In this document: one piece after another, positions 1 to 64,000 of the stretch
Layout of the letters: the number at the start of each line of letters is the position of its first letter
How positions within the stretch are numbered: the stretch's first letter is position 1
Assembly (NCBI RefSeq): GCF_026571515.1
Contig: NW_026854712.1
Location: 1 to 64,000, forward strand
Origin: Ruditapes philippinarum
Lineage: Eukaryota
Direction of reading: 5' to 3'
Length of the DNA stretch: 64,000 bases
The notes under the pieces: generated by a model
Database searches by the model: none
Told to the model about the DNA's origin: nothing
Seen by the model: the letters and a program-made list of their open reading frames with translations, nothing else
Made by a program: the position numbers and the translations under genes

Positions 1-889
1 ACGAAGAAATGTCCCCAGTCACTTCATGTCAAAAAAACCTATGTGGAGTCCCTTTACTAGTGTCATGGTAAGTTCAAGTTTGTCTGTATTTAATTATTAA
101 ATCATAATGATTTGAATTCTGTTAGTCGGATATTATCAAATACAATCGGATGGAACAATAAAATACAAATTTGGACTATTTAGCTGGTAAATTTGATGTA
201 ATAAGTACCGAAAATTTAATATTGACCGAGGCGATAGCCGATAGCTAAAACGTACATATCTCACACCGTATTACCGGCGCCAGTGGTGGCAGATCACTAC
301 AGTGGTGGCAGATAGCTGAAATTTACCGCTCGGTAAGGGTAGGTTATAAATTTGGTTGGTATTATTATATTACACAAATACGGCCCATTTCATTGCTATG
401 AAACTATTTCCATTGCCTTGAGATACTATTAGGTAATTTTGGACTCGTTTTTTATTTGGAGCAGGTTAAAAGTGACAGCTTCGGAAAAATCCGTGAAAAT
501 GTCTGTTTTTTTTTTTCAAAATATCTCAAATTTTAACTAAATGACAGGATTTCGTGTTATAAATATAGACGTTCATGCATTGGGGTCACGCAAGCCAAAT
601 ATCTACCCCGTGAGTCTTTTCTTGAAAGTTTTACAGACGTTCAATCTCGTCCGGTCGAATAAAAAATGCTGCCGTTGTAGGCAGATACTTATTTTAAATA
701 ATAGATATTTGGCTTGCGTGACCCCAATGCATGAACGTCTATATTTAAAACACGTAATTCTGCCATAAAACATGAAACCCTTTATTGTAAAATGTTAAAT
801 TGGTAACACTGATGATATTAGTTATATTGTCATCTGTTATCAATTTCGTTTTGTGTCAATCTTTACAATTGTATAGATAAAATTTAATT

Positions 890-990
890 TTATGTTTCTT
901 TAAGAACCTATTATAGGAAACGTTCATTGAGAATGCGGTATTTTGAAAAGATCGCGCTGTTTCTGATAAGTCGAAATTCATTAACTACCA
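890..990 (+). pseudogene. Degenerate relic of gene B exon 7
   Basis: agaacctattataggaaacgttcatt..ggtattttgaaaagat..ttctgataagt matches 25696-25780 but with indels; downstream sequence matches B intron 7 (~26010-26130). Confidence 0.7.
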
Positions 991-1894
991 ACACTAAAAA
1001 CATAACAGATAATGATGCCTCATTAAAAAATTTAGTATATATGAACCATGCACCTAAAAAAGGATACAAAAAGCTGTTAACTGTTTTTCAAGTCTGAAAG
1101 GCAGGAATATCACCCGTACTTTAAAGCATAACTTGATACTTCAAGTTTCATAACAGTTATAACTTTGAACATTGGAATTTGAGTGCATGTGGGAGAAACG
1201 TTATGTAAAAAGTGTCATCAATTGTAACATGCATTAAAATCGTTTATTATTATTTCATTAACATATATTCGACGAACACGCAATCCATGACCAAACAAAT
1301 GTAAAAGAACGCACATTTGTCTCCATGATGTCCATTTCTGAGTTTTAGTCAGTGGGTTGGTACTTTTGTTGACAAACGGTTTATGTAGTACCAGCTAAAC
1401 TAAAAACCTTTAAAACTTGAACTTTTGGAGATTAAAACTTTGTTACTCATGATAGCATCAACAAACAAAGGCCAAGAGATTGCAATATTGTAGTGGTGCA
1501 AATTTAGAGCGTAAGAATTATTCGGAGAAGTGGACGACTGACAAACCGCCATTATAACCAATTAGCGACAAGTTTTGATCATCATATAAGGTTCATGTGA
1601 ACTAAAAAGGCTCTAAAATATTACTTTGATATCACCTTTATCGATTTTCTTCAAAGACTTTTACTAGATATTCTACATACTGTGAAGACAACTTTGCGAA
1701 ATGTGAGTAGCAAATACTACAGATTTATTAAATTAAATTTCAAAATATCGGAATGAGGATAATATACATTGAATCAATTGAAATGCTTTACATTGAATAC
1801 ATTTTATGTTTTGTAAGATTAATATGAATTATTGCAGTGTAGTATTTTTTTATTCAAACAATTTTTATAGGCTAATATCTTATTTGTATTTGTT

Positions 1895-2322
1895 TAAAAT
1901 TCTGGAAACAAAGTGATCTCTCGGATGCATTAATCACAACAAAATTACAAGAGAACTGATGACTCAGACTGAGTCTGTACATGAGGGATAAATAATAAGT
2001 GCAACATCCCTCACGCCCCCTAGCACCGGCTTGAGCAGTACTCAATTCTCAAAACTTAATAGTGCTGGCATCAATGATCCCGAAGAGCGAGAAAATATAA
2101 CAACACTAAAGTGAAGTATGGGGCAACTTCTTACAGCTGCCACACAGCACTTGACACCTGCTGTTGTAAAGTATAAAATTCTGGAAACAAAGTGATCCCT
2201 CGGAAGCATTAATTACAACAAAATTACAAGAGAACTGCAGACTCGGTTTGATTGAGTCTATGAATAAGTGCACCGTTTTAAGCGGTACTCAATTCGTGTT
2301 GGCATCAATGATCCCGAAGGAT
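1895..2322 (+). repeat. Two adjacent copies of an interspersed repeat, also at 12355-12515 (inverted) and 14476-14560 (partial)
   Basis: aaaattctggaaacaaagtgatc..acaacaaaattacaagagaactg at ~1896 and ~2175; ctgtacatgagggata..cacgccccctagcaccg is reverse-complemented at 12375-12432. Confidence 0.8.
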
Positions 2323-2612
2323 GAACTCACACCGACACGTGTACATTTAAGATCTAGTTTTCCTAGTGGAGGAGGATCTCAGTTGTGTCCCTGCATGCAG
2401 TATTATTTTTTCAAAAAGAAGCAGATAGATGCTCAAAATCGTTCAATAATCAATTTCACTAATCAATTGAAGTCATTTAATTTCCCGGAATAAATATTAC
2501 TAATTTTGAGATGGATTTTTTTGTTAACCTGAGCTTGAAACAGGCAAATGATTTAGTTGATAATTACTAACGCAAACAGTTTTAAGAGTTTCAAAACAAC
2601 GCTTTTTTGCTC

Positions 2613-5600
2613 TCAATAGGTACCGTTCAAATGACTGTATGTGTCATCCTCAACACGCAGATTTTTATAATCCCTTTTAACATCATCATAATCGTTTTCT
2701 TGCTTGTCAGGTACACCATAGATATTGTCTGTTTTATCATTGTTCATAAAGTTTCTGGTTATGTGATTATATTTTTCAGTTTCGTTTAATGTTTCAGATA
2801 ATTCTTTTACACATTCAGTAATCTGTAATGCTTTTATTTTTATAGCTGCATTCTCGGTGGTGTCATAAACGTTATCAAATTGGGTACCAAACTTTTTATT
2901 GAAATGTATTATATTATAATCGTCGTTGACACCTCTTCCATCTCTCCTGGAATTTGAAATATCACCATTGGCATGAGATTCTTTGGAGCCTGGTTCAAGA
3001 ATGAAGTAATTATGTGCATAATTACTATTGTCTACGTCGAGATCTTGATGAAGGTTTACGTTATCGTTTCCTTTAAAATCGTTTATTTGTTCATTTTCAG
3101 CTCCTAGAGATTGATTATACAGATTGTTTTCAGCTTGATTCTTACTGGCAGTTTCTTTAAATGAATCATTCCGAGAAGAACTTTTAAAACACATGTTTGG
3201 AATTTTGCCTCTGAAAAATAAAATCGAAATAACATTTAAGATCTTATGACAATCCGTATTTTCAACCGAAAAAAATATGTTGATGATTATAAACAAACAA
3301 TTTAATGCAATCTTTACTAAGCGTCACATTAATAAAACTTACTTATACATCTTTACCTGTAAAAGCATTCAAAAACAAATTATCACAAATAATCTGACAT
3401 GTTATATGTGATCAAAAGCAAAGGTAAACTAGCAACGGTAAACAAAATGAGTTATTTACCGTCGTTTCAACATTATTATGACAATAACAATGGCTGCCAC
3501 TAAGAGTAAAATCACAACTGAAACACTGACAAGGATACTGACATTGGAACCTGCAAGATAACAAATGGTAAAACTTGAATGATCATATGGCACACCGTCA
3601 AGCCATGTCAAAGGGTATTATAATTTAATTTCAAAACTGTTCATAAAAGCGCAGATCTTATAACCGTTGACGTCACGATTCCGTCAAAAAGACATGTAGT
3701 CAGCCAAAAGACATATATGTCAAATGGATCAAAGCCTGCTATTCCTTTTTTGAACCATGTTTAGGGGCCGTTTATTTCAAGTTAAGGATACAGACAATAG
3801 CATTGATACGTAGTTAATTAAAAGAAAATGTTTTTATGATGTTTAAGCCAGGTATTTTAGAAGATATAAGACTTTTTATAAAGTTAAGAGGCTCGTTCAT
3901 TTATACAATTACACAAGAAAAAGGGCAAAAAGGGTGAAAAATTTAAACTGCTTTATTAGCATTTTGTTTCTGCATGTTTTGTTTTTATATATCAGACAAT
4001 CCGATTAGTTTTATTCAGAAATTTTCAAAGTGTTTTAATGTATCGTGATTCTGTAATGCAACAAAGCTTTAAAGTTTTAATATGTTTAGAAATTTCCTTT
4101 TAGAGAAACGAGCACTAATGCTGGAGTTTGTTTATTTAAACTATTAACAAAATGTAACATTTAAAGAAGAGGAAAATATATGTTTTCTTATATTTAGCAT
4201 GAAAGAAAGATGTAAACTTGTCATACGTTACATGTATTGCTTTTTCAACTAGCCATATGAATAGATTATTCCAAAATATTTGTACCATTTCGCAGTCCAT
4301 AAACAGATACTTTATACTGTAAATATCCATACAGCAAAAATCACAGACACTAAATTCGGTTGATTTACTTTGAAGGAGGAACTTGTCTGACGCAATGTTC
4401 CTGTGTAAAAATTATACCGAAAGTTTTGTAAACTATTATCTTTATAGTATACAAAAAATAATTTTCGTACGTATTTTTCCATCGAAATTCTTTTTTTGTG
4501 AAAATCGTTCTTCCCATTTTATTTGCTTTCTTTTTTATTTTACACGGTCTCATTTGCTTTTGAATCTGTGTTAACTTTTTAATGTTTATTGATGTGTTTG
4601 TTTTTTCTATGATATCAAAAGTGCTTATTTCTATATGCGTTCAAAGTTTGACTAATTCATGGTAGTTTACGTTTCCATTCTTTGGGCATTAATGAATTTG
4701 ATTTATAAAAGTCAATGTTTCTGTATGAATGTTTAAATTAGGTTTCGGCTAATCAAAGGTTTCAAACTACTTTTTTTAAATGTTAAAAATATCCTTTACT
4801 TTATTAATATTTCTACATTTTAATTTTTGGAAAAAAATTAGGAGCCATTATTTTTAATTGTGAATTCTGTCATATTATTTGGTCTTATAGATTTTGTGGA
4901 TTTTTATTAAAAATTATTTTACTTCATGTTAGAATAGTAGTACATGTAATTATGTTAAGAAAATATTTTCGATTTTAAATTTCTGTATATTATTTGCTTT
5001 ACATTAATTTTAAATTAATCGATTCCACCAATTCTTTGAATTTTTTTCTTTATTATTTATATCCACAATCCATGGTTATTTTCATCAAATACCTTTTGAT
5101 CTAGCTTGATTTAATCGAGTAAATGAAAATTGGCAAGTCTATCATATTTGATACTCTATATTTAAAGTCTTGGATAAGTATATCCCTTTTAACTTTGCCT
5201 CTTTTTGAGTGCCATGTATTCAAAATAGTTTTTGTAATTGTTCTCATCATTTCTTCAGGTAGACTCAAAAGAACAGATATTGTGATAGTTAGTTCTAAGG
5301 ACTTAAATACGGATATATTGACAATTGTTGTTAAATACCTTGCTATCCATTTATTTATGTCCTCTTTAATTTGTTAAAATTATTATTTTGTTTTTCGGAC
5401 TTACGACCTCAGACTTTAAGGTTAAAAAAACATGTATCGATCTCAATATAAGTTTCTTATTTTACGTTATTATGTTCATATATCCAACATTGAACAATTT
5501 TGTATTGGAATTATCTGTTATTAACTATGCATTAATCAGACATTGTAAAACGGGTTGAAAGGCTGAGTTTTTCAAGGCTAACGTAGTCTGTACCTTAAAC

Positions 5601-8600
5601 CGCAAACGATTGTCACCTGGCGCATTTATGAACCACCAGAACAGCCTCTACAAACAGGAATTTTGACAAAAGTACTACGGATATAGTTTTCTGTTTCTAG
5701 AGGCCGTTCAGTATTAATATAAATATTAAACAGATGTCGTGTTAAGGCAAACTGAAATAACTTCAATAAAATCTGTCCTTCGACTGTTATGAAAGACGTG
5801 GACTTTTTGCAGGACAACGCACACAAATAAGGTACTGAAATTACATTTTTAGAAAATGGCTGTCATTAAACAACCACCATATTCTCCATTTACTTGGCAC
5901 CCTGCGATTTTTTTCTGTTCCCAAGACTGAACAACATCTTGAGTGTCATCGCTACAAGAGTGGACATGAGCTTATTAGAAGATTTACCTAAGGAGGAGTA
6001 TGTCGAAGCATTAAAAATGAATTAAACGTCTGAAACGTTTCTTATGTAGGATGACGTTGAAATGGTTTAAAATAGGAAATTGTAAATGTTTGCTCTTTTC
6101 TTAAATTTAGTATATATTAATCTACTTTCGTATTCATATAAAATCTCCAATAAAATGTCAATTTTGTATTCTGACAAGCTAATGATTTCTTATAATATTA
6201 TTACATACAAATTGCATTTGTATAATTTTTTTTACAAATACCATTGAACAAAATTCGAATTTGGTTAAGAATTAAAAATGTTACTTACTTTCAAGTGCAC
6301 TAATTTCGTCATTTGATTGAAAGCCTTTCGTCATATTTATAAATTCATTCTGGATACTAGATGTTAATGTTCTGTCAGTTATTCTTGATGTAAATGGAGT
6401 AGTCGTATGCGTAGATATTCCTGTTGTTAAAATATAATTGTGTTTGGTTTGAAAATATGCAAAACCTATTTACAGTAAGTCTCCCCCTTTTTCAGCTCTG
6501 ACTTTTCGTCGCCCTGAATCAGGCTAGGTCATATAACGAGTTCATGTGCCCCTCTGTATTTTTTCCAGTCATTAACGGGACTCAAGTAATAATATAACTG
6601 TCTTAATCACACTGTATTAATCACACATATTGAAAATTTAGAACGTAGATTTTATGAAATAGAAAAAGAATCATTATTAAAACTGCAAGAAGAATTGACT
6701 TCTTTAAGGATAGAAAAAATGAAAGGCCATTTTGTAAGATCTAGAGCTAAGTGGACTGATTGCGGTAAAAAGCCCACCAACTATTTCTGTAATTTAGAAA
6801 AAATTAATTATACAGGAAAATTATACCATTTTTTACAGAAAAATTGGAGACCAATAATAAAAAATCAGAGAGATATTTTACAGGAAGCAGACTCTTATGA
6901 CACGCAATTATGTACAAAAGTAAAATTTGAGAGAACTATACAAGACACATTTTTCTTGAAAATAATACTGATACTCTGAAGTAAAGTACAGAGGTTTCAG
7001 ATTCTCTTATACTGAAATTAGAGATACCTTAAATAATATAAAAATGACAAAAGTCTTGGATCTGATTTTTTTCTGCATTTTTTTTTAAGTATTCTGGAAT
7101 AAAATTAGACATTTTATTATTTGATATATAAACTGTGTATTTAATGAAAATCATTCAATAATACATAAAATGGAATCATTAATTGCATTCCAAAAGATAA
7201 AAAAAACCTTATCAATTCTTAAAAATTGGATACTTTTCCTCTCTTAAATACTATTTATTAACTAGCTTCTGGTTTTACAGCAAAAAGATTAAAATCTGTT
7301 TTAGATTATTTAATATACAAGGATCAGACGGGTTTTGTTAAAGGCCGGTTTGTAGGGGAAAATACACGAAAAATATCACAATAGGTCGATGAAAAAAAAT
7401 TACATAGTGCTTTAAATATTTTGGAACATTTTGCTATATAATCTGGTCTAAAATTTAATTTTGAGTAAAACACATGTTTTTTGGATAGGTTCTTTAAAGT
7501 ACAGCATTAGGTCCATCAAAATGGAAACTGAACTGTGTCAGTACACAATTCAAACTACGTGAATTTTATTTTGATGTTAATTTGGATGAAATGATATGTT
7601 TGAACTTTGATGAAAACTTGAAAATATTCAAAATTCTATACAATACTGGAAAAAGAGAGAACTGACACCAGTAGACGTGTAAGTGTTATTCAGTTTTTAC
7701 TATTGCCAATGTTAACTCAGTTATTTATATCTTTTCCAAATCCAAATAGACACTGGATAAATAATATTAATAAAATGTTTTTTGATTATATATGGAATGG
7801 TCCATCTAGAATAAAAATATCATTGTTATTTAAGATTATACAGAAGGTGGTGGTATTAGCACAAATGAATAATCTAAAACTTACCTGCCTTAGAAGGCTT
7901 TTACTAAGAGGTGATAATAAATGTTATGCTTTAGCTAATGTTATTATCATTACTGAAACATTGTTCAATTGTGGAAGATTGTATGCTTAAATAGAATATA
8001 AAAACTCAAACAATCTTTTTTGGAAAAATGTTGTTAAATGATATTTTGATTTTATTAACATTTTCCCAATTGATAGTATGGACAAATTCTGTAGTACGCC
8101 ATTGTTTTATAATGATCATAACTTTATAATGGATCATAAACATGTGTTCTTTAAGGATTGGCATGAAAAGGGGATTGGATATGTCAGAGATATATTGGAT
8201 GCTAGCAAAAATGTAATACCAAAGCATGAATTTGATAGAAAACCTGCTTTAAATACAAAGTTCTAACAATTTGAAGCGTTAATTAGAAGCATCAAATACT
8301 TTTTAAAATCTAGAACAGAATTAATCCGTTACAAATCTATTTCCCACCTTCCCTTTGTGTTATTAAAACCTATATTACTATGTAAACAATGAACCTCTAT
8401 TATTTACAATATATTAACAACTAACGACGAAAAGCCTACCTCCAAAGCGGCTAGTTGTAGTGTTTTTGATAAAGCTCCATTGGAGTGGAAAATCTATACA
8501 GTTGGATTTTTAAACTAACAAATGATACTTATTTCTAATGGCTTCAATCTAAGCTTTTGCATAGAATTTTAGCTACAAATACTTTGTTTAAAATGAATAT

Positions 8601-11600
8601 TGTGACTGTAAAAGTGAGAATGAAACACTGCTTAACTTGTTTTGGGAATGTGATAAAATAAAGTCATTAATAGCAGATATTACTGAACATGTCAAATCAT
8701 TCAATGTAAACTTTGAGAGAGATTGCAAAACTTTTTATTTTGGGAAATACCAAGAAAATTTGAATGTTATAACATATTTTGCCTATAAACCAAAAGACAT
8801 ATTTATTTATATAAGAGATCATAATGTATTGATCCACATCTGGATGGGCTGAAAGGAAACTTAAAATAAGCATCATCAATTGTTAAAAACACAAACATTT
8901 TGGAAAATAAACTGTCAAATTGGTTCATGGTAAATTTCCCATGTGAAATATAATTATAAATATCAATGATTTGCTTATGATTAAATTTAAGATTGTTACA
9001 AGTGGATTAGTCTACACATATTCATTTTATTTTTCTAAGAAGCTCAAATATTTAAAAACAATAAAAAACAACAACAATATAACACAAAAACTCCGCTAGG
9101 AATGTATCATTTGGATATTCTTATAAAATATTGTTAGAAGTAAATAAAATGCAAAGTGATTCAAGAAGAACTTAATTGAATTTAAATAATTAAATATGTT
9201 GCATTTCATTGTAAGCCATTCAATTAAAAAAAGAAAATGGTATTGCAGTATTTGTATATCAAAATTGTTTTGTTAAATTGTATTGACGTAATTACTTTTA
9301 TCTTAATTGCACATAATATTAATGTTACATGTATATAACATGCATTTGTAATAAAAAATATAAGTGTTTACTAATGTCAGGCAAGTTAGTCTCATAAATG
9401 ATTTTAAGAATGTCAGTCTAAAGGTGTTAGATAAATGTTCCGAAATATATGTCTCTATATATAAGCTTCGTTTTAACACGAACGTACATCTTACTTCATT
9501 TTCCTTGGAGCATTAGTATCAAACATTGGTAATGATGATTAAGTATGCTGTTTTTATAGTACATTTTCACAAGGGTAGGAAGAATGTTATCTATAATCTA
9601 TAATTCTTACAATAGATTTTTATAAAAATATTCAATGGCTACCAATATATTCAATCACGATTATTACTTAGTAATTGGATATTCTCTCAACATTACCTTG
9701 TGCTGATATCCTGGTGCTAAGAATTATGTTTGTGGTTTTGGTAGGATATAAAGTCACGTATGTCTGTGGTATAGAAGGTGAGGTCCATATTGCTTCCTTT
9801 AATGGTTTAGTTATAACAACTGCGTTCAATATAGAATTGTATATTTATTTTAACTCATATGGTTGTAAGTGTCAATTCAAAGGACACTTATTTTTATTAA
9901 AATATGGTAAACAAGTTAAACAAAGAAAGGTGGCATTGAAAGAACGCAACCCCCACACGATCTAGCATCAAGGACCAGCGGTCAGGAACCCATGAGAGCC
10001 CCAAATAAAATAAGAACAGGACATAAGGCAGAGCACGGACAGGATACGTACTCAATAATACTTTAAAGGAAATAATAGTAACCGACAAGGAAATCAGATA
10101 CAATTTATTGAGTAATAGGCCCATAACGTAAAAGGCACATGGGAAGGGAACTTCAAGTACGGGAAAGGGGAGGGACAAAATTTAAAAAAAAGAAACTACG
10201 GGCAAAAGGGAATATACTAACCAAAGACGAGAAAACAACAAGGGACACAAACACAAGTGTCACCCAAACAGTATAAAACAACAAAGACATACATCTAAGG
10301 AATACAGAGGGGCGCCGTTTTGGAATTGTCAGCAACATAAGCATTGCTTGGCAGGTTTAACCGATCATTGGTGACCAAACCTCACTCTTAGCACCACCAT
10401 CGTCCTATAAACGAGGTTTTATTTAACGTCACATACGTTGATTTTTTTCTATTGTTATTGAATAATTTAACAATGTGTAATATTAGATAATGCTTTCAGC
10501 AAGACGCTAATTAAAATGTTTGAATAAAATAAATCTATGATAACTATAAACTTACGTGTTTGAAGAAAATATGGTTTCTTTGTTCTGTTCAAGGTAAATG
10601 AAAGAGTTGTAATGTTCCCATGTTTAGTAACATATCCATACCCTTTAACGTTACTTCGATGAATTTGACTTTTGAAAGTATCTAATAATAAAAAAAGAAA
10701 GAAAAACACGCACAAACAAGAAACGCACAAAATTCAAAGTTTGTCATTATGTTTGGTTGTATTTCTTTTCTACAAATGTCAGTTCTTTTACACCATATGT
10801 CTGCGTATTGTTTTTTTTATTTCAAGATCCATGAAAAGTACATTTATCTGTTATATGTTAAATCATGTCGTATCACAATTGGTGAAATGAACAAATATAG
10901 TGTACCATATTCAAAGATAATTGATATAATACAAACATATGCAAAGATCCAGATGTGCACTATTCTTTGTATGAAATGATAATTTTGTTTGGCGGCCATA
11001 TGGAAGAAATGTTTGTTAGTTGAGAAACGAGGAATTATCTTGTAAACGACTCACTTGAGTCAAGTATATGGATATAGTGCACATCTAGATCACCGTTATG
11101 CATTTACTTTTTTATCGATTCTTAATTTGTAATCCAAATGAAAAACTTACTATCAGATTTGAATATCACATCACTACGTATAATATTCGTCCATAATTGA
11201 CCAGTAATTTGATTCACTTCTACACTCAACGTGTCATTATAGGTAATCGGGAAACGTTGAAATTCAAAACATGTTTGCACATAAATGTTCCAACCAACAT
11301 ATCTTACATCCTCAAATACAACATTGGATATATTAGGATCTGAAAATAATGAGGAAAGTGTTTGCTTAAAGGTAAACTGTCCTAACCAGACAATTTGTAT
11401 CTCAGCTAAATATGTTGTTCATCTTTAAAACATGTTCTCAGTTGTCTCACAAGTTCATGTAAACCAACTAACCAACGCACTTGTATTGTCAACATATTGG
11501 ACACTTGACTTAAAATTGATGAAATAAGAAAAGTCTAGTAAGTCTACTTAATCTATTGTCGTCTGCAAATTTTGAATATTAAAATAGTTAATTTAATTTT

Positions 11601-14600
11601 GTCGATGAAACTCAAGACTTATTGAAACAGATTTACAATAAGTTCTCATTAGAAAAGAATGTAATTCTTTGTATTCTTATATCTATTCTGTAAAGAAAGT
11701 AAAATAACCCTGTTGGGCACACTCTGCAAACACTGGAAATTGCACAACCAAAATGCAATGCGATTGTCATATGGATGTCATTACTTTCCAGGAAAAACAC
11801 AAGCCTTAGGACTACAGTCTGTTTAATTAAACGGAAATAGCAGCAATACCTTCCCTTCCGAGAAAAAAAATCCTTAATAATCTCAATCTTATGAGCATCT
11901 GTATTGCCTCAAATAAAAACATAACAAAGGAACAACTGGTATAATAGTCTGACCTGTCACAATATAGATATTAATAAATGACATGTCGACTGTGTTTAAG
12001 AAAAACGTAATGAATACCATGTTTGAGACATTAAATCTTTTTTAAGGAAACATTAGTTCGTTTCCTGTTACTTTAATCATCCCCGTTTCAGTAATCATCC
12101 GTTTCTTTTTTCACGTCGGGTGGTGGGGGGGGGGGGTGATTACAACTAATAGAATCGGCATTTTAGGTTTGCATCAATATTCCAGAACACTTTGGTGCGC
12201 TTACAACAATGTCAATATCATATAAAAAAATGTGCTGCAAAGGCAAATATAAATATTATTTTGAAATTACAAAGAAAAGTGTGGCAACACGTTACTTCAG
12301 TGTTATTATATTTTTCTGGTCCACCGGTATCATTGATTCAAACACTTTAAGTATATATGAAATGAGTACCGCTCAAGTCGGTGCTAGGGGGCGTGAGGGA
12401 CGTTGCACTTTTCATTATCCCTCATGTACAGACTCAATCAAACCGAGTCAGTAATATCATGAAATATTGTTATGATTAATGCTTCCGATGGATCACACTT
12501 CATCCAGTACTTTATACCTTAACTTTATTCGTACTATTTCCTATGATACCATTAAATATGTTAAACTGACACTATGATTTGAAGCGATTATAGAATTTAT
12601 ACATTACATATCGACAAGCCTTAGAATCAAAGTCCCCGATAATATGAGAGAGCGTGCAGCTCAAACAGGGATAGAAGATAAGTAAATAGAAAACCTTTAC
12701 TGTTTAAAATTATGTTTATTTGTTGATAGTGTGTTCTCAGGGGGAGATTGTAAGTGTATAAGGGAAAACAAAAAAGAAAGAAATGTTATGTTAATCCCTG
12801 CCAGTTAATCCTTAAACCCAAATCAACCATACAAGCATACATGATATAATTGAACTAAAAATATGTCTCTCAGTATTAAATGATATAATATCGTAATGAA
12901 TTTTGAAATGTTGTATTATTAAACATGTTCGACCACCTAAAAAAATTACTGATGAATATTTTTTCTAACTCAACAAATAAAAATTAAAAATATACTATTT
13001 ATCATAAAACTTACATATTGCAGAAAAATCATTGTATACCTTTCGTACATAGTACTTTATACGCTGTGCTGCACATACTCCATACACCTTTTGTGTTTTT
13101 TTCATAAGCAAGACACTTTCCGTTGTTCTTGCTGCCTATTACACTAGTATCTGAAAGGGAAACGACACAGTTATGACGAATACATAAGAGTCACTGAACT
13201 ATTCACATTCGTGTCGCTATTGGTCAATTCTAAACTAAACAACAAAAGAAAAAAAAAATAGACAAAGATTTGTGTTCCCTCTGACGTTGATTAGTCCAAA
13301 CCTATTGGTTAATATATGGAAAAGTAGGTTTTTACAATAAGAATGTTAATATACTTTTCAAGCAAATAAGCATAAGAAAAATAAACGTTCACACACTTCT
13401 ATAAAAGTATTGAAACACTAATGATGCTTTAAAATGCTAATAAGTAAATTGTAACAAAGGTAAAACAACTTCAATTATGATCATGATACCCGTTTTCATT
13501 CTTTCATATATGGACATATAATCATCTCCTCCACCAGCTACCCAAGTTCCGTTATTAGGTGAAATATCACATTTAGGCAGATTTATGTTCTTGCTTGGTT
13601 TTTCGTTTAAACAAATACACTGCGACAAAGAAAACAAAAAGATCCAATTAATTCTTTTACAGCAATAAACGTTGTACTGAAAAAATGATATCAGTTTCTT
13701 ATCACATTGTAAAGTTAGCACTATATCGATATCAAATCACAATGATAAACGTTCTCTTGGATGTATCTATTTAATACAAACATATTGAATAAATGATATA
13801 GTTATGCTCATTAATTAAAACATTATTTCTAAACTTTTCACCCAATAAAATTTAAATAATTTAAATTATTCATCACACAAGACGATTTTTTATTATTTTT
13901 TGTTGTTACCATGTTGTTTATTACCTTGCCTTTGTTTAACCCGACATATTTTGTATAAGATTTATGACACATTGAAAAGCAAATGCCTGGGGTATTCATC
14001 AATACCGGCAATAAAACATCTGGTTCTGTATTGTTTAAAGAGCCACATCCTGTAATATGTAACAATAATTCATGTTTTAAACAGTATATGAGAGCATGTT
14101 CGCAATAAATCTTGACATTACTAAACTAGCATAAGCATCTTGGAGTATGTTTATCGATTTTATTTACATGTGTGACCATTCCTTTGTCAAAGAAACGGAA
14201 TTTCTTACAAGAAAAGCTATATGCTGGTAACAACCAAAAACAATACTATGACATCTTTTCTATTTCCTTTAATTCCTGAACATACTGACCATTGAGTTAT
14301 TACATACATTGAGAATTGTAAACAGGTTTTTTTTTGTTATATAATGGGACATAAGTAAATACGCAGATATTCTGAAGTGAAACAAAAATGTTTATTCCTA
14401 ATGACATACAAAAAAAATTAGAGAAATTATGAATCCCAATAGAACGTCTAAAAGAGCAAAATTGAAAATGTTATAGACTCGGTTTGATTGAGCCCGTTCA
14501 TGGACAATATTATTAAGTGCAAACTACCATCCACTCGCCTAGCACCAGCTTAAGCAAAATTCAAGATTAAACCATGAAATGACAAACATTTTAATTTAGA

Positions 14601-15310
14601 AACATCCGCTGATAATTATGTTAATACAGCGGTTATCATGGAACTTTCAATGTGACACGTTAGTGCCATTCCATGAAAACCGGCACATGGTCCCCAAATA
14701 ATAGAAAGCGTCTTCCCTAAACGAGAAAACAATGGGCGGAACTTAAAATGAATTTTTAAAGGCACATTTGTCTTTAATATCAGCTATTACGAAAAAATGT
14801 TTTTGCTTAAAATTTGTTCATTTTTTTCTAAGCTAAACTAAATTGTTTGTTGTTATTATGATATTGCTTGCAGGCAAATATTTAAAAAAAAAAGATACAA
14901 TGTGAATGCAAATGCTAATTACGAATTTAGAACACTTTGTTGATCCAAATCTTATTTGCAATACTAACAACTGTTTATTTATTTTTGCATTTTCAAAGTC
15001 AAACAATTCCAATTTAGAAAGAAAATAGCTGCAATGAAATAACAAATAATGAAAGAATCATCTACCATTCCAATTTCTTGCTTAATAAAATATGAATTTC
15101 AATTAGTCAATAAGTCATTACCAATGTATGCAAATGCTGTTTCTTTCATGTAATATCCAACCCATGCTTCTTCATTGTCATTTAGGTTAGAAACTTCTTC
15201 AACAATAATTGATGAATTATTTACATGTATCTTTGGTGCTGCCAAATTGCCTTTTCCCCTTGCATCTTGCCACGTAAACGATTCGTTTGATAGTACATAA
15301 TTGGCTGAAA
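2613..15310 (-). CDS. Gene A: multi-exon type I membrane receptor (CTLD-like/WSC ectodomain, Ser/Thr stalk, TM, ~200 aa tyrosine-rich tail), ~620 aa; first exon unresolved (near 17040-17320)
   Basis: Phase-compatible GT-AG exons read by hand: 15310-15122 (YVLSNESFTWQDARGKGNLAAP..AWVGYY..FAYIG), 14049-13925 (GC..NTPGICFSMC..YVGL), 13619-13490 (CIC..KCDISP..AGG..SIY), 13150-13040 (GKCLAY..WSMC..VLCTK), 11339-11151 (GWNIYVQTCF..LWTNIIRS), 10681-10556 (GYGYVTK), 9819-9697 and 6420-6289 (Thr/Ser-rich), 3550-3460 (TM: VSILVSVSVVILLLVAAIVIVIIMLKRR), 3210-2613 (tail, the real part of ORF 2613..3296). No stops; exon order and phases match genes B and C. Confidence 0.85.
3930..5540 (-). mobile_element. 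Decayed LINE (L1/Tx1-like) 3' fragment in gene A intron
   Basis: Minus-strand CDFC..YLFMDC..VQIFW resembles the C-terminal zinc knuckle of LINE ORF2; frameshifted and full of stops; boundaries approximate. Confidence 0.55.
5570..6075 (+). mobile_element. Mariner transposase C-terminal relic
   Basis: ttgcaggacaacgca (LHDNA-like) and ccaccatattctcca..ttggcaccctgcgatttttttctgttccca (PPYSPxLAPCDFFLFP). Confidence 0.75.
6620..8890 (+). mobile_element. Decayed L1/Tx1-like LINE ORF2 (reverse transcriptase region) in gene A intron
   Basis: Motifs RSRAKW..KKPTNYFCNLEK, DQTGFVKGRFVGEN, SGLKFNF, FFDYIWNG, LLHRILATN, LFWEC; many frameshifts and an internal deletion. Confidence 0.85.
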
Positions 15311-16282
15311 CTGCAATGCAAAAATAACATGAGTATAATATATTTTACTGTAAAATACGGTTAGTTAGATTGTATTTCATTCTATTACATGAATATACAC
15401 ATGTGTTCTTTTCAATCTAGAAATGTTTTTCTTATAATTATCTTTAAAATTTTAAATAAGTATCAGGGTCGGTGTATACAGTATCTGTAGATAAAAATAT
15501 AATAAAAAAAGAAGATTTTAGATGTCATTCTTGCCCTTTAATTTTTCATTGCCTGAAACTTTTATATAAACGAGATAACATCACTCACTTTTATCACAAT
15601 CGGCGCATTTTTCTTAATCTTTAAAGTTTCTGTTTAACCATTCCCATAAGGATAATAAAAAATCTGATACCATCAAGTTTTAAATATATTTTGACACTTG
15701 TGAAATGGTTTGAAACATTATTAATGAATAAAACAGATGCCACATTTGTGTAGAAACGTCAAAAAATATTGACCTTTTTCAGGGACGGTTCAAGCCGCGT
15801 GATTGCATATGATCCCGAAGTAATTATGGATAAGTTCATATCTGATAAAAATTCATCGGTATCATATATATGAATGATTGACGTTATCTTGTTTATACCG
15901 TGTCTGTGAACTCGTCTTATCAAAGGTGATTTAATTTCAAGTATACGTACGTGTAAAATACCTCTCGTGTTTGTGTTTTAAAAAATGAAAAATGTGCTAA
16001 TTTGAATGTGTATTCTTTATATCATCTTAACTATGTCATACGATATTTATTATGAGAGCTGAAGCGTATTTCGTATACACACAGTGTAATTACTATTGAA
16101 ACATAAAAAATGAAAATAAAACTTGCTTCTAGATTCTACAGTAGATCTACTTTGAACATACAAAAAGTAAGCAACCCTGTAGAAGTTAGTGTACTGAACA
16201 CAGGAATTTCATCGAAAGAAATTTCAAAGAATTATTTTTTAAAAAAATGCTACTATTAGATATACCAAGTGTATTAAAGACA

Positions 16283-16420
16283 TTAATACACGTCTTAGTA
16301 GTGCTAGAAGGTGATAAACGGCCATGAAATGAATAATAGCCTCTGACTGAAGACCTTGGGGCCATTTTTCATTTTGAGGGCCGATAATCACCTTCCGGTC
16401 CTAGTCTGCCGTGTATTAAT
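16283..16420. repeat. Imperfect palindromic (hairpin) element
   Basis: ttaatacacg..gaaggtgat..cggcc..aaatga arm mirrored by tcattt..ggccg..atcaccttc..cgtgtattaa. Confidence 0.7.
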
Positions 16421-18730
16421 CTCTTATTAGATTTCGAGTAATCAATCTAATATGCGATGTTAAATTTATCCATGTTTAAAGCATGGTAGAAAAAAATATT
16501 GCATAAACCGTGCAAAATAACCCAATATGCATTTTGCAGAGACATTCAAAAGTATAAAAGTTTCTAAATAGATCAGAGGAATGCTGCTACCTTTTAGCTG
16601 TACCGATGTATTTGTATCATTTTGGCAACTAAACACGGCCGGGGCTATAGACTAACACAGACGTTTCAAAATCTGACTGTCCTGCGCAGGACAAATATTT
16701 TATCTAGGTCGGTCGTAGTCAAGGTCCTATTTTTCTTCCGGGTTGACGGGTCACGATAGTCACTTTATTCACTATGGCGTTTGCAATTTAACTTGTAGTA
16801 TAGCTTACAGTGCTATGCTGTAATCTGTTTGCCTAATATTGAAGAAACATGTACACCAAAATAGTTCCAAGTTCCGAACCAAAATGAATCTAGGGAATTT
16901 TTTACATTGTATTATTTATTTTAGAAATTTAGATAAATTTTGGAGATGATATTTCGTGAATATTATATGTTTTTTCAAAAGTATACAACTGCGCAATTGA
17001 ACAGTGTAGTGAATAGTTATCGTATGTTATATAGAACTTACTTGAATAAAAAGTTTAAAGCGAGTGTGATGGAATATGTTACTATCATTACTTCTGTTCG
17101 CTTGCATAGAAAATAGATAAACATAATAGTACATCAGGAATCTAGTATATGAATAACACATAAAGTAAAAAACCTAAAAATATGAAAAAATCATCTTATA
17201 TGCTTACATTTAATTGTCATTTAAACTTCCATACCGGTAATCATTTCTGTACAAAAATCTAATATAACACCAAAGGAATAAATATACCTGTAAATAACTC
17301 AGTACTCGATGCTGTCTGTCATTTCAATAAACTGTTAGTATTTTGAAAAAAAGTTTTTGATTTAACTAACTACACGTAAAAAAGAGACAGGGCTAACAGG
17401 CAAAATATATATTACAATTGATTAAGTAATAAAATACCGCTATCAGAAGCAACCCACAGAAAAATCCAAAACAAACATGATTCCACCATCGTTTCACAAC
17501 TGAAAGCGTAAACTTTCCTAACTCCTAACAACTACACTAGACTCGTTGTTTTGGTCTGTGTAGAATGAATTTAAAAAGATAAAGAGTTTACATAAAAATG
17601 CGGTAAACAAGGAAGCACGTCTAAATAGGCGAATCGTTTATCTGTACAAAGTTTAAAAAAAAACGTAAATATTATATCCATATTTCATTCTATCTGTCTT
17701 CTACTTTATTTGCGATTAATTTCGGAGGCGATTTTCAAATAAACCCCTCGTAGGATCGTCTGCACTGACCTTAAATGGTCATCTTCACGTGCATAAAGTA
17801 ATCAGGTTTCATTTAAAGGCATTAATTTTAAGGTTATCTATCATTACTTATTTAAGAATAAATTTACAGATATTCAAGCCCCCCGTTTCAGAATCCTAAG
17901 CGTTCCGCAACTAATCTGTTTATCTGTCGGTTTTATGTTTTGTATATTACCAAATTAGGATATCGGAATAACAAAAGATGATGTGAATCATTTAAACTAA
18001 CTGTCTATCATTTTTTTCTAAAAAGATAATTTCGATACGACGTTACAGTTATCGTTCCATTTACAAACAGTTTTCATACAAGAGCATATCATGGTAAATT
18101 CGCTAAGCACAAACTGCGTGTATGATATTTGTATATTATTACCTTTGGTAAGTTGTTTATCGTTTGTATGTTTTTTGTTAGCTAGTCATTGGAACAATCA
18201 AAAGTCTTACAAAATGCATGTCTGTTTTCGTTTTGAATAATGCTTATGTTATATGTTTGATAAATGCTGAAAGAAATTATATAGTCCATATACTCTAAAA
18301 AGACTTGTACCTGTATAGATAAGATGTGCTATAGACCAGGGAAAAATCTGTTCCGCAAGCATTATTGTTGCGTATAACATGTTAACATTTACATGCAAGT
18401 AATAATTCCTCAACAAATACTACCTCATGTTTACTTTCTATTTTTTTTCAAAATTTGAAATAATGCAATACATGTACAATCAAATGACAACCACTTCAAT
18501 CAACATACACTTTATGATTTTGCAATTTTGTACAATTACTTAAAATGGTTGTTTCAAGCACCATCGAATTTAGTCGATTGTAAAACCAATTTTACGGTTA
18601 TAATTTCTCTTAAGCAATGATACTTTAAATACATGAATTTAAATTTTATACCGCGTTATATGATAGCAATACTTCCGGGTGTGTTTATCTTCGTCAATGT
18701 TATCCTGATAGACAGCCTAATAAAGTAGGA

Positions 18731-21700
18731 ATGTCAGGTGTCAAACAATTGATTTTGTTGCTTCTTTTTCGGATATGTGTTTCTACAGGTAATTATAACT
18801 ATTCAGTTAACCTAATTAGTTGCGTATCAAACATATTATATTAAGCAATTATGTAAATAACTTATGTAAAAAAGAATTGCTTGTACATGTATTATAAAGG
18901 TAGACCGTTTTAGGTTTTTCATAATTATAATAAACTATTTAATGTTCAGGAAATGTTTTGTCGTCCCTTTGTGCATGTTGTGTTTTCGAGGCAAAGAAAA
19001 ATAACAACGTGGTGGAGTAAATCATTTATCATAGTCTAGTGACAAATGATTGTCAGCATGAGAAAATGATGTTAAGAAATATACCTCGAATAAATTGATA
19101 ACTAGCTTTTAAAGTTCTTATTTCTGTCGTTAGCAGTCCTTCATACTTATACAATGATGTGTTGAACGAAACTAGTAAAAATATATAAACATTGTCATAT
19201 AAGTTGTTCATAAAATCATGCAACTAAGCGTATGAATTGTAAAACATCTTGAAAATCATGCAAGTAGTATCATGTGATGATAGCTTTTGCTGAAAAAAAG
19301 ATAGCCGATAGATGGTTGAATGGCTGTTGTACATACTGTTAATTTTACTATGTGACTAAGAAAATTGTATTGTTACATAGGTAACAGTACTTGTAGACTA
19401 GTTACGTGGAGCATTTCTAGCACACAAAGTAGCCGTCATTGGATTTTCGATTCAGCCTCTATTTTTTTCGAACTTAGGGTCATCATCAGAGCGACAATAA
19501 TCACCAGAAAATTTAGTTGTTTGTAACCAAAAGTGCTTTCCGGGTCTCAAACATTGTATGTTTGAATAGTCAAAAGGTAAACATCCGTTAGCAACGGAAG
19601 TTATTGCAGAGTAATATTTATCAAAATGAAACAAGCAGATGATTTAAACATACAAAGTTTATACATTTAGATCTGGTTGAAAATGTTCAGATCATTGAAG
19701 TATTTGTCTTGGGTAATAAAAGAAATAACACACAGGTTTGTAGACTCCTTCCGGGTGAAATTTTACCAACAAAATTATGTGCTTTTTATAACTATATTGT
19801 TTGTCGTTGTTAATATATTTTGCAAGTTTTATCAATACAATCTGTCTTGTTTTTCATAAGGAAGTGAGATGAGTAAAATATGTAAGTTTCAACAATCGAT
19901 CGCCCGATTTGAAACATGATATATCTCATAGCAGCAGGTGGGCTACTTATATTGAGTTCGCGTATCAAAACATTTTTTAACAATACAGATCACGACTTTT
20001 AAAATACTGACAGGTTTAAAAGGAAAATAAATAATTTTACAGATATTTTTTTTATCTATAATCGATAAGGTGGACAATAAAAGTGGGGGTAGCTTTAGCG
20101 AGTGATTTGTTAGTTTAAAGGTCAATTAAACCCTAAAATGTTACTATTTATATTGTTTAATAGCTGATTAAATTGTTGTTATGTTACAATTTACCAAAAG
20201 ATTTCTCATTTACCTTATATCTGAGCCATCTTTATTTTATTTTGCGTTTTGGAAATGAGTGCAGTTATAGTGATTTTGCATGGAAGTCAAAATACCATAT
20301 TGTTTGCTACTTGTACAGCAATTTGTTTCATATTCAATGCATTTCTTTCAGATGGTAAGCATCTGCAGGAATAACTTATATATACATACATGATTTTGAA
20401 TTTTGCGTTATTTATATGACTATTCTGGCACCTTAAAAAGTCTATTGTAGGTACATACTCGTACTATGTAGATACATTCTAAATTCCAGATTCATACAAT
20501 GAATTTATGACATGGGAGAAAGCAAAAGACAATTGCATGTTAGCAACACCGGAGTTTATTTATGATGGTGAAATCTTTACTGTAAATGATGATCAGAACT
20601 TGACAAATAGTATGGAAGGAAGGTGGCTTGGATACTACAAAAATATGCGGGGGTTTGAGTATTTTGGTAATACTATATTAATTTAAGTATTCTATCATCA
20701 TTTTTGATTCTATTGATTCTATATTTTATCATTCTTTTTGGGTTACTTTAAATCTCACATTTACGTCAAAATAAGAATCAATATATTCATAACTGACTTA
20801 ATATAAATATCATCAATTTGCTTGCTTATAAGGCCAATTTTTTTACATCAAATATGTCATTGCAGAAAAACAGTTTTGTATTATTTATAAGGTAATGAAG
20901 TTGATCATTAAAGTTTTTAACGTTAACATTTGTGGCTAAAAATGATGTTATTTGATTTCAAATACATTTAGGATGTATTAACTATCCGGAAATGTTTGGA
21001 ATTCCACCGAAACGAATTGGAAATAATTCACCAGGAAATTGTTTTTCCGTATGTTCACGAAGAGCAACATTTGTTGGACTAATGGGTCAAGAGGTAAAAA
21101 TAGTAATTACTAAAATGCTAAAAAATAGAAAGGTAGAGAATCCATAGTTTATTATAAGTTTTGTCATTGTATTAACACATCTAATTCTAATTATTTTGAT
21201 CTTATTACTAACCAGTAACCATTAATCGAATAAAACTTAAAACACTAAACCTAGTATGCGTAAAAACAAAATAATATTGATTTTAGATATCAAATGTTTT
21301 TAAATACATGGACATTATCAAGAGTCTAGTTTTTTTCAACTTTGTATTTCGCGCATCTCGGTTATATGACTTGTTAAAAAAGTTAAAATGTATCAGTATT
21401 TCATTTTATATTGTTTGATTTGAAATTACAGATATTTTGTGCTTTTACAGTGTTATTGTTTTAAAACGATCACAGCAGAAGAGAAAGTTGTTAGCAATGC
21501 GTCATGTAATGAATCATGTCCGCCACCATCTGAAGGTTTAGCTTGTGGGGGACAATCATTTATTTCTTTATATGTGGTTAATAAAAAAGGTAAGGAAGAT
21601 GTGCATAGGTGATAAATGTACAAAATATCATATACATCATAATAATATTTAGACAACAAAATGTTTAAATGATATGCGTATGCCCTTCAATGTATTTCAC

Positions 21701-24700
21701 CATATTATCTACTTCACTTGGGTAAATAACCCTCGCACTGAAATGTATAAAAGCATATTGATTTTATAAGGGTCCTATGAGAGTTTTAGTCTGTGTTTAA
21801 AAGTTGAAATGAACCTTTTGTGCAATTTAGAAATTATCTATAAAAGCAATACTAAGGATATGTTAATGTTCATCCATGCTAATCTACAGAAATAAGAAAC
21901 TTCGACGGGAACGATAGCTAAGGATGAGCATTAACATACTTAGTGTCCAGCTTTATTTGTCTTCATTAATATTCACTATATTTCTTCACTACCTGTCAAT
22001 TTTATGAACGCGGTTCTTAGAGGCACTATGAACAATAGAAGACGAGTATGAATGGAATCTAAATTGGTTCTTCTAAGGAAACCAACACATATAATTTTTA
22101 AGAAATACAGCGTTTTCATTGGATGACAAATAAAGCTGGACATCAATGGCCATTAAATTTTTGAGTTACAATAAAAGGAGATGATCGTCATTTGACATGT
22201 CATTATTCTTTAAACACACTAGTTATCAAGGGGGAGAATCACGCCATTCGTTACCCAAGCAAACAAGATGGCAGATGCAGCCGAAAAATTAGTTTTTTTC
22301 CTTTTTTTCCCTGAAATTAGTAATTTTCTTGTGTAAATGTACATATAATAATCTTCTTCACAATTTTCCGGGCACACAGGATTTAATTTCATGGTGTTTT
22401 GTCCCGTACTTCATCTGAAATGCGCGTCACCATAATAGATGCGAGAGAATTTTCCACAGGTTTGATCGTAATAACCTACGGCTTCTTCTCTCAAATTCAC
22501 TGTTTCGTTTACATATATGCTTATTGACTGAAACCGCTGACTTAAATAAGTTGTAATACGTCGTCATCTAAGCATTCATGACCATTCTGGCTAGATTTAC
22601 GCTCTAATAATAATATCGGGGCATTTTCCGGAAATGATAACGTATGGCGCACAAAATATCAATGATAACGTACGGCGCACAAAATATTAATGATAACGTG
22701 CGGCGCATTTTTCTTCTTGGTGGACTTCCATTTGTCCAGTCAGCTGATAATGAATTATTTGTATGTCGGAAATGATAGATATCTGAAAAAATGTTTGTCT
22801 GTTCAGAATTAAATAATTGAACAATGCTGCACCATTGGATATAAATATCTTTCTAGCTGGTGGCATAATAGATATTCGTTGTTAATATACTAACCTTTTT
22901 CTACCAATTAAAACACACATGTATAGTTTGAGATTATTTTTGTATAAAGAAAAGCCTCCACTTTCAATGAACATTGTATATTGTTGTCTTCACATTAATG
23001 TTCGCAATTATGTTCGTATCCCCTTGTCAGAAAGAAGAAACGCATTCAGCAGAGCAGATATTAAAAAGGTATGGACGGCTAGATATATTTTCTTTTCCGG
23101 TTATCATAAACGAAAGGAACGTCATAATTTGATCAAAACAATTACATGCAATTCATTAATTTGCCTATCATAATCTGGCGATACTTTATCTAAAATAATG
23201 TTCATACCACCAGAGGTGCCTACGTTAGCGCTCATATTTTGTGCGCCATACGTTCCATTTCCGGAAAATGCATCGATATTTCCATCACAGCGGTTATTCT
23301 AGCTATAATGGGCATCGATGCTTAGATGACGACATATTACAACTTTGTAAAGTCAGTGGTTACAGTTTATATACATATATGTAAATGAAACAGTGAATAT
23401 TAGGGAGGAAGCCGTACGTTATCACGATCAAACCGGTGGAAAATTATCTCGCTTCGATTCTGGTGACGCGCATTTCAGATGAAGTACGGGACAAAACATT
23501 ATGTAATAAAATCCTGTGTGCCAGGAAAATTGTGAAGAAGATTATTATATGTACCTTTACACAAGAACATCACGAGTTTTAGACAAAAAAGGGAAACACT
23601 AACTTTTCGGCTGCATCCGCCATCTTGTTTGCTTGGGTAACGAATGGCGTGATTCTCCCACGTGAGTTATTATATTGTTAAAACACTCACTTTATTTTGA
23701 TCTTTTATTGACTTTTTTCTTAAGGGAGTACATAATTTTAAAAATCATCATATCTTTACAAATTCAGTTCAAAACTATTTCCATGCCGACAATGAAACTG
23801 ATATAATTTATATAGTAACTGCCATATATTTCCTTTAAACATAGATTTGAAATTTCAATATATTTTATAAGGAACATGACACAACACAATCAGTTAAGAA
23901 GTCTATAAAACAAATCATATAAGCCATGATCGCTCCTATTACATTAGTTGATTATGTTCTTAAAAGCTTATAATTTGTTGTATTTCTAGCTTTCTATATT
24001 GCCTGCAATCAATGTGGCTTAAATCTCGTAATTATTAAGATGGCATCTTATCAACACGGATCCTGGACATTAAGATTTTTAAACATGTTTAAATATTTTT
24101 ACCATTTCAGTTCTAAACATCCGTAAGGTGTTTGGTCAAAATAAAAATAAAAGTAATTGCGTCAGGCTGGAAAGCGACAAGAAACTTTTGTGGGATCAGT
24201 GCGACTCTGCGTTACACAATAAATGCTATGATGGTAAATATTTAAAATCTTCAAGTAGTAAATAGGAAACTGAAGCACCATTGTCATCGATCCATATTTA
24301 AAATTCGGACAGTTATAGCACATGCCAAAATGTTTGGTACAAATATGTGCTCTATATACGCTTGTTATACAAACACATCTCCCTTTATATGAACTATTTG
24401 GTGCTTTATATGAACTATGTGGTGTTTTATATGACCTATTTGGTACTTTATATGAACTAATTGGTACATTTTTTTACATTTAACCTTTGAAAACCTTGTA
24501 ACTTGCAGTGTTCAATTTTAGTAACAATATTAAACAAATTCATAACCGTTCGATTGGAACAGGGTAAATTATAACAATATGTGACAATTATTTCGCTTGA
24601 ATATGTAAACTGACCCATAAAACGTCGTTAATTATATTTATTTTATTAATAATAACCAAAAATCTCTATACATATTTTAATGCAACTGTACCTTATGTAA

Positions 24701-27700
24701 AAGATGTTCAGGTTGTCAAAAACAGCCTAAAACTAAATGTTATGTCTAGAAATAATTGTGTATTCTGACTGATTACAGCAATGTACGATGCAATAATGCA
24801 TACATTACAACATGTCTTACATGATTCCATTTATGATCCCTAAATTATTTGTTGAACATTTCAGTTTTAATTTTTTTTGTCGTTTTATCTGATTTGTTTT
24901 GTAGTGATTTGTAGTTATGTCCTAATGTAAATTAAAAGCATTGATCTCATACTCCCATCAATTTTAGGAACAACAGCTTACGATGTGCCTGCTCCAACGA
25001 CAGGTCGGCAATATTTTCCATGGTATTGGGCAAATAACTTATGTTTTGGCAGCAATGTTCGACCATTTTTATATGAAAATGCTGTGAACTTTAACGGAAC
25101 AACTTTAGAGTCTTGGACAGGAATGTGTCGCAGTCTGTCAATCTTCACATTCTCAGGTATCCTTTAGTTTCAATATAGCGTTTTATTTAGTTTACCTTAG
25201 TATGCATTTCTGCGTTAAACCTGCGCTTGCAGGAATACATTTACGGAGGTGAAAGCATGCATCAATGGACACAATAACGCGATAACGTATCATTATTGTA
25301 CGTTCTTTATTATATGAACACAAGATAATCACAAAAGATTGATTTATGAAGAACATATATTTGGATTTTATATCTAAGATGAGCGTTAAATCATAAAAAG
25401 GCATAATTTTTGATAGGTTAATTGGTTAAAAAAATAAGCAAAAAGAGTCGAGCTATCAATTTATCTTTTATTTGACTTTTGTTCTCCTACCAGACATTTC
25501 CGTGCAAAGAATTTAACGAATCATTTAAGTTTTGTAATTTGTACCTGACGTCAAACTCACGCGTAAAATGCCTTGCAAAACCGGTAAAAAAACTTACAGA
25601 ATCCCTTATATTTTATCTAATGTCTTTGCTTGTGTGCCCCGGTATTAAATGCGTCCTTATTCATTAGCAGATGTTAATATATAAAATTTTCTTTTAGAAC
25701 CTATTATAGGAAACGTTCATTTGGAATACGGGTATTTGAAAAGATGTGATGCTTCTGATAAGTACGAACTTCATTTTACTAGAAACATGCAAGAACAAAA
25801 GAAATCGCTGTGCAAAAGCGATAGACAAACATCAAAAGAGCAACACAAAACCGGTGATGGTGGAAATTCAGGTACAACTTTATATAAAATAGTTGTTGTA
25901 ATTCAAATTTAATAAGAAAAATATATGAATAAAAATTTAATTGATATAAAAGACAAACCGCTTATGAAGTTTTTGTCTTTTTCATAAAGCTAAAATGATT
26001 ATAGACAACAAACATAATAAGGACACTGTAGATAATCATTTTTATTATAAAAACTATACATGCACCTTTACAAAGAATAAAAAAGACGTTAATTTTTTGG
26101 AAAGTCTTAATGTAAGGAACCCAGCCTTAATTAAACGATCAACTAAGTTATGATACGAGGGTTGTCCAAACAACTCGTGCACTGCAGTTATTGTCGTGAG
26201 AGTTATTGATAGAAAATCATGAATTATATATCACGTGAAGGGGAAATCTGTCTCAAATAAGAAAACAAAAGGAAAAGCCGTGTAACTGAAGTGTCATGAA
26301 AACAAATCGTCAAACACTTACCTTGGTAACGAAATAGCGGCGCACGACAAAAAAAGTGGGTTAGTTCATGACTTTGTTGCACGACAGTTTTCTTTAAACA
26401 CTGCACATTAATGTCAAAATTCGGGGAAAAGTGTGTGTACGTATTCCTGACATCCAAAGAAAAAATGACGTCATTTGCCTTATTATAACGGTCGTAAACA
26501 AACATTTCTGTGTGGTCGTCAATACTGTAATTACGTGAAAATTTCAGTCGCTAAACGTCTGGAAATACGGACGATCATAACATTTGGGCAAGTATTGGAA
26601 AAACACCGACAGATACCTACAAAGAATTTAAAAGGGCAAGGGTGACAACTTCAGTGTAACGAAGGCTGGTTTTTGAATGGCACAAATGCTCTGTAGAGGG
26701 TCGAGAGGAGGTAGATGATGACAACCGGTCAGGCAAACGTTCGTCCATAATGCCGGCGCATGCGTCGAGGGTTGTCCAATATACTCATGCACTGGTGGAT
26801 GTACGTTGCATAAGATAAAAAAAAAAACTAAAAATGCTTTCCATCAATCATTCCTCTATTGACAGTAAAACAAATTATGACATAATAAGCAAATGCCACT
26901 TTACAAGCGACAAAAAATTAATACAACCACAGTAATGAACTAACCCATCTTTTGTCGTGCACCGGTATTACGTTACTAAGGTAACTTAATGACAATTCTT
27001 TTTCACAACACGCCGGTTGCACGGCTTTTTCTGATGTTTCCCCTTCAAATGATATATAATTCATGTTTTTTTAATAATAACTCTCACGACAATAACTGCA
27101 GTGCACGAATTTTTTGGACAACCCTCGTATAATATATCTTTATTCAAGGGTATTATATATCATGAGAGTTTTGTTACTTCTTGACCACTGACCTTTTGAC
27201 CACTGACCATTTGACTATAGACCGATTGAACACTAAACTACTACAACCTTTCTCGAAAGAGCCATTTGTATACTTGACTGCGTGTTAATCTGTGTCCAAT
27301 CTGAACAATACCATGGTAATGTTTAAACTTTTCAATATTACCTCTCTGATCATTCCTTGCCAACTTGTCGTTTAACCGATTCATTTCAAAACCATCTTTT
27401 TTCCTCTTCTACCTTATTAAGTAATAAAATGTATTAATATTTTTCATTTCATTGCAAAAAAAGGGTTCCAACGTATACGTAAAGTTTAAAGTTATAGAAA
27501 AGTGTAAAAATGCGTCTGCTATACGCTACTTTTAAACCGGTACCGAGTAGATATTTTACTCGTGATTCCGCGGTGGACGCCGCTGTCATTCTTAAGCTAT
27601 CTTACCTGATGGTTTGCCCAGACTGTAGTTGTTTCTTAAGTCTATTATAATCGTGAACCGCATTGTTAAATCCTCATAACGAAACATTCGAAACAGAAAT

Positions 27701-28817
27701 ATGAACGAGGTCAGAACAACCATTAATTTAAGGATATCTTTTGTGTGTGCAACATTTGTTCTGCCATGGACACAATCGAGCTCTGGTGCGGATGTAACAT
27801 ACATTAAAAACGAACCAGAAGACTACCATTACAATAACAATTTGGCATCGCACAGGACAGTGAGACAAGAGCCAAATCGTAGTTAAACAATCATCATTTA
27901 CATACATTACATTTGAATATCAAGTAGAGTTTTAATATTTAGAAAGAAGCAAATGTTGCACACAGATACATTCTGTTACTTTATAGCAAAATAGTTTGCT
28001 GTAACAATTATATTTGCTTTTCTATCATTGTATATTTAAAGATATTATTTGCTATACAAATATCATTCATGTTTTTATTTTCAGATACAGATGTAGGTTT
28101 AATTGTAGGATCAATAGTTTCTGCTACCCTGCTTATTGTTACCATAGTGATAATTCTTGTTCTAGGCAAGCGGTAAGGTCATTCTCCTAAGAATGTTAGT
28201 TTTTACATGCATTATTTTTCTGTCTCTTCAACATTAAGGGGCTCGGGTCACATAATTTTCCATATATTCGTGTGTGTGCGTGCCTCTGTGTTTCTGTTTG
28301 AAGAAGTGTACTTCATGTCCGGCTCATAACCTCTGCATGCTTTATGGGATTAAAAAATCAATACAAATGACCACCATCAGTATACAATATTCAGCGTGCA
28401 AAACCCTGATCTAATGTCAAGACAACTTAAGAGGATTAAATTTGGTGAATTTGTTATTATATCGAATAGTACAGTTGAAGGTCTTTTTAGATCTGTAATG
28501 TCTGCATGTCAAATGATTCATGAAATGTTGTAAGCGTATACATTTTTTATAGGAGGATACTCTTAGTTCAATGCTGCAAGACAAAAGACCAGACACTGAG
28601 TTTTACCAACCATCAGGGTGCTAATGAGCATGTTGTAACAGGAAGAAGGAATTCAAACGAGCTCGCTTTGCCCGGCCAAATTAGTGGTTCCTCATACCAA
28701 AATGTTGAAGTACCATCTAGGGAGATCACTGATCCGCATACATATTGTGCACTTGAACATATCGGACGGAGAACAAATAATATGGAAAGTGAATACAGTC
28801 AACTGTCGTTATCTTGA
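18731..28817 (+). CDS. Gene B: multi-exon type I membrane receptor (signal peptide, CTLD-like/WSC ectodomain, TM, ITIM-bearing tail), ~445 aa
   Basis: Exons: 18731-18788 (MSGVKQLILLLLFRICVST), 20490-20666 (TWEKAKDNCMLATP..RWLGYY..FEYFG), 20972-21093 (GC..NNSPGNCFSVC..FVGL), 21451-21589 (CYC..SCNESC..ACGG..SLY, completing an 8-Cys WSC pattern), 24111-24233 (NCVRL..WDQC..NKC), 24968-25156 (PWYWANNLCF..SWTG), 25698-25871 (EYGYL..KSLC), 28085-28172 (TM: VGLIVGSIVSATLLIVTIVIILVLGKR), 28553-28817 (tail to TGA). All GT-AG and in frame; the exon 2 acceptor is ambiguous. Confidence 0.85.
21943..22141. repeat. Small inverted-repeat element (MITE-like)
   Basis: tgtccagctttatttgtc .. gacaaataaagctggaca. 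Confidence 0.65.
22227..23664. mobile_element. Non-autonomous DNA transposon (MITE/foldback) with ~450 bp TIRs and 6-bp TSD AGTTAT, in gene B intron 4
   Basis: caagggggagaatcacgccattcgttacccaagc.. is inverted at ..gcttgggtaacgaatggcgtgattctcccacgtg; agttat flanks both ends (22221-22226, 23665-23670). Confidence 0.9.
26156..27127 (+). mobile_element. Mariner-derived non-autonomous element with TA TSD, in gene B intron 7
   Basis: TA|cgagggttgtccaaa..tttggacaaccctcg|TA. Inverted arms ~200-250 bp. Internal relic of the transposase N-terminal HTH (EKTPTDTYKE..FEWHK..EGREEVDDDNRSG, ~26560-26745). Confidence 0.9.
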
Positions 28818-31102
28818 TTTTGCATGGATTGTCAAAAAGAAGTCATGGTACCAATGTGGTGAAACGAAGTTTTTTAAATCTTTTTGAGGATCTTTTTGAA
28901 ATCTGGGAAAATTCTTTCTGTCAGAAACTCATGCATGTATATTATGTTTTCTCTTCTGTTGGTCCAAATTGGCCTGATTGGTTCAAGATCACTATGATTT
29001 CTATTATAATGATTTATGATTTCTTGTTAATTTTTGTCTAAAGTTACAGACTTTAAATAAATGCTTTAGTCCATCGTCAATGACCTTCATCTACAAGTTT
29101 TTATTTTTATGAAAGTTACTGTAATTATTTGTGTATCTGAATACATTGTATTTCATTATAAGCTTATACCAAGGTTCGTTTTCTTTTATTTTTGTTTTAT
29201 TTCAGTTAAAATTAAATTCGTCGGCTAGATTAAGTTGTATATTAATATATTTAAATAACATGTATATTTCTCAGCCGGAGACTGTCCAATTTCAACTTGA
29301 CTAACAGTTAAATACACTGTGATGAACTGAATAAATGCAGGATATTAATTGGTCATTTCAAGGCCCCCACGAGAGCCAATTGACGTCCAAGACGCATTTT
29401 ACTATAACCCTTGTTCGTTCATTTCAGATATAGTCCATATATTACGCGGTCGAAAACCAATCTCAAATGAAAAATCTCTAAAATATTTAAATGAACTATA
29501 ATGCAATTCAAGTAATAAGTTAGTTATACAATTTTTCCTCCAAAAATAAATTCGCTCGGCAAAAGTTCAGAAGTCCTTGTGAAAGTGGCTGCGCTCTTCA
29601 AAATAAAATTTAGAGGTTTTTTCCGTATGATTTTATTCAACACAAAAATAACATGACTGTGTACCGTCTTTAAGAAAATTCTTGTTGATTTAATTTCTAT
29701 TAGATTGATGCTTAAATCAGTGTCATATATAACATTATCAATTCAAGATATGGTAACAATACCAACTTTGTCATGCAGTGAAAATAACTTTGATTTACAC
29801 CTAGTTATTTTTCTTATGTGATCATTATTGTGTTTATCATTGCTCATCATGCTTAAATATCTATTGTCGTAATTTAATTCATTTTACGCTAAACCAAGTG
29901 ATTACAAATCTAGAATAACTGTTTATGATATATAACCTTTTTCCATTTTCTTTTTGTACTCGCTCACACACATGTTCGAAATCTTTGTAAATTGAACTCA
30001 TGAAGTGCGACCTAATGCAAAAATCGATAGTTATACGTTTGGTCCTAAGTCATAACTCACATGTAAAACTCATTTTTCATTTAAAACAAAACTTTATTCT
30101 ATATAATTTTTTTATTTATGCAAAAATTTAAACAAATTACATAAAGATAAAGTTTGCGGATTGAGAAGAATCTTAAAAAGCGTTGAAAATAATTTTTTAT
30201 TATTAAATTAGGTAAGTTTAAACGATACTACAAGCAAATGGTGGACGACCGACTGACGAAATGACGGTTATACACATTAAATCAATCAAAATGCTTTACT
30301 TTGAATAAATTTTATATTTAATGAAATTTAATATGTATTATTGCTTTGTAGCGATATCCCTTACCTGAACATGTTGGTAAGTTTGTTCAAATACATATAT
30401 TTGTTAATGAAAGTGTGAATGATGAATGATTTTGTTACAGCTAAAATCATGCTGAACGACATCTGTGTTTAATGTTTCCCTCTTGCTTGAATTGTATTAA
30501 AACACACTTTATTACACACAAGATGATTATCACACTAAAGCAAATCTTGAAAATATGTATATTGAAAGATACAAATGTAAGGAATATGTTTCTTCTATAA
30601 TTTAATTGGTTTTGAGTCACACCGACACATGTGCAGTCAAAGTCGAGCTTTTCTAGTGGAGGGGGATATTGATCAGATACCTCTACATGCAGTTTTTAAA
30701 GAAGGAGCTGACAACGAAGTAAATCCAATGTTTTCTATCAGCAAGCTGAGTAGTATTTGTGCACGAAAAAATCCACAATTCCATTCAGGATTCAAACTCA
30801 CAGCAAAAGAGAGCCAGTTGTTCGAAGTAAGCAATGTTCACCTCAGTTATTGAGGCCCAAAAGGATACTATCGAATAATATTCATAAATTCGTTTTTGTT
30901 GGAGAAACACCTTATATACAATCAATCAAAAAGTTGTCTGCATATATTCTTATGGATGTAATATTTACAAAACAGATATCAATAAAGTTTAACATCTCTT
31001 GTCTCTTGGCATTACTGTACTTGTACATTTCATGTTTACAAATATAGTAATGATCTTTTTACAAAACAGAAAGTCATAAATGATAAATTAAATAGAGGAT
31101 AT

Positions 31103-31255
31103 TTGTTTGTTTGTTTGTGTGTAAGATGAAATTTTATTTCTTCGAGTGAGCTTTAAAAACAGTATTCTCACGAGTGGCATAGCCACAGTTGAGAATATTG
31201 CTTTTAAAGTGCACCAGATGAAATAAAATTACATCTTACATAACAAACAAATAAA
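31103..31255. repeat. Palindromic head of a non-autonomous element (body probably extends to ~32230)
   Basis: tttgtttg..gtaagatgaaattttatttc..tattctca|cgagtggcatagccac|..tgagaata..gaaataaaattacatcttac..caaacaaa; the block is absent from the paralogous segment at ~2420. Confidence 0.7.
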
Positions 31256-32529
31256 TTTTCTTTTTATTCTATGCTTAAAAAGTTTAAACGCAATTTTCTT
31301 GATATTAACTTTAATATTGAAATCTGTTTGCCCCACTGGTAGCCTCTATAGTCGAATTTTTCATAAATTACAAGAAGTCTTAGGGTGAAAAATAAGTTTG
31401 ACAATCAACGTTAAATGGCGATGGTATTATTCATTTCATTCAATTAACATGAATGATCGCTTGTTTAAATAATAAAAAACAAACAATTCAAGCAGAAGAA
31501 AAATCAAACCATCCATCCATATTTCTGTTTCTTATGGCGAATAAGACCTGGCTCTGTGAAATGTAAGCTGCCGCCAAAGGAAAACAAATGTGTTTGATTC
31601 AGAAGGATCTAGCATTTGGATTTGTAAGTCATACATATTTTAAGAAGAAAGAAAACTTATTTTAGTATTGTTACAGACAATAAATAAGTGTTGACAGATG
31701 TGTAAACATTCAAAAAGCCGCTAGGAAATTGGAATTTTTGAAAGGCTGGCTTACGAACGCTGGGTTGTTTACTTATTCTTCGGGCTGATATCTGTCATTG
31801 CTTTTCGAGTTTTTATGCAGTTATTGCTCGTTTGATACTTAAATATGCCAAATGTCACCGAGAGCAGTTTTGCATGTAAAAGGAATTGTATTTTTTAGAC
31901 TATGAAAATGAAACAAAAATTTAGAGACGATATTTGGTGATTCGTAATTTGAATGAATTTGAAAAGTTTGCTACTTTTTATTACTTTTGAAATTTCACTT
32001 ATTTATCAATGTCAGCTTTGCTTTTCTCTAAACAGCCTTGACAATGACAGAATTGTCAACAATAATAAAATTGAGGTACCATTTGAGAAATTTTAAAATG
32101 TAGTCTCATCATTGAAAAGTGTGAAATAATATTTTGATAATTTTCACTGTAGAATTATCAAATATAATTTTCACGGATAAATCAGTAATCCACTGAAGAG
32201 CAAAAAATAAAAGTATTTATTTTCAAGCATATAGAAAATTACACATAATGACACTAATAATTTTCTTAATTTTAGTAGTTAGGTACTGCTTGTCTTGATG
32301 GACAGATAGTAAAAATATCATATTAATATTTTCAAACGAATTAATCAATGTTCAAAATCGTTTCAATAAGAAATAAATCCATTGAAGTCATTTACTTTCC
32401 ATGAACAGTTTTACATATTTTGTGAAGGAATTTTATTGTTTACCTGAACTTGAAATAGGTAATAAGTTAAGTTGATAATCAGTTATGCGCATAGTTTTAT
32501 GGCTTTCAAAACAATGCGGTTTTTTTTTC

Positions 32530-33136
32530 TCAATAGGTCCCGTTCAAATAATTGTATGTGTCATCTTCATCATGCAGATTCTATTTGAAATCCCTTCTAA
32601 CATCATCATAATTGTTTTCTTCCCTGTCAGGAATACCATAAACATTGTCTGTTTTGTTATTTTTCAAGATGTGTTTGCTTATGTGATTATATGTATCTTC
32701 TCCAGTTTCGGTTAATTTTTCAGAGAGTTCTTTATCACATTCAGTATTCTGTAGTGCTTTCAGTTTTGTAGCAGCATTCTCGGTGGTGTCATAAACGTTA
32801 TTAAATTTGGTACCAAACTTTTAATGTTAATGTACAATATTATAAACGTCGCTTATATCTGTTTCATCTTTCCTGGAATTTGAAATATCACCATCGATAT
32901 GAGATTCCCTGGAGCCAGGTTCAAGAATGAAATAATTATATGCATAATTACTACTGTCTACGTCAAGATCTTGATAAAGGGTTACATTATTGTTTTCTTT
33001 AAAATAGCTTATTTGTTCATTTTCAGCTCCTAGAGATTGATTATACAGATTGTTTTCAGCTTTATTCTTAACGGAAGTTTCTTTAAATGAATCATTCCGA
33101 GAAGAACTTTTGAAACACGTGTTTGGAATTTTGCTT
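32530..33136 (-). pseudogene. Orphan pseudo-exon: duplicate of gene A terminal (cytoplasmic tail) exon
   Basis: Colinear with 2613-3210 and keeps the acceptor and terminal NGTY*. It has in-frame stops (TAA twice near 32821-32830, TAG near 32581). No matching upstream exons found before gene C. Confidence 0.85.
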
Positions 33137-33978
33137 CTAAAAAGAAAATCAAAACAACATTTATGTACTTTTCAACCGAAAAAAACTATGTTGATTCTTA
33201 TTAACAAACAAGCAATCTTTACTAAGCGTCACGTCCATAAAACTAAATTATAATACAAAAGCAGTAGCCCCTACATGTATATTGGCATTGGTTTTCTCTC
33301 TTAATTCAAAAGGTACAACATGTAACAATATTTCAATTATAATGTTAAATAAGATCTTTTTAAATACGAGTACATATATAAAACATGTTTTCTGTTAAAG
33401 ATAGTGGTAAACGATGTAATATTTGAACTTTTATTGCAAAGAACATGACATACATTACAAATATTGAAATTTGCTTAAGAGAGTAATAATTCTAAAGTGA
33501 GATTATTGTGCCTATACATTTAAAATAAGATCGAATTAATATATATAGATATAACTCTAAATTATTATACCTCACGTAAACTTAAATATTAAATAACCTA
33601 ATGTGACGTCACAGTGTTATTTCGATCCTGTAATTGAATATTACCAAGTCAATATTTTTGTGCAATATCTCCCCGGGTTCTCTCTCCCTGTCTGCTCTGA
33701 TCTATGTGCCTGTTGAAAGTCTTCATTTGATAAACAATTTTAGCTAGTCATGAGTACATTTTGTATGATAAATATCACTGATGAATAGCTCTCGGAGTAA
33801 AATAGCAAAGCGGTGAAAAGAATTACATTAAAATGCTGAAAAGAATAACACATGTCTCTCAGAATATAACTGCATATAAGCAACCCTTGATTTATATATC
33901 GGTTATCTTGTCGCTAATATGCACTTCTACCCTGAGTGACAAGTGTTATCTATAATATCTCCTTCCGCATTTCCCGCG

Positions 33979-34910
33979 TACGAGGTTGGGTCAATAATTA
34001 TGTAATGCAACATGAAGTGTATATTTCCTTTTAATTTAACTCGTGAGTCTTGTGTTTTTGTAAACTATGCTACAGCTCTAGGCATCTGCTGGCAAATGGT
34101 ATCAAAATGTTTGTAGTCGAACTGTTAGGAAATTTATTCACATTTAAAATACCTTTCTTGAGTACCCCGATATAAAAATGACTGGTGAATGATCCGTTAA
34201 AAGTGCTGGAATGCAGGTATAGGTTTTTATAACATAAAAGCTTAAGCAAAACTAGGAAATCTGCTATGTGTTTCGAGGTGGATGCATATATCATATATTC
34301 AAAAATAGAATTAAGATAGCCCATATCGAAAGAATTTCTACAAAAATACGATTCTGAAACTGAAAGTTGAAAGTTGGTAATAACTGCTGGATGGATACTC
34401 GATTTGCTAACATCTGACCGGAAGAAGGAGAGAGTTAAATATACCAGAAAACTGATTGCTTAAAATGTTTCCTAAATGTGAAAATGGTGGGGTTTCTAAT
34501 ATTATGACGTGTGATTAAAGTTAGTTCACTATTTCACGCAGGTTCGCAAGACAATAAGGTTTGGCCCGATCTTTCCTTGCAAGGCGATTGGCAAATGGTA
34601 AGAAAGTTCGGTGCGTTAAATTTCGCTATATCCGTGAATCTGTTGTCAAATCTGTCATTTCCAAATATTATAGATATGTCATGTTTAGAAAAATGAAAAA
34701 ACAATTCAATAAAATTCGTCTTTCGACTGGTATGAAAGGCCTGGAATTTTGCATGACAACGCACACATAGAAGCTACTGTTATTATTTCTTTTTAAAGAA
34801 AAGAATTTTTGTCATAGGTATAATTCTGCAAGAGAGATTTTAACAACTATAAAACCTTACACGAAATCCTATTAAAGATTTCTTTAATGTGTATTTATAT
34901 CGGGTTATCT
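33979..34910 (+). mobile_element. Decayed mariner element
   Basis: tacgagg terminus; LLTSDRKKERV, IMTCD (VTGDE-like) and LHDNA relics; homologous to 59299-60400 and 5570-6075. Confidence 0.75.
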
Positions 34911-35730
34911 GAAAATTATTCAACAAAATATCGGCTAAACAAATAATTGTTAAATTATTCCATTTGAATGGAAAAAAGGTTTATTTATAATATCAAAAAT
35001 GGAATGGGTGAAAAGGGGGAGTTTGGGTATGTGGGATTTATTAAAATCCATTATGATATAATGAAGAATATTATCATATTAAAAGAGTATTTACTGTGAC
35101 GAGTTTAAAGCCATTTTTTTTAAAATTTCAATCTTACATGTATATACATGGGAATTTTATCCAATGTTTTGTCACTTTGAACTGATGTATTTTTGCATTT
35201 CATTATTATCAACAATGTCGCTTATAGGAAGTAAAACACGTTTTAAAAAAAAACGATTGATTGAAATTGATATTAAGTTTATTTTCATTTAATTCTAAAA
35301 TACGAACCCCTTTTTTATTTCGTTCCTTGTTTTTCACTTCCTAACTGGTAGTGCACTGTGTGACTGAAGCCTAGGGGAGTGGCCCTGAAATGTGACAGAG
35401 GCAATGCGGAAGGTAACTAGGGTGCATAAGCCCCCATTTCGAGATGACCTGAACGGCAGCAACACTATGCTGGCACAAACAGGCCCTCTTTATTAGCTTT
35501 ATTATTGTCACTGGTTACTGTGCATTTAGGTGCTCACTGACCGCTGTACACTAACGTATTTTCGGCTCAAGATTCATTTCATGGAATTATACATTGAAAA
35601 TTGCGTGGAGGTAAATTATCACAATTTTGTGATTTAAAACAATCATAAAATTTAAGAGTTTGACTGGCAACATTGACGGGGTACTCTTCAACGAAAGCTG
35701 CTTTTTGTGCCTTATCAGGCGAGTAGACCC

Positions 35731-36236
35731 TGTTGGCTACACGCATAAACTTCATATTAAGTGTCACTAGTTTTTTTTAAAGAGATCATATTTATGAAAC
35801 GCAGGATTACTTCCTCATGTAAAAACGCCTTAACAGTGTTTAAACTTTTTATGACGTAATAAAGAAATATTTCATGCTTAATAAATTCAATATTGATATC
35901 AATTGAATAGTTTGGTAAGAGCTGTCAACATTACACCGGTACAGAATGCACGCCCTGAGATCTATGTAAAAGATGAAAGCTGCTTTTGGGCCTTAACAGG
36001 CGGATGGACCCTTATTAAGCATATTGTTGGCTACACACATACTCTTCATAGAAGACTAGTTTTTTTTTAGAGAGATCATATTTACGAATCGCAGATTTAC
36101 TTCCTCATGCGAAAACGTCTTAAGAGTGTATAAACCTTTTATGGCGTAATAAAGAAATATTTCATGCTTGATAAATTCAATATTGATATTAAATAAATCA
36201 GTCAATATAATAATTTAGTAAGAGCTGTCAACATTA
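35731..36236 (+). repeat. Local tandem duplication, ~295 bp period
   Basis: tgttggctacac..agagatcatattt..ttacttcctcatg..gtaagagctgtcaacatta at 35731-35933 and 36025-36236. Confidence 0.85.
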
Positions 36237-37558
36237 TAAATGATACATGTACTTGTACGATATTTCATGAGAGAAATCTTTATATCAATTCGAGTAGCAC
36301 AGAGGTTTGTTTTAATTCACCGAATACAATCTTAATTAAAATAACGGTTATTCAAGTACATGCATATGAAACAAATGTATTATGGGCCAACTCATTGAAA
36401 TGCTGGGATGTGGAATCGGGGATATGGGGACAATTATAGTAGACAATAATATAAAATAATTATCATTTATCATTATTTTGTACAAATTATTCTCTATGAC
36501 GAGTTTCATGAAAAAAGAAAATACATTAAAATTTCAATATTTCAAGTTTTATAAGACGGTATCTATTTGGGGATTTTATTATATCTATTGTCACTCTAAC
36601 TCATATATTTTGTTTACATTACATCATAAAATATATTTATTGGGTGAGATTGTGGTGATCAAGCTTAAAGTTTATTTGAACCGATCTTGATAAAATGTGC
36701 TTCCTGAAAGTTACCAGTACATGGTAAAAGTTATAAGAAACATTTTCAAACTGAAACTCAGATCTCAGGTATCTTGTTGGCCAGACAATGATACCTAATG
36801 CACACCAATGAAAATCCTTAGATTTGAGACCTCAAAAATAATTTACATCTTTTATAACATCATTGTACACATAATTATCATAGTTTCGATATGTACTATG
36901 AAAGAGTGTACTGACCCCTCTCTTCAATAAAAGCGGTTTACACCAAGGAAACGTCTGCTTTTCAAAGTAGAATTTCAATGAAAAGAAGAAAAAACATATT
37001 ACTTTTAAATAGAGAAATGTCTTAAGAAAGCCTTAAGTTTAAAATACGTATCTTTAACAGTATAAGAAAATAGAAATATGAACAATATTAATTCCTTTTT
37101 ACAAACCACTACGAACTATGTTATTTTTAACAGGGATATATGATATATATACGTAAATTCTCCGTACGATACAGATTCATGTCTGTTTGTAGTTTTTTTT
37201 AAAAATTCAAGGTCAATGCTTAGATGTAGTCGTAATGTATGCATTTAATGCATATTTATAACTATGCATATTATGCAGAATCATACAAATGCAGAATTTG
37301 CGCATATGCTCTTTATTTGCAACGGCATAAAATCAAAGTAAAGAACATTAATCAATTTAGCTTGACTGAAATATTTTGTTATCGTAAAGGTACAGATAAA
37401 GCAGTCGCGGTATTTATTTCGACTGTTTTTTAACTATTCACTTCCTTGTATCAGCGTATCATTACCTGTTTTGAAATCATTTTTATGTAATCATTTAAAA
37501 GAGGAAGAACGCAGTCAGAGTATGGTTGTGTAAATATTTTAATTAGTTAAGTTTTAAA

Positions 37559-40500
37559 ATGTCGCGGACATTAGGAGTGTGTTGGATTTTTCTTTGTATT
37601 ACGGCTGCTGCTAATGGTAATATAACAACTTATCTATATATGCAAAACCTATTGACAGTTTAATTTACAACTTAAATACTATACTAGTATTACCTAGCAG
37701 AAACCTGATATTTTTATGATAAAGAAAGTCAGACAACCATGTAAAGTGTACATAAGGGTAAGGTTTTGAAACAATTTGTTCTAATTTACAATATTAAACT
37801 TCACGGTGACACAGTTATTTCGAAAACCGCACGTAACTAAACTCTAGTGCAGAAAATAGATTGAACGATAGAAAGAAAATAGAAACCGTCGGAAGGCGGA
37901 AAGCAAACTAAATCCTGTCCAACTCGTATATATAAACGTGAAGAAACAACAATGTACTTCAAATTGTATAACTATGAAGAACCTTTTGGATGAAATGTTT
38001 TTCAGTAATGCATTGATTAATCACCAAGCATCATCGATTCGGACATTAATCCAATATTGAATATATTTGAAAAATACGCTTGAAATTCTGTCACAAAAAT
38101 ATGCTGATTTAAATTATTCAAAAATATTAAATATTCATAGACAAAGTGCATGTATGTGTTATCTTATAATACTGCACGTTTGTAAAGTCGCTTTTATATT
38201 ATTAGTTATAAAGATTGTTGACAGGTTATATGGCCATATGTAAATGGCTATTTGTAAATATAACCCGAGCCGATAGTAGATAGCCTAGCGGCTTGGGTTA
38301 TATTTACAAACAATCGTTTATATAGGCCATATTATCTGTCAAAAATAGTTATAACTAATAATACACACGGCTGCTGTCGATTTATAAAGAAATCTAGCTT
38401 TATTCCTATAAAAATGATGCTTTCTCTATTATTAATTCGTTATAATTATTTCTGACAGTTAAATGGTCGTATAGAAATAGTTGTTTGCATATATATACAA
38501 CATTTTTTATCTAATCATTTAAAAGAGGAAGAACGCAGGAATTTATATTTATATATATATAAACACGAAGCGATAGTGCGCAGTGTTTTGTTATCATTTA
38601 AGCTGAGTAACACCGCAAAACGTCCGTACCGCAAAACGTACGCGTGTGGACGTTTTGCGGCGCATATCGTACACATTTGGACGTTTTGCGGTGCATATCG
38701 TACTTGGTACGTTTTGCGGCGAGAGTGTGTCTTTGCGTCGCATATCGTCCTTATTTTCTGTATTAAAATATATTCATTATAAACGTTACTTTTATATTAT
38801 TTCGGGTAAAGATATGATGAAATAAACATTAAAGTGCAATATTTTTGTGATCCTATATAATTCTGACCTTTTTTTATTTAAAAAAAAGAAATATGCTTAA
38901 GCCGAGGATGTTTTTCGAATATATTTTTTATGGAATCAAGCAGCAGCAGCAGAGATATAAAAACGATGATATTGAAATAAATGTTATCTTATAGACAGAA
39001 AAGGACGGCTTTACGGACGGACGGACGAACCGGGGATTGGACTGAGTGAATGACAAAAATATTAAAATTAAGCTTTGCTGTTGACAATAGCTTTTCATAT
39101 AATTGCATCAAGAAGTGAGGAATGATATTTTGTGTTCTTGTTGACTATGGAGGTTTGGTTCTACCGTTCATTTTTACGGGGGTTGGATGGGGGCTTTTGA
39201 CAGCGTAGTCATATTTGAGCGAGAGAGCTATATTGTCATGGAGATGGGGCCTTTAAGTCGCCTAGTTATAATTAAGCAAAAGAGCTTTTGTCGCGTGGGG
39301 TGGGGTGGGGTGCTTTTAGCAGCCTAGTCATATTTGAGAAAGAGAGGAAGAGCTTTTGTCGAGGGAGGAAGATTTAAGCCGCATGGTCATATCTAAGTGA
39401 TAGAGCTATTGATGTGATGGAGGGAGGGGGCTTTAGCCGCCTAGTCATATTTGAGCAAGAGTGCATTTATCGTTTTGTTTGAATGACATAATGTAATTTT
39501 ATAATTGAACAATGTAATTTTATAATTGAACAAAGCAAAAAGGTCATGGTGGCCTTATATCGCCCACCTACCTATAAAGGCTACACATGACAAGGGTAGA
39601 TAGCATTGAATATTACAAATAAAAAGCAAGTACATTTCATGTACTTGGTCAGAATCTGGGTAACTGATATCAGTACTCAATTCGGTAGCACATAATTAGA
39701 CCATCCCATGTCTAATTTCAATGTCGTGATCTTTATTTTTTAAAATAATGAGCTTTTTGTTTTCATTCTGACGCTTCGAATTTTGTGAAGTTAGCAGCCA
39801 AGCAGCCTTGCAGCCTAAAGAAAACTAAGAATAGTACAAACCTGCTTACTTGACAAATTCCGAAGCGTCAGAATGAAAATAAAGCTCATTGTTTAAGAAA
39901 ATAAAGATCACGATATTGAAATAAGATATTGAATGGTCTAAGTATGTGCTACCGATTCATGTCCAATGGCTTTCATGTTTGTACTATCCATAGTTTTCTT
40001 TAGGCTGCTAGGATGCAATGCTGCTGGGCTGCTAACTTCACAAATTTTGAAGCGTCAGCATGAAAAAAAAATCAGTATTTTAAAAAATAATTATCTCGAT
40101 ATTGAAATAAGACATGCAATGTTGAATGGTCTAAGTATGTGCTACCGATTCATGTCCAACGGCTTTCATGTTTGTACTATCCTTAGATTTCTTAAGGCTG
40201 CTAGGCTGCTGGGCTGCTAGGCTGCTAACTTCACAAATTCCGAAGCGTCAGAATGCATGAAAAAAAAGATGTTAAGATAAAAAAACAAGAATAAAGATCA
40301 ACAAGGCAAAAGCAATTAAAGTTCAACATCTTTAAAAATGAAGATCACGATATTGAAAAAAGGCGGGGAATGATCAAAGGAAGTGCTACTGATGTATTTC
40401 CGACCATTTTCTTTGTTTGTACTATTCTTAGTTTTCTTTAGGCTGCTAGGCTACCAACTCCAGGCTGCTAGACTGCAAGGCTGCCAAATTCAGGCTGCTA

Positions 40501-43500
40501 GGCTGCAAGGCTGCCAAATTCAGGCTGCTAGGCTGCCACACTGCCAAATTCACGAACATCTAAACATTAACTTATGTCTTCCCTATCAAATTATTAAAGA
40601 CATTTTTTTATGTTTTGCGCTGATAAAGGCATATAGCCAAAACGTTTGCGAATGAGAAATATTGATAAAATAAAATGAGTATTTTCATTTTCCGTATTTT
40701 CACTGTAAAAAATATTTTTCACTGCAGTGAAAAATATTTTCTGTATTTTCATTGGTGTCTTGTCGGACTACTTTCTTCTAAATTGAGCCAATACACAAAA
40801 TTTAAGGGGAAATCTTTCAAATTGTAATACATGTAACAAAAAGAATATAATTAACAGAAAATTCTAGGTTTTTCTAGAAATGCAGGATTTTATTCCATCT
40901 TGTGGTATGAAAATTATCATATTTCACTCGTCGCTACCGCCACCCAAATATTTAATTTCATAAGACTCGATGAAATAGATCCTGTATTTAATGAAAAAAA
41001 ACTTGAATATCCTCCATATTTATGACTATTTAAAACAAAGAAGATTTTCAACAGGATAAGATTTATTGCTTTCCTTACTGTATTTAATGATTTATTGTAA
41101 TCATGCAACTTTTATGAGCATTTCTGGGATTAGTTTAAAATAGCATCAACAAGACCTCTCATTTCAAACCGACACAACCATTTTAAGACTTCAGATGTAC
41201 AAGTGTGACCGTGACTCTTATGCTGGAGACGCTACATGTCGTTAACATATCTATGCTAAGTCCATTCACAAATGACAGTATTATTGACTGGAACCGACAA
41301 TGTTGCACTTTTATTTTGAGCTTATACATGTCGCTGAAAACCCGACTCTTGCGCATGACATATTTACATATAGCCATTGGGCCCAACACACTAATGTCAA
41401 GTGATTTTAAAATCCATTCGGGAATGACAGATTTGTTGACTGAACATTATCATCAATGCACTTGAATGAGAAAAAAAATCATAATGAAGTAAGACCTGTG
41501 TCTGTAAATATTGACGAAGAAACAAATATTGTTGAAATCAAGTAAGACCTTGACCTTGAAGCCATTTACCTACTTGTCGCACGTGACACATGGTCATATT
41601 GTCAAACCTATAAATGTCAAGTTCTGTTGAAATTAACCTAGGAAAGACAAAATAATTGTTGGCTGGACATTATCATCAACGCATTATTATGAATTATTCA
41701 TATCATAACTGGACGTATAGCTGAGATATTGACCTTTCTACTAGGACCTAATTCTTAAAGGCGTCTCGATCAGTTCCGTCCATGAACACCGAGCCTGCAT
41801 TTTTTCAAAATTTCCGAATTGGGCTTTCTTTAGGGATTCTGTTTTTCTCTATTTCGTTGTTAGCATGTCCAACATATTTGTGCAAAGTTTAAAATCCATA
41901 AAGAAATAACTGAATTGTTGACTGGACCAAAAATCAGCGCACTTTAATGTAAGAATTACTTTCGAATCGAAGTGTGACATTGACCTTTCAGTTAAAGAAC
42001 GACAAATTCAATCATAATTCGCTTCACATTTATGCAGACATATTTCAACATTCTTCTATAAATAACAAAGTTATGGATCAGACGGATGCAATGACGAATG
42101 GTGGGACGGAACATTTAAACTGTAGTTTCGATTTGATAAAAATCGAAGATAGCTTGTCGTGTAGATAACCAATGTTCAGTAATATAGACATATAGATGCC
42201 TTATATGTTTAAGTATTTTGATTAAAAATCGTACTTAGTATAATATACATATTATAAGCCTGTAATCTATAAAATATCTTTCAAAATTATTGTAAAACAA
42301 TAAGAAAAATAAAAGAATAAAATAAATATGTTAAACTTTGTATACTTCCTTAATGAGGAATGACGCATGCACAAGAGTATTGCTAAATACCAATGCGTGG
42401 TGGATAACAGAGCCAGTCTATGTTACAATTATTCGAGAATCCGCCTTAAACTTTCGGAAAAAACATAATTTCACCATTTATAGATCTAGAATTTTAAAAT
42501 ATATTTCACTGATACTCAATGCCAAATTTCTAGCTTTCGGTGCATCTCTGAGAAGAATATTTTAAAAATATTTCACTTTTGGGGTATATTTTAGCTCAGT
42601 CTAAGTTTCAGAAGAAATTTGAATGTACTCAACAAGTTATACGCAATTCAAATAAAGCGAAGCGTTTCAAAACTACATTTAGATAAGGCTACGGAAACCC
42701 ATAAGTGATCAACGTTTCGCTTGACACTCATTAGTTTGTCTATACCAACGTATCTATATTGGAAAATTGTTTCATTAAATATTCATTTCTTACATCATTG
42801 CAGTTACAGCTTATTATGTCCTTTCAAATGAAACTGCCTCGTGGGACAATGCAAAAGGTAGGGGAAACTTTGCAACACCAACAATTCAAGGGAATAACTC
42901 TTCTTGGTTTATTATCAATATAACATCTGACCTAAATGAAAATGAAACAGCATGGGTTGGATATTATAAGAAGGAAACAGCCTTTGCTTACATTGGTAAG
43001 TTCTTATTATATATCATGTCATTACTTGTACATAAACAATAGTTGGTAATTGCTTGTTTTGCCATGCCTTAACAGCAGTATTCTTGAAAAAATGAAGATT
43101 ATGTACGTATTATCAATGAAATCAAACACTTTTTAAAGTATCATGAACAACAACCTTCACGTTTATAAAAAAGATATATAAAAGATATCGGAGTATATAA
43201 AAAGATAGAGCAAAAATATAAGATAAAACCATTGACCATTACTTTTGACCTTGATCTTGAAATGAGCGTCTGGGTTTAATTTACAATTATTATCATCATC
43301 TTCATATATTGAATATGTTACCGGGGCGTCTCCTCAATGCTTTCTCTGATTTTTTATTCTTTTTTTTGCGATCGATATTTTGTCAAAGTTGGACAGCATT
43401 TGATAATCATGAACGTTATTCCAACGGGTCATAAGTAAGAAGATAAGTAAGAAAGGATTACTTGATAAGCCTTTTGATCTTGAACTGTAACATACTAAAT

Positions 43501-46500
43501 GCGAAACCTAAAATATAAATTGCAGATGTCGTTTTATTGAGCATCTCAAAAGATTCAGAGAGGACACATCATTGCTGGTTTAGAACTGTTACCAAGGACT
43601 TTGAATTTCATTTTCTTGAAGAAGCTATCTAGGTTAGCAAATGAAACTTCGATGGCTCTACTCAGGTGCCCGCTCGTGCCTGAAATAAGGCAAGGATGGG
43701 CACCTATTAAGGTCTTTCTCTAACAGTAGAAAGCCTGTGTTGAGTTTCTGCAACGTAAAACCCTACCCAAATATAAAAGTTGCGTATTTCAGGATGTAGC
43801 CTATTAAACAAAACAGTACCAAATGGTTTGTTGCCGACAAGGAATAATTCCCCAGGCAATTGCTTTTCATTGTGCAAAGAAACACATCACAGTTATATTG
43901 GATTAAACAAAGGCAATGTAAGCTCTTCGAAGAAAAACAAGATAATATTTCGTGTTTATCTGTAAATATCATTTTGTCTCCAATAAAATACTACGGAATA
44001 GCACAGTTGTTTAAAACGTAATTTTACTTTCAGCAACTAGTTTGTATTTTCAAAATATGCCAAGGCTATTAACTAGTTTCAGCATAAGTATTTTTATTTT
44101 CTTGAAATAGCATATAAGAGTAAAAAGAACTGTTTAGATGTTCATTTTTGTATGTTGTTGCAGTGTTTTTGCCTAAGTGAATTACCAAGTGAAAACATAA
44201 CATTGAGTAAATGTGATATTTCTCCTAATGGAGATTGGATTGCTGGTGGAAATGATTGTATGTCATTGTACCAAAAGATCAGAGCGGGTATTATGATAGT
44301 TTTAATAATTGTAAGATGAATAACTTTAAAATACTATTTGTACAAAACCTTAAATTTGTTTTAGCTTTCACTTTTAATAAGTTTCGCTTCTAACTTTACC
44401 ATTTGTACCGCGAAACATAATAAAATGGCAGTAAACATGTTTCTGTTGGTAAGGTATTCCATCGTGTATATCCAGTAACGCCGGGATGCGAAAATAACTA
44501 AAAATAATAAATGAAGGATACTAGTACCTGGCAGGATTTACAACGACGTAAGTAAACTGGCAATTTTGTTTTTGTGTATTACCGTTTTGAGTGTAATTTT
44601 GGCTTTTTTCGACTCTTACGAGGTACGTGAATAAACATAGTCTAAAGAGTGAGAACAATAAACATTTCTATAATGAAAAAGGCATTTTTTTTATAACTAC
44701 CATCTCAAAAGATATTCAGAAATTGCTATTTATGATAAACGGTTTCAACACCGTTGTATACTAAAGTAAGAAATCTAGTAATTGCATTGCTTCGTACTCA
44801 TTTCAAGACATATATTACGAAGCTTATAGCTCTGTGGTTGCAGGGACCGATTCGGTGTCTATATTTACGCAATCAAACTAAAATCAATTCTGTATGAAGT
44901 GAATTAAAGTTCCCCCTACAAAATTTTTAGAATAATGCTCATACTCACCGATTAATGGCGTTAAACACGTGTAATAATTCAGAACCATATATGAGAAAAA
45001 CCTCATTTTCCGGTGTTACCGTGAAGCACTATCCACGTACATCGGCGTAACCTTATAAAATAGAGTTTTAAAAATCACATTTTATCAGCTTATTTTCAAT
45101 TTTCTATGCCACCAGGTGTTAAGAAAATGTCATTTGCCTACCAAAAGATCGAAATTATACGGTATTATCTGCATTGTTGTACTAATAAGAGTCGACAAAA
45201 AACAAAATTACACTCAAAACGGTAAGCATGCCATCATTTTCACGAATGATCTTAAAAATTAAGCAATTTCATCGAAATAATCTTGATGACGGTAAATTAA
45301 AGTATTACGTCTTTGCAGCCGTATACGGCTATTTCTTTTTTCAGTTTGTTTAATGACCAGATTACTTACCGCGTTGAAAATCCTGTCAGGTATCCGTTAT
45401 TTATTGCACAATTCTGCTTAACTTTTGCACAAATCGTTCATAATTTCACATTCCGGCGTTACTTGATATACACGGTGTAATCGTAATCGACTTTTTCTTC
45501 TTAGATATACATGTTACAAGAGGCGGGAATAGCGGAAAATGTCTTGTGTTTGAAGCAACGAATAATTATCTTTATTGGACACGGTGTGAAGAAAATGACA
45601 AAAAACTATGCAAAAATGGTAAGTGTTTTCAAGAGACTCAAAAACAAAGTCTGTACTTTTCAACTATTCAGTTTCTTTTATCTCATTGAATTAACAGTAT
45701 ATTCTTGATAATTTACAAATATTTATTGTATCTCAAATTTACATATTGCTTTATATATTGCATTTTCTATGTACGGTTGTTCATCGTTTATTTCTATGCA
45801 TTTTTAGTCGGTTAACATGACGACATGTTAATATGTAGACAAATGTACTATAAAATTTCTTGATAAGATTGGTTTATATATTTAACCAAATGGTTAATTA
45901 TTAACAGAAAAAAACTTAGCACACCGTTGACTAGTGCTGCACTAAGACGGCCTAAGTACAATGCTCTGTATCAGAGTGTTTTAATTTTGTTTTGGTTTTT
46001 TTGTGTCAAAAAAAACAACAACAGATTACTGATAATTTCTTTAATTTTGACTACTTTAATGACTTTAATTTATTATTTCACACTTTACTATAAATTTCTC
46101 AAGAAAAAATGCAAGAACTGGAAGAACAATGTATGAAACGTGTAAAATAATAAATGAGAGTCATTAAAGAAGTTATAAGTAGTTCAAAATAAACAACTTA
46201 ACAGTAATTAGTATTATAAATCCCCCATCCAATTCAAAATATTTATTATATTATATTTATTATTTTATTATAGTCTGATCTATACATACATATACAATTA
46301 AAACAATATACATACAGTAAATTGGATAGCCATTCTTTTAAGAATTATAACAGACATTTACAAGTAAAACAGCATATTCCAAGCATTGAATGTTATACTT
46401 AAAATAATTAAATTGTACTAATATTCATACCTACAACATAACTGTATGAGTAATTACATTAGGGTTGTTAATTTTAAAATGGAAGAATGAAATCTCATAA

Positions 46501-49500
46501 CTGTACTAAACCCTAAATGGTTATCTCCTTATAAATGTACTAAAATCATCTATACCAACAACCACTGACCTCAACTTAAAATCTGTCATAAGAAATTTGT
46601 TAATAAAATCTGAATTTTGTAAATGTGGCACTATTGCGCTTATTAAAAAATGTCTTACAAAATCATATATCACTCATGGTAAGACCATGGATGAACTGGC
46701 CAGTAGTGATAATCACAACAGGAAGATAAAATATTCTAGTTGGTTTAAAAATACATTTATAACATTTATACAATAAATGTTCTTTTGCTATTAAAATGTT
46801 CATTTTAGGCAAGAGGTGAAACACATACATCATCAACTTTAATTTTTTCTTGAAATTAATAATGTGTATCCTCACCCTCCACCTAAAATGAAGCAATTAA
46901 AATATATATTTATTGGTACAAAAAATCTCTTCTATAATTAAGTATATCGTAGAAGGATTCTGCAGTATATTTCAAATTGACAATATCTTCATTTGACAAG
47001 AGGAAGCAAAGCTTGGCAATATCGTTACAATAATTAAACAATTGAAAGTACAATTTTCAGCAGCATTTTCAAGTAATTTATTGAGAATATCAGTGTACTG
47101 GGGGCAATGCAATCATACGTGCATCACATCTTCGATGTCATTATTACAAATAGAAGATACTCTATCGTTAACATTTAATCTTTCGTATCTGCCAATCTCC
47201 AATCTGATTGGTGCAACACCACATCTAAATTTAGCCAATGCTGACCTATGGCGATAAGACATAATTTCATTGACATAATGCTCCTGTTCAAAATCAAACT
47301 TAAATTTCTGATATAACCTTAACTTGTTTCTACTATCACCAGATTTACTAAATATACACTGAACTGATCTTGTCCATTCATCTATCAATACATCCATTGC
47401 ATTCTTCACAATTGTATCAACAACTAGATTTTTATTCAGTGGTAATGTACAGTCACTAAAATCTACACAACCAAATTTTATAATGAGGTTTGTAATCCTA
47501 AAATGCCAGTTGCTACAATTTCTACTTGCAAGGTGATAACAGTGTTTTGATATCTTGACATTACCTCTGTTTGATCCATATTTGACAATTTCCACCAAAA
47601 GTTACCAACACATTTCAATTGTTTAACATAAACTGGATCCCAAACTATATCACCGGCTACAGCAGAGCTTAGAGTGTATTTTCCTGTACCTAAGAAAAAT
47701 CTCATAGCAAGATTTTCCATAGCTTCTATACAAGAGAATACATAGTCCCCCAAATGGCAGCACCATATGCTATATCTGGCCACACCATTGAGTCATAAAT
47801 CTTTTTATATGCATGATGAGGCATGCCACCTAAAAGCTTAAATTTTGCTATTAAAACACCCAACGTGTGATACAAATTTGGCAGTAATATTATAATTCAA
47901 ATGTTCAGTAAGAACCAAGCCAAGATAAATATATTTATCTACAATATCCAATCTAGCATTATCACATGAAAATTGAAAATTTGTCTTACTAGTAGATACG
48001 TTTCTAAACTGAACAATATTACTTTTCTTATCATTTATAGTCATCTTATTTTCATAACACCAATTTGATAGGCAATTTAACATTTCTTGGAGGTCACATG
48101 CATTAGAGGCTAATAATACTTCATCATCAAAAAGTAAAATTGACAATTTTTTCACCATCTTCTATGTCAATAACCATTTCCAAAGCCTTGATTTTGATAG
48201 CTAAATCATTGATAAAACAATTAAGCAATATTGTAAATAAAATACACCCCTGTCTTAAACTAAGATTCACATTAAAAAAATCAGAAAAGTTTTCATTTAC
48301 TTTCACACAAGAAGAAACATTACTAAAATTTGATTGTATAGCAGTGTACATCTTTCCTTTAACACCAATATTGTTAAGTTTTTCAAATAATATCGTTCGT
48401 TGGCACAATCGTAAGACTTTCTAAAATCTATAAAGGCTGCAAATGTGCATTGATTTTCTTTATACGTGATTCGATGATAGAAGAAGGAGATGGTATATGC
48501 TGTTTGTACCAATTCACGGGACCGTACAACTAGAAAATCACTGTACATATGTAAAGAATCATGACCCACCAGACAGTAGTCTACAACAGAATGTCCCTGT
48601 GGTCGAATACAAGTAAAATCGTTTTTCACACCATTTCTACCATTCATAATTATTGTAGCAAAATTCACATCAACTAAAAAATCAACAAGCATTTCACCAT
48701 AGCTATTACAAGTATAGTCTACTACATTTCGTTCTGGTAAATCATCTATACCTTCAATAAAATCAGACAAATTTCCTCATCTACCGTTAAAATCACCCAA
48801 AATACAGATTTTACCTTAATTTTGATATTCATAAATACTAGTAAGTAATTTATCAAAGAAACAATTAACTTCAATGTGTCTAGTCAACGAATCAACTATT
48901 GAAACATGATAGTCTATAAATAGTTCTTCTTTAACAAATATTCCTACGCCCCCACAACCTGTCCAAGCATTGATATGAATATCAGTTCTATTATTACCGT
49001 ACCATTTATAACCAGTCATGTCAATAATATCGTTACTTCTCAAATGGTTTTCTGCACTACCCATAATGTCTAAGTCCAGAATACTGATACATGTTTCCCT
49101 CAATTTAAAATTATCAGAGTTAAAATCATTTTTAAAACAATTAACGTTCCAAAATCCCATTTCCATCAACGATGGCCTCTCTGACCACGACTCTGTCTTT
49201 GTCCACCTCTATTTCCTCTGTTACCGCCCCAGTTGTTGTCCCTTCTACCGTACCACGCTCCATTGCCATTTTATTGATCCTTATAGGAATTACCGTCTAT
49301 ATCGTTACTCGCTTCCGCACTCGCGGCACCACCATTTCGAAAACCGGCATTACCCGAGGAGTTTTTATTTCCTTTGTTACCCGATGACTGATTTCCTGTA
49401 TAACCAGATTCAAATACTCGAGTGCCCACGACCTTCATATTAGACCGACCATTGTTTATAGCTTTAACATGCATACGCATATTAGTAGACAACTGCCTCT

Positions 49501-52500
49501 CTTCTTTGTTTGGTAGCTGTTAATGTAGACATTTTTATAAAATAATGTCTCTCCAAGTTTGTTTTTTGCTTTCAGAATCTTACTTTTGTCCTCCTGACTT
49601 CTACACTCACAAACTACAATTCCTGGAACATTCTCCCTCGTATATTCCCTTCTATCCACATTAACAAATGAAATGTCCGGTATCTGCAATACTTTTTTCA
49701 CCAAGTCTGACATTCTTTTTGTAATATCTTCAGAAACATTGTACGGTAGATTCCGCACCACAATATTGCATGTAGTATCTTTGTTGCTTACCGAAGTTTC
49801 TGTAGTTTGGAATTTGGCCATCTCTTCCAACCGCTGATTCACGTCTTCCATATCATTTGTTAGTTCAGACTTTAAATCACTTAGTCGGTTTTTATACCTT
49901 GTGAAGTCGTTTTTTAATCTTTGACACTTCAGTACTAATGCGTTTGTCAAAGACTTTTATCAAAAATACATAATAAAAATACATACATAATAAAACTTCA
50001 TTGATGTAATACTCGTATATGAGGTACAGAAATACATTTGAAGAATATATGATGTAGTTTTATCTGCCAAAAATTATTTAATTTGAAAGAAAATGGTAAT
50101 TTTCATATTTTTACTACATTTGATTCCTTGCACCGCACCATTATTTGAAGCTATCACCATTGACATTCTTACCATTAAGATATTCCTTTAACAGATTCTG
50201 TACAAATTATAAGGGGACCTTTTACGCACACATTACTAGACTACTTAGAAATATCACATTGTGTCACAACGCGAATCCTAAAAACAGCGCCAAGGATACT
50301 CAATAAATTACCGGTACTTTAGAACATTGACATTTGGCGAAACGTTTATGTATGTCACTAAGAAAATGCAAAATTGTTTTTATTTTATTTTGAATTTTCA
50401 ACATAAATTATGAAAAACTTTAAATATCGGATCTCACAAGAGTTGAAATGTGATATTAAACTTTATCAAATTGTTATAAATCGATGTTATGGCCAGATTT
50501 ATAACATTGTCCTGGACAAGTTTGTCAAAGTTTTACTTTTTTAAATTCGTTTTTCACATGACTAAACACATTGAAATTAACATTTAACATTTGTAAACGA
50601 TTTTGCAACTTCCATATATGGCATTTTCACGGAAATGGACAAAAATTAATAGGCGGAGCCAATTTTCACGAAAGCAGAATGTAAAGAGAGATAACTGTTG
50701 CTGGTACAAAAATATTTCAAATGTCACATAAATCAACTGCATTACAGTTGACTTAAAATATCCTCTGATTTTGTTAAAACGTAGTCTAGCACAGGATATT
50801 GAAGTAATGCAAAATTGGTTCAGATATAATGTAACAACGTTTATACTGATAATGAGCATAATAATATACAAAAGCTAAAGTTGGTGAATTAACAAAAGGG
50901 AATGTTTCCTATTTAATAAGGACACAAACCACATATGGCGCTTAGCTGGCTTTTCATCGACTTCAAACGTTACAACGTTTTAAATTGTTGAAGAATTCGT
51001 ACGGATGTCTTTTACATTCAGCAAAAAGTACTTAAATGCGATACATGGAAGTCACTTTTGGCAACACAACTAAAGAGAAATGAACAGTAAGCCCGTGCCT
51101 TCTTTCTTTAAAGGACTATATGGGGTTGCTGCAAGGTAGGTTTCCGAGACTTTTTAAAACAAGACAACAACGGAATTTCTCATACGTTATTCTCGGGTAA
51201 CTGTTTAAAGGAAACTCGGCAGAGCCTCGTTACAGCCGTAAACAGTTACCCTCGAGCTAGATATTCTGGTGTAAGCCAGTGTAAGATTCTTATATCATTT
51301 CACATTTACAAAATCGTCGCATTTGCATAACAGCTATTTTGCCGTTATATGCTTATTTAATAGGGAGTGATAATATGACATCCCACATCTTCACAGTCTC
51401 GTAAAGTTTATACAATTGTACCAGAGGCATTCTATATGTTCGCAACATTTTCTCTCCTAGGACCAAAAAGTTGTATTTTTGAGATATTTACTAAAAATGT
51501 ATGTTGTCAACACTTAGATGAATGAGTTCACACTAGACTCAGTAATCAAAAAACGGTAGAGGAAAAAGGTTACCAATGTGGATGATAAACTCAATAAATT
51601 ATCGTCCGACTTAGATAAAAGAGTTCTTACAATTGAGGACAAATTAATTGCTTTAAAGAACACGGTTGAATTACACGATTCTAATTTCGATTAAACAAAA
51701 GGCCAGGTATCAATTTTACAGTCTGAAAATAAGAATTTTAAAGAGACTATTACAGATATCCAAGCAAAGTCTATAATGTGCAATTGATCCTTGTTGAGAT
51801 CAAAGAAACAAAGGATGAAACAAATGAGACGCTTGGAAATATTCAAAACACTTACAGAACGATTTAAAGATTCCGGATCAAGGTATTGTTAGGCTAGAAA
51901 TTGAAAGTAAGAGACGAATTGACCTTCGGGAACAAAGCAGTCCGTATGGGGCGGTACTCCAGAAATAGTATATATTCCGCCTTAAATAACCATGGAAACG
52001 CCACAGCGGCGCGGTTCAAAACACGTGACGCATGTTGATTAATAATAATCAAAGTGCATGATACAAAAATGTATTATGTCCAAAATTTGCCGGGATTTGG
52101 TGTAAAACCCGAAAAATGTCATGTTGAAATTTCACGCCATTTGAACAATAATAATATTTTGAATAACTGTGTCAACCGTTTGTAGTTGTAACGTTATTTA
52201 TTCGTAAACGTCGTCATTAAGAGCTTTCAAAAAGAAATTCAATAATTGTAAATATTTACGTTTTTTTAATTCCGAGTGTATTAAACATTCAAAATTATAA
52301 TTGGTACCTTTGTTATATGAATTGTTCTTTTGAAAGAATTATACTAAACCTGTTCAATGATATATCATGCTTAATAAAGGCAGGCACCATATTTTGTATC
52401 TAGCAGTGAAGTATAAAAGTATTACAGGTGTGACATGAGAGAAGTAGTCAGGTCATAGCCAATGCTCATCGAGCAAAATAAAGCATATGAAGATTGCAAA

Positions 52501-55500
52501 GATAATTTTTATAGTCACTTTGAAATATCCCTCATACATTCCTTATAAGATATTTACGAATCAAAGTTGTTCAAACTTTGTGAAAATGTTGCAATACTGT
52601 TTTTATGTTAATATTGGTATATAATGTGTTATCTTACATCATAAACGTTAATTACATAATTATTAAGAACTAAAATTGGTTTGCATTTTATGTATAGGAA
52701 CTATAAATTTAATAAAGAAAAAACTGTTGAGGGGCTTAAAGTTTATAATACAATTTAAAAAAAATTCATTTACAACAAGTCTGTTTTTGCAAACATTCTA
52801 TAAATCCACATCAGTACCTCAATTCAGCTTAATAGAAAGGGAACAACTTTTATTGCTATTTCTTTTTTTTTTCTGCGCCAATAGCCAATGCGATTACATT
52901 CAAAAGATTGTCTTGAAAATGTTTATACATGTACATCCTTATTCCACCTCGATTGAAATTTCAAATATATTTATATATATAAATATATATAATAAGAAAA
53001 TTATAGATTAACAACTTGTTGCACATAGTGCAGTTTTTTGTCTTTTTTCAGGTTCTGCTATCGTTTCTGTCCAGTATAACTCACAAACATACTTTTCGTG
53101 GAAGCATTATGTGAAAGCTTGTTTCGGAAGAAACTTGTCTCCAATCAGCTATAATGACACCTTGAATTCAACAAGTATAATCCAGGCTACAAGTCCAACA
53201 TCGACAAATGTTATTCGCAGTGATGCAGTATATAGATTTAATGGTTAGTTGAAAATTATTTCTCACGGTGAGCTTTTATTGTCTTCCAAAAATTGTTCTA
53301 ATGATCTTGGTTCTTTGCCATCTGGTTCGAAAGAGTTAAAATATAAAAAAGGGGAAAAAGATCAATAAGGAAGGGTAGCATTCAATGAATGCATTCCAAA
53401 CACAATACATAATCTGAAATATACTGACATGAACTAAGATATATTACTAACGAAACGGTTAGCATCTTCTAAAGAAAATCTGTCAAGTTCTGTAAAAAGC
53501 ATCTTTTGTCGAAATTGGCTTCTTTCAGCAGGCAACTGGTTTGTATAGAGTAATACTTAAAAAAAAAAATAAAGTCTTCTTTAGGATCGATCACAAGGCT
53601 CTTATGTAATAACACTTGGTTTCCCATTAGTGTTATTGTACATTTTAGTAAACGAAAGCATCGTTGCTCGGAACAATATGACCAAGTTTAGAAGATTTTC
53701 CTTAATAGAGTATTTATCTTCCCTTTGTGTCTTTCGTAGTAAATAGACTTAAAAGAAGACAGAAAGAACCACATGAATTTGCTTTTAAAATTGCCAAAAA
53801 GTTAATGATAGGTAGAAATGTTTTATGGACCATGATAACAGTTAAATAAATAAGTGCCCCTTAATAAATATTCCTCCACGGGTTTGAATTATTTACATCA
53901 TCTTAATGTAGAAATTAACTTTGGAATATTTTCAGAAGCTATAAAGCAATGAAAGTATATACTTGTCATCATGAAGAATTACCATGCGGTCCCGATGGGC
54001 CAAAATACCCTTGCTCTTTAGGCATCTCAGTAACATTGATTTGTACAGGCAGGATACATGAGCTTTAAAATATTTTCCATGGTCCGTTTTTTTCCGTTTT
54101 TCCATTTGTCCGGAACCACATGCCTAAAATTCTATGGAACTATTCCCCTTTTAACATATAAATGTAGATATATATGAGTAAAATAAAGTTTCTATATCAT
54201 TAACTGTTCCTACGTACACAGTATTAAAATCAAAATCACTGGCTTTTTATTTAGACCAAAGACAAAAAATGAAAGATAATTTTAATTAGATTTTTGAATT
54301 AACAAAACCAAACGTTTGAAGACAATGTTTTCTTTCACCCAAAAATATTTTTACTTCTTATTTGTCATATTTGTTTTTTTTCTTTTTATTTTTTTTTAAA
54401 CATAAAAGTAAGTCTGGTGTCAAATATTGCAGTTTATGAAACAAGTAATTATTCAATTAAATATGATTGATCACGACAAAGACATTCCATTCATTTTCAT
54501 TACCATGGAAATCTTTCACATCTAGAAGTTTAAGAGATTGATTTTAAATATAAAAATACTTATTTTAATGAAAAATAATTTGTTTCAACTGAAATCATCA
54601 TATGGGTGTTGTTTTTGCAATTCTAAAAGTAGAGGAGCAATATCACAGTTAAGTTTGATCAGAGCTCTTATAAAGATTATACGGTACCTTATCCTTTCAG
54701 TATTCATAAAATTTAAGGGTATTGTCCTAACAGTGTAGAATTCAGAACGATTAGTAGTATACATCTTCTACAAGGAAAATAAACAATGCACTCGACATTA
54801 AAGTTTAACTAAAACCTCAGATTGAAATTCGCTAACAAACGTTCATCTTATTGATAATATTCATAATTGTAAATCAAAGTTATGACAATAAGTGACAAGT
54901 AAAGGTGGTTGCACTACTTATACTATAAATTTACATACTAGACATTTAATATGGAATTGTTATCATATTCCCATTGAATTACATAAGGAGAATAATAAAC
55001 TTAAATTGATAGATAATAACCGACATGATTATTTTCCAAATCTTTTCGTTTAATTTCAGAGAAACCAAATGCAATCAGTACAGATGACAGTATGAAGTAT
55101 GGATATATTACTAAACGTGGGAACATTACATTTTTACTTTTCACTGAAACTAGTTCAAACAAACGCTATCTGCTTCAAATAGGTAGGTTTAAGCTTACTT
55201 GTACACAACAATACTTTCAACTATACATTTGAGTTTTGTGTAATATACATAATGGTGATTGTATCATTTAGTATAAATATATGACATGCATGAGAAATTG
55301 ATAACGCTTTTTTTTATTGGGTTGTAAATTTCTCTTGTACATTGGATTGACATTACTCTCTGAACCATAAAAATGCAAATTGGTCGATTGCTTTATCGGT
55401 AGAATGTTATGGTTGTCACAAATGTTCGCTTATTTTAGTTAGCTACAATGTACAGGGGGTTCGATAGACAAAACATTTACAAGGACTGTACATTCCCTCC

Positions 55501-58500
55501 TTTTTGACAATTATTTATCGAATTCATTAGGGGATATTTGTTTGATTGTGAGTTAAAAATGTTAAATATCACACCGATTAGAGAGAAAAAAATGCAGTAT
55601 TTTTGAATGCAGTAATTTTTACGAATGCGTAGCGCGAGTAAAAATGTGGAATATTCTTTTCACATCGATGTGTGATATATTGGTCTTTTTTGTGGAATGT
55701 GTCAATTTGGTTTTTTCACTGTTTTATAAATTCAAACCTCTGTCACCTAACTCAGTTTAATAAAGTGTTTTCAGTGATGTAAATTGAATTATAATATTTA
55801 CGGACAAAAGACGTCAATAATTTGTGAACACAATTAGGTGGAATAATAACAATGCTGCAAAATTACAATTGAGTAATACCGGTACAAATAATTTATGACT
55901 AACAATCAAAATCAATGGTATTATAGACAAGACACTATATCACATTAGTTTACATTAGCCCCTTTATTCTTTAAACATTTTTAATCATACCTGCATGTTT
56001 ACTTAATAATTGTTTCATCTGTATTATAAATACGTCACGATTAATTGGTGATGGACATTTATGTCTTTGCCAGAAAAACTAAGCTTGATTTTCAGTTTCG
56101 CAACCACATCAACAACACGACAACAAACCAGATATCCTTCTTAAACTTTTTAAATATTTTGAATAAATAAATAATAAAAAAAAAAACAGCAGCAAAAAAA
56201 CTGTCATTATAATTATCATAAAATCTGTCATAACCTGGCCATTATGAGTCATTTTGGGAAATGTTTTGGTGACAGACAATTTCTGAAGTAAGAATACATT
56301 TTAAAGATGTAAAACATATTATCTATACATTACCATATAGGTGATTCACCTATATAATGACTAACCAGTTTTCGTTCTCATTGTTTTGTCAAATAATTTC
56401 AGATTCAGAGACAGGATTAAATCTACACAGTGAACAAATACGGACAACAACCACACCGACATCAACGACCAAAACTTACACGAAAACCACAAGGTAATAT
56501 TCACAAAATATGTAACTATCATTTAACGTGAATAATTGGAAATATAGCCTGTAAATGAATTCTTAAAATCTGCATAAAAATTATATTGAGATATTTATTT
56601 ATCAATTGACTTGTCTCCTTCTGCTCCTTAGCATTTGACTTTTTCTTTTAAAGGAGTCATGAACATTAGGAATACGTTTTTTTCATGTCAATTAAATCCT
56701 TAAATTTTTCAATAATTTGGTTTGATTACGTTTAAAAATAATTTTGTTTTGTAACTTTTTGACGACAGTTTTCCCAAAATTTTTCCCAAAAATTTTTTAA
56801 TGGGAAATTTTTCCCCTTAAAATCATATTTAATTTGAAAAAAAAGAAAAGATAAATGAGTATTCCCTTTTTACTATCAAACGCAGATAATGGGGAAAACC
56901 CAAAAAATTCCCTCATTTTCCAATAAAAAATTTATCTATTCCAATCCTCCACACCTTTAGGTTTAAAAGATGGATCACGAATGTTTTAGAACCCTCCCGT
57001 CAATATCTTTTGACAAAATATTGGTGTTTTGTTATGTCAGTTATGAAAACCCTTTTTGTTTAACGGGATATTTTAATAGAAAAAAAAGCGAAAAACAGGT
57101 TTTTCTAATTTGTAAAAGGGGAAATAGCCCCAGAATTTTAAATCCCGATTGCCGAGGTTTTTTTTTTCTTCTCTTTTACGTTTTCTCTGACCCCATTTTT
57201 CCAAAAGAAAGGTTCCCCAAAATAAAGATACAAACTTAAAAAATTTACTAAGTTAAAACTGAAAATCAAAAAGTGTTTTTATGTTTTTTTTTCTATTTTA
57301 CAAGGAAAAAAAATTTTACCAAAAAAAAACCCCAAAAAAAACAAAACCAAAAAACAAAAGAACTTTTAAATAAAAAAGTTTTAAAATTTTTATTTATTAT
57401 ATAAAAATTATATTGATAAATAAGCTCTAACTTTTCAAAGTTTTCAAAAAGTAAAGGAAAAAGGGTAATGTTTAAATTTTTTTTTGAAAGGGGAAACATT
57501 AAATTTTATAACCTTTTAAAAAAAAGGGTTTTTGGCAATTTTCTTGTTTTTTGAAGAAAAAAGCGGTGAAAAGGAAAAGAAAAAAAAAAACGTTTTGAAT
57601 AAAAAAAAAAACATTTTTGGTGCATTTTTGGGCTTTTACATTTAAAGTAAAACCCAAAAACAATATATACAAGAAAATTTTTTCAAAAAGATATCAACGG
57701 GCCCCCCGCCTCAGGGGGGTTTTTAAAAATGGCTTTAAAATTGGTTTCTATTTCAAAAAATTTTTGGTTTTATTTTTATTTCAGTCAAAAATTTTAAAAA
57801 CAAGGCTAGATCCCGCAAAAACAACAATTAATTTATTAAAAAAAGAAAAAACAAGGAAATTTAAAAAACTATAAAGTTAAGCTTTTACCTTTTACCCTTT
57901 GGGTAGAGATGCAGGTTTTTAAAAAGACAAAATTTGTCTTTTTCATTTTAAAAATATTTTTTGCCAAGTATTTTCAAAAACCTTTTAATACGAAAAATTT
58001 AGACCGGGCACAAATATCTTATAACAGACTATTTAAACTTTTTACCTTTAAGTGTGACTTTTGACGTAGGAACCCATGTTTTGCGCGCCTGACATATCGT
58101 CTTATTATTGTGATTATTTGTGGAGTATTTTTTTATATCCCTTGATATAAGAAAAAGTTTATGGGCTGGACACAAAATAAACCCTATTACAGACCATGTA
58201 AATATTTGACCTCTAAGTGTTACCTTGACCTTGGAGGTAGGGACACGGGTGTTACGCATGACATATCATCTTACCATTGTTACTATTTGTGCCAAGTATT
58301 TTTCAAAGTCCCTTGATCTATGAAGGAGTTATGGGCGGGACAACAAAATATATCATATAACAGACTCTGTTAACATTTGAGCTCTAAGTGCGACCTTGAC
58401 CTTGAAGGTAGGGATGCAGGTGTTGTACTTGACATATCATCTTATTATTGTGACTTGCCAAGTTATTTTAAAATCCTTCGAACTATGAAGAAGTTCTAGA

Positions 58501-59133
58501 TCGAACACAAAATATATCCTATAACAGACTATGTTAATCTTTGACCTTTAAGTGTGACCTTGACCTTTGAGGTAGGTGACTAGTTTTTTGCGCATGACAC
58601 ATTGTCTCATTATTGTGAACAATTGTGTAAAAGTATTTACAAAATCCCTTCAAAGATAAGAAAGTTTATGGACCGGACACGACATATACTCTCAAAGAGA
58701 CAATGTTGACCTTGATTGAGCAAGTGCGACATTGACCCTGAAGGTAGGGGTCTGGTTGTTATACATGACACATCGTCTTATTATAACAAACATTTGTGCC
58801 AAGTTATTTCAAATTCCTTTGTATGGACCGGACACGAAAGTGTGACGGACGGACAGACGGATGGAGCCTATTTCTTTCTATTATCCCCTTTTTTGTTTGA
58901 AAAGGCGGAGGACAAAAATTATATATGATATATGTATCTGAATTAAATGACATGTTTGCCTAATGAGAACTATGAGTACGTACAATGTTTATATTGCCTT
59001 CGTCATGAGGTGTACATAGTTATTTCATATATATTTGTTTACAGGTTCTGACGTTAGTGTCTCTGTCAGCATTTCAGTTGTTGCTGTAATCATTGTGGTA
59101 GTTATTGTTACAATAATAAACTTTAAAAAAACG
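37559..59133 (+). CDS. Gene C: third paralog of the CTLD-like/WSC receptor family, closer to A than to B; terminal exon unresolved, two apparent +1 indels in 3' exons
   Basis: Exons: 37559-37616 (MSRTLGVCWIFLCITAAAN), 42804-42995 (YYVLSNETASWDNAK..AWVGYY..FAYIG), 43793-43917 (GC..NNSPGNCFSLC), 44164-44287 (CFC..KCDISP..AGG), 45505-45618 (GKCLVF..WTRC..KLC), 53052-53243 (SWKHYVKACF), 55060-55182 (KYGYITK), 56403-56493 (Thr-rich), 59045-59133 (TM). Exon-by-exon homology to gene A; exon 3 is 125 nt in both. Confidence 0.8.
38195..38363. repeat. Palindromic element in gene C intron 1
   Basis: tattagttata..tggcc..tttgtaaatataacccgagccg mirrored by cggcttgggttatatttacaaa..ggcca..tataactaata. Confidence 0.75.
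39130..40560. repeat. Composite minisatellite/satellite region in gene C intron 1
   Basis: ~60 bp units with gcctagtcatatttgag (39200-39460); ~200 bp units with gaagcgtcagaatg / tatgtgctaccga in direct and inverted orientation; 30 bp caggctgctaggctgcaaggctgccaaatt units (40440-40550). Confidence 0.8.
43650..43772 (+). mobile_element. Probable SINE 3' fragment just upstream of gene C exon 3
   Basis: tactcaggtgcccgctcgtgcctgaaataa..gggcacct..aggtctt..acgtaaaaccc resembles a bivalve SINE body/tail; recognised from memory, not from a search. Confidence 0.5.
44460..45477. mobile_element. MITE with CA(C/T)CGTGTATATC termini in gene C intron 4
   Basis: catcgtgtatatccagtaacgccggga.. is inverted at ..ttccggcgttacttgatatacacggtg; further inverted sub-blocks (taccgttttgagtgtaattt / aaattacactcaaaacggta); flanks tattc/taatc could be a decayed 5-bp TSD. 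Confidence 0.8.
46940..49950 (-). mobile_element. Decayed, internally deleted LINE (CR1/L2-group-like): ORF1, APE endonuclease, RT, C-terminal zinc motif; in gene C intron 5
   Basis: ORF1-like 49456-49950 (NIVVRNLP..KILKAKNKL..VYIN); APE motifs GFWNVN, GGVGIF, LGDFNGR, SVVDYC; RT motifs AFIDFRKSYD, LRQGCIL, degenerate LLFDD, YIYLG; C-terminal LAKFRCG..LEIGRY..DVMHV. Confidence 0.92.
51570..51960 (+). mobile_element. Possible LINE ORF1 coiled-coil relic
   Basis: Translates with stops to KLSSDLDKRVLTIEDKL..ITDIQAKS..N..IKETKDE, resembling the ORF1 coiled coil and NLL-x-GI-x-E motif. Confidence 0.4.
58000..58920 (+). repeat. Satellite-containing non-autonomous element (tgaccttgacct core, ~165 bp units, ggac microsatellite and terminal hairpin; Helentron/HINE-like)
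   Basis: About five tandem units with gtgaccttgaccttg..ggtaggg..atgacacatc, then ggacggacagacgg and tcccct..gaggaca hairpin; related decayed copies at ~41500-42150. Confidence 0.7.
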
Positions 59134-59298
59134 GTAAAATCAACATTTATAATTACTCAAATTTTGAATGATGTAAATTGAATTTGGCAACAACAAAATA
59201 TCCCCCTTCTTTTATAGAGAACTTCTTTCGTAACAATATTACAGATTCTTACACAATTCATTTTTTTTCCGCTATCAAAGAGACAGAGTGCATACCAT

Positions 59299-60400
59299 AC
59301 GAGGATGTGTCAATATGTTATGCAATATAAACTCTATTTTCTAATTAGCCCGTGATTCTTGTTTTTGTGTAAACTATGAACTTTAAAACCAGCTGCTTTC
59401 AAAATGTGTGACACGTATTTCACGTATCTAGTCAACCGATTAAGAATTTTATTCACAATAAAAATACCTTACACGAGTAACTTCAAGTAAAACGGCTGGT
59501 TAAACGCTCAGTTAAAAGTCCTGAAAAATACGGGGCTTACATAAAAGGTCAAACAAATCTAACGAAAAAATCTGCCGTACACGTTTATATTGATACTTGT
59601 AAAGATAAATGGCAAACAATGAAATATCTTATGCAGATGTTTCGAGGTAGATGCACATATTAAAATAAGTTACGAGTCAGTTAAAGTACTTCTGGTAGAA
59701 AACTCTCCGTAGTTACTCAGCATTAACATTCATAAAGTCAAGCTTTCTATTGACAAAGACTTACCAAAATAGCTCATATACCATGCTTATCAAGTCGGTC
59801 AACTCATACGATTCCATAGAATCACTTGTAAGGTAGGCGAATAATTTCCAGATTGATGACCTATTTGCTAACATCTGGCTAGACAAAAGGAGCGAGTTTA
59901 ATGTGCTCTTAAGTTTTTTCCTAAATATGATAGTCGCCCTTTTTATTTAACATTGTGACTGGCGATGAAAGCTAGTGTCACTCACTTACGCCAGTTCACA
60001 AGCGTAACAATAAGATCTAAGCAACAAAATTGTTCATCGACCATGAATTGCCAAGCGATTGAAAGAGGGCAAGAAAATTACGTTATTTGTTTTCATACCC
60101 CTGAACTAGTGTCCAAATTCCAGTTTCTAGAGGCCGTTCTGTCACCTCTAAATATTAGTGAGAGGCCTATCTTTTCTGCATGACAAATTTCCTACACACA
60201 CAAAGGTGCTACTGTAATAGATATTTTTCCGAGAAAAACAGGTTTACTTCCTCAAAAATCCACCCTTTCCCCCAGACTAAGCACACCCGTGACTTCTTCC
60301 CCCTTTCCCTTTTTAAACAAAAAATTTTCAAAACCCTCACTAAAAAAAAGTGGTAATCATTGGTTTGGCCCTTTTTTTCAGTTATTTAAAGGGGCGGGAC
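59299..60400 (+). mobile_element. Decayed mariner element
   Basis: tacgagg terminus similar to 33979; IVTGDES at ~59952, ctgcatgacaa (LHDN) at ~60175, HPPxSPDLAPxDFF-like relic at ~60260-60300. Confidence 0.75.
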
Positions 60401-60688
60401 TATTTTTAAGCATTTAAAAATTTGGTTTAAAAACTTTTAAAAAAATATTTTGTAATTTTGTAGGAAAGAAAATTTTTAAAGGTTGAAATAAAAAACCATA
60501 TATTTGCTATTTTGGCCAATTAATTGACCATATTGATTACATATTGACTCTCTCTCGTATATTACACGCTTAAAAGGAATATGTACACGTCATATGTCGT
60601 TAGATATGACGTCAATAAACTAAACGTCGCCTAGGTAATTACTTAGGCCTTCAATTGTCTAAAACTTACATTTATCTGTTCTCTTTTT

Positions 60689-60729
60689 ATGCCACCGCAG
60701 CATCTGCGATGCGGTGGCATATAGCGATT

Positions 60730-60790
<61 letters not shown>

Positions 60791-61573
60791 GTTTGTGTGT
60801 GTGTTATATAGATTATATAGTGAACTTTAACAATCTTCTTGTGAAAAACCACTAGTCCAATTTCAACCAAACTTGGCAGGATTGTTTCTTGGGTGAAGGG
60901 CTTCCAAAGTTGTTCAAAGAATTTCATTCCATGCAGAAATCTGGTTGCCATGGCAACCAAAAGGAATTATAAGAATAAATTAAAAAAATCTTCTTGTAAA
61001 GACCCAAAAGGCCTAGAGCTTAGATATTTTGCATAAGGCATTGTCTGGTAGACCTCTAACAAGATTGTTCAAATTATAGCCCTGGGGTCAAAATTGGTGC
61101 CACCGCAGCATCTGCGATGCGGNNNNNNNNNNNNNNNNNNNNNNNNNNNNNNNNNNNNNNNNNNNNNNNNNNNNNNNNNNNNNNNNNNNNNNNNNNNNNN
61201 NNNNNNNNNNNNNNNNNNNNNNNNNNNNNNNNNNNNNNNNNNNNNNNNNNNNNNNNNNNNCTTAAACAATCTTCTTGTGAAAAACCACTAGTCCAATTTC
61301 AACCAAACTTGGCAGGATTGTTTCTTGGGTGAAGGGCTTCCAAAGTTGTTCAAAGAATTTCATTCCATGCAGAAATCTGGTTGCCATGGCAATCAAAAGG
61401 AATTATAAGAATAAATTTAAAAAATCTTCTTGTAAAGACCCAAGAGGCCTAGAGCTTAGATATTTTGCATTAAGCATTGTCTGGTAGACCTCTAACAAGA
61501 TTGTTCAAATTATAGCCCTGGGGTCAAAATTGGCGCCACCGCAGCATCTGCGATGCGGTGGCATATAGCGATT

Positions 61574-61650
<77 letters not shown>

Positions 61651-61652
61651 GT
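60689..61652 (+). repeat. Tandem copies of a hairpin + (GT)n + core-repeat element (HINE/pearl-like organisation) spanning an assembly gap
   Basis: gccaccgcagcatctgcgatgcgg(tggc) hairpin at 60691, 61099 and 61535; (GT)n at 60735-60803 and 61579-61651; near-identical ~270 bp cores with ttgccatggcaa. Confidence 0.8.
61123..61260. other. Assembly gap (N run)
   Basis: Run of n characters. Confidence 1.
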
Positions 61653-64000
61653 TTATTGTCCAATCTCACTACATTGACCTGTAAACACACCAACAAATTG
61701 ACTACATTTTGGAAAGTCACTACATACACTCGTGTAGTGATTTTCCTAATGCCTTTAAAAATGCTCTTTTCTTCATATTTTGTTTGCTAGTCGAAAATTT
61801 TGAATATGTGCAATTTTCCATGTTAAACTGACGTTTTATACACGTCCCTGTTAACTGAATTTTTGATGCGTACACACTTTTATCCAAACGCGCACCTGCT
61901 ACCGGTGTTAGGGTAAGAATGTCCCGCGAAACGTCCACCATATTGAACTCGAAGGACAACTTGTTTTTTTATAGTTATTGAAAAAACTTTAATATTTCGG
62001 AGGTACAAGATATCACAGACGTATAAGGTAAATATATATATATCATATGGACATTATTTGTTAGCGATATTTATAAATATCTTCCTTTCGGGCATTAAAT
62101 TAACATTCACTCAGGGTTCTCAAAATCTCGATGACGCATGATCCAGCATTTGTTTAAAATAATCATGAAATACTAAAATAAATATTTTATGTTATATTAT
62201 TAAAATCAACAACAACTAGAATATTGGATGTTAAACAAATTTCATTTGTCACAAAATTTCGCGATGCCGCTTTTTATTTATAAAAAAGGGTCACCAAAAG
62301 GAAGGAAGTTTTGTTTTGTTAAAAGGTGGGAAACAACATTTAAGATGTACTTTATGAATTAAATTTGCTTTAGATATTATTTACTTTATTTGAGATGGAG
62401 ATATTTGCCACTGGCCCAGTATGTGTTTGTCATACATATAAATTTACTTGAGGGAGGGAGATATGTTGAGTGAATCAATTAGTAAACAGCAATGCATAAT
62501 GGCCTGATGAGGAAAGGTTTTAAGGATTTATTCTTCAAATCTTATATTTCACTTTTTTTTATAGTTCAGTGTTTCCCATTTGGGACATGCATCCTTTTTC
62601 TGTTCAACTCTGACACCCCCTGTCCTTTACACTGCTTATTCACTAACTGCGTTACTACTAATACTTAGTCTAGTCAAGTCAACCCAGCCTCAAGTTAATC
62701 CGGCCGGATGTAATTCTGATTTCTGGTCAACCCGGTCTCATTTTTGTAAATATTTATTTAGATCTACTTTTTCCTCATTAACTTTTTGATTATCAAAAAA
62801 CAAATTTTCTCTGATATCAAGCAATGAATATTGTTTCTAAAGCAAATAAGCTGTTGTACTAAAAACTAGCTATCTAGATCTATATGTTTCTTATATGTTT
62901 TTATTGTTATTAATATTATTTAAAGGTGACGGAAATAAAAATCTTTGATGCTTGCGAAAAAAGTAATGCTAAATAAATAATAACAGAACGTTTCACTTCT
63001 CCCAATTACTGGGGTGATCTTTACATGTAGAGACGGTCGGTCCTAAGAAGGGTTGTTGCCGACAGCTATTTGGAGCGATAAAAGAAAATATAATGAGTAT
63101 TGATAAGTTATAAATTAATAAAAATATTTTCAAAGATATAGATATTCCATTATTTTTTCTAGCTATTTAACTATTAAGAAACGGTACCCACATAAGTTAA
63201 AAGGGCAAAAATATATGCTATATGGTATAAATATATGCTAAACAAAGGTCTTTCAATTAGCTACCCGATACATTTGGCAGTATTTTTGATAACACTTAGA
63301 TTTGTAAGTCAGTCATATGGTCACCTAATAATAAAAGACATTTTTCAGTCAACTGGTCAAATTTTTCGAACCTATTCCATAATCGATTGCAAACAAATAT
63401 GACATAGCGAGGTAAACATCGGTTATAATTTGTAACAAAGAATGGTAGGCTAAATTCTTTGTGAAATATATGAAAAAGGGTCATTATGGTAGATAACCCA
63501 ATCACGTGACTCAACCGAGACAGCATTTTACATAAAATTGGTCTGTCTCCAGACCGTTCTATTTGAAAGACCCTGGTTGCATATACAGTTGAAATAAGAC
63601 AAATGGCTCACCTGAGTTAAGGATTTTAACTAATTTCAATTTCCTTCAAAAGTGTAAATGTATTTAATTAATTTAATTTCTTGAGTTTCGATAAAAAAAA
63701 TTGTAGTTTAATTTATTTTTGTAAAAGTTATTTATATATGTACATGTTATCTACTTTATAATCTAGTTCAAAAATATTTCTGAAATGGATGGCATGTCAA
63801 CCAAAATGTACATTTCAAGGAGTGTAATAATTATATTATTTATAGATGGCACTGCAGTGTTTTTACCCCCTGCTTTGGGGAAATGGTGCCAGTACTAGAC
63901 AGATTGTGACAGATTGTGAAAAAATTATGCTTTGGTTTAACTCAAATTGGGAATTTTACATGAGTACAAAAATATTCATTGGCAGTTCCTTTTATCCAGG

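Follow-up and report, generated by a model that had tools for sequence, protein, structure and literature searches.

The window analyzed here, a stretch of 64,000 nucleotides from the clam Ruditapes philippinarum, contains three spliced paralogs, gene A on the minus strand and genes B and C on the plus strand. This confirms the initial annotation, in which three paralogs with shared exon phases had been proposed, since the models of A and B are intact with equal intron phases (1,1,0,1,1,1,1,(1),2), and each exon of B and C is 98–100% identical to its counterpart in a RefSeq model. The cluster had also been described as hidden, and this applies to A, for which no annotated protein was found, but not to B and C, which are already RefSeq models named "uncharacterized protein." The strong divergence of the ectodomains is evident as well, the per-exon identity among the three genes being about 28–62% (38–62% between A and C, and about 28–52% for B against A or C).

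Gene A, the long-tail member, occupies positions 17489-2613 of the minus strand in 10 exons, with a coding sequence of 1743 nt (580 aa plus stop), canonical AG/GT at all junctions, consistent phases, and zero in-frame stops. Moreover, its last six exons (5–10) are found joined exactly as modeled in P0122, a protein from an intron-less public contig of 1,744 nt, which answers for these exons the call for a check of the splice junctions. Exon 1 (17438–17489) encodes the signal peptide, with an ATG start, a hydrophobic stretch, and a phase-1 donor, and is similar to the N termini of P0003 and P0007. Exon 2 (15122–15310) would encode the N-terminal half of a C-type-lectin-like fold, with a W..A... 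helix and a WVGY strand, the fold cysteine being lost. Exons 3 and 4 (13490–14049; 14049-13925 and 13619-13490), split by the phase-0 intron, correspond to a WSC domain that lacks its last two cysteines and is assigned via homologs, and the remaining lectin-like halves would lie in exons 5, 6, and 7 (10556–13150; 13150-13040, 11339-11151, and 10681-10556), whose junctions are present in P0122. Exon 8 (6289–6420) encodes a Ser/Thr-rich stalk, identical to the P0122 stalk segment in a by-eye reading; exon 9 (3460–3550), a transmembrane helix plus KR stop-transfer residues, recognized by hydropathy (3.56) and splice sites; and exon 10 (2613–3210), a long cytoplasmic tail with 11 tyrosines.

Gene B (RefSeq LOC132740835, P0115) extends over 18731–28817 of the plus strand in 9 exons (18731-18788, 20490-20666, 20972-21093, 21451-21589, 24111-24233, 24968-25156, 25698-25871, 28085-28172, and 28553-28817), with 1335 nt encoding 444 aa plus stop. 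It has an intact ORF and canonical splice sites, and is equal in length to P0115, with 98–100% identity per exon. A complete WSC domain with 8 cysteines is found in exons 3 and 4 (20972–21589; Pfam WSC 30.0 bits on P0115 residues 77–153), the transmembrane helix in exon 8 (28085–28172), and the short tail in exon 9 (28553–28817), which holds 87 aa of it, with a juxtamembrane CC followed by SSYQNV, HTYCAL, and SEYSQL, with the stop codon 5 residues past the last tyrosine.

Gene C corresponds to RefSeq LOC132740837, a "partial" model (P0109, 339 aa) at 37559–56491 of the plus strand with 98–100% identity per exon, its exons being located at approximately 37559-37612, 42801-42995, 43793-43917, 44164-44290, 45505-45620, 53052-53243, 55060-55182, and 56403-56491. 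A transmembrane-like exon lies at 59045–59133 (plus strand); with 89 nt, compared with the 91 nt of the A exon and the 88 nt of the B exon, it is out of the family reading phase. Also, no recognizable tail exon for this gene is found anywhere on the contig. A stub tail had previously been suspected for gene C, which fits a copy with a degenerate 3' end better than a decoy by design. Pseudogene relics had been reported in the cluster, and two are found, both with stops: a copy of the A tail exon and its flanks at 32321–33252 of the minus strand (81% nucleotide identity over 961 bp, 3 in-frame stops, no TM exon), and a B-like exon 7 at 895–982 of the plus strand, detected by tblastn and having 85% nucleotide identity to 25688-25775.

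These genes belong to a clam-specific surface-receptor family that so far is annotated only as "uncharacterized." In this genome, the family comprises at least 33 copies: exon 2 gave no fewer than 33 matches, as did the tail, and 10 of the 33 tail matches carry stops. This supports the birth-and-death dynamics proposed for the family. The family profile A1 matched 96 proteins in a profile search, among which the named relatives come only from Ruditapes, Mercenaria, and Mactra, every one of them "uncharacterized"; the family is so far known only in venerid and mactrid clams. The cysteine framework and the tail motifs are kept across the three genera. In line with the earlier statement that no named family has such an architecture, a literature and database search returned neither a named family nor a paper matching these receptors. 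The evidence supports intact members being type I membrane proteins, in which a signal peptide would be followed by a composite WSC/lectin-like ectodomain, a Ser/Thr-rich stalk, and one transmembrane helix, the intracellular end being formed by a juxtamembrane Cys and a tyrosine-motif tail from a single last exon.

The CTLD-like/WSC composition initially attributed to the ectodomain finds support for both parts. For the WSC part, the Pfam profile (PF01822, gathering cut-off of 27.8 bits) is exceeded by P0115 (gene B; 30.0 bits, profile positions 1–82), P0117 (31.6), P0110 (28.2), and P0028 (28.2), and P0003, a long-tail relative of C, falls just under the cut-off with 23.9 bits. The eight-cysteine WSC framework is complete in B and most members, and the last two cysteines are lost together in A, C, and their relatives. 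A profile search also matched WSC (E 2.9e-7), and the fold resembles that of yeast Wsc1 (PDB code: 7pz2; Foldseek TM 0.72, rmsd 2.7; VIA Z 11.9) and Kremen (Z 10.5–11.1), so the WSC domain is real. For the lectin-like part, the structure search returned CTLDs in 46 of the 50 matches listed (ranks 5–50), with Z of 6.6–8.3 over ~80 aligned residues, to be read against the Z of 7–8 that is the usual best for models without a clear match; the match to CD23 has a Z of 8.0 and an rmsd of 2.7. Weak profile matches to CLEC5A, CD69, and NKG2A (PDB, E 0.07–0.7) were obtained with both lectin-like N-halves, correctly in register. A CTLD has, besides its helix and WIGL-type strand, a C1–C4 disulfide that links the N- and C-terminal elements; in the clam family, Cys35 and Cys308 are lost jointly in 4 sequences. 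The Pfam Lectin_C profile (PF00059) gave no match in 13 family proteins (E limits of 0.1 for 10 of them and 0.01 for the other 3), and the Ca-dependent sugar-site pair EPN/QPD and WND is absent from the ectodomains of 13 members. Taken together, the data support a WSC domain nested in a probable C-type-lectin-like fold, whose parts apparently come from exons that are not next to each other.

The long tail, carried by most family members, measures about 200 aa, and its eight tyrosine motifs are conserved in 9 paralogs and across genera. The tail of A carries the conserved motifs HxYFxLE, DxYNxI, NVYDTTE, YNHI, TDNIYG, DYDD, and DTYSHL, and the approximately 12 tyrosines first counted in it are 11. 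Its C-terminal end, YKNL-x6-YSHL, had been taken as ITAM-like; under the pattern YxxL/I-x6-12-YxxL/I, conserved among relatives, this candidate was rejected, the nearest paralogs having YENNL or YKNNL and others lacking the first tyrosine. Also, with only 7 matching tails among the 33 of the family, the pattern does not characterize the family as a whole. The short tail, of about 87 aa, is found in 6 loci (dS 0.06–0.39). The ITIM-consensus motifs ascribed to B are indeed present, since with the consensus (S/I/V/L)xYxx(I/V/L) in a cytoplasmic tail, SSYQNV and SEYSQL both fit and the typical two copies are reached. These two S-x-Y-x-x-V/L motifs, about 34 residues apart and near the C terminus, are kept in all six loci. 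HTYCAL aligns with the family motif HxYFxLE and SEYSQL with NxYNxL, and the short tail is a truncated derivative of the long one: it comes from the proximal part of the long tail and stops shortly past its own third tyrosine. The contrast between tails reported at the outset holds from gene to gene, but the B tail is not a separate kind.

The distribution of the two tails does not follow that of the ectodomains. The short tail is carried by three ectodomain lineages that are mutually only 25–31% identical, across which the short tails themselves are 68–85% identical, and two of these lineages also occur with the long tail. For example, P0115 is 69–76% identical to P0117 and P0020 in the ectodomain and 36–38% in the tail, and for P0110, which is C-like, and P0003 the values are 66% and 21%, respectively. 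In the window, A and B put a long and a short tail side by side. That the same ectodomain lineages occur with both tails is what defines paired receptors, and clustered genes with similar ectodomains but contrasting tails make the family a paired-receptor-like mosaic. Tail exons were probably exchanged between ectodomain lineages via unequal crossing-over or gene conversion, which would account for near-identical ectodomains with either tail. In the most likely scheme, the ectodomain would bind a glycan or a protein; phosphotyrosines in the long-tail members would then attract SH2 or PTB effectors, and the short-tail members would recruit an SH2 phosphatase, damping the signal. The "activating" and "inhibitory" roles are putative, as is any role in immunity.

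As a complete statement, this explanation, in which three members of one multigene family are clustered head to head and in tandem in the window, has in our judgment an even chance of being correct. Its structural and family part is very probable, and its tyrosine-signaling, paired-output part is rated somewhat below even. A more specific version, which we put forward only tentatively, combines two proposals. First, the ectodomain would hold two C-type-lectin-like units, nested or swapped within one chain, with exons 2 and 7 forming the outer unit, exons 5 and 6 in permuted order forming the inner one, and the WSC inserted behind the first WIGL-type strand; we know of no described architecture of this kind. 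Second, venerid clams would possess a true paired-receptor system independent of that of vertebrates, with dual-ITIM and multi-tyrosine tail exons shuffled among ectodomain lineages.

A comparison with known systems reveals partial similarities. As in yeast Wsc1 (PDB code: 7pz2) and Kremen1/2 (PDB code: 5fws), the clam WSC is recognized by the Pfam threshold and by its fold (Z 11–12, 23–30% identity), and the Ser/Thr-rich stalk, single transmembrane helix, and cytoplasmic tail that come after it repeat the layout of Wsc1. However, the clam WSC lies inside a lectin-like fold, without Kringle or CUB, in clam-restricted proteins whose tail bears an array of tyrosine motifs. The fold also resembles the NK-type and myeloid CTLD receptors (CLEC-2, Dectin-1, NKG2D, CD69, and Ly49; search ranks 5–50), it lacks the Ca/sugar motif as the NK-type CTLDs do, and as in Ly49, the genes are clustered and the tails contrasting. 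Moreover, the long tails include acidic-x-Y-N/S-H-I/L motifs, and motifs of this acidic-YxxL/I type are reminiscent of the hemITAM in CLEC-2 and Dectin-1. Nonetheless, the clam proteins are type I instead of type II, lack a Lectin_C match, and have a split fold interrupted by the WSC, and their long-tail members bear their own motifs, with no charged transmembrane residue for adaptor pairing as in vertebrate activating partners. With vertebrate paired receptors (KIR, LILR, Siglec, and Ly49) they share tandem clusters, birth-and-death evolution, ectodomains 66–76% identical with different tails, and one tail class with two ITIM-consensus motifs; the ectodomain fold is unrelated to that of the Ig-type members, and this likeness would be convergent and not homologous. 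In oyster, CgCLec-HTM signals through hemITAM-Syk-ERK-Rel (cited in PMC12842671) and CgNCAM1, with two ITIMs, through SHIP2 (PMC11841013), which indicates that the downstream machinery exists in bivalves. Both are type I surface receptors with YxxL or ITIM motifs, but each is encoded by a single gene, has a canonical CTLD or Ig/FN3 ectodomain, and lacks WSC, and neither belongs to a clustered family with swapped tails.

Other explanations should be weighed against the paired-receptor reading. These proteins could be endocytic, scavenger, adhesion, or mechanosensor-type receptors, whose tyrosine motifs would serve chiefly in YxxPhi (AP-2) sorting or in linkage to the cytoskeleton and not in SH2 docking. 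ITIM and YxxL consensus sequences, which are short, fit YxxPhi signals too, and most of the conserved motifs are Y-x-x-hydrophobic. In the structure searches, the mechanosensor domain of Wsc1 and Kremen came out as the best matches; the WSC-stalk-TM-tail layout is reminiscent of yeast Wsc1 or Kremen, the stalk and single helix also being as in Wsc1. We consider this unlikely because sorting would not need eight tyrosine contexts, each conserved separately and flanked by acidic residues, the Ser at −2 of two short-tail tyrosines, present in 6/6 loci, is dispensable for AP-2 binding, and tail swapping among ectodomain lineages suggests selection for different outputs.

Equally improbable is that the short tail is a signaling-dead remnant, acting as a decoy or dominant negative, whose two ITIM matches only reflect YxxL motifs inherited from the long tail. 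The alignment of HTYCAL and SEYSQL with family motifs speaks for this reading. The motif windows do not have significantly fewer variable columns than the rest of the short tail (Fisher p = 0.19), and the proposed dN/dS test gave tail-wide values of 0.4–0.8, with 1.2–1.3 in two pairs, as a dead tail would allow; TM-less and stub-tail isoforms of paralogs are also annotated (P0097 and P0116). Nonetheless, the SSYQNV tyrosine is new, the long-tail relatives having ADPNIEV at this place, as is the Ser at −2 of the last motif, and both novelties are fixed in six loci and three ectodomain lineages, with the open frame ending at the same point in all six.

A family devoted to nonimmune recognition (gamete, self/allo, or settlement cue) would share the fast evolution, clustering, lineage restriction, and lectin-type folds seen here, and WSC and CTLD modules co-occur in polycystin-1. 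Nothing specific stands against this proposal, which we hold to be quite unlikely and which concerns the biological role instead of the molecular mechanism, being compatible with tyrosine signaling. That the cluster is nonfunctional pseudogene debris, as the degenerate 3' end of C, the two relics, and the stops in 10/33 tail matches might suggest, is very improbable and largely refuted for A and B by their intact ORFs and canonical splice sites, the spliced exons of A in P0122, the RefSeq model for B, and the conservation across three genera.

Finally, a Mercenaria cluster contains genes with 3–4 xxYESL ITIM-consensus repeats, which, judged by neighboring LOC numbers on one chromosome, adjoin long-tail genes.

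Exon borders of the three paralogous genes of the window, A, B, and C, were set from splice sites and homology in a sequence that is AT-rich (GC ~0.31). Exons were searched singly, with their frames checked exon by exon and by phase arithmetic, and the genome searched was the 1.41-Gb assembly of 15,874 contigs. Gene A (17489 to 2613, minus strand) has 10 exons adding up to 1743 nt (580 aa plus the stop codon), with AG/GT borders throughout, consistent phases, and no internal stops. Gene B (18731 to 28817, plus strand) comprises nine exons and 1335 nt, and a protein search retrieved a RefSeq protein of the same length (P0115, LOC132740835, 444 aa, from a contig of 81,179 bases), the exons of which are 98 to 100% identical to those of gene B in the window. 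For gene C, the exons run from 37559 to 56491 (plus strand) and match, also at 98 to 100% per exon, a 339-aa product labelled partial (P0109, LOC132740837). The intron-phase series of A equals that of B, and a six-frame self-comparison reveals short open frames common to 10.4 to 15.4 kb (minus strand), 20.4 to 25.2 kb (plus strand), and 42.7 to 55.3 kb (plus strand). The three spliced paralogs with a common exon plan proposed in the initial annotation are therefore borne out by the gene models, the phases of A and B, and the RefSeq matches of B and C. The same is true of their poor visibility in the ORF track, since the exons are 52 to 190 nt long and only the tail exon of A, out of the whole cluster, is found in the ORF list.

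Splicing of A is established by P0122, a 372-aa protein from a public assembled contig of 1,744 nt (source Logan), which runs from the end of A exon 5 and joins, without a break, exon 6, exon 7, the stalk, the transmembrane (TM) exon, and the tail. Compared by eye with A, it shows no difference in the stalk and TM segments and a single changed residue in exon 7, while tblastn gives 92% identity for the tail and 86% for exon 6. The matching exons lie scattered across more than 10 kb of the genome, which leaves a spliced transcript, of A or of one of its alleles, as the only possible source of this contig; its junctions are those modelled for A. Moreover, further family members occur as intron-less contigs of 1.6 to 3.9 kb (P0030, P0032, P0044, P0047, and P0048).

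The family extends well beyond the window. Exon 2 of A has at least 33 matches in the genome, and its tail exon also at least 33, 10 of them with stop codons. A profile built on 14 exon-2 sequences matched 96 proteins among 1.84 billion, the named ones being all "uncharacterized," "hypothetical," or evidently misnamed, and belonging to R. philippinarum, Mercenaria mercenaria, and Mactra antiquata; full-text literature searches found no publication describing such a family. Clustering is also evident outside the window, the Mercenaria genes having adjacent LOC numbers on one chromosome. In the R. philippinarum genome, an A-like gene with a long tail adjoins short-tail genes on two other contigs (C6433 and C724; loci L002, L024, L026, L031, and L032). 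The possibility that these contigs are recent alleles of the window is ruled out by a non-coding identity of 77 to 87% and a dS of 0.12 to 0.25, and the former value makes them paralogous segments or very old haplotypes. Their A-like genes are annotated merely as TM-plus-tail proteins of 234 to 235 aa (P0123 and P0124), an annotation that seems to have missed the small ectodomain exons. Also, RefSeq has no full model of A, B and C being already modelled, and the case illustrates how such genes are under-annotated there. The genes form an undescribed, lineage-restricted receptor family with an unusual ectodomain and a clear dichotomy of tails.

Concerning the ectodomain, single-exon Pfam scans were nearly blank, with one weak WSC match (E 0.0099), so domain calls are based on database proteins equal or related to the spliced products, which were used for all whole-protein analyses. 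In the gene B product, Pfam WSC covers residues 77 to 153 (30.0 bits versus a cut-off of 27.8). The AlphaFold model of its close paralog P0015, with an ectodomain pLDDT mostly between 82 and 95, superimposes on yeast Wsc1 (PDB code: 7pz2) with a TM score of 0.72 and a Z of 11.9, and on Kremen with a Z of 10.5 to 11.1. The presence of a WSC domain in the family is solid. Outside it, the ectodomain has no Pfam match. However, when the P0015 model was compared with 48,161 representative chains, ranks 5 to 50 were all C-type lectin-like domains (CTLDs), with a Z of 6.6 to 8.3 over ~80 aligned residues, including NKG2D, LLT1, NKp80, CLEC-2, Mincle, and the clam lectin SPL-2. This structural signal comes from VIA-align only; Foldseek recovered the WSC domain and no CTLD. 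Profile searches against the PDB gave weak matches in the correct register (E 0.07 to 0.7), in which the exon-2 region pairs with CLEC5A and CD69 and the exon-6 region with NKG2A and CD94, and the protein-atlas look-alikes beyond the family's own cluster, which serve as leads only, are a WSC/Lectin_C cluster followed by Lectin_C clusters. The calcium- and sugar-binding motifs (EPN/QPD plus WND) are absent from the ectodomains. Given this absence and the lack of a Pfam match, the fold is called C-type-lectin-like and the proteins are not placed in Pfam Lectin_C.

Every CTLD alignment covers model residues 23 to ~310, thereby reaching from exon 2 as far as exon 7 across the WSC domain (68 to 166). 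In addition, two cysteines, one in the helix of exon 2 and the other the last in exon 7, are jointly lost in four sequences, and also in A and C, and jointly kept in nearly all others. The predicted fold of P0041, a protein with exons 2 to 5 only, has low confidence outside WSC (pLDDT about 50 to 60), which gives weak support to an interdependence of the halves. Taken together, the alignment span, the paired cysteine loss, and the P0041 model suggest an unusual split topology, in which exons 2 and 7 would form one lectin-like unit and exons 5 and 6 a second, permuted one. Such an ectodomain, with WSC nested in a lectin-like fold that is itself split, would be a new construction of a recognition module. 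Gene B carries an extra cysteine pair at P0115 residues 260 and 286 (GMCRS in exon 6, 24968-25156, and KRCDAS in exon 7, 25698-25871), which in the alignment is found likewise in the B-type P0015 alone; this suggests that the B lineage has a further disulfide of its own. In the Mercenaria protein P0005 (LOC123561668, 838 aa), the entire lectin-like/WSC module is tandemly duplicated before the stalk and the TM helix, and the tail belongs to another tyrosine-rich type.

Each tail is encoded by a single last exon. Most members, A included, carry the long tail of ~200 aa, in which eight tyrosine contexts are common to nine paralogs and to Mercenaria and Mactra proteins: HxYFxLE, D/NxYNxL/I, YDTTExAA, E/D-D-T-Y-N-H-I, TDNxYG, a DY pair, DTY(S/N)H(L/I), and a proximal NxY. 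Several have the acidic-YxxL/I form, similar to the hemITAM of CLEC-2 and Dectin-1. The ITAM-like end read at the C-terminus of A (YKNL-x6-YSHL) does not hold, the motif being unconserved among paralogs: the two closest have YENNL and YKNNL, and the remoter ones have no tyrosine there. The short tail of B, with 87 aa, aligns to the proximal portion of the long tail in B-like genes; its HTYCAL occupies the position of HxYFxLE and its SEYSQL that of NxYNxL, whereas the tyrosine of SSYQNV is new. Short tails are found at six loci in the genome, with 68 to 85% identity, a dS of 0.06 to 0.39, and a common end point. The two ITIM-consensus motifs noticed in B are retained at all six, the first site reading S-x-Y-x-x-V/L and the last S-E-Y-S/T-Q-L. 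In Mercenaria, a third tail type carries xxYESL three or four times, in keeping with the ITIM consensus, and its genes, judging from LOC numbers, lie on one chromosome next to long-tail genes. Isoforms of C and B paralogs in R. philippinarum (P0097 and P0116) are annotated as TM-less or stub-tail forms, so that secreted or tail-less proteins may be regularly made by the family.

Comparison of tails with ectodomains across the family reveals a mosaic. The short tail is attached to three ectodomain lineages, B-type (P0115 and P0015), C-type (P0110, 93% identical to the gene C product over the common part), and a third type (P0119), among which the ectodomains are 25 to 31% and the tails 68 to 85% identical. 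Conversely, B-type ectodomains occur with the long tail in P0117 and P0020 (69 to 76% identity to B in the ectodomain and 36 to 38% in the tail), as does a C-type ectodomain in P0003 (66% and 21%, respectively). Similar tails on diverged ectodomains, and the reverse, imply that tail exons have been exchanged among lineages and that both combinations have persisted. As read from these sequence comparisons, such a mosaic is the defining pattern of paired receptors, and the evidence for it is stronger than that of the window by itself. The observations of the initial annotation are thus confirmed and its interpretation as a paired-receptor system is partly supported, the mosaic and the ITIM-consensus motifs arguing for it, while the ITAM-like end of A is unsupported.

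Bivalves have no adaptive immunity, yet they possess huge and variable repertoires of recognition genes. To our knowledge, their balance of activation and inhibition is barely known, oyster studies being limited to single ITIM or hemITAM receptors. If, in a clustered family, the same ectodomain is joined either to a dual-ITIM tail or to a long tyrosine-docking tail, the clam system would offer a testable parallel among invertebrates to the pairing of KIR, Ly49, or Siglec, convergent in origin and arising by exchange of tail exons. In such a mechanism, the ectodomain would bind a glycan or protein ligand, the tyrosines of the long tail would be phosphorylated and recruit SH2 or PTB proteins, and the short tail would recruit an SH2 phosphatase. 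This signalling is plausible because oysters use both a hemITAM-Syk pathway, through CgCLec-HTM as summarised in PMC12842671, and an ITIM-SHIP2 pathway, through CgNCAM1 (PMC11841013). With respect to KIR, LILR, and Siglec, the clam family is paired-receptor-like by the single criterion examined, with no homology, and its similarity to Ly49-type lectin-like receptors is at the fold level only. Moreover, vertebrate activating partners have a charged TM residue, whereas the clam proteins do not.

Other roles may account for the same proteins. They may be sorting-signal or adhesion receptors, or the recognition role may be a non-immune one. The short tail may also be a dead decoy; extra constraint on its motif windows is not significant (Fisher p = 0.19) and tail-wide dN/dS is mostly 0.4 to 0.8, and both motifs nonetheless persist at every short-tail locus.

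Gene C is best read, from its sequence, as a copy degenerate at the 3' end; the TM-less isoform P0097 is annotated for its paralog. Its RefSeq model ends at the first stalk exon, at 56491, and a frameshift considered in this exon was dropped, a good donor (AAG|GTAATA) lying exactly at that end. The second stalk exon seen in relatives has decayed to a faint trace at most (near 56899-57015; E 0.15 to 0.26). The TM-like exon (59045-59133, plus strand) is near-identical to that of P0110, but at 89 nt it has lost the family phase, and no tail exon of either kind was found for C elsewhere on the contig. Pseudogene relics, noted between the genes in the initial annotation, are indeed present in the window, as a copy of the A tail exon with three stops (32321-33252, minus strand) and a B-like exon-7 fragment (895-982, plus strand).

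Several repeats accompany these genes. The intron between C exons 5 and 6 holds a decayed non-LTR-type retroelement (47113-49950, minus strand), one fragment of which matches Pfam RVT_1 (E 7e-6) and whose adjacent frames are split into several ORFs. About 350 bp upstream of the C TM-like exon, a 171-bp tandem repeat (58086-58688, 3.6 copies, 74% matches) gives rise to a series of repeated short ORFs (58146-58925), none of them a coding exon. The first intron of C contains a 193-bp tandem repeat (39842-40255, 2.2 copies) and a 30-bp repeat (40439-40552, 3.8 copies). In B, introns 4 and 7 have inverted-repeat pairs (22165-22563 versus 23229-23666, and 26057-26230 versus 26980-27181) that look like foldback or MITE-like insertions. 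Finally, the segment 60619-61790 holds a near-identical duplication, with 60845-61033 matching 61281-61484, that flanks an N run (61123-61260), as well as (TG)n microsatellites at 60734-60804 and 61578-61652.

Follow-up and report, generated by a model that had tools for sequence, protein, structure and literature searches.

In the tandem domain swap model, a 'central' circular permutant stands beside a 'terminal' domain, and the pertinent passages of the paper that sets out this model (PMC6863430) treat such a swap as a misfold of near-identical repeats, listing no PDB structure for it as of 2019. Interdigitated double Tudor domains are described for JMJD2A/2B/2C and ARID4A/4B in sections of PMC8038949. 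Within the C-type lectin-like superfamily, the excerpted text of PMC6468738 deals with snaclecs, which are the CLRPs of snake venom, and that of PMC3779223 with collagen IV NC1, which SCOP places in this superfamily and which shows 'segment swapping' between subdomains. Bivalve-specific CTLD-containing proteins with WSC have also been reported (PMC10140915); the main-text passages of that paper mention WSC solely as an addition and do not describe a CTLD that is split or swapped. Our literature search found neither a circularly permuted or intra-chain half-swapped CTLD nor a report on the structure of the clam CTLD-WSC family, while a segment-swap survey (Szilagyi et al. 2012) may list a lectin case.

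The swap arrangement is known from a few other folds, and predicted models make the clam CTLD a likely natural case of it. The predicted clam topology corresponds exactly to the tandem domain swap scheme, as far as the passages named above lay it out. In contrast to the misfold discussed there, the clam case would be a native state with divergent repeats and a whole domain in one hinge. As in the excerpts on double Tudor domains, the N- and C-terminal halves would form one hybrid domain and the middle halves the other, natively and within one chain. The double Tudor case differs in having the Tudor fold, in being nuclear, in lacking an inserted domain and disulfides, and in being solved, whereas the clam case is predicted. 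Snaclecs, as excerpted, likewise have a CTLD that opens after beta2, reaches the core of a second CTLD and has no calcium site, but their loop swap is inter-chain, the chain returns to its own core, and they are secreted heterodimers without WSC or membrane anchor, whereas the clam proteins are single-chain and have both. The earlier bivalve proteins, in the passages that describe them, share with ours the occurrence of CTLD and WSC together. In collagen IV NC1, the swapped element is a hairpin, not half a domain. It resembles the predicted clam fold in that two CTLD-like repeats in one chain exchange segments; it differs as a distant outlier of the superfamily.

The window, a 64-kb stretch of Ruditapes philippinarum DNA, is AT-rich animal DNA with three paralogous spliced genes, A, B and C, which belong to a bivalve family of type I membrane proteins. 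Gene A lies on the minus strand and genes B and C on the plus strand, with exons rebuilt from splice sites (Table 1); the span 10556-15310 extends from exon 7 to exon 2 of gene A. A 777-nt contig of run X1, presumed to be RNA from a guess at the nature of the run, covers part of exon 2 and exons 3-7 of gene A, with five GT-AG joints where they were modelled and no other letters. In the raw-read runs X21 and X23, exons had hardly any depth, and intronic repeats dominated. Exon 2 of gene A comprises beta1, an alpha1 without Cys and a WVGYY beta2 that runs into WSC. A contig piece over 6287-6720 links the candidate stalk exon of gene A to its tail exon; the exon immediately after exon 7 was searched for in the window and was not located. 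Database proteins that match exons of the window carry the name Ruditapes philippinarum. Gene B exon 2 has 100% identity to P0002, and the reading of exons 2-8 gives P0002. The segment 20255-20354 was dropped as exon 1 of gene B, since P0002 starts at 18731.

Table 1. Coordinates of the genes and exons modelled in the window.
Feature	Position	Strand	Basis
Gene A exon 1, signal peptide	17438..17489	-	ATG and GT donor; X3 contig joint 15311-17441
Gene A exon 2, CTLD N-half 1	15122..15310	-	splice model and X1 contig
Gene A exon 3, WSC first part, 3 Cys	13925..14049	-	splice model, X1 contig, Pfam
Gene A exon 4, WSC second part, 3 Cys	13490..13619	-	splice model and X1 contig
Gene A exon 5, CTLD C-half 1, three Cys, terminal Cys codon 13047-13049	13040..13150	-	splice model, X1 contig
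Gene A exon 6, CTLD N-half 2, helix Cys codon 11269-11271	11151..11339	-	splice model, X1 contig
Gene A exon 7, CTLD C-half 2 without Cys	10556..10681	-	splice model, X1 contig
Gene A candidate Ser/Thr-rich stalk exon	6289..6420	-	open frame between AG and GT
Gene A transmembrane exon	3460..3550	-	splice-site model
Gene A cytoplasmic tail exon, tyrosine-rich	2613..3210	-	splice-site model and contig
Gene B overall	18731..28790	+	exon 1 from 18731 (P0002 start)
Gene B exons 2-7	20490-20666, 20972-21093, 21451-21589, 24111-24233, 24968-25156, 25698-25871	+	
Gene B transmembrane exon	from 28085	+	
Gene B tail exon	about 28550-28810	+	
Gene C overall	37559..56491	+	close to P0001
Gene C exons	37559-37616, 42804-42995, 43793-43917, 44164-44287, 45505-45618, 53052-53243, 55060-55182	+	
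Gene C stalk exon	from 56403	+	

The proteins begin with a signal peptide, after which exon 2 encodes the N-half of a CTLD, exons 3-4 the WSC domain and exon 5 a CTLD C-half; exon 6 adds a second N-half and exon 7 a second C-half, and a stalk, a transmembrane helix and a tail rich in tyrosine complete the order. The original prediction for this locus did not mention the WSC domain that separates the CTLD halves. In P0002, the gene B protein, WSC was matched by Pfam PF01822 (E 6e-7, 30 bits against a cut-off of 27.8); P0001 also exceeded the cut-off, and 26 of 60 members gave a WSC profile match at E 0.1 or better. The WSC of the predicted P0002 model matched the fold of the Kremen and Wsc1 domains (5fws, 7pz2) with Z 10.7-11.5, the value for yeast Wsc1 being 11.5. 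Most family members escape Pfam Lectin_C, which matched 3 of 60; the best match (E 7e-11) was in P0149, where Pfam calls exons 6 and 7 one colinear Lectin_C, and P0118 gave a weak match across exons 6-7. A PDB sequence search gave no real match. A WIGL-type beta2 motif is present in exon 2 (W in 51 and G in 52 of 60) and in exon 6 (W in 53, T in 53 and G in 38). Exon 2 resembles exon 6 (hhalign E 9e-4, probability 23%), and exon 5 resembles exon 7 (E 7e-4, probability 27%); the resemblance is weak and was seen only in these two among ten block pairs. The calcium motifs EPN, QPD and WND occurred in 1, 0 and 1 of the 60 members, respectively, and none stood at the canonical place. Cysteine positions of the C1-C4 and C2-C3 type exist, but covariation links them across the repeats, and exon 7 lacks C2/C3 in most members.

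Cysteines were numbered by P0002, with C35 in exon 2, C204 in exon 5, C232 in exon 6 and C308 in exon 7. The pattern on which the original prediction was built was confirmed: gene B has KDNC in exon 2 (Cys codon 20534-20536) and KSLC in exon 7 (25811-25813), and genes A and C lack both cysteines while keeping the terminal Cys of exon 5 (VLC, KLC) and the helix Cys of exon 6 (QTC, KAC). The claim that exactly these two had been lost was incorrect, as A and C lack six of the sixteen cysteines of B (C35, C142, C151, C260, C286 and C308), the C142/C151 pair being the one missing from exon 4 of gene A. The even counts reported for A and B were correct, with 0, 3, 3, 3, 1 and 0 cysteines in exons 2-7 of A (10 in all) and 1, 3, 5, 3, 2 and 2 in those of B (16). 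As an argument for pairing, however, evenness was weak and was rejected, because the ectodomain of gene C has 11; P0011 and P0012, relatives of B, also speak against it, as they keep C260 without C286. A and C do not count as two separate losses: they fall into one clade with P0001, P0004 and P0024 (SH-aLRT 98), and thus the window alone offers one loss event. On their own, A, B and C could not exceed chance, and the family alignment does. The conclusion drawn from joint loss holds, but the argument is weaker than it was made to appear, with six cysteines lost, a shared event and an odd count in C. Exon 4 of gene C (44164-44287, plus strand) carries an extra unpaired Cys in WSC, also found in P0001 and P0037, and an inter-chain bond through it is possible.

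A profile search yielded 150 proteins, and the 60 near-full-length ones were aligned; 12 rows without exon 2 or exon 7 were left out, and 48 cover both regions. C35 and C308 were both present in 42 of these 48 rows, both absent in 4 and discordant in 2 (Fisher p 1.3e-4 for association, in rows that are non-independent). Both of the latter appear to be artefacts: P0033 lacks an exon-7 block, and P0073 is truncated at the N terminus, its Cys showing up in a second alignment. C204 and C232 were found in 60 of 60 aligned homologs, at a spacing of 22-38 (median 27). P0034 has lost C35 and C308 and has kept C142 and C151, the WSC pair lost in the A/C clade, and it therefore isolates the C35/C308 pair. 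On the tree, the joint loss needed two changes, and a single origin was not rejected (p-AU 0.153); the joint loss is one or two events. An MI-APC scan placed C35-C308 at rank 19 of 37,083, behind C35-C151 and many noise-like pairs, at a depth (Neff 49) too shallow for contact mapping. Named homologs, among 10 proteins, are from Mercenaria, Mactra, Mya, Tegillarca and Sinanodonta, and a further search with the 60-row alignment gave 10 matches, nearly all already in the set.

Exon 2 has at least 27 matches in the Ruditapes philippinarum genome. Among the genomic paralogs read in both exons, both cysteines are absent from A, C, L006, L007, L009, L016 and L017, and both are present in B, two genes in L001-L002, L019 and L020; L006 has another Cys two residues earlier and a broken exon 6. 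No locus carried only one of the two cysteines. B (P0002) and P0006 have an additional pair, C260/C286, across exons 6 and 7. The B clade, Mercenaria P0012 among its members, retains C260, whereas C286 is confined to P0002 and P0006, and P0005, like P0011 and P0012, has C260 without C286. The two cysteines do not covary, and a C260-C286 bond as a family feature was rejected. Gene models P0046, P0050, P0071, P0098, P0122, P0123, P0137, P0007, P0060 and P0070 lack an exon-5 or exon-6 block. Both exons are phase 1-1, and their skipping keeps the frame; these models are either real isoforms or annotation errors. P0007 was rejected as a natural protein without exon 6, which is present in the genome (L001), and L020 as a clean deletion of exons 5-6, since its DNA aligns to L019 there. 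Missing-exon gene models such as P0007 were not used as evidence.

Two proteins were folded, P0002 (gene B) and P0151 (Mercenaria). For P0002, AlphaFold2 was given the same 60-row alignment that shows the covariation, and thus the two lines of evidence are not independent. Mean pLDDT was 75.6-76.1 over five models and pTM 0.67, with most ectodomain blocks above 90. The model contains an 18-residue strand (65-82) that leads from exon-2 beta2 into WSC and a 13-residue one (255-267) at exon-6 beta2; the junction of exons 5 and 6 lies within a hairpin (strands 200-205 and 210-212). It was searched against 48,161 chains (VIA search), and the best 50 matches were taken. Rows 1-4 were WSC, and rows 5-50 were 46 CTLD chains, with middling Z-scores of 6.6-8.1 over 80-107 aligned residues. 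All 46 CTLD rows among the best 50 began at model residue 1-22 and ended at 310-324, where ranges denote the first and last aligned residue only. Alignments that run from exon 2 to exon 7 imply that one CTLD-shaped unit of the predicted model uses exon 2 together with no less than the final strand of exon 7. Within the model, this agrees with a terminal domain made of the N-half of repeat 1 and the C-half of repeat 2. Foldseek with the full model found WSC only, and the best ESM Atlas scores, 0.80 and 0.84, served as leads only.

P0151 has only the exon 5, 6 and 7 blocks, leaving exon 6 free to be completed by either neighbour. Residues 21-100 (exons 5 and 6) scored 74-94 per block, the exon-5 hairpin reaching 91-92, whereas the exon-7 blocks scored 66, 85, 73 and 54 and formed no beta5 strand. 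In this predicted model, exons 5 and 6 fold confidently, and exon 6 is not completed by exon 7. Against the 48,161 chains, no P0151 match reached Z 5, and the best were weak (Z 3.1 or less). The CTLD chains 1byf, 3wsr and 8w8t, which matched the full P0002 model with Z 6.6-7.4, matched P0151 at residues 50-106 only, through their N-halves (Z 2.7-2.8). The sequential CTLD alignments ended at 104-106, never reaching the exon-7 hairpin at 119-133, and the structure search gave no CTLD match for exons 6 and 7; Foldseek found no match to this model. An N-half-only match is the behaviour expected of a sequential aligner on a circular permutant, and exons 5 and 6 were confident, with a beta5-beta1 hairpin, in both models.

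Family covariation and two AlphaFold2 models thus support a pairing of exon 2 with exon 7 and a circularly permuted CTLD built from exons 5 and 6; this support is computational and includes structure searches with the predicted models. We put the probability at about 0.8 that the A/B/C ectodomain natively takes the form of a half-swap within one chain, one hinge of which holds WSC. In this fold, exons 2 and 7 would make an outer CTLD and exons 5 and 6 an inner, circularly permuted one, with WSC inserted in the first hinge. After beta2 of each repeat, a long strand (65-82, 255-267) would cross to the other core. The chain would pass from exon 2 through WSC to a beta3-beta5 built on the exon-6 core, exon-5 beta5 would turn into exon-6 beta1 as a hairpin, and the chain end would return for exon 7 to complete exon 2. 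The likely disulfides are C35-C308 (outer, lost in the A/C clade), C204-C232 (inner, invariant) and C182-C196. A dispensable outer and an indispensable inner bond would fit the view, given in the relevant passages of PMC6863430, that tandem swaps are decided by how stable the central domain is.

If the tandem CTLDs were ordinary, exons 2 and 5 would form one domain with WSC in its long loop and exons 6 and 7 the other, leaving two free or cross-linked cysteines in the A/C clade. The colinear sequence order, the Lectin_C calls across exons 6-7 in P0149 and weakly P0118, the small number of independent loss events, and the C260/C286 pair of B and P0006, which would suit exon 6-7 pairing, all agree with such folding. 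It would, however, give alignment ranges of about 22-205 or 207-310, and none of the 46 CTLD rows among the best 50 maps to either consecutive unit; exons 6 and 7 of P0151 have no CTLD match, and C204 and C232 are invariant even where their ordinary partners are gone. We consider ordinary folding very improbable. Similarly slight is the chance that the half-pairings form between the two chains of a swapped dimer, which the monomer model would mimic. Covariation is blind to the difference between intra- and inter-chain bonds, and in snaclecs this very loop region is exchanged between chains (PMC6468738, as excerpted), but the monomer model is confident across the ectodomain, and exons 5 and 6 are joined as a short covalent hairpin, given the median C204-C232 spacing.

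A more limited exchange, in which only the last strands are swapped (exon-7 beta5 to exon 2, exon-5 beta5 to exon 6) and beta3-beta4 remain with the N-half of their own repeat, would produce the same disulfides as the full half-swap and no full circular permutant. The covariation and the 22-310 ranges fit it equally well, it would put C260 of B near C286, and the exon-7 hairpin of P0151 still forms, with pLDDT 85 in one block. Set against this are the P0151 alignments that stop short of that hairpin, the high scores of the exon-5 hairpin, and the lack of covariation between C260 and C286. The predicted P0151 model, for which matches are weak and which comes from another species, favours the full half-swap over the last-strand exchange, and we regard the latter as unlikely.

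If it exists, the full half-swap would give one of the most intensively studied extracellular folds a circularly permuted CTLD that occurs in nature, along with a tandem swap as the native state. It would offer a test case, readable through disulfides, of how tandem repeats turned a misfolding route into a native fold, a change that a domain inserted into the long loop may have set off. The swap would also account for a large bivalve membrane-protein family labelled 'uncharacterized' or 'WSC domain-containing', and would mean that colinear profile matches can misassign domain boundaries. The history may have begun with an ancestor that had two CTLDs, both of them with a phase-1 intron in the long-loop region, WSC having entered the first before the swap was fixed. 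From the anatomy and the family expansion, we infer a receptor function, in which a rigid recognition head on a stalk would act other than as a calcium-dependent lectin, probably binding through WSC or protein-like surfaces and signalling through the tyrosine-rich tail. In P0016 (Mercenaria LOC123561668), residues 26-609 contain two complete modules in tandem, with a link of about two residues between the last strand of module 1 and the first of module 2. It is probable, if with less assurance than for the A/B/C fold itself, that a bivalve-wide receptor family has a tandem CTLD swap as its native state, secured by disulfides between the repeats, in which a natural circular permutant of the CTLD occurs and WSC sits in the hinge, and that the swap may run across two-residue-linked modules as in P0016.

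Elsewhere in the window, an orphan copy of the gene A cytoplasmic tail exon lies at 32584-33200 (minus strand), with in-frame stops and about 70-77% protein identity, and is probably a remnant of a fourth paralog. The gene A introns at about 12300-12500 and 14450-14750 contain high-copy repeats, which reads cover very deeply and which inverted joins connect to each other; related copies lie near 1900-2300. Long inverted repeat pairs in the gene B introns (22165-23690 and 26057-27181) are probably non-autonomous DNA transposons. The region 56600-58000 is homopolymer-rich and of low apparent sequence quality, and the 3' exons of gene C are unreadable there. The long intron of gene C holds open-frame fragments (48819-49956), which presumably resemble LINE-type ORF1 and endonuclease remains.

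What the first reader, a model, noticed from the sequence alone, without database searches (positions are those of the whole stretch)
20490..24233. WSC domain inserted inside a C-type lectin-like fold
In B, exon 2 reads like the first half of a CTLD (TWEKAKDNC-LATP..WLGY, matching W-x-x-A-x-x-x-C, LA, WIG). An 8-Cys WSC domain follows (exons 3-4), and only then the CTLD second half (NCVRL..WDQC..NKC, exon 5). The WSC sits where the Ca2+/sugar-binding long loop normally lies; no EPN/QPD or WND motif is present. A and C share the layout. Inference: ligand binding has moved to the inserted WSC module on a CTLD scaffold.
Basis: partly seen in the sequence, partly recalled or inferred. Interest (0 to 1): 0.82.

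Follow-up and report, generated by a model that had tools for sequence, protein, structure and literature searches.

The report
WSC domain splitting a clam lectin fold
A Manila clam membrane receptor gene carries a two-exon WSC sugar-binding module exactly where ordinary clam C-type lectin genes have an intron in their long loop, which is unusual, though which lectin half pairs with which is unsettled.

Summary
Window 20490-24233 holds exons 2-5 of gene B. This gene is Ruditapes philippinarum LOC132740835, annotated "uncharacterized protein", 444 aa. Its nine exons reproduce database protein P0011 exactly.

- **WSC:** exons 3-4 are a true 8-Cys WSC domain (Pfam 30.0 bits against a cut-off of 27.8).
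- **Lectin halves:** exons 2 and 5 miss Pfam Lectin_C. As family profiles with the WSC removed, they align colinearly over 100 columns to a profile of 20 canonical clam C-type lectin-like domains (CTLDs). hhalign gives P=4e-6 and score 37; 200 column shuffles reach at most 24.
- **Insertion site:** the exon 2/3 intron has the same place and phase as the long-loop intron of ordinary two-exon clam CTLD genes.
- **Motifs:** EPN, QPD and WND are absent.

- Exons 6-7 look like a second split lectin unit.
- Genes A and C lack both the exon-2 and the exon-7 cysteine but keep those of exons 5 and 6.
- The one partly usable AlphaFold model completes the lectin fold with exon 7, not exon 5.

I lean to cross-paired halves with the WSC in the hinge. 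No confident structure was obtained, and function is untested.

The family has at least 80 exon-2 copies in this genome. First readers noted the same nesting on other pieces of this genome.

The parts
18731..18788 (+). Gene B exon 1: start codon and signal peptide (MSGVKQLILLLLFRICVST). It ends in phase 1.
   Evidence: tblastn of P0011. Exact splice model reproduces P0011.
20490..20666 (+). Gene B exon 2 (aa 20-78), the N-terminal half of a CTLD-like sequence. It holds a beta1-like Y-x-E-F, W28-x-x-A-x-x-x-C35, LATP, W65-L-G-Y and GFEYF(G). Phase 1-1, donor G|GTAATA.
   Evidence: hhalign of e2 alone against the clam CTLD profile scores 29-30, P 2-4e-5, template columns 20-77.
20972..21093 (+). 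Gene B exon 3 (aa 79-119), first half of the WSC domain (C80, C102, C106). It starts in phase 1 and ends in phase 0.
   Evidence: Pfam WSC covers residues 77-153 of P0011 at 30.0 bits. Splice model.
21451..21589 (+). Gene B exon 4 (aa 120-165), second half of the WSC domain (C120, C122, C138, C142, C151, CGG motif). It starts in phase 0 and ends in phase 1.
   Evidence: The internal intron falls near Pfam WSC position 45, where other clam WSC genes are also split.
21590..24110 (+). Intron 4 (2.5 kb). It is enlarged by a repeat with inverted arms at 22226-22600 and 23293-23665.
   Evidence: the repeat finder. RNA reads pile up only on the repeat pieces.
24111..24233 (+). Gene B exon 5 (aa 166-206), the C-terminal half of a CTLD-like sequence. 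It holds C182-V-R-L, W193, C196 and C204, with C196 to C204 8 apart; from memory that matches canonical CTLDs. Phase 1-1.
   Evidence: hhalign of e5 alone scores 18.7-19.4, P 0.002-0.003, template columns 108-137. Two RNA reads of run X20 join e4 to e5 in a close paralogue.
24968..25156 (+). Gene B exon 6 (aa 207-269), a second, weaker N-half-like unit (QYF, W225-x-x-A-x-x-x-C232, W256-T-G). It ends 11 residues after WTG in phase 1.
   Evidence: hhalign of e6 against the CTLD profile scores 17-18.5, P 0.007-0.013, in register. The e6 HMM also hits the e2 regions of P0005.
25698..25871 (+). Gene B exon 7 (aa 270-327): three predicted strands (279-286, 291-297, 304-309) ending in C308, then the stalk. 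It is the candidate C-half that completes exon 2.
   Evidence: pLDDT 83-88 in the second AlphaFold model. VIA-align CTLD matches span model residues 14..~312. It has no sequence similarity to CTLDs (score 10.8-11.7).
28085..28172 (+). Gene B exon 8: the transmembrane helix.
   Evidence: Predicted helix 338-362.
28553..28817 (+). Gene B exon 9: the cytoplasmic tail with SSYQNV and SEYSQL (ITIM-like, S-x-Y-x-x-V/L) and the stop codon.
   Evidence: Sequence of P0011. Splice model.
10545..15299 (-). Paralogue A, exons e2-e7: e2 15299..15120, e3 within the open frame 14125..13841, e4 13619..13497, e5 about 13163..13038, e6 11343..11161, e7 10664..10545. It has no Cys at the C35 or C308 positions. 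Cys is kept at the C182, C196, C204 and C232 positions. Its WSC has 6 Cys.
42815..55190 (+). Paralogue C, exons e2-e7: e2 42815-42997, e3 43825-43905, e4 44161-44271, e5 about 45504-45620, e6 53033-53233, e7 55098-55190. It shows the same cysteine pattern as A. Its WSC has 7 Cys.

Best explanation
Gene B is Ruditapes philippinarum LOC132740835. It belongs to a large venerid-clam family of type-I membrane receptors.

**Exon layout (shown).** The ectodomain is built from phase-1 exon modules in this order:
- CTLD N-half (e2)
- a two-exon WSC cassette (e3-e4)
- CTLD C-half (e5)
- a second N-half-like unit (e6)
- a second C-half-like unit (e7)

**Origin (inferred).** The WSC cassette was shuffled into the phase-1 intron that splits the long-loop region of ordinary two-exon clam CTLD genes. 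In the chain, the WSC therefore sits inside a CTLD long loop.

**Folding (inferred, about even odds).** The four halves do not pair in order.
- e2 folds with e7, giving a C35-C308 disulfide.
- e5 folds with e6, giving C204-C232 plus the local C182-C196 disulfide.
- The result is two intertwined CTLD-like domains, with the WSC as an extra domain in one of the two hinges.

**Function (inferred).** EPN/QPD and WND are absent, so neither CTLD-like unit can bind sugar through the classical Ca2+ site. The WSC domain is the most likely glycan-binding part. The ITIM-like tail would pass the signal on.
For: **Gene model.**
- The nine exons reproduce P0011 exactly. e2, e3+e4, e5, e6 and e7 are all phase 1-1.

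**WSC.**
- Pfam scores 30.0 bits, above the gathering score of 27.8.
- Its internal intron lies near profile position 45, as in many other clam WSC genes.

**CTLD halves.**
- hhalign of e2+e5 against the clam CTLD profile scores 37, P 4e-6, over 100 colinear columns.
- W-x-x-A-x-x-x-C, the WIG motif and all four cysteines are in register.
- Controls score 9.5-24.
- After the family's own exons, the best HMM hits among 2356 open frames were all true CTLD frames, though none was individually significant.

**Intron homology.**
- Two-exon clam CTLD genes on contig C5473 end their first exon at ...W-T-S-(G with G|GT in phase 1. Gene B exon 2 ends at ...E-Y-F-(G with G|GTAATA in phase 1.
- At least nine Lectin_C matches in this genome end at profile positions 61-67.
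- An intron downstream of WIGL is a known CTLD intron site (PMC514892).

**Cross pairing.**
- A and C lack both the C35 and the C308 equivalents but keep the C204 and C232 equivalents.
- All seven units that have C35 also have C308.
- 20 of 30 exon-2 copies in the genome lack C35, so this is the commoner state among the 30 best-scoring copies.
- The AlphaFold alignment placed the CTLD C-halves on e5. The model still gave e5 a pLDDT of about 41 and e7 83-88.

**Family.**
- At least 80 exon-2-like exons occur in this genome.
- 21 of 30 have a WSC exon within 1.5 kb downstream.
- Relatives were found only in Ruditapes and Mercenaria.
Against: - Pfam Lectin_C finds nothing at E<=10.
- There is no confident structure. 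AlphaFold on the family alignment alone gave mean pLDDT 33. The second model reached only 46 overall, used an alignment seeded with CTLDs, and Foldseek found nothing in it.
- I could not see the VIA-align residue pairs, only the ranges.
- By sequence, e2+e5 is the best CTLD. e7 has no detectable similarity to a CTLD C-half (score 10.8-11.7), and e6 is weak.
- The cysteine co-loss rests on A and C, which probably share a single ancestral event.
- C has an odd cysteine count.
- The MAFFT placement of CTLD C-halves on e5 was unstable. It moved onto the WSC when WSC rows were added.
- The fragment competition test gave no answer.
- Gene B was almost silent in four RNA runs.
- No binding data exist.
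Confidence: 0.5

Rival explanations
1. In-order pairing.
- e2 and e5 fold together into one canonical four-cysteine CTLD (C35-C204, C182-C196).
- The WSC is a true domain-in-loop insertion in its long loop.
- e6+e7 form a separate, compact two-cysteine CTLD-like domain (C232-C308).
For: - e2+e5 gives the best and only full-length match to the CTLD profile (score 37.2, 100 columns). e2+e7 aligns only through e2, and e6+e7 scores 16.9.
- In B, all four canonical cysteines sit in e2/e5. From memory, their spacings resemble canonical CTLDs, with C3 to C4 8 apart.
- In-order pairing is the expected ancestral state of a tandem duplication.
- MAFFT alone aligned 20 CTLDs across the WSC onto e2 and e5.
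Against: - In A and C, this model leaves C204 and C232 unpaired in two different domains. Yet both are conserved, and the C35-less type is 20 of 30 exon-2 copies.
- AlphaFold gave e5 low confidence even though CTLD rows were aligned to it, and completed the fold with e7.
Confidence: 0.32
2. The flanks are not CTLD halves at all. On this reading, e2, e5, e6 and e7 are lineage-specific small cysteine-bearing modules, and their likeness to CTLD motifs is convergent or chance. The protein would then be simply a WSC receptor with novel flanking modules.
For: - No Pfam Lectin_C hit.
- No PDB sequence hit outside the membrane helix.
- The Atlas feature search gave only low scores of 0.77-0.78, with PAN as well as Lectin_C clusters.
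- With the seven-sequence alignment, hhalign scores fall to about 19-20.
- Single sequences score at most 13 bits against the clam CTLD HMM.
Against: - Both halves map independently to the correct halves of the CTLD profile, with all key residues in register. Their scores are far above shuffled, reversed and WSC controls.
- The intron shares place and phase with real clam CTLD genes.
- The 50 best VIA-align hits are all CTLDs.
Confidence: 0.12
3. Gene-model artefact. On this reading, the exons belong to different genes or the WSC exons are not spliced in, so no single protein carries the nested layout.
For: - Gene B is almost unexpressed in the four RNA runs read.
- P0011 is an automatic prediction.
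- Some family models are clearly incomplete: P0002 lacks e6, P0016 lacks e2 and P0017 lacks e7.
Against: - Three genes in the window show the same exon order with compatible phases.
- 21 of 30 other loci have a WSC exon just downstream of e2.
- Mercenaria proteins have the same contiguous layout.
- Two RNA reads join e4 to e5 in a close paralogue.
Confidence: 0.04

Closest known systems
Canonical C-type lectin-like domains, for example the two-exon clam CTLD genes on contig C5473 (L009) and selectin, CD72 and tetranectin CTLDs in the PDB
   Same: - They share beta1, W-x-x-A-x-x-x-C, the WIG motif, C2...W..C3...C4 and the intron after the first long-loop hairpin in phase 1.
   Different: - The family falls below the Pfam threshold.
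- The Ca2+ site residues EPN/QPD and WND are missing.
- The long loop is interrupted by an 87-residue WSC domain.
- Most family members lack the C1 cysteine.
- The halves may pair out of order.
Polycystin-1 (PKD1) and relatives, which carry both a WSC and a C-type lectin domain in one ectodomain (from my own knowledge, not tested here)
   Same: Both have WSC and CTLD modules in the extracellular part of a membrane protein.
   Different: In polycystin-1 the two domains are separate, consecutive modules. Here the WSC lies between the two halves of a CTLD.
[quoted passage not shown]
   Same: The long loop acts as a hinge that reaches into a partner CTLD, and the Ca2+/sugar motifs are lost.
   Different: - The snaclec swap is between two chains and moves only the loop.
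- Here the proposed swap is within one chain, exchanges whole C-terminal halves, and carries a WSC domain in the hinge.
Multi-WSC proteins of the same clam genome (contigs C2098, C12578, C720, C7740)
   Same: They have two-exon WSC cassettes split near Pfam position 45, the likely kind of donor for the cassette.
   Different: They are tandem WSC arrays. No neighbouring CTLD halves were looked for in them.

Membership tests
C-type lectin-like domain (Pfam PF00059 Lectin_C) | A match to the family HMM above the gathering score | tested here: not met
   There was no Lectin_C hit at E<=10 for single exons or for P0001, P0002, P0005 and P0006, and none at E<=1 for P0011, P0013, P0014 and P0016. Single sequences score at most 13 bits against a clam CTLD HMM.
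C-type lectin-like domain (Pfam PF00059 Lectin_C) | Remote homology by profile-profile comparison, colinear over the whole domain | tested here: met
   hhalign of e2+e5 scores 36.9-37.2, P about 4e-6, probability 86-87%, over 100 columns. The shuffle maximum is 23.9. With a shallower alignment the score falls to 19.8.
C-type lectin-like domain (Pfam PF00059 Lectin_C) | WIGL-type motif and the four conserved cysteines (C1 in alpha1, C2 in beta3, C3 after beta4, C4 in beta5) | tested here: met
   Gene B has W65-L-G-Y, C35, C182, C196 and C204 in register with 20 clam CTLDs. A, C and 20 of 30 exon-2 copies lack C1. The disulfide connectivity was not tested.
C-type lectin-like domain (Pfam PF00059 Lectin_C) | The CTLD three-dimensional fold | tested here: inconclusive
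Ca2+-dependent C-type lectin (carbohydrate-recognition domain) | EPN or QPD in the long loop and WND in beta4 (Ca2+ site 2) | tested here: not met
   None of EPN, QPD, WND, EPS, EPD or QPN occurs in P0011. The beta4 position reads L-W-D-Q-C.
WSC domain (Pfam PF01822) | An HMM match above the gathering score over the full profile, and eight cysteines | tested here: met
   P0011 residues 77-153 match profile positions 1-82 at 30.0 bits against 27.8, E 6.3e-7. The eight cysteines are listed. P0002 (27.2 bits) and P0016 (19.8 bits) fall below the cut-off. A has 6 cysteines and C has 7.
ITIM-bearing inhibitory immune receptors | A cytoplasmic (S/I/V/L)-x-Y-x-x-(I/V/L) motif that recruits SH2 phosphatases | not testable with these tools
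   SSYQNV and SEYSQL are present in the tail of P0011. Phosphorylation and recruitment cannot be tested here.

The most novel reading that the evidence does not exclude
The ectodomain may be a single-chain, domain-swapped pair of C-type lectin-like domains: N-half I, WSC, C-half II, N-half II, C-half I. The WSC domain would be carried in one hinge. I found no described example of this chain topology in the CTLD superfamily. It would be used by an expanded family (at least 80 exon-2 copies) of tyrosine-motif receptors in venerid clams.
Probability: 0.45. Interest if true: 0.8.

Novelty: new variant of a known kind. Interest (0 to 1): 0.62.

Why it matters
CTLDs and WSC domains are both common glycan-recognition modules, but in the architectures I know of they stand as separate beads on a string. 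A WSC placed in the CTLD long loop would be a natural example of domain-in-loop engineering on a very well-studied scaffold. That loop normally makes the Ca2+/sugar site.

If the halves are cross-paired, it would also show that a tandem duplication of a split domain can settle into an intramolecular swap.

The family is large, clustered and lineage-specific, and it carries ITIM-like or multi-tyrosine tails. That makes it a candidate immune receptor repertoire in a commercially important clam. It is annotated only as "uncharacterized protein".

Tried and rejected
- **Pfam on single exons and full proteins:** only WSC was found.
- **PDB sequence search with the family profile:** only the membrane helix matched.
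- **ESM Atlas feature search of residues 20-207 with WSC excluded:** scores were 0.77-0.78, with PAN and Lectin_C clusters mixed. This is below any useful level.
- **AlphaFold with the 12-sequence family alignment:** mean pLDDT 33, unusable.
- **Foldseek on the second model:** nothing at E<=0.001.
- **Complex prediction competition of e2, e5 and e7 fragments:** no answer. The score was 0.00, the alignments were not used and the fragments were poorly folded. This is no evidence either way.
- **Read laying on four RNA runs:** gene B is nearly silent. Reads fall mostly on intronic repeats, and only two reads cross e4-e5, probably from a paralogue.
- **Protein searches:** three word-index searches and the full HMMER search found only Ruditapes and Mercenaria members. 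Proteins for A and C were not recovered.
- **MAFFT placement of CTLD C-halves:** adding WSC rows moved them onto the WSC, so I do not count MAFFT placement as evidence.
- **e7 against e5 and e7 against the CTLD profile:** no similarity.
- **Gene-by-gene cysteine census of the 80 paralogues:** it could not be done. I did not try to read the letters by another route.
- It was rerun with coordinates only.
- **Spliced model:** it was never typed or sent joined. Exons were searched by reference, and the identical database entry P0011 was used for whole-protein steps. Joined or WSC-deleted alignments were built only inside scripts from session files.


Full report
**What is there**

The window is AT-rich animal DNA. 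A full HMMER search with exon 2 by reference found eight proteins. The best are from the venerid clams Ruditapes philippinarum and Mercenaria mercenaria, and all are named "uncharacterized protein".

One of the proteins found later, P0011 (LOC132740835, 444 aa), matches the window's exons nearly throughout by tblastn. A script found GT/AG splice sites that reproduce it exactly:
- e1: 18731-18788
- e2: 20490-20666
- e3: 20972-21093
- e4: 21451-21589
- e5: 24111-24233
- e6: 24968-25156
- e7: 25698-25871
- e8 (membrane helix): 28085-28172
- e9 (tail): 28553-28817

The window is therefore Manila clam, and the finding covers exons 2-5 of this gene. The spliced model was never typed or sent joined. 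Exons were searched by reference, and the identical database entry served for whole-protein steps.

**Check of the observation**

Every quoted peptide is present. Exons 3-4 are a real WSC domain. Pfam scores 30.0 bits against a cut-off of 27.8, over the full profile, with eight cysteines. EPN, QPD and WND are absent. Genes A (minus strand, 15299..10545) and C (plus strand, 42815-55190) have the same exon order.

**Are the flanks lectin halves?**

Pfam Lectin_C finds nothing, and neither does a PDB sequence search. I therefore built a comparison set from the clam's own genome. It holds 20 intron-less canonical CTLDs found with PF00059.

Family profiles of 11 units with the WSC columns left out were compared with that CTLD profile by hhalign:

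| Query | Score | P | Aligned region |
|---|---|---|---|
| e2+e5 | 36.9 | 4.6e-6 | 100 colinear columns |
| e2 alone | 30.2 | 2.6e-5 | N-terminal half, template columns 20-77 |
| e5 alone | 19.4 | 0.002 | C-terminal half, template columns 108-137 |

In the e2+e5 alignment, beta1, W-x-x-A-x-x-x-C, the WIG motif and all four cysteines are in register.

Controls:
- The reversed profile scores 14.5.
- 200 column shuffles give 11.8 +/- 2.4, maximum 23.9.
- The WSC exons score 9.5-9.9.

A shallower seven-sequence alignment gives only about 19-20, so the signal depends on family diversity. In a reverse HMM search of 2356 open frames, the best non-family hits were all true CTLD frames, though none was individually significant.

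**Gene structure**

All ectodomain modules are phase 1-1. Two-exon canonical CTLD genes on contig C5473 end their first exon at ...EGxFxW-T-S-(G with G|GT in phase 1. Gene B exon 2 ends at ...RGFEYF-(G with G|GTAATA in phase 1. At least nine Lectin_C matches in this genome stop at profile positions 61-67. An intron downstream of WIGL is a known CTLD intron site (PMC514892).

The WSC is split near Pfam position 45, as are many other clam WSC genes. This fits a two-exon WSC cassette shuffled into the long-loop intron of a CTLD gene.

Exon 6 ends 11 residues after its own W-T-G motif, again in phase 1. It shows weak N-half similarity. The gene therefore reads: N-half, WSC, C-half, N-half, C-half.

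**Which halves pair?**

By sequence, e2+e5 is the best CTLD. Two observations point the other way.

First, the cysteine pattern:
- A and C have no cysteine at the C35 position (e2) or the C308 position (e7).
- They keep the C182, C196, C204 (e5) and C232 (e6) positions.
- All seven units that have C35 also have C308.
- 20 of 30 exon-2 copies in the genome lack C35.
- In-order pairing would leave two conserved cysteines unpaired in different domains. Pairing of e2 with e7 and e5 with e6 satisfies all of them.

Second, the AlphaFold result:
- A run seeded with the 20 CTLDs had their C-halves aligned on e5.
- It still gave e5 a pLDDT of about 41, but 81-86 for e2 and 83-88 for e7.

These are weak lines of evidence. 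The model is poor overall (mean pLDDT 46), and Foldseek found nothing in it. I saw only ranges, not residue pairs. A and C probably share one ancestral loss. The family-only model failed, and the fragment competition gave no answer.

**Family and expression**

A profile of exon 2 finds at least 80 copies in this genome, in clusters. 21 of 30 have a WSC exon within 1.5 kb downstream. No relatives were found outside Ruditapes and Mercenaria.

Gene B is nearly silent in four RNA runs. Two reads join e4 to e5 in a close paralogue.

First readers noted the same nesting on other pieces of this genome. Those notes are unchecked and are not counted as support.

**Comparison with what is known**

The long loop between beta2 and beta3 normally holds E/Q-P-D/N, and beta4 holds W-N-D. 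The CTLD termini lie close together. Snaclecs swap the long loop between chains (PMC6468738). Polycystin-1 has WSC and CTLD as separate modules (my own knowledge).

Literature searches turned up no report of a WSC, or any other domain, nested in a CTLD long loop.

**Limits**

- As a result, the gene-by-gene cysteine census could not be done.

**Verdict**

This is a new variant of known kinds, of moderate to high interest.

Noticed in passing
window:21590-24110: Intron 4 of gene B holds a repeat with inverted arms at 22226-22600 and 23293-23665, 86-89% complementary. RNA reads from all four runs pile up on pieces of it, with many mismatches and loose ends, so related copies elsewhere are transcribed.
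   Followed up: partly
genome-wide (G000), e.g. contigs C3599, C2145, C10388, C10426, C6433: At least 80 exon-2-like exons occur in tandem clusters. The family is one of the larger lineage-specific receptor expansions in this clam. 20 of the 30 best-scoring copies lack the alpha1 cysteine.
   Followed up: partly
window:13497-14125 (-) and window:43777-44316 (+): The WSC domains of A and C have both lost the 7th and 8th cysteines (the C142 and C151 positions of B), which suggests that these two form a disulfide. C has gained an extra cysteine four residues after the GG motif, which gives it an odd total.
   Followed up: partly
window:769-981 (+) and window:32545-33222 (-): There are further family-like pieces: an exon-6-like fragment (35% identity to P0011 residues 236-295) and a tail-like exon similar to the long tyrosine-rich tails of P0013 and P0014. 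They may belong to more genes or pseudogenes of the cluster.
   Followed up: no
window:2628-3242 (-): The tail exon of gene A resembles the long multi-tyrosine tails of P0013 and P0014. The short tail of gene B carries ITIM-like motifs. Neighbouring paralogues therefore have contrasting tails.
   Followed up: no
window:46000-50000, ORF 48819-49208 (-): There is strong negative GC skew, and a 130-aa open frame lies on the minus strand here. I took it for part of a retroelement by eye but did not test that. It lies inside the long intron of gene C between e5 and e6.
   Followed up: no
window:60646-61786 (-): Three related stretches with (CA)n-type microsatellites flank an N gap at 61123-61260. 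The gap was left as it is.
   Followed up: no
L009 (G000:C5473:340193-343453) and the table: Clam CTLD genes fall into at least two intron classes. One class is split just before the WIG motif (matches starting at Pfam positions 37-42). The other is split after the first long-loop hairpin (matches ending at positions 61-67).
   Followed up: partly
P0002, P0016, P0017 (Ruditapes) and P0018 (Mercenaria): Annotated family models lack single modules: P0002 has no e6, P0016 has no e2, and P0017 and P0018 have no e7. These are either isoforms or prediction errors. If they are real, they would carry orphan half-domains.
   Followed up: no

Follow-up and report, generated by a model that had tools for sequence, protein, structure and literature searches.

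A short cytoplasmic tail with ITIM-type motifs is a mobile module in a WSC/lectin-like receptor gene family of the clam Ruditapes philippinarum

ITIM signalling in molluscs is known from a few Ig-type receptors. Does a clam gene with another kind of ectodomain, whose short tail carries tyrosine motifs of this type, encode an inhibitory receptor, and where did its tail come from? The question is raised by gene B of Ruditapes philippinarum (P0001; RefSeq XP_060584841.1, LOC132740835), located at 18731-28817 (+) in the window, the 64,000-nucleotide stretch of contig NW_026854712.1 analyzed here. Joining its nine exons at the annotated coordinates yields 1335 nt whose translation equals P0001 letter for letter, and eight of eight introns are GT-AG. 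The product is a type I membrane protein of 444 aa consisting, in order, of a signal peptide, a WSC domain, C-type-lectin-like segments, a membrane helix, and a disordered 87-aa tail. Exon 1 (18731..18788 (+)) provides the start codon and the predicted signal peptide (P0001 residues 1-19, with a hydrophobic helix at 2-17 in the model). Exon 8 (28085..28172 (+)) encodes the membrane helix (residues 336-358), which has no charged residue and is followed by a basic stop-transfer KRR and then the tail, a topology that puts the ITIM-type motifs on the cytoplasmic side. Exon 9 (28553..28817 (+)) holds the entire tail together with the stop codon.

The frame of exon 9 is the one that the original prediction had assumed. 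The exon follows an AG acceptor in phase 2, matching the phase 2 end of exon 8, and the tail is translated from 28554; the two other frames close within about 25 codons, and all eight paralogous tail exons inspected use this acceptor and phase as well. A search for RNA runs containing 24900-29200 listed none, an outcome that counts neither for nor against expression. Reads from four raw RNA data sets (4-12% of each, at 90% likeness, tissues not stated) covered the tail bin at a depth of 0.3-0.5. The reads came mostly from intronic repeats and none crossed an exon joint of gene B among the 15 of 16 joints listed, so the exon 8-9 splice rests on the RefSeq model and the sequence. Intron 7 contains a non-autonomous transposon (~26154-27129) with terminal inverted repeats and TA ends, which we take to be mariner-like and to which many RNA reads from other copies map.

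As first proposed, the tail has exactly three tyrosines, every one in a Yxx(V/L) context: Y405 in SSYQNV (28689..28706 (+)), Y421 in HTYCAL (28737..28754 (+)), and Y438 in SEYSQL (28788..28805 (+)), six residues from the C terminus. The first and last fit the ITIM consensus (S/I/V/L)xYxx(I/V/L), both with Ser at -2, the weakest permitted ITIM residue; HTYCAL is a third YxxL that is not an ITIM. The region is predicted to be disordered, with a block pLDDT of 32-43 and values <50 over residues 386-444. A juxtamembrane Cys-Cys, a putative palmitoylation site, is present at 28572..28577 (+), but it does not serve as a sign of inhibition: Cys occurs within the first 16 residues of 36 of the 47 family tails and is common to long tails, so this family-wide trait says nothing on whether a tail is inhibitory or activating.

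Shuffling indicated that the motifs exceed chance. Among 200,000 shuffles of the tail, all three tyrosines fell in Yxx(I/L/V) in 0.6%, at least two ITIM consensus sites arose in 0.9%, and both conditions held in 0.14%; a repeat with 3,000 shuffles of an 89-aa tail gave two ITIM consensus sites in 1.1%. The family offers a fairer background. Proteins of at least 250 aa with a membrane helix by hydropathy were kept from a set of 100, yielding 41 tails of at least 60 aa once six short-tail records and five tail-less ones were left out; a few of these tails could come from receptors that are distant or unrelated. These tails have a median length of 203 aa and a median of 11 tyrosines; 40% of their tyrosines (177/443) already lie in Yxx(I/L/V), so YxxL alone is unremarkable, and 25/443 fit the ITIM consensus. 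By the same rule, 19 of the 41 long tails have at least one ITIM consensus site and three have at least two. At family rates, the probability that three of three tyrosines fit YxxPhi is ~0.06, falling to ~0.003 with two ITIMs added. When each tail was shuffled on its own, an ITIM excess was found in only 5 of 44 tails, these being three short tails and the Mercenaria tails of P0033 and P0051. According to the available text of PMC11460946, an intracellular ITIM/ITSM consensus occurs in 1,562 human genes, and a consensus match alone is therefore weak; the gene B shuffle p of ~0.01 lies within the range of 41 of the 51 known human inhibitory receptors considered there, and the tail shows both features used there as filters, shuffle excess and a disordered region.

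The tail is not unique in its genome. A search of the R. philippinarum genome with it returned eight matches from nine candidates, comprising six short tails and two long ones (P0006 and P0007). The short-tail copies are 85-92% identical to gene B in DNA, and each of the six exons has an uninterrupted frame, their stop codons lying at nearly equal positions. In these six same-genome copies, eight of the nine key columns (-2, Y, and +3) are invariant and the ninth is V/L; with 41 of 87 columns invariant overall, the enrichment has a hypergeometric p of 0.009, which is post hoc and calculated on copies related by descent. All six copies retain Ser at -2 of the two outer sites, and two have lost the Asn at +2. 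Summed over 15 non-independent pairs, pN was lower in the 18 motif codons (0.052) than elsewhere (0.143), with pS of 0.16 and 0.20, respectively; whole-tail dN/dS was 0.37-0.81 in 13 pairs and >1 in two. Since the six copies share descent, motif invariance is partly inheritance. Two of them carry a 6-aa insertion that supplies a fourth tyrosine, again in YxxL, and alters the spacing. The motif conservation in orthologues proposed as a check does not extend beyond Ruditapes: a word-limited search found four matches among 129 candidates, all Ruditapes, and the closest Mercenaria protein (P0008) is long-tailed and lacks either ITIM. The closest ectodomain paralogues of gene B, P0006 and P0007, likewise have long tails with neither ITIM.

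YxxPhi sorting signals use the same letters as these tyrosine motifs, and lectin-like receptors are often endocytic. The three tyrosines all fit YxxPhi and lie in a disordered tail, and gene B might accordingly be an endocytic or scavenging receptor in which three unphosphorylated AP-2 mu2 sorting signals remove ligand without signalling. We consider this quite unlikely, as sorting signals do not need the Ser at -2 that all six copies keep at both outer sites, and the surroundings of the family's tyrosines, acidic or rich in Asn, are typical of kinase sites.

The spacing of the tyrosines (16 residues between Y405 and Y421, 17 between Y421 and Y438, and 33 between Y405 and Y438) bears on another alternative, an activating or adaptor tail in which Y405-Y421 or Y421-Y438 would be ITAM-like for Syk/Shark and pYQNV would recruit Grb2. 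Y405-Y421 reads as YxxV-x12-YxxL, an ITAM-like spacing with V, and Y421-Y438 has x13. The strict ITAM consensus (YxxI/L-x6-12-YxxI/L) is matched by the paralogue P0012 and by 11/41 long tails, but gene B, with V at +3 and x13, matches only if V is allowed. The YQNV of gene B also has the form of a pYxN (ITT-like/Grb2) site, YxN occurs in 4/6 short-tail copies, and the genome includes a Grb2-like SH2 exon. In the available texts, an ITT-like motif activates in DNAM-1 (PMC7226588), and three tyrosines that could be ITIM or ITAM are also found in Hydractinia Alr1C/D (10.1101/2022.03.25.485889). However, the insertion shifts the spacing and the Asn at +2 is lost in two copies, yet the Ser -2 outer sites persist in 6/6, and we regard an activating or adaptor role as unlikely on this evidence.

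The short tail aligns almost gaplessly with residues 1-80 of the P0006 tail, at 41-43% (score 145 versus a shuffle maximum of 61); it is homologous to the membrane-proximal third of a P0006-type long tail. Relative to P0006, P0007, and Mercenaria P0008, it lost the Tyr of NEYALP/NEYHSY, which is not YxxL, and lacks the distal YDTT/YNHI/NVYG array. Y405 was gained in the short-tail lineage, where long tails have ADPNI or ADSNA (ADPNI to SYQNV); Y421 descends from the family motif HTYFVL (to HTYCAL); and the Y438 site is in register with GIYNIA/GIYNVV (GIYNIA to SEYSQL). Simple nonsense truncation of a long tail found no support, as the short-tail 3' UTR has no residual likeness to long-tail coding sequence in 6/6 copies (p 0.37-0.85). 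A conserved three-tyrosine spacing across the family was rejected: HTYFVL alone is widely shared, and the spacing of the first and third tyrosines varies.

To what ectodomain is this tail attached? A search of 1.84 billion representatives recovered 91 proteins, and 18 of the 20 representatives looked up carry names, from Ruditapes, Mercenaria, Mya, and Mactra with one weak Saccostrea match. Exons 3 (20972-21093) and 4 (21451-21589) encode the WSC domain (20972..21589 (+)), identified by PF01822 over residues 77-153 (E 6.3e-7, 30 bits, over the cut-off) and by the fold of the predicted model, which matches yeast Wsc1 7pz2 at Z 11.8 (rmsd 4.2, 95 aligned residues); a WSC match at E 0.01 was found in 29 of 53 aligned relatives. 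The fold match to Kremen1 and Wsc1 spans Z 10.7-11.8, but unlike Kremen1, gene B has no kringle or CUB, and lectin-like halves flank its WSC domain. Exon 2 (20490..20666 (+)) encodes the putative first half of a C-type-lectin-like fold (W-x6-C ... WLG), with CTL-type chains aligning from model residue ~22, and exons 5-7 (24111-24233, 24968-25156, and 25698-25871; 24111..25871 (+)) encode further putative C-type-lectin-like segments and a stalk. CTL-type chains matched the model at Z 6.5-8.1, their 80-111 aligned residues spread over model residues 1-324 with ranges from ~20 to 310, and residues 28-78 of the paralogue P0077 matched the first half of CTL at Z 2.5-4.1. Pfam Lectin_C had no match in 53 family members, the gene B ectodomain has none of the EPN/QPD/WND calcium-sugar motifs, and Foldseek returned nothing at or below E 0.001 for the two models. 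The ESM Atlas gave the family's own mollusc cluster of 60 (0.97) and then WSC and Lectin_C clusters at <0.9, which are leads only. Weak Pfam matches (STb_secrete, CoV_E, RIFIN, and others) fell below the cut-off and were taken as chance. In 31 full rows out of 53, both Cys35 and Cys308 were present in 26, only Cys35 in two, only Cys308 in none, and neither in three, a joint loss with a Fisher p of 0.002 that represents just one or two independent losses. A C35-C308 disulphide is predicted. From this covariation and the alignment ranges, we infer a nested ectodomain in which one lectin-like domain (~22-68 plus 279-310) may enclose the WSC domain together with a second domain of lectin-like type that is permuted. 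No description of a WSC/lectin-like clam family was found in the openly available main texts searched; the available text of PMC10140915 mentions WSC with bivalve C-type lectins and contains no occurrence of ITIM or ITAM.

Trees of tail and ectodomain disagreed. In a 17-row set, four short tails formed one clade with 100/100 support, but in the ectodomain tree of 17 rows the four short-tailed genes fell into three starred clades, each with long-tailed members: gene B and P0002 with P0006, P0007, and P0008 (clade X); P0012 with P0070 and the first C6433 gene (clade Y); and the C724 gene C with P0025 and gene A (clade Z). On 11 annotated rows, placing gene B, P0002, and P0012 together in one ectodomain clade was rejected by an AU test (p 1e-103). 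In clade Z, the short tail probably belongs with the gene on C724, an assignment made by DNA order and phase with no protein model: a membrane exon lies near C724:43870 in compatible phase, and the short tail is at 50971 with no family tail between. A genome search with the membrane exon found only two loci, below the number from direct inspection. The short tail is one clade on three ectodomain clades, a mobile module in an array of long-tail and short-tail genes. This mobility across the receptor array is the main point that goes beyond the original prediction.

Gene B is itself pieced together from neighbouring paralogues. Its ectodomain is 71-77% alike to P0006/P0007, but its membrane exon is only 13-29% alike to theirs and 77% to that of P0012, which makes exon 8 of ectodomain clade Y type. 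At the DNA level, 16419-20364 is 89% like the P0009 locus (P0009 belongs to clade X and its long tail is broken), and 18121-20364 is only 75-76% like the P0002 locus; exons 5-9 are 92-97% like P0002, and 22211..25543 (strand not assigned), which shows 96.4% identity with the P0002 locus, is a tract of recombination or conversion. An inverted-repeat element at 22226-23665 (448 bp arms, 86%), common to the P0002 locus, lies at the left edge of this tract. Window positions 3391-20364 are collinear with C6433 60000-83653, which contains gene A and the 5' end of P0009 (89% over 4 kb), and the position of gene B corresponds by synteny to that of a long-tail-type gene on C6433, where the gene array is mixed. 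C3199 and C6433 are either haplotypes or duplicates.

Exchange of this kind could also have spread a trimmed remnant by unequal crossing-over in a birth-and-death array, leaving a decoy or weak dominant-negative whose ITIM fit is accidental in a YxxL-rich family. Broken family pieces do lie nearby (a tail with stops at 32533-33138, the broken long tail of P0009, and an extra base in gene C), overall dN/dS is weak, RNA depth is very low, and the family-rate probability for three YxxPhi sites is not small. Set against these points, the six short-tail exons all have open frames that end at almost one position, the motif codons have diverged less than the other tail codons, Y405 is a new rather than an inherited site, and a second clam independently evolved an ITIM-rich mobile tail; we judge a remnant rather improbable.

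That second clam is Mercenaria, in which the tail-swap pattern appears to be repeated independently with an unrelated ITIM-rich tail. P0051, with four ITIM consensus sites, and P0058, with one, have ectodomains 82% alike and do not share tails; P0051 and P0033 share an ITIM-rich tail (71%) on ectodomains only 40% alike. Homology of the Mercenaria ITIM tails to the gene B tail was rejected (p 0.34 and 0.45). Among P0051, P0058, P0033, and P0017, two ectodomain clades carry the unrelated tail (IVYESL and repeated SAYESL), and the ITIM-rich members have near-identical non-ITIM partners beside them.

Would such a tail find partners in the clam? Scanning the genome for SH2 domains yielded 59 matches out of 94 candidates; 22 were translated and three compared with PDB. 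C10217 contains SHP2-type N- and C-SH2 exons and has PTPN11 as its best PDB match (one of two compared). The short SH2 fragments on C9644 and C688 have SHIP2 and Grb2, respectively, as best single-domain matches, although the SHIP-like exon fragment is 42 aa and summed two-domain scores put SHP2 first for both. The clam genome has an SHP2 orthologue and SHIP-like and Grb2-like SH2 exons. C5835:52997-56873 (G000) has three near-identical SH2 exons in tandem, presumably Csk-like.

The claim that gene B is an inhibitory receptor recruiting an SH2 phosphatase was borne out in part. Motifs beyond shuffled expectation, a disordered tail, retention in 6/6 copies, and the SHP2 orthologue speak for it; the lack of conservation in orthologues, family-wide YxxL, and the YxN and ITAM-like spacing speak against it. 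The genes are linked, similar ectodomains bear different tails, and recombination is evident from the tree conflict and the mosaic structure of gene B, as expected of paired receptors. A charged membrane residue of the DAP12 type is absent in 8/8 membrane helices inspected, and the partners carry long Tyr-rich tails. Because a short tail with two ITIM-type motifs has been shuffled onto several ectodomains, gene B appears to be a damping member of a paired-receptor-like family, with the short tail as a recombining module that would recruit SHP2/SHIP, a reading to which we give about an even chance. By sequence, gene B resembles an ITIM receptor. Ligand binding by the WSC/lectin-like ectodomain would cluster the receptor, and a Src-family kinase would phosphorylate Y405 and Y438. 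The tandem SH2 of clam SHP2 could then dock on the phospho-tail, or SHIP could do so, directly or via Grb2 at pYQNV as in TIGIT. The docked phosphatase would dephosphorylate signals begun by long-tailed relatives with a similar ectodomain, whose activating role is itself inferred.

Parallels exist in other animals, described here from the available text of each source. The Hydractinia Alr1C/Alr1D and Alr2A/B/C genes (10.1101/2022.03.25.485889) are, like gene B, clustered invertebrate type I receptors with a single-exon three-Tyr tail, two of the tyrosines with Ser at -2, that can be read as ITIM or ITAM, and similar ectodomains bear different tails there too; Alr proteins, however, have Ig ectodomains and a known allorecognition role, whereas gene B has WSC and lectin-like domains, and the likeness implies no homology. 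In the Botryllus Fester family and FcoR (PMC12582321), ectodomain and intracellular trees also disagree as a result of intergenic recombination, and ITIM and other Tyr tails are exchanged, but these are Ig superfamily proteins in a two-chain receptor/co-receptor system with swaps also by splicing and alleles, in contrast to one chain and genomic exons in the clam. Gene B is a new mollusc case of the logic known from Hydractinia and Botryllus. Vertebrate paired receptors such as Siglec-5/14 and PILR (PMC13358205; Siglec ITIMs are covered in PMC5877582) share linked genes, similar ectodomains, conversion, and one ITIM member; the clam geometry is reversed, as the ITIM member is short-tailed and its partner has a long Tyr-rich tail without a charged membrane residue. 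TIGIT resembles gene B in a short tail with an ITIM-type site (PMC11841013) and a YxN site that can recruit Grb2 and SHIP (PMC7226588), but has an Ig domain, and the YxN and ITIM of gene B overlap on one Tyr. Invertebrate ITIM receptors that recruit SH2 phosphatases include oyster CgNCAM1, which has two ITIMs and interacts with CgSHIP2 (PMC11841013), and Drosophila Draper-II with Corkscrew (PMC8092387); Draper puts activating and inhibitory tails on one ectodomain by splicing, and the ectodomains of both precedents are unrelated to that of gene B.

If the inhibitory reading is true, tail exchange, apparently twice, would extend the pair logic of NK receptors, Alr, and FcoR to bivalves and to another ectodomain, and gene B versus P0006/P0007 and Mercenaria P0051 versus P0058 are defined test pairs for the balance of microbe or self recognition in farmed clams. 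More broadly and tentatively, clams may possess a large, undescribed WSC/lectin-like paired-receptor system with the nested fold, in which inhibitory ITIM tails had separate origins in Ruditapes and Mercenaria and were carried as exon cassettes from one ectodomain clade to another, each specificity having an activating (long) and a damping version. Should the tail prove to be just a sorting signal or a remnant, this is an ordinary birth-and-death array.

Gene B has family neighbours on both sides. Gene A (2616..15311 (-), exons partly mapped), a clade Z gene with a long Tyr-rich tail at ~2616-3212, stands head to head with it, and gene C (42803..59130 (+)), also of clade Z, has a C724 counterpart followed by a short tail exon. 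The membrane exon of gene C (59044-59130) has one extra A relative to C724 that shifts the frame before the splice donor, either a lesion or an assembly error. Contig ends C3199:76012-81172 and C2947:27832-22783 overlap (85.6% over 5.3 kb), and since C2947 resumes the C724 likeness where C3199 leaves it, the short tail on C2947 might be that of gene C, separated from it by a large insertion. The annotated tails of P0005, P0009, and P0010 are 13 aa long owing to a frameshift in the long-tail exon that follows (C6433:88524-89174), and this broken exon led us to reject the idea that these 'tail-less' proteins are designed decoys. At 32533-33138 (-) there is a broken gene A-type long tail with in-frame stops, and at 769-1316 (+) there are pieces of a P0006-type gene. 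C4498:8828-3100 (-) is a clade X gene with a gene B-type membrane exon and no tail exon before the contig end. Decayed retroelement-like frames, endonuclease/reverse transcriptase-like by eye, occupy 46500-50000 in gene C and 4100-8900 in gene A.
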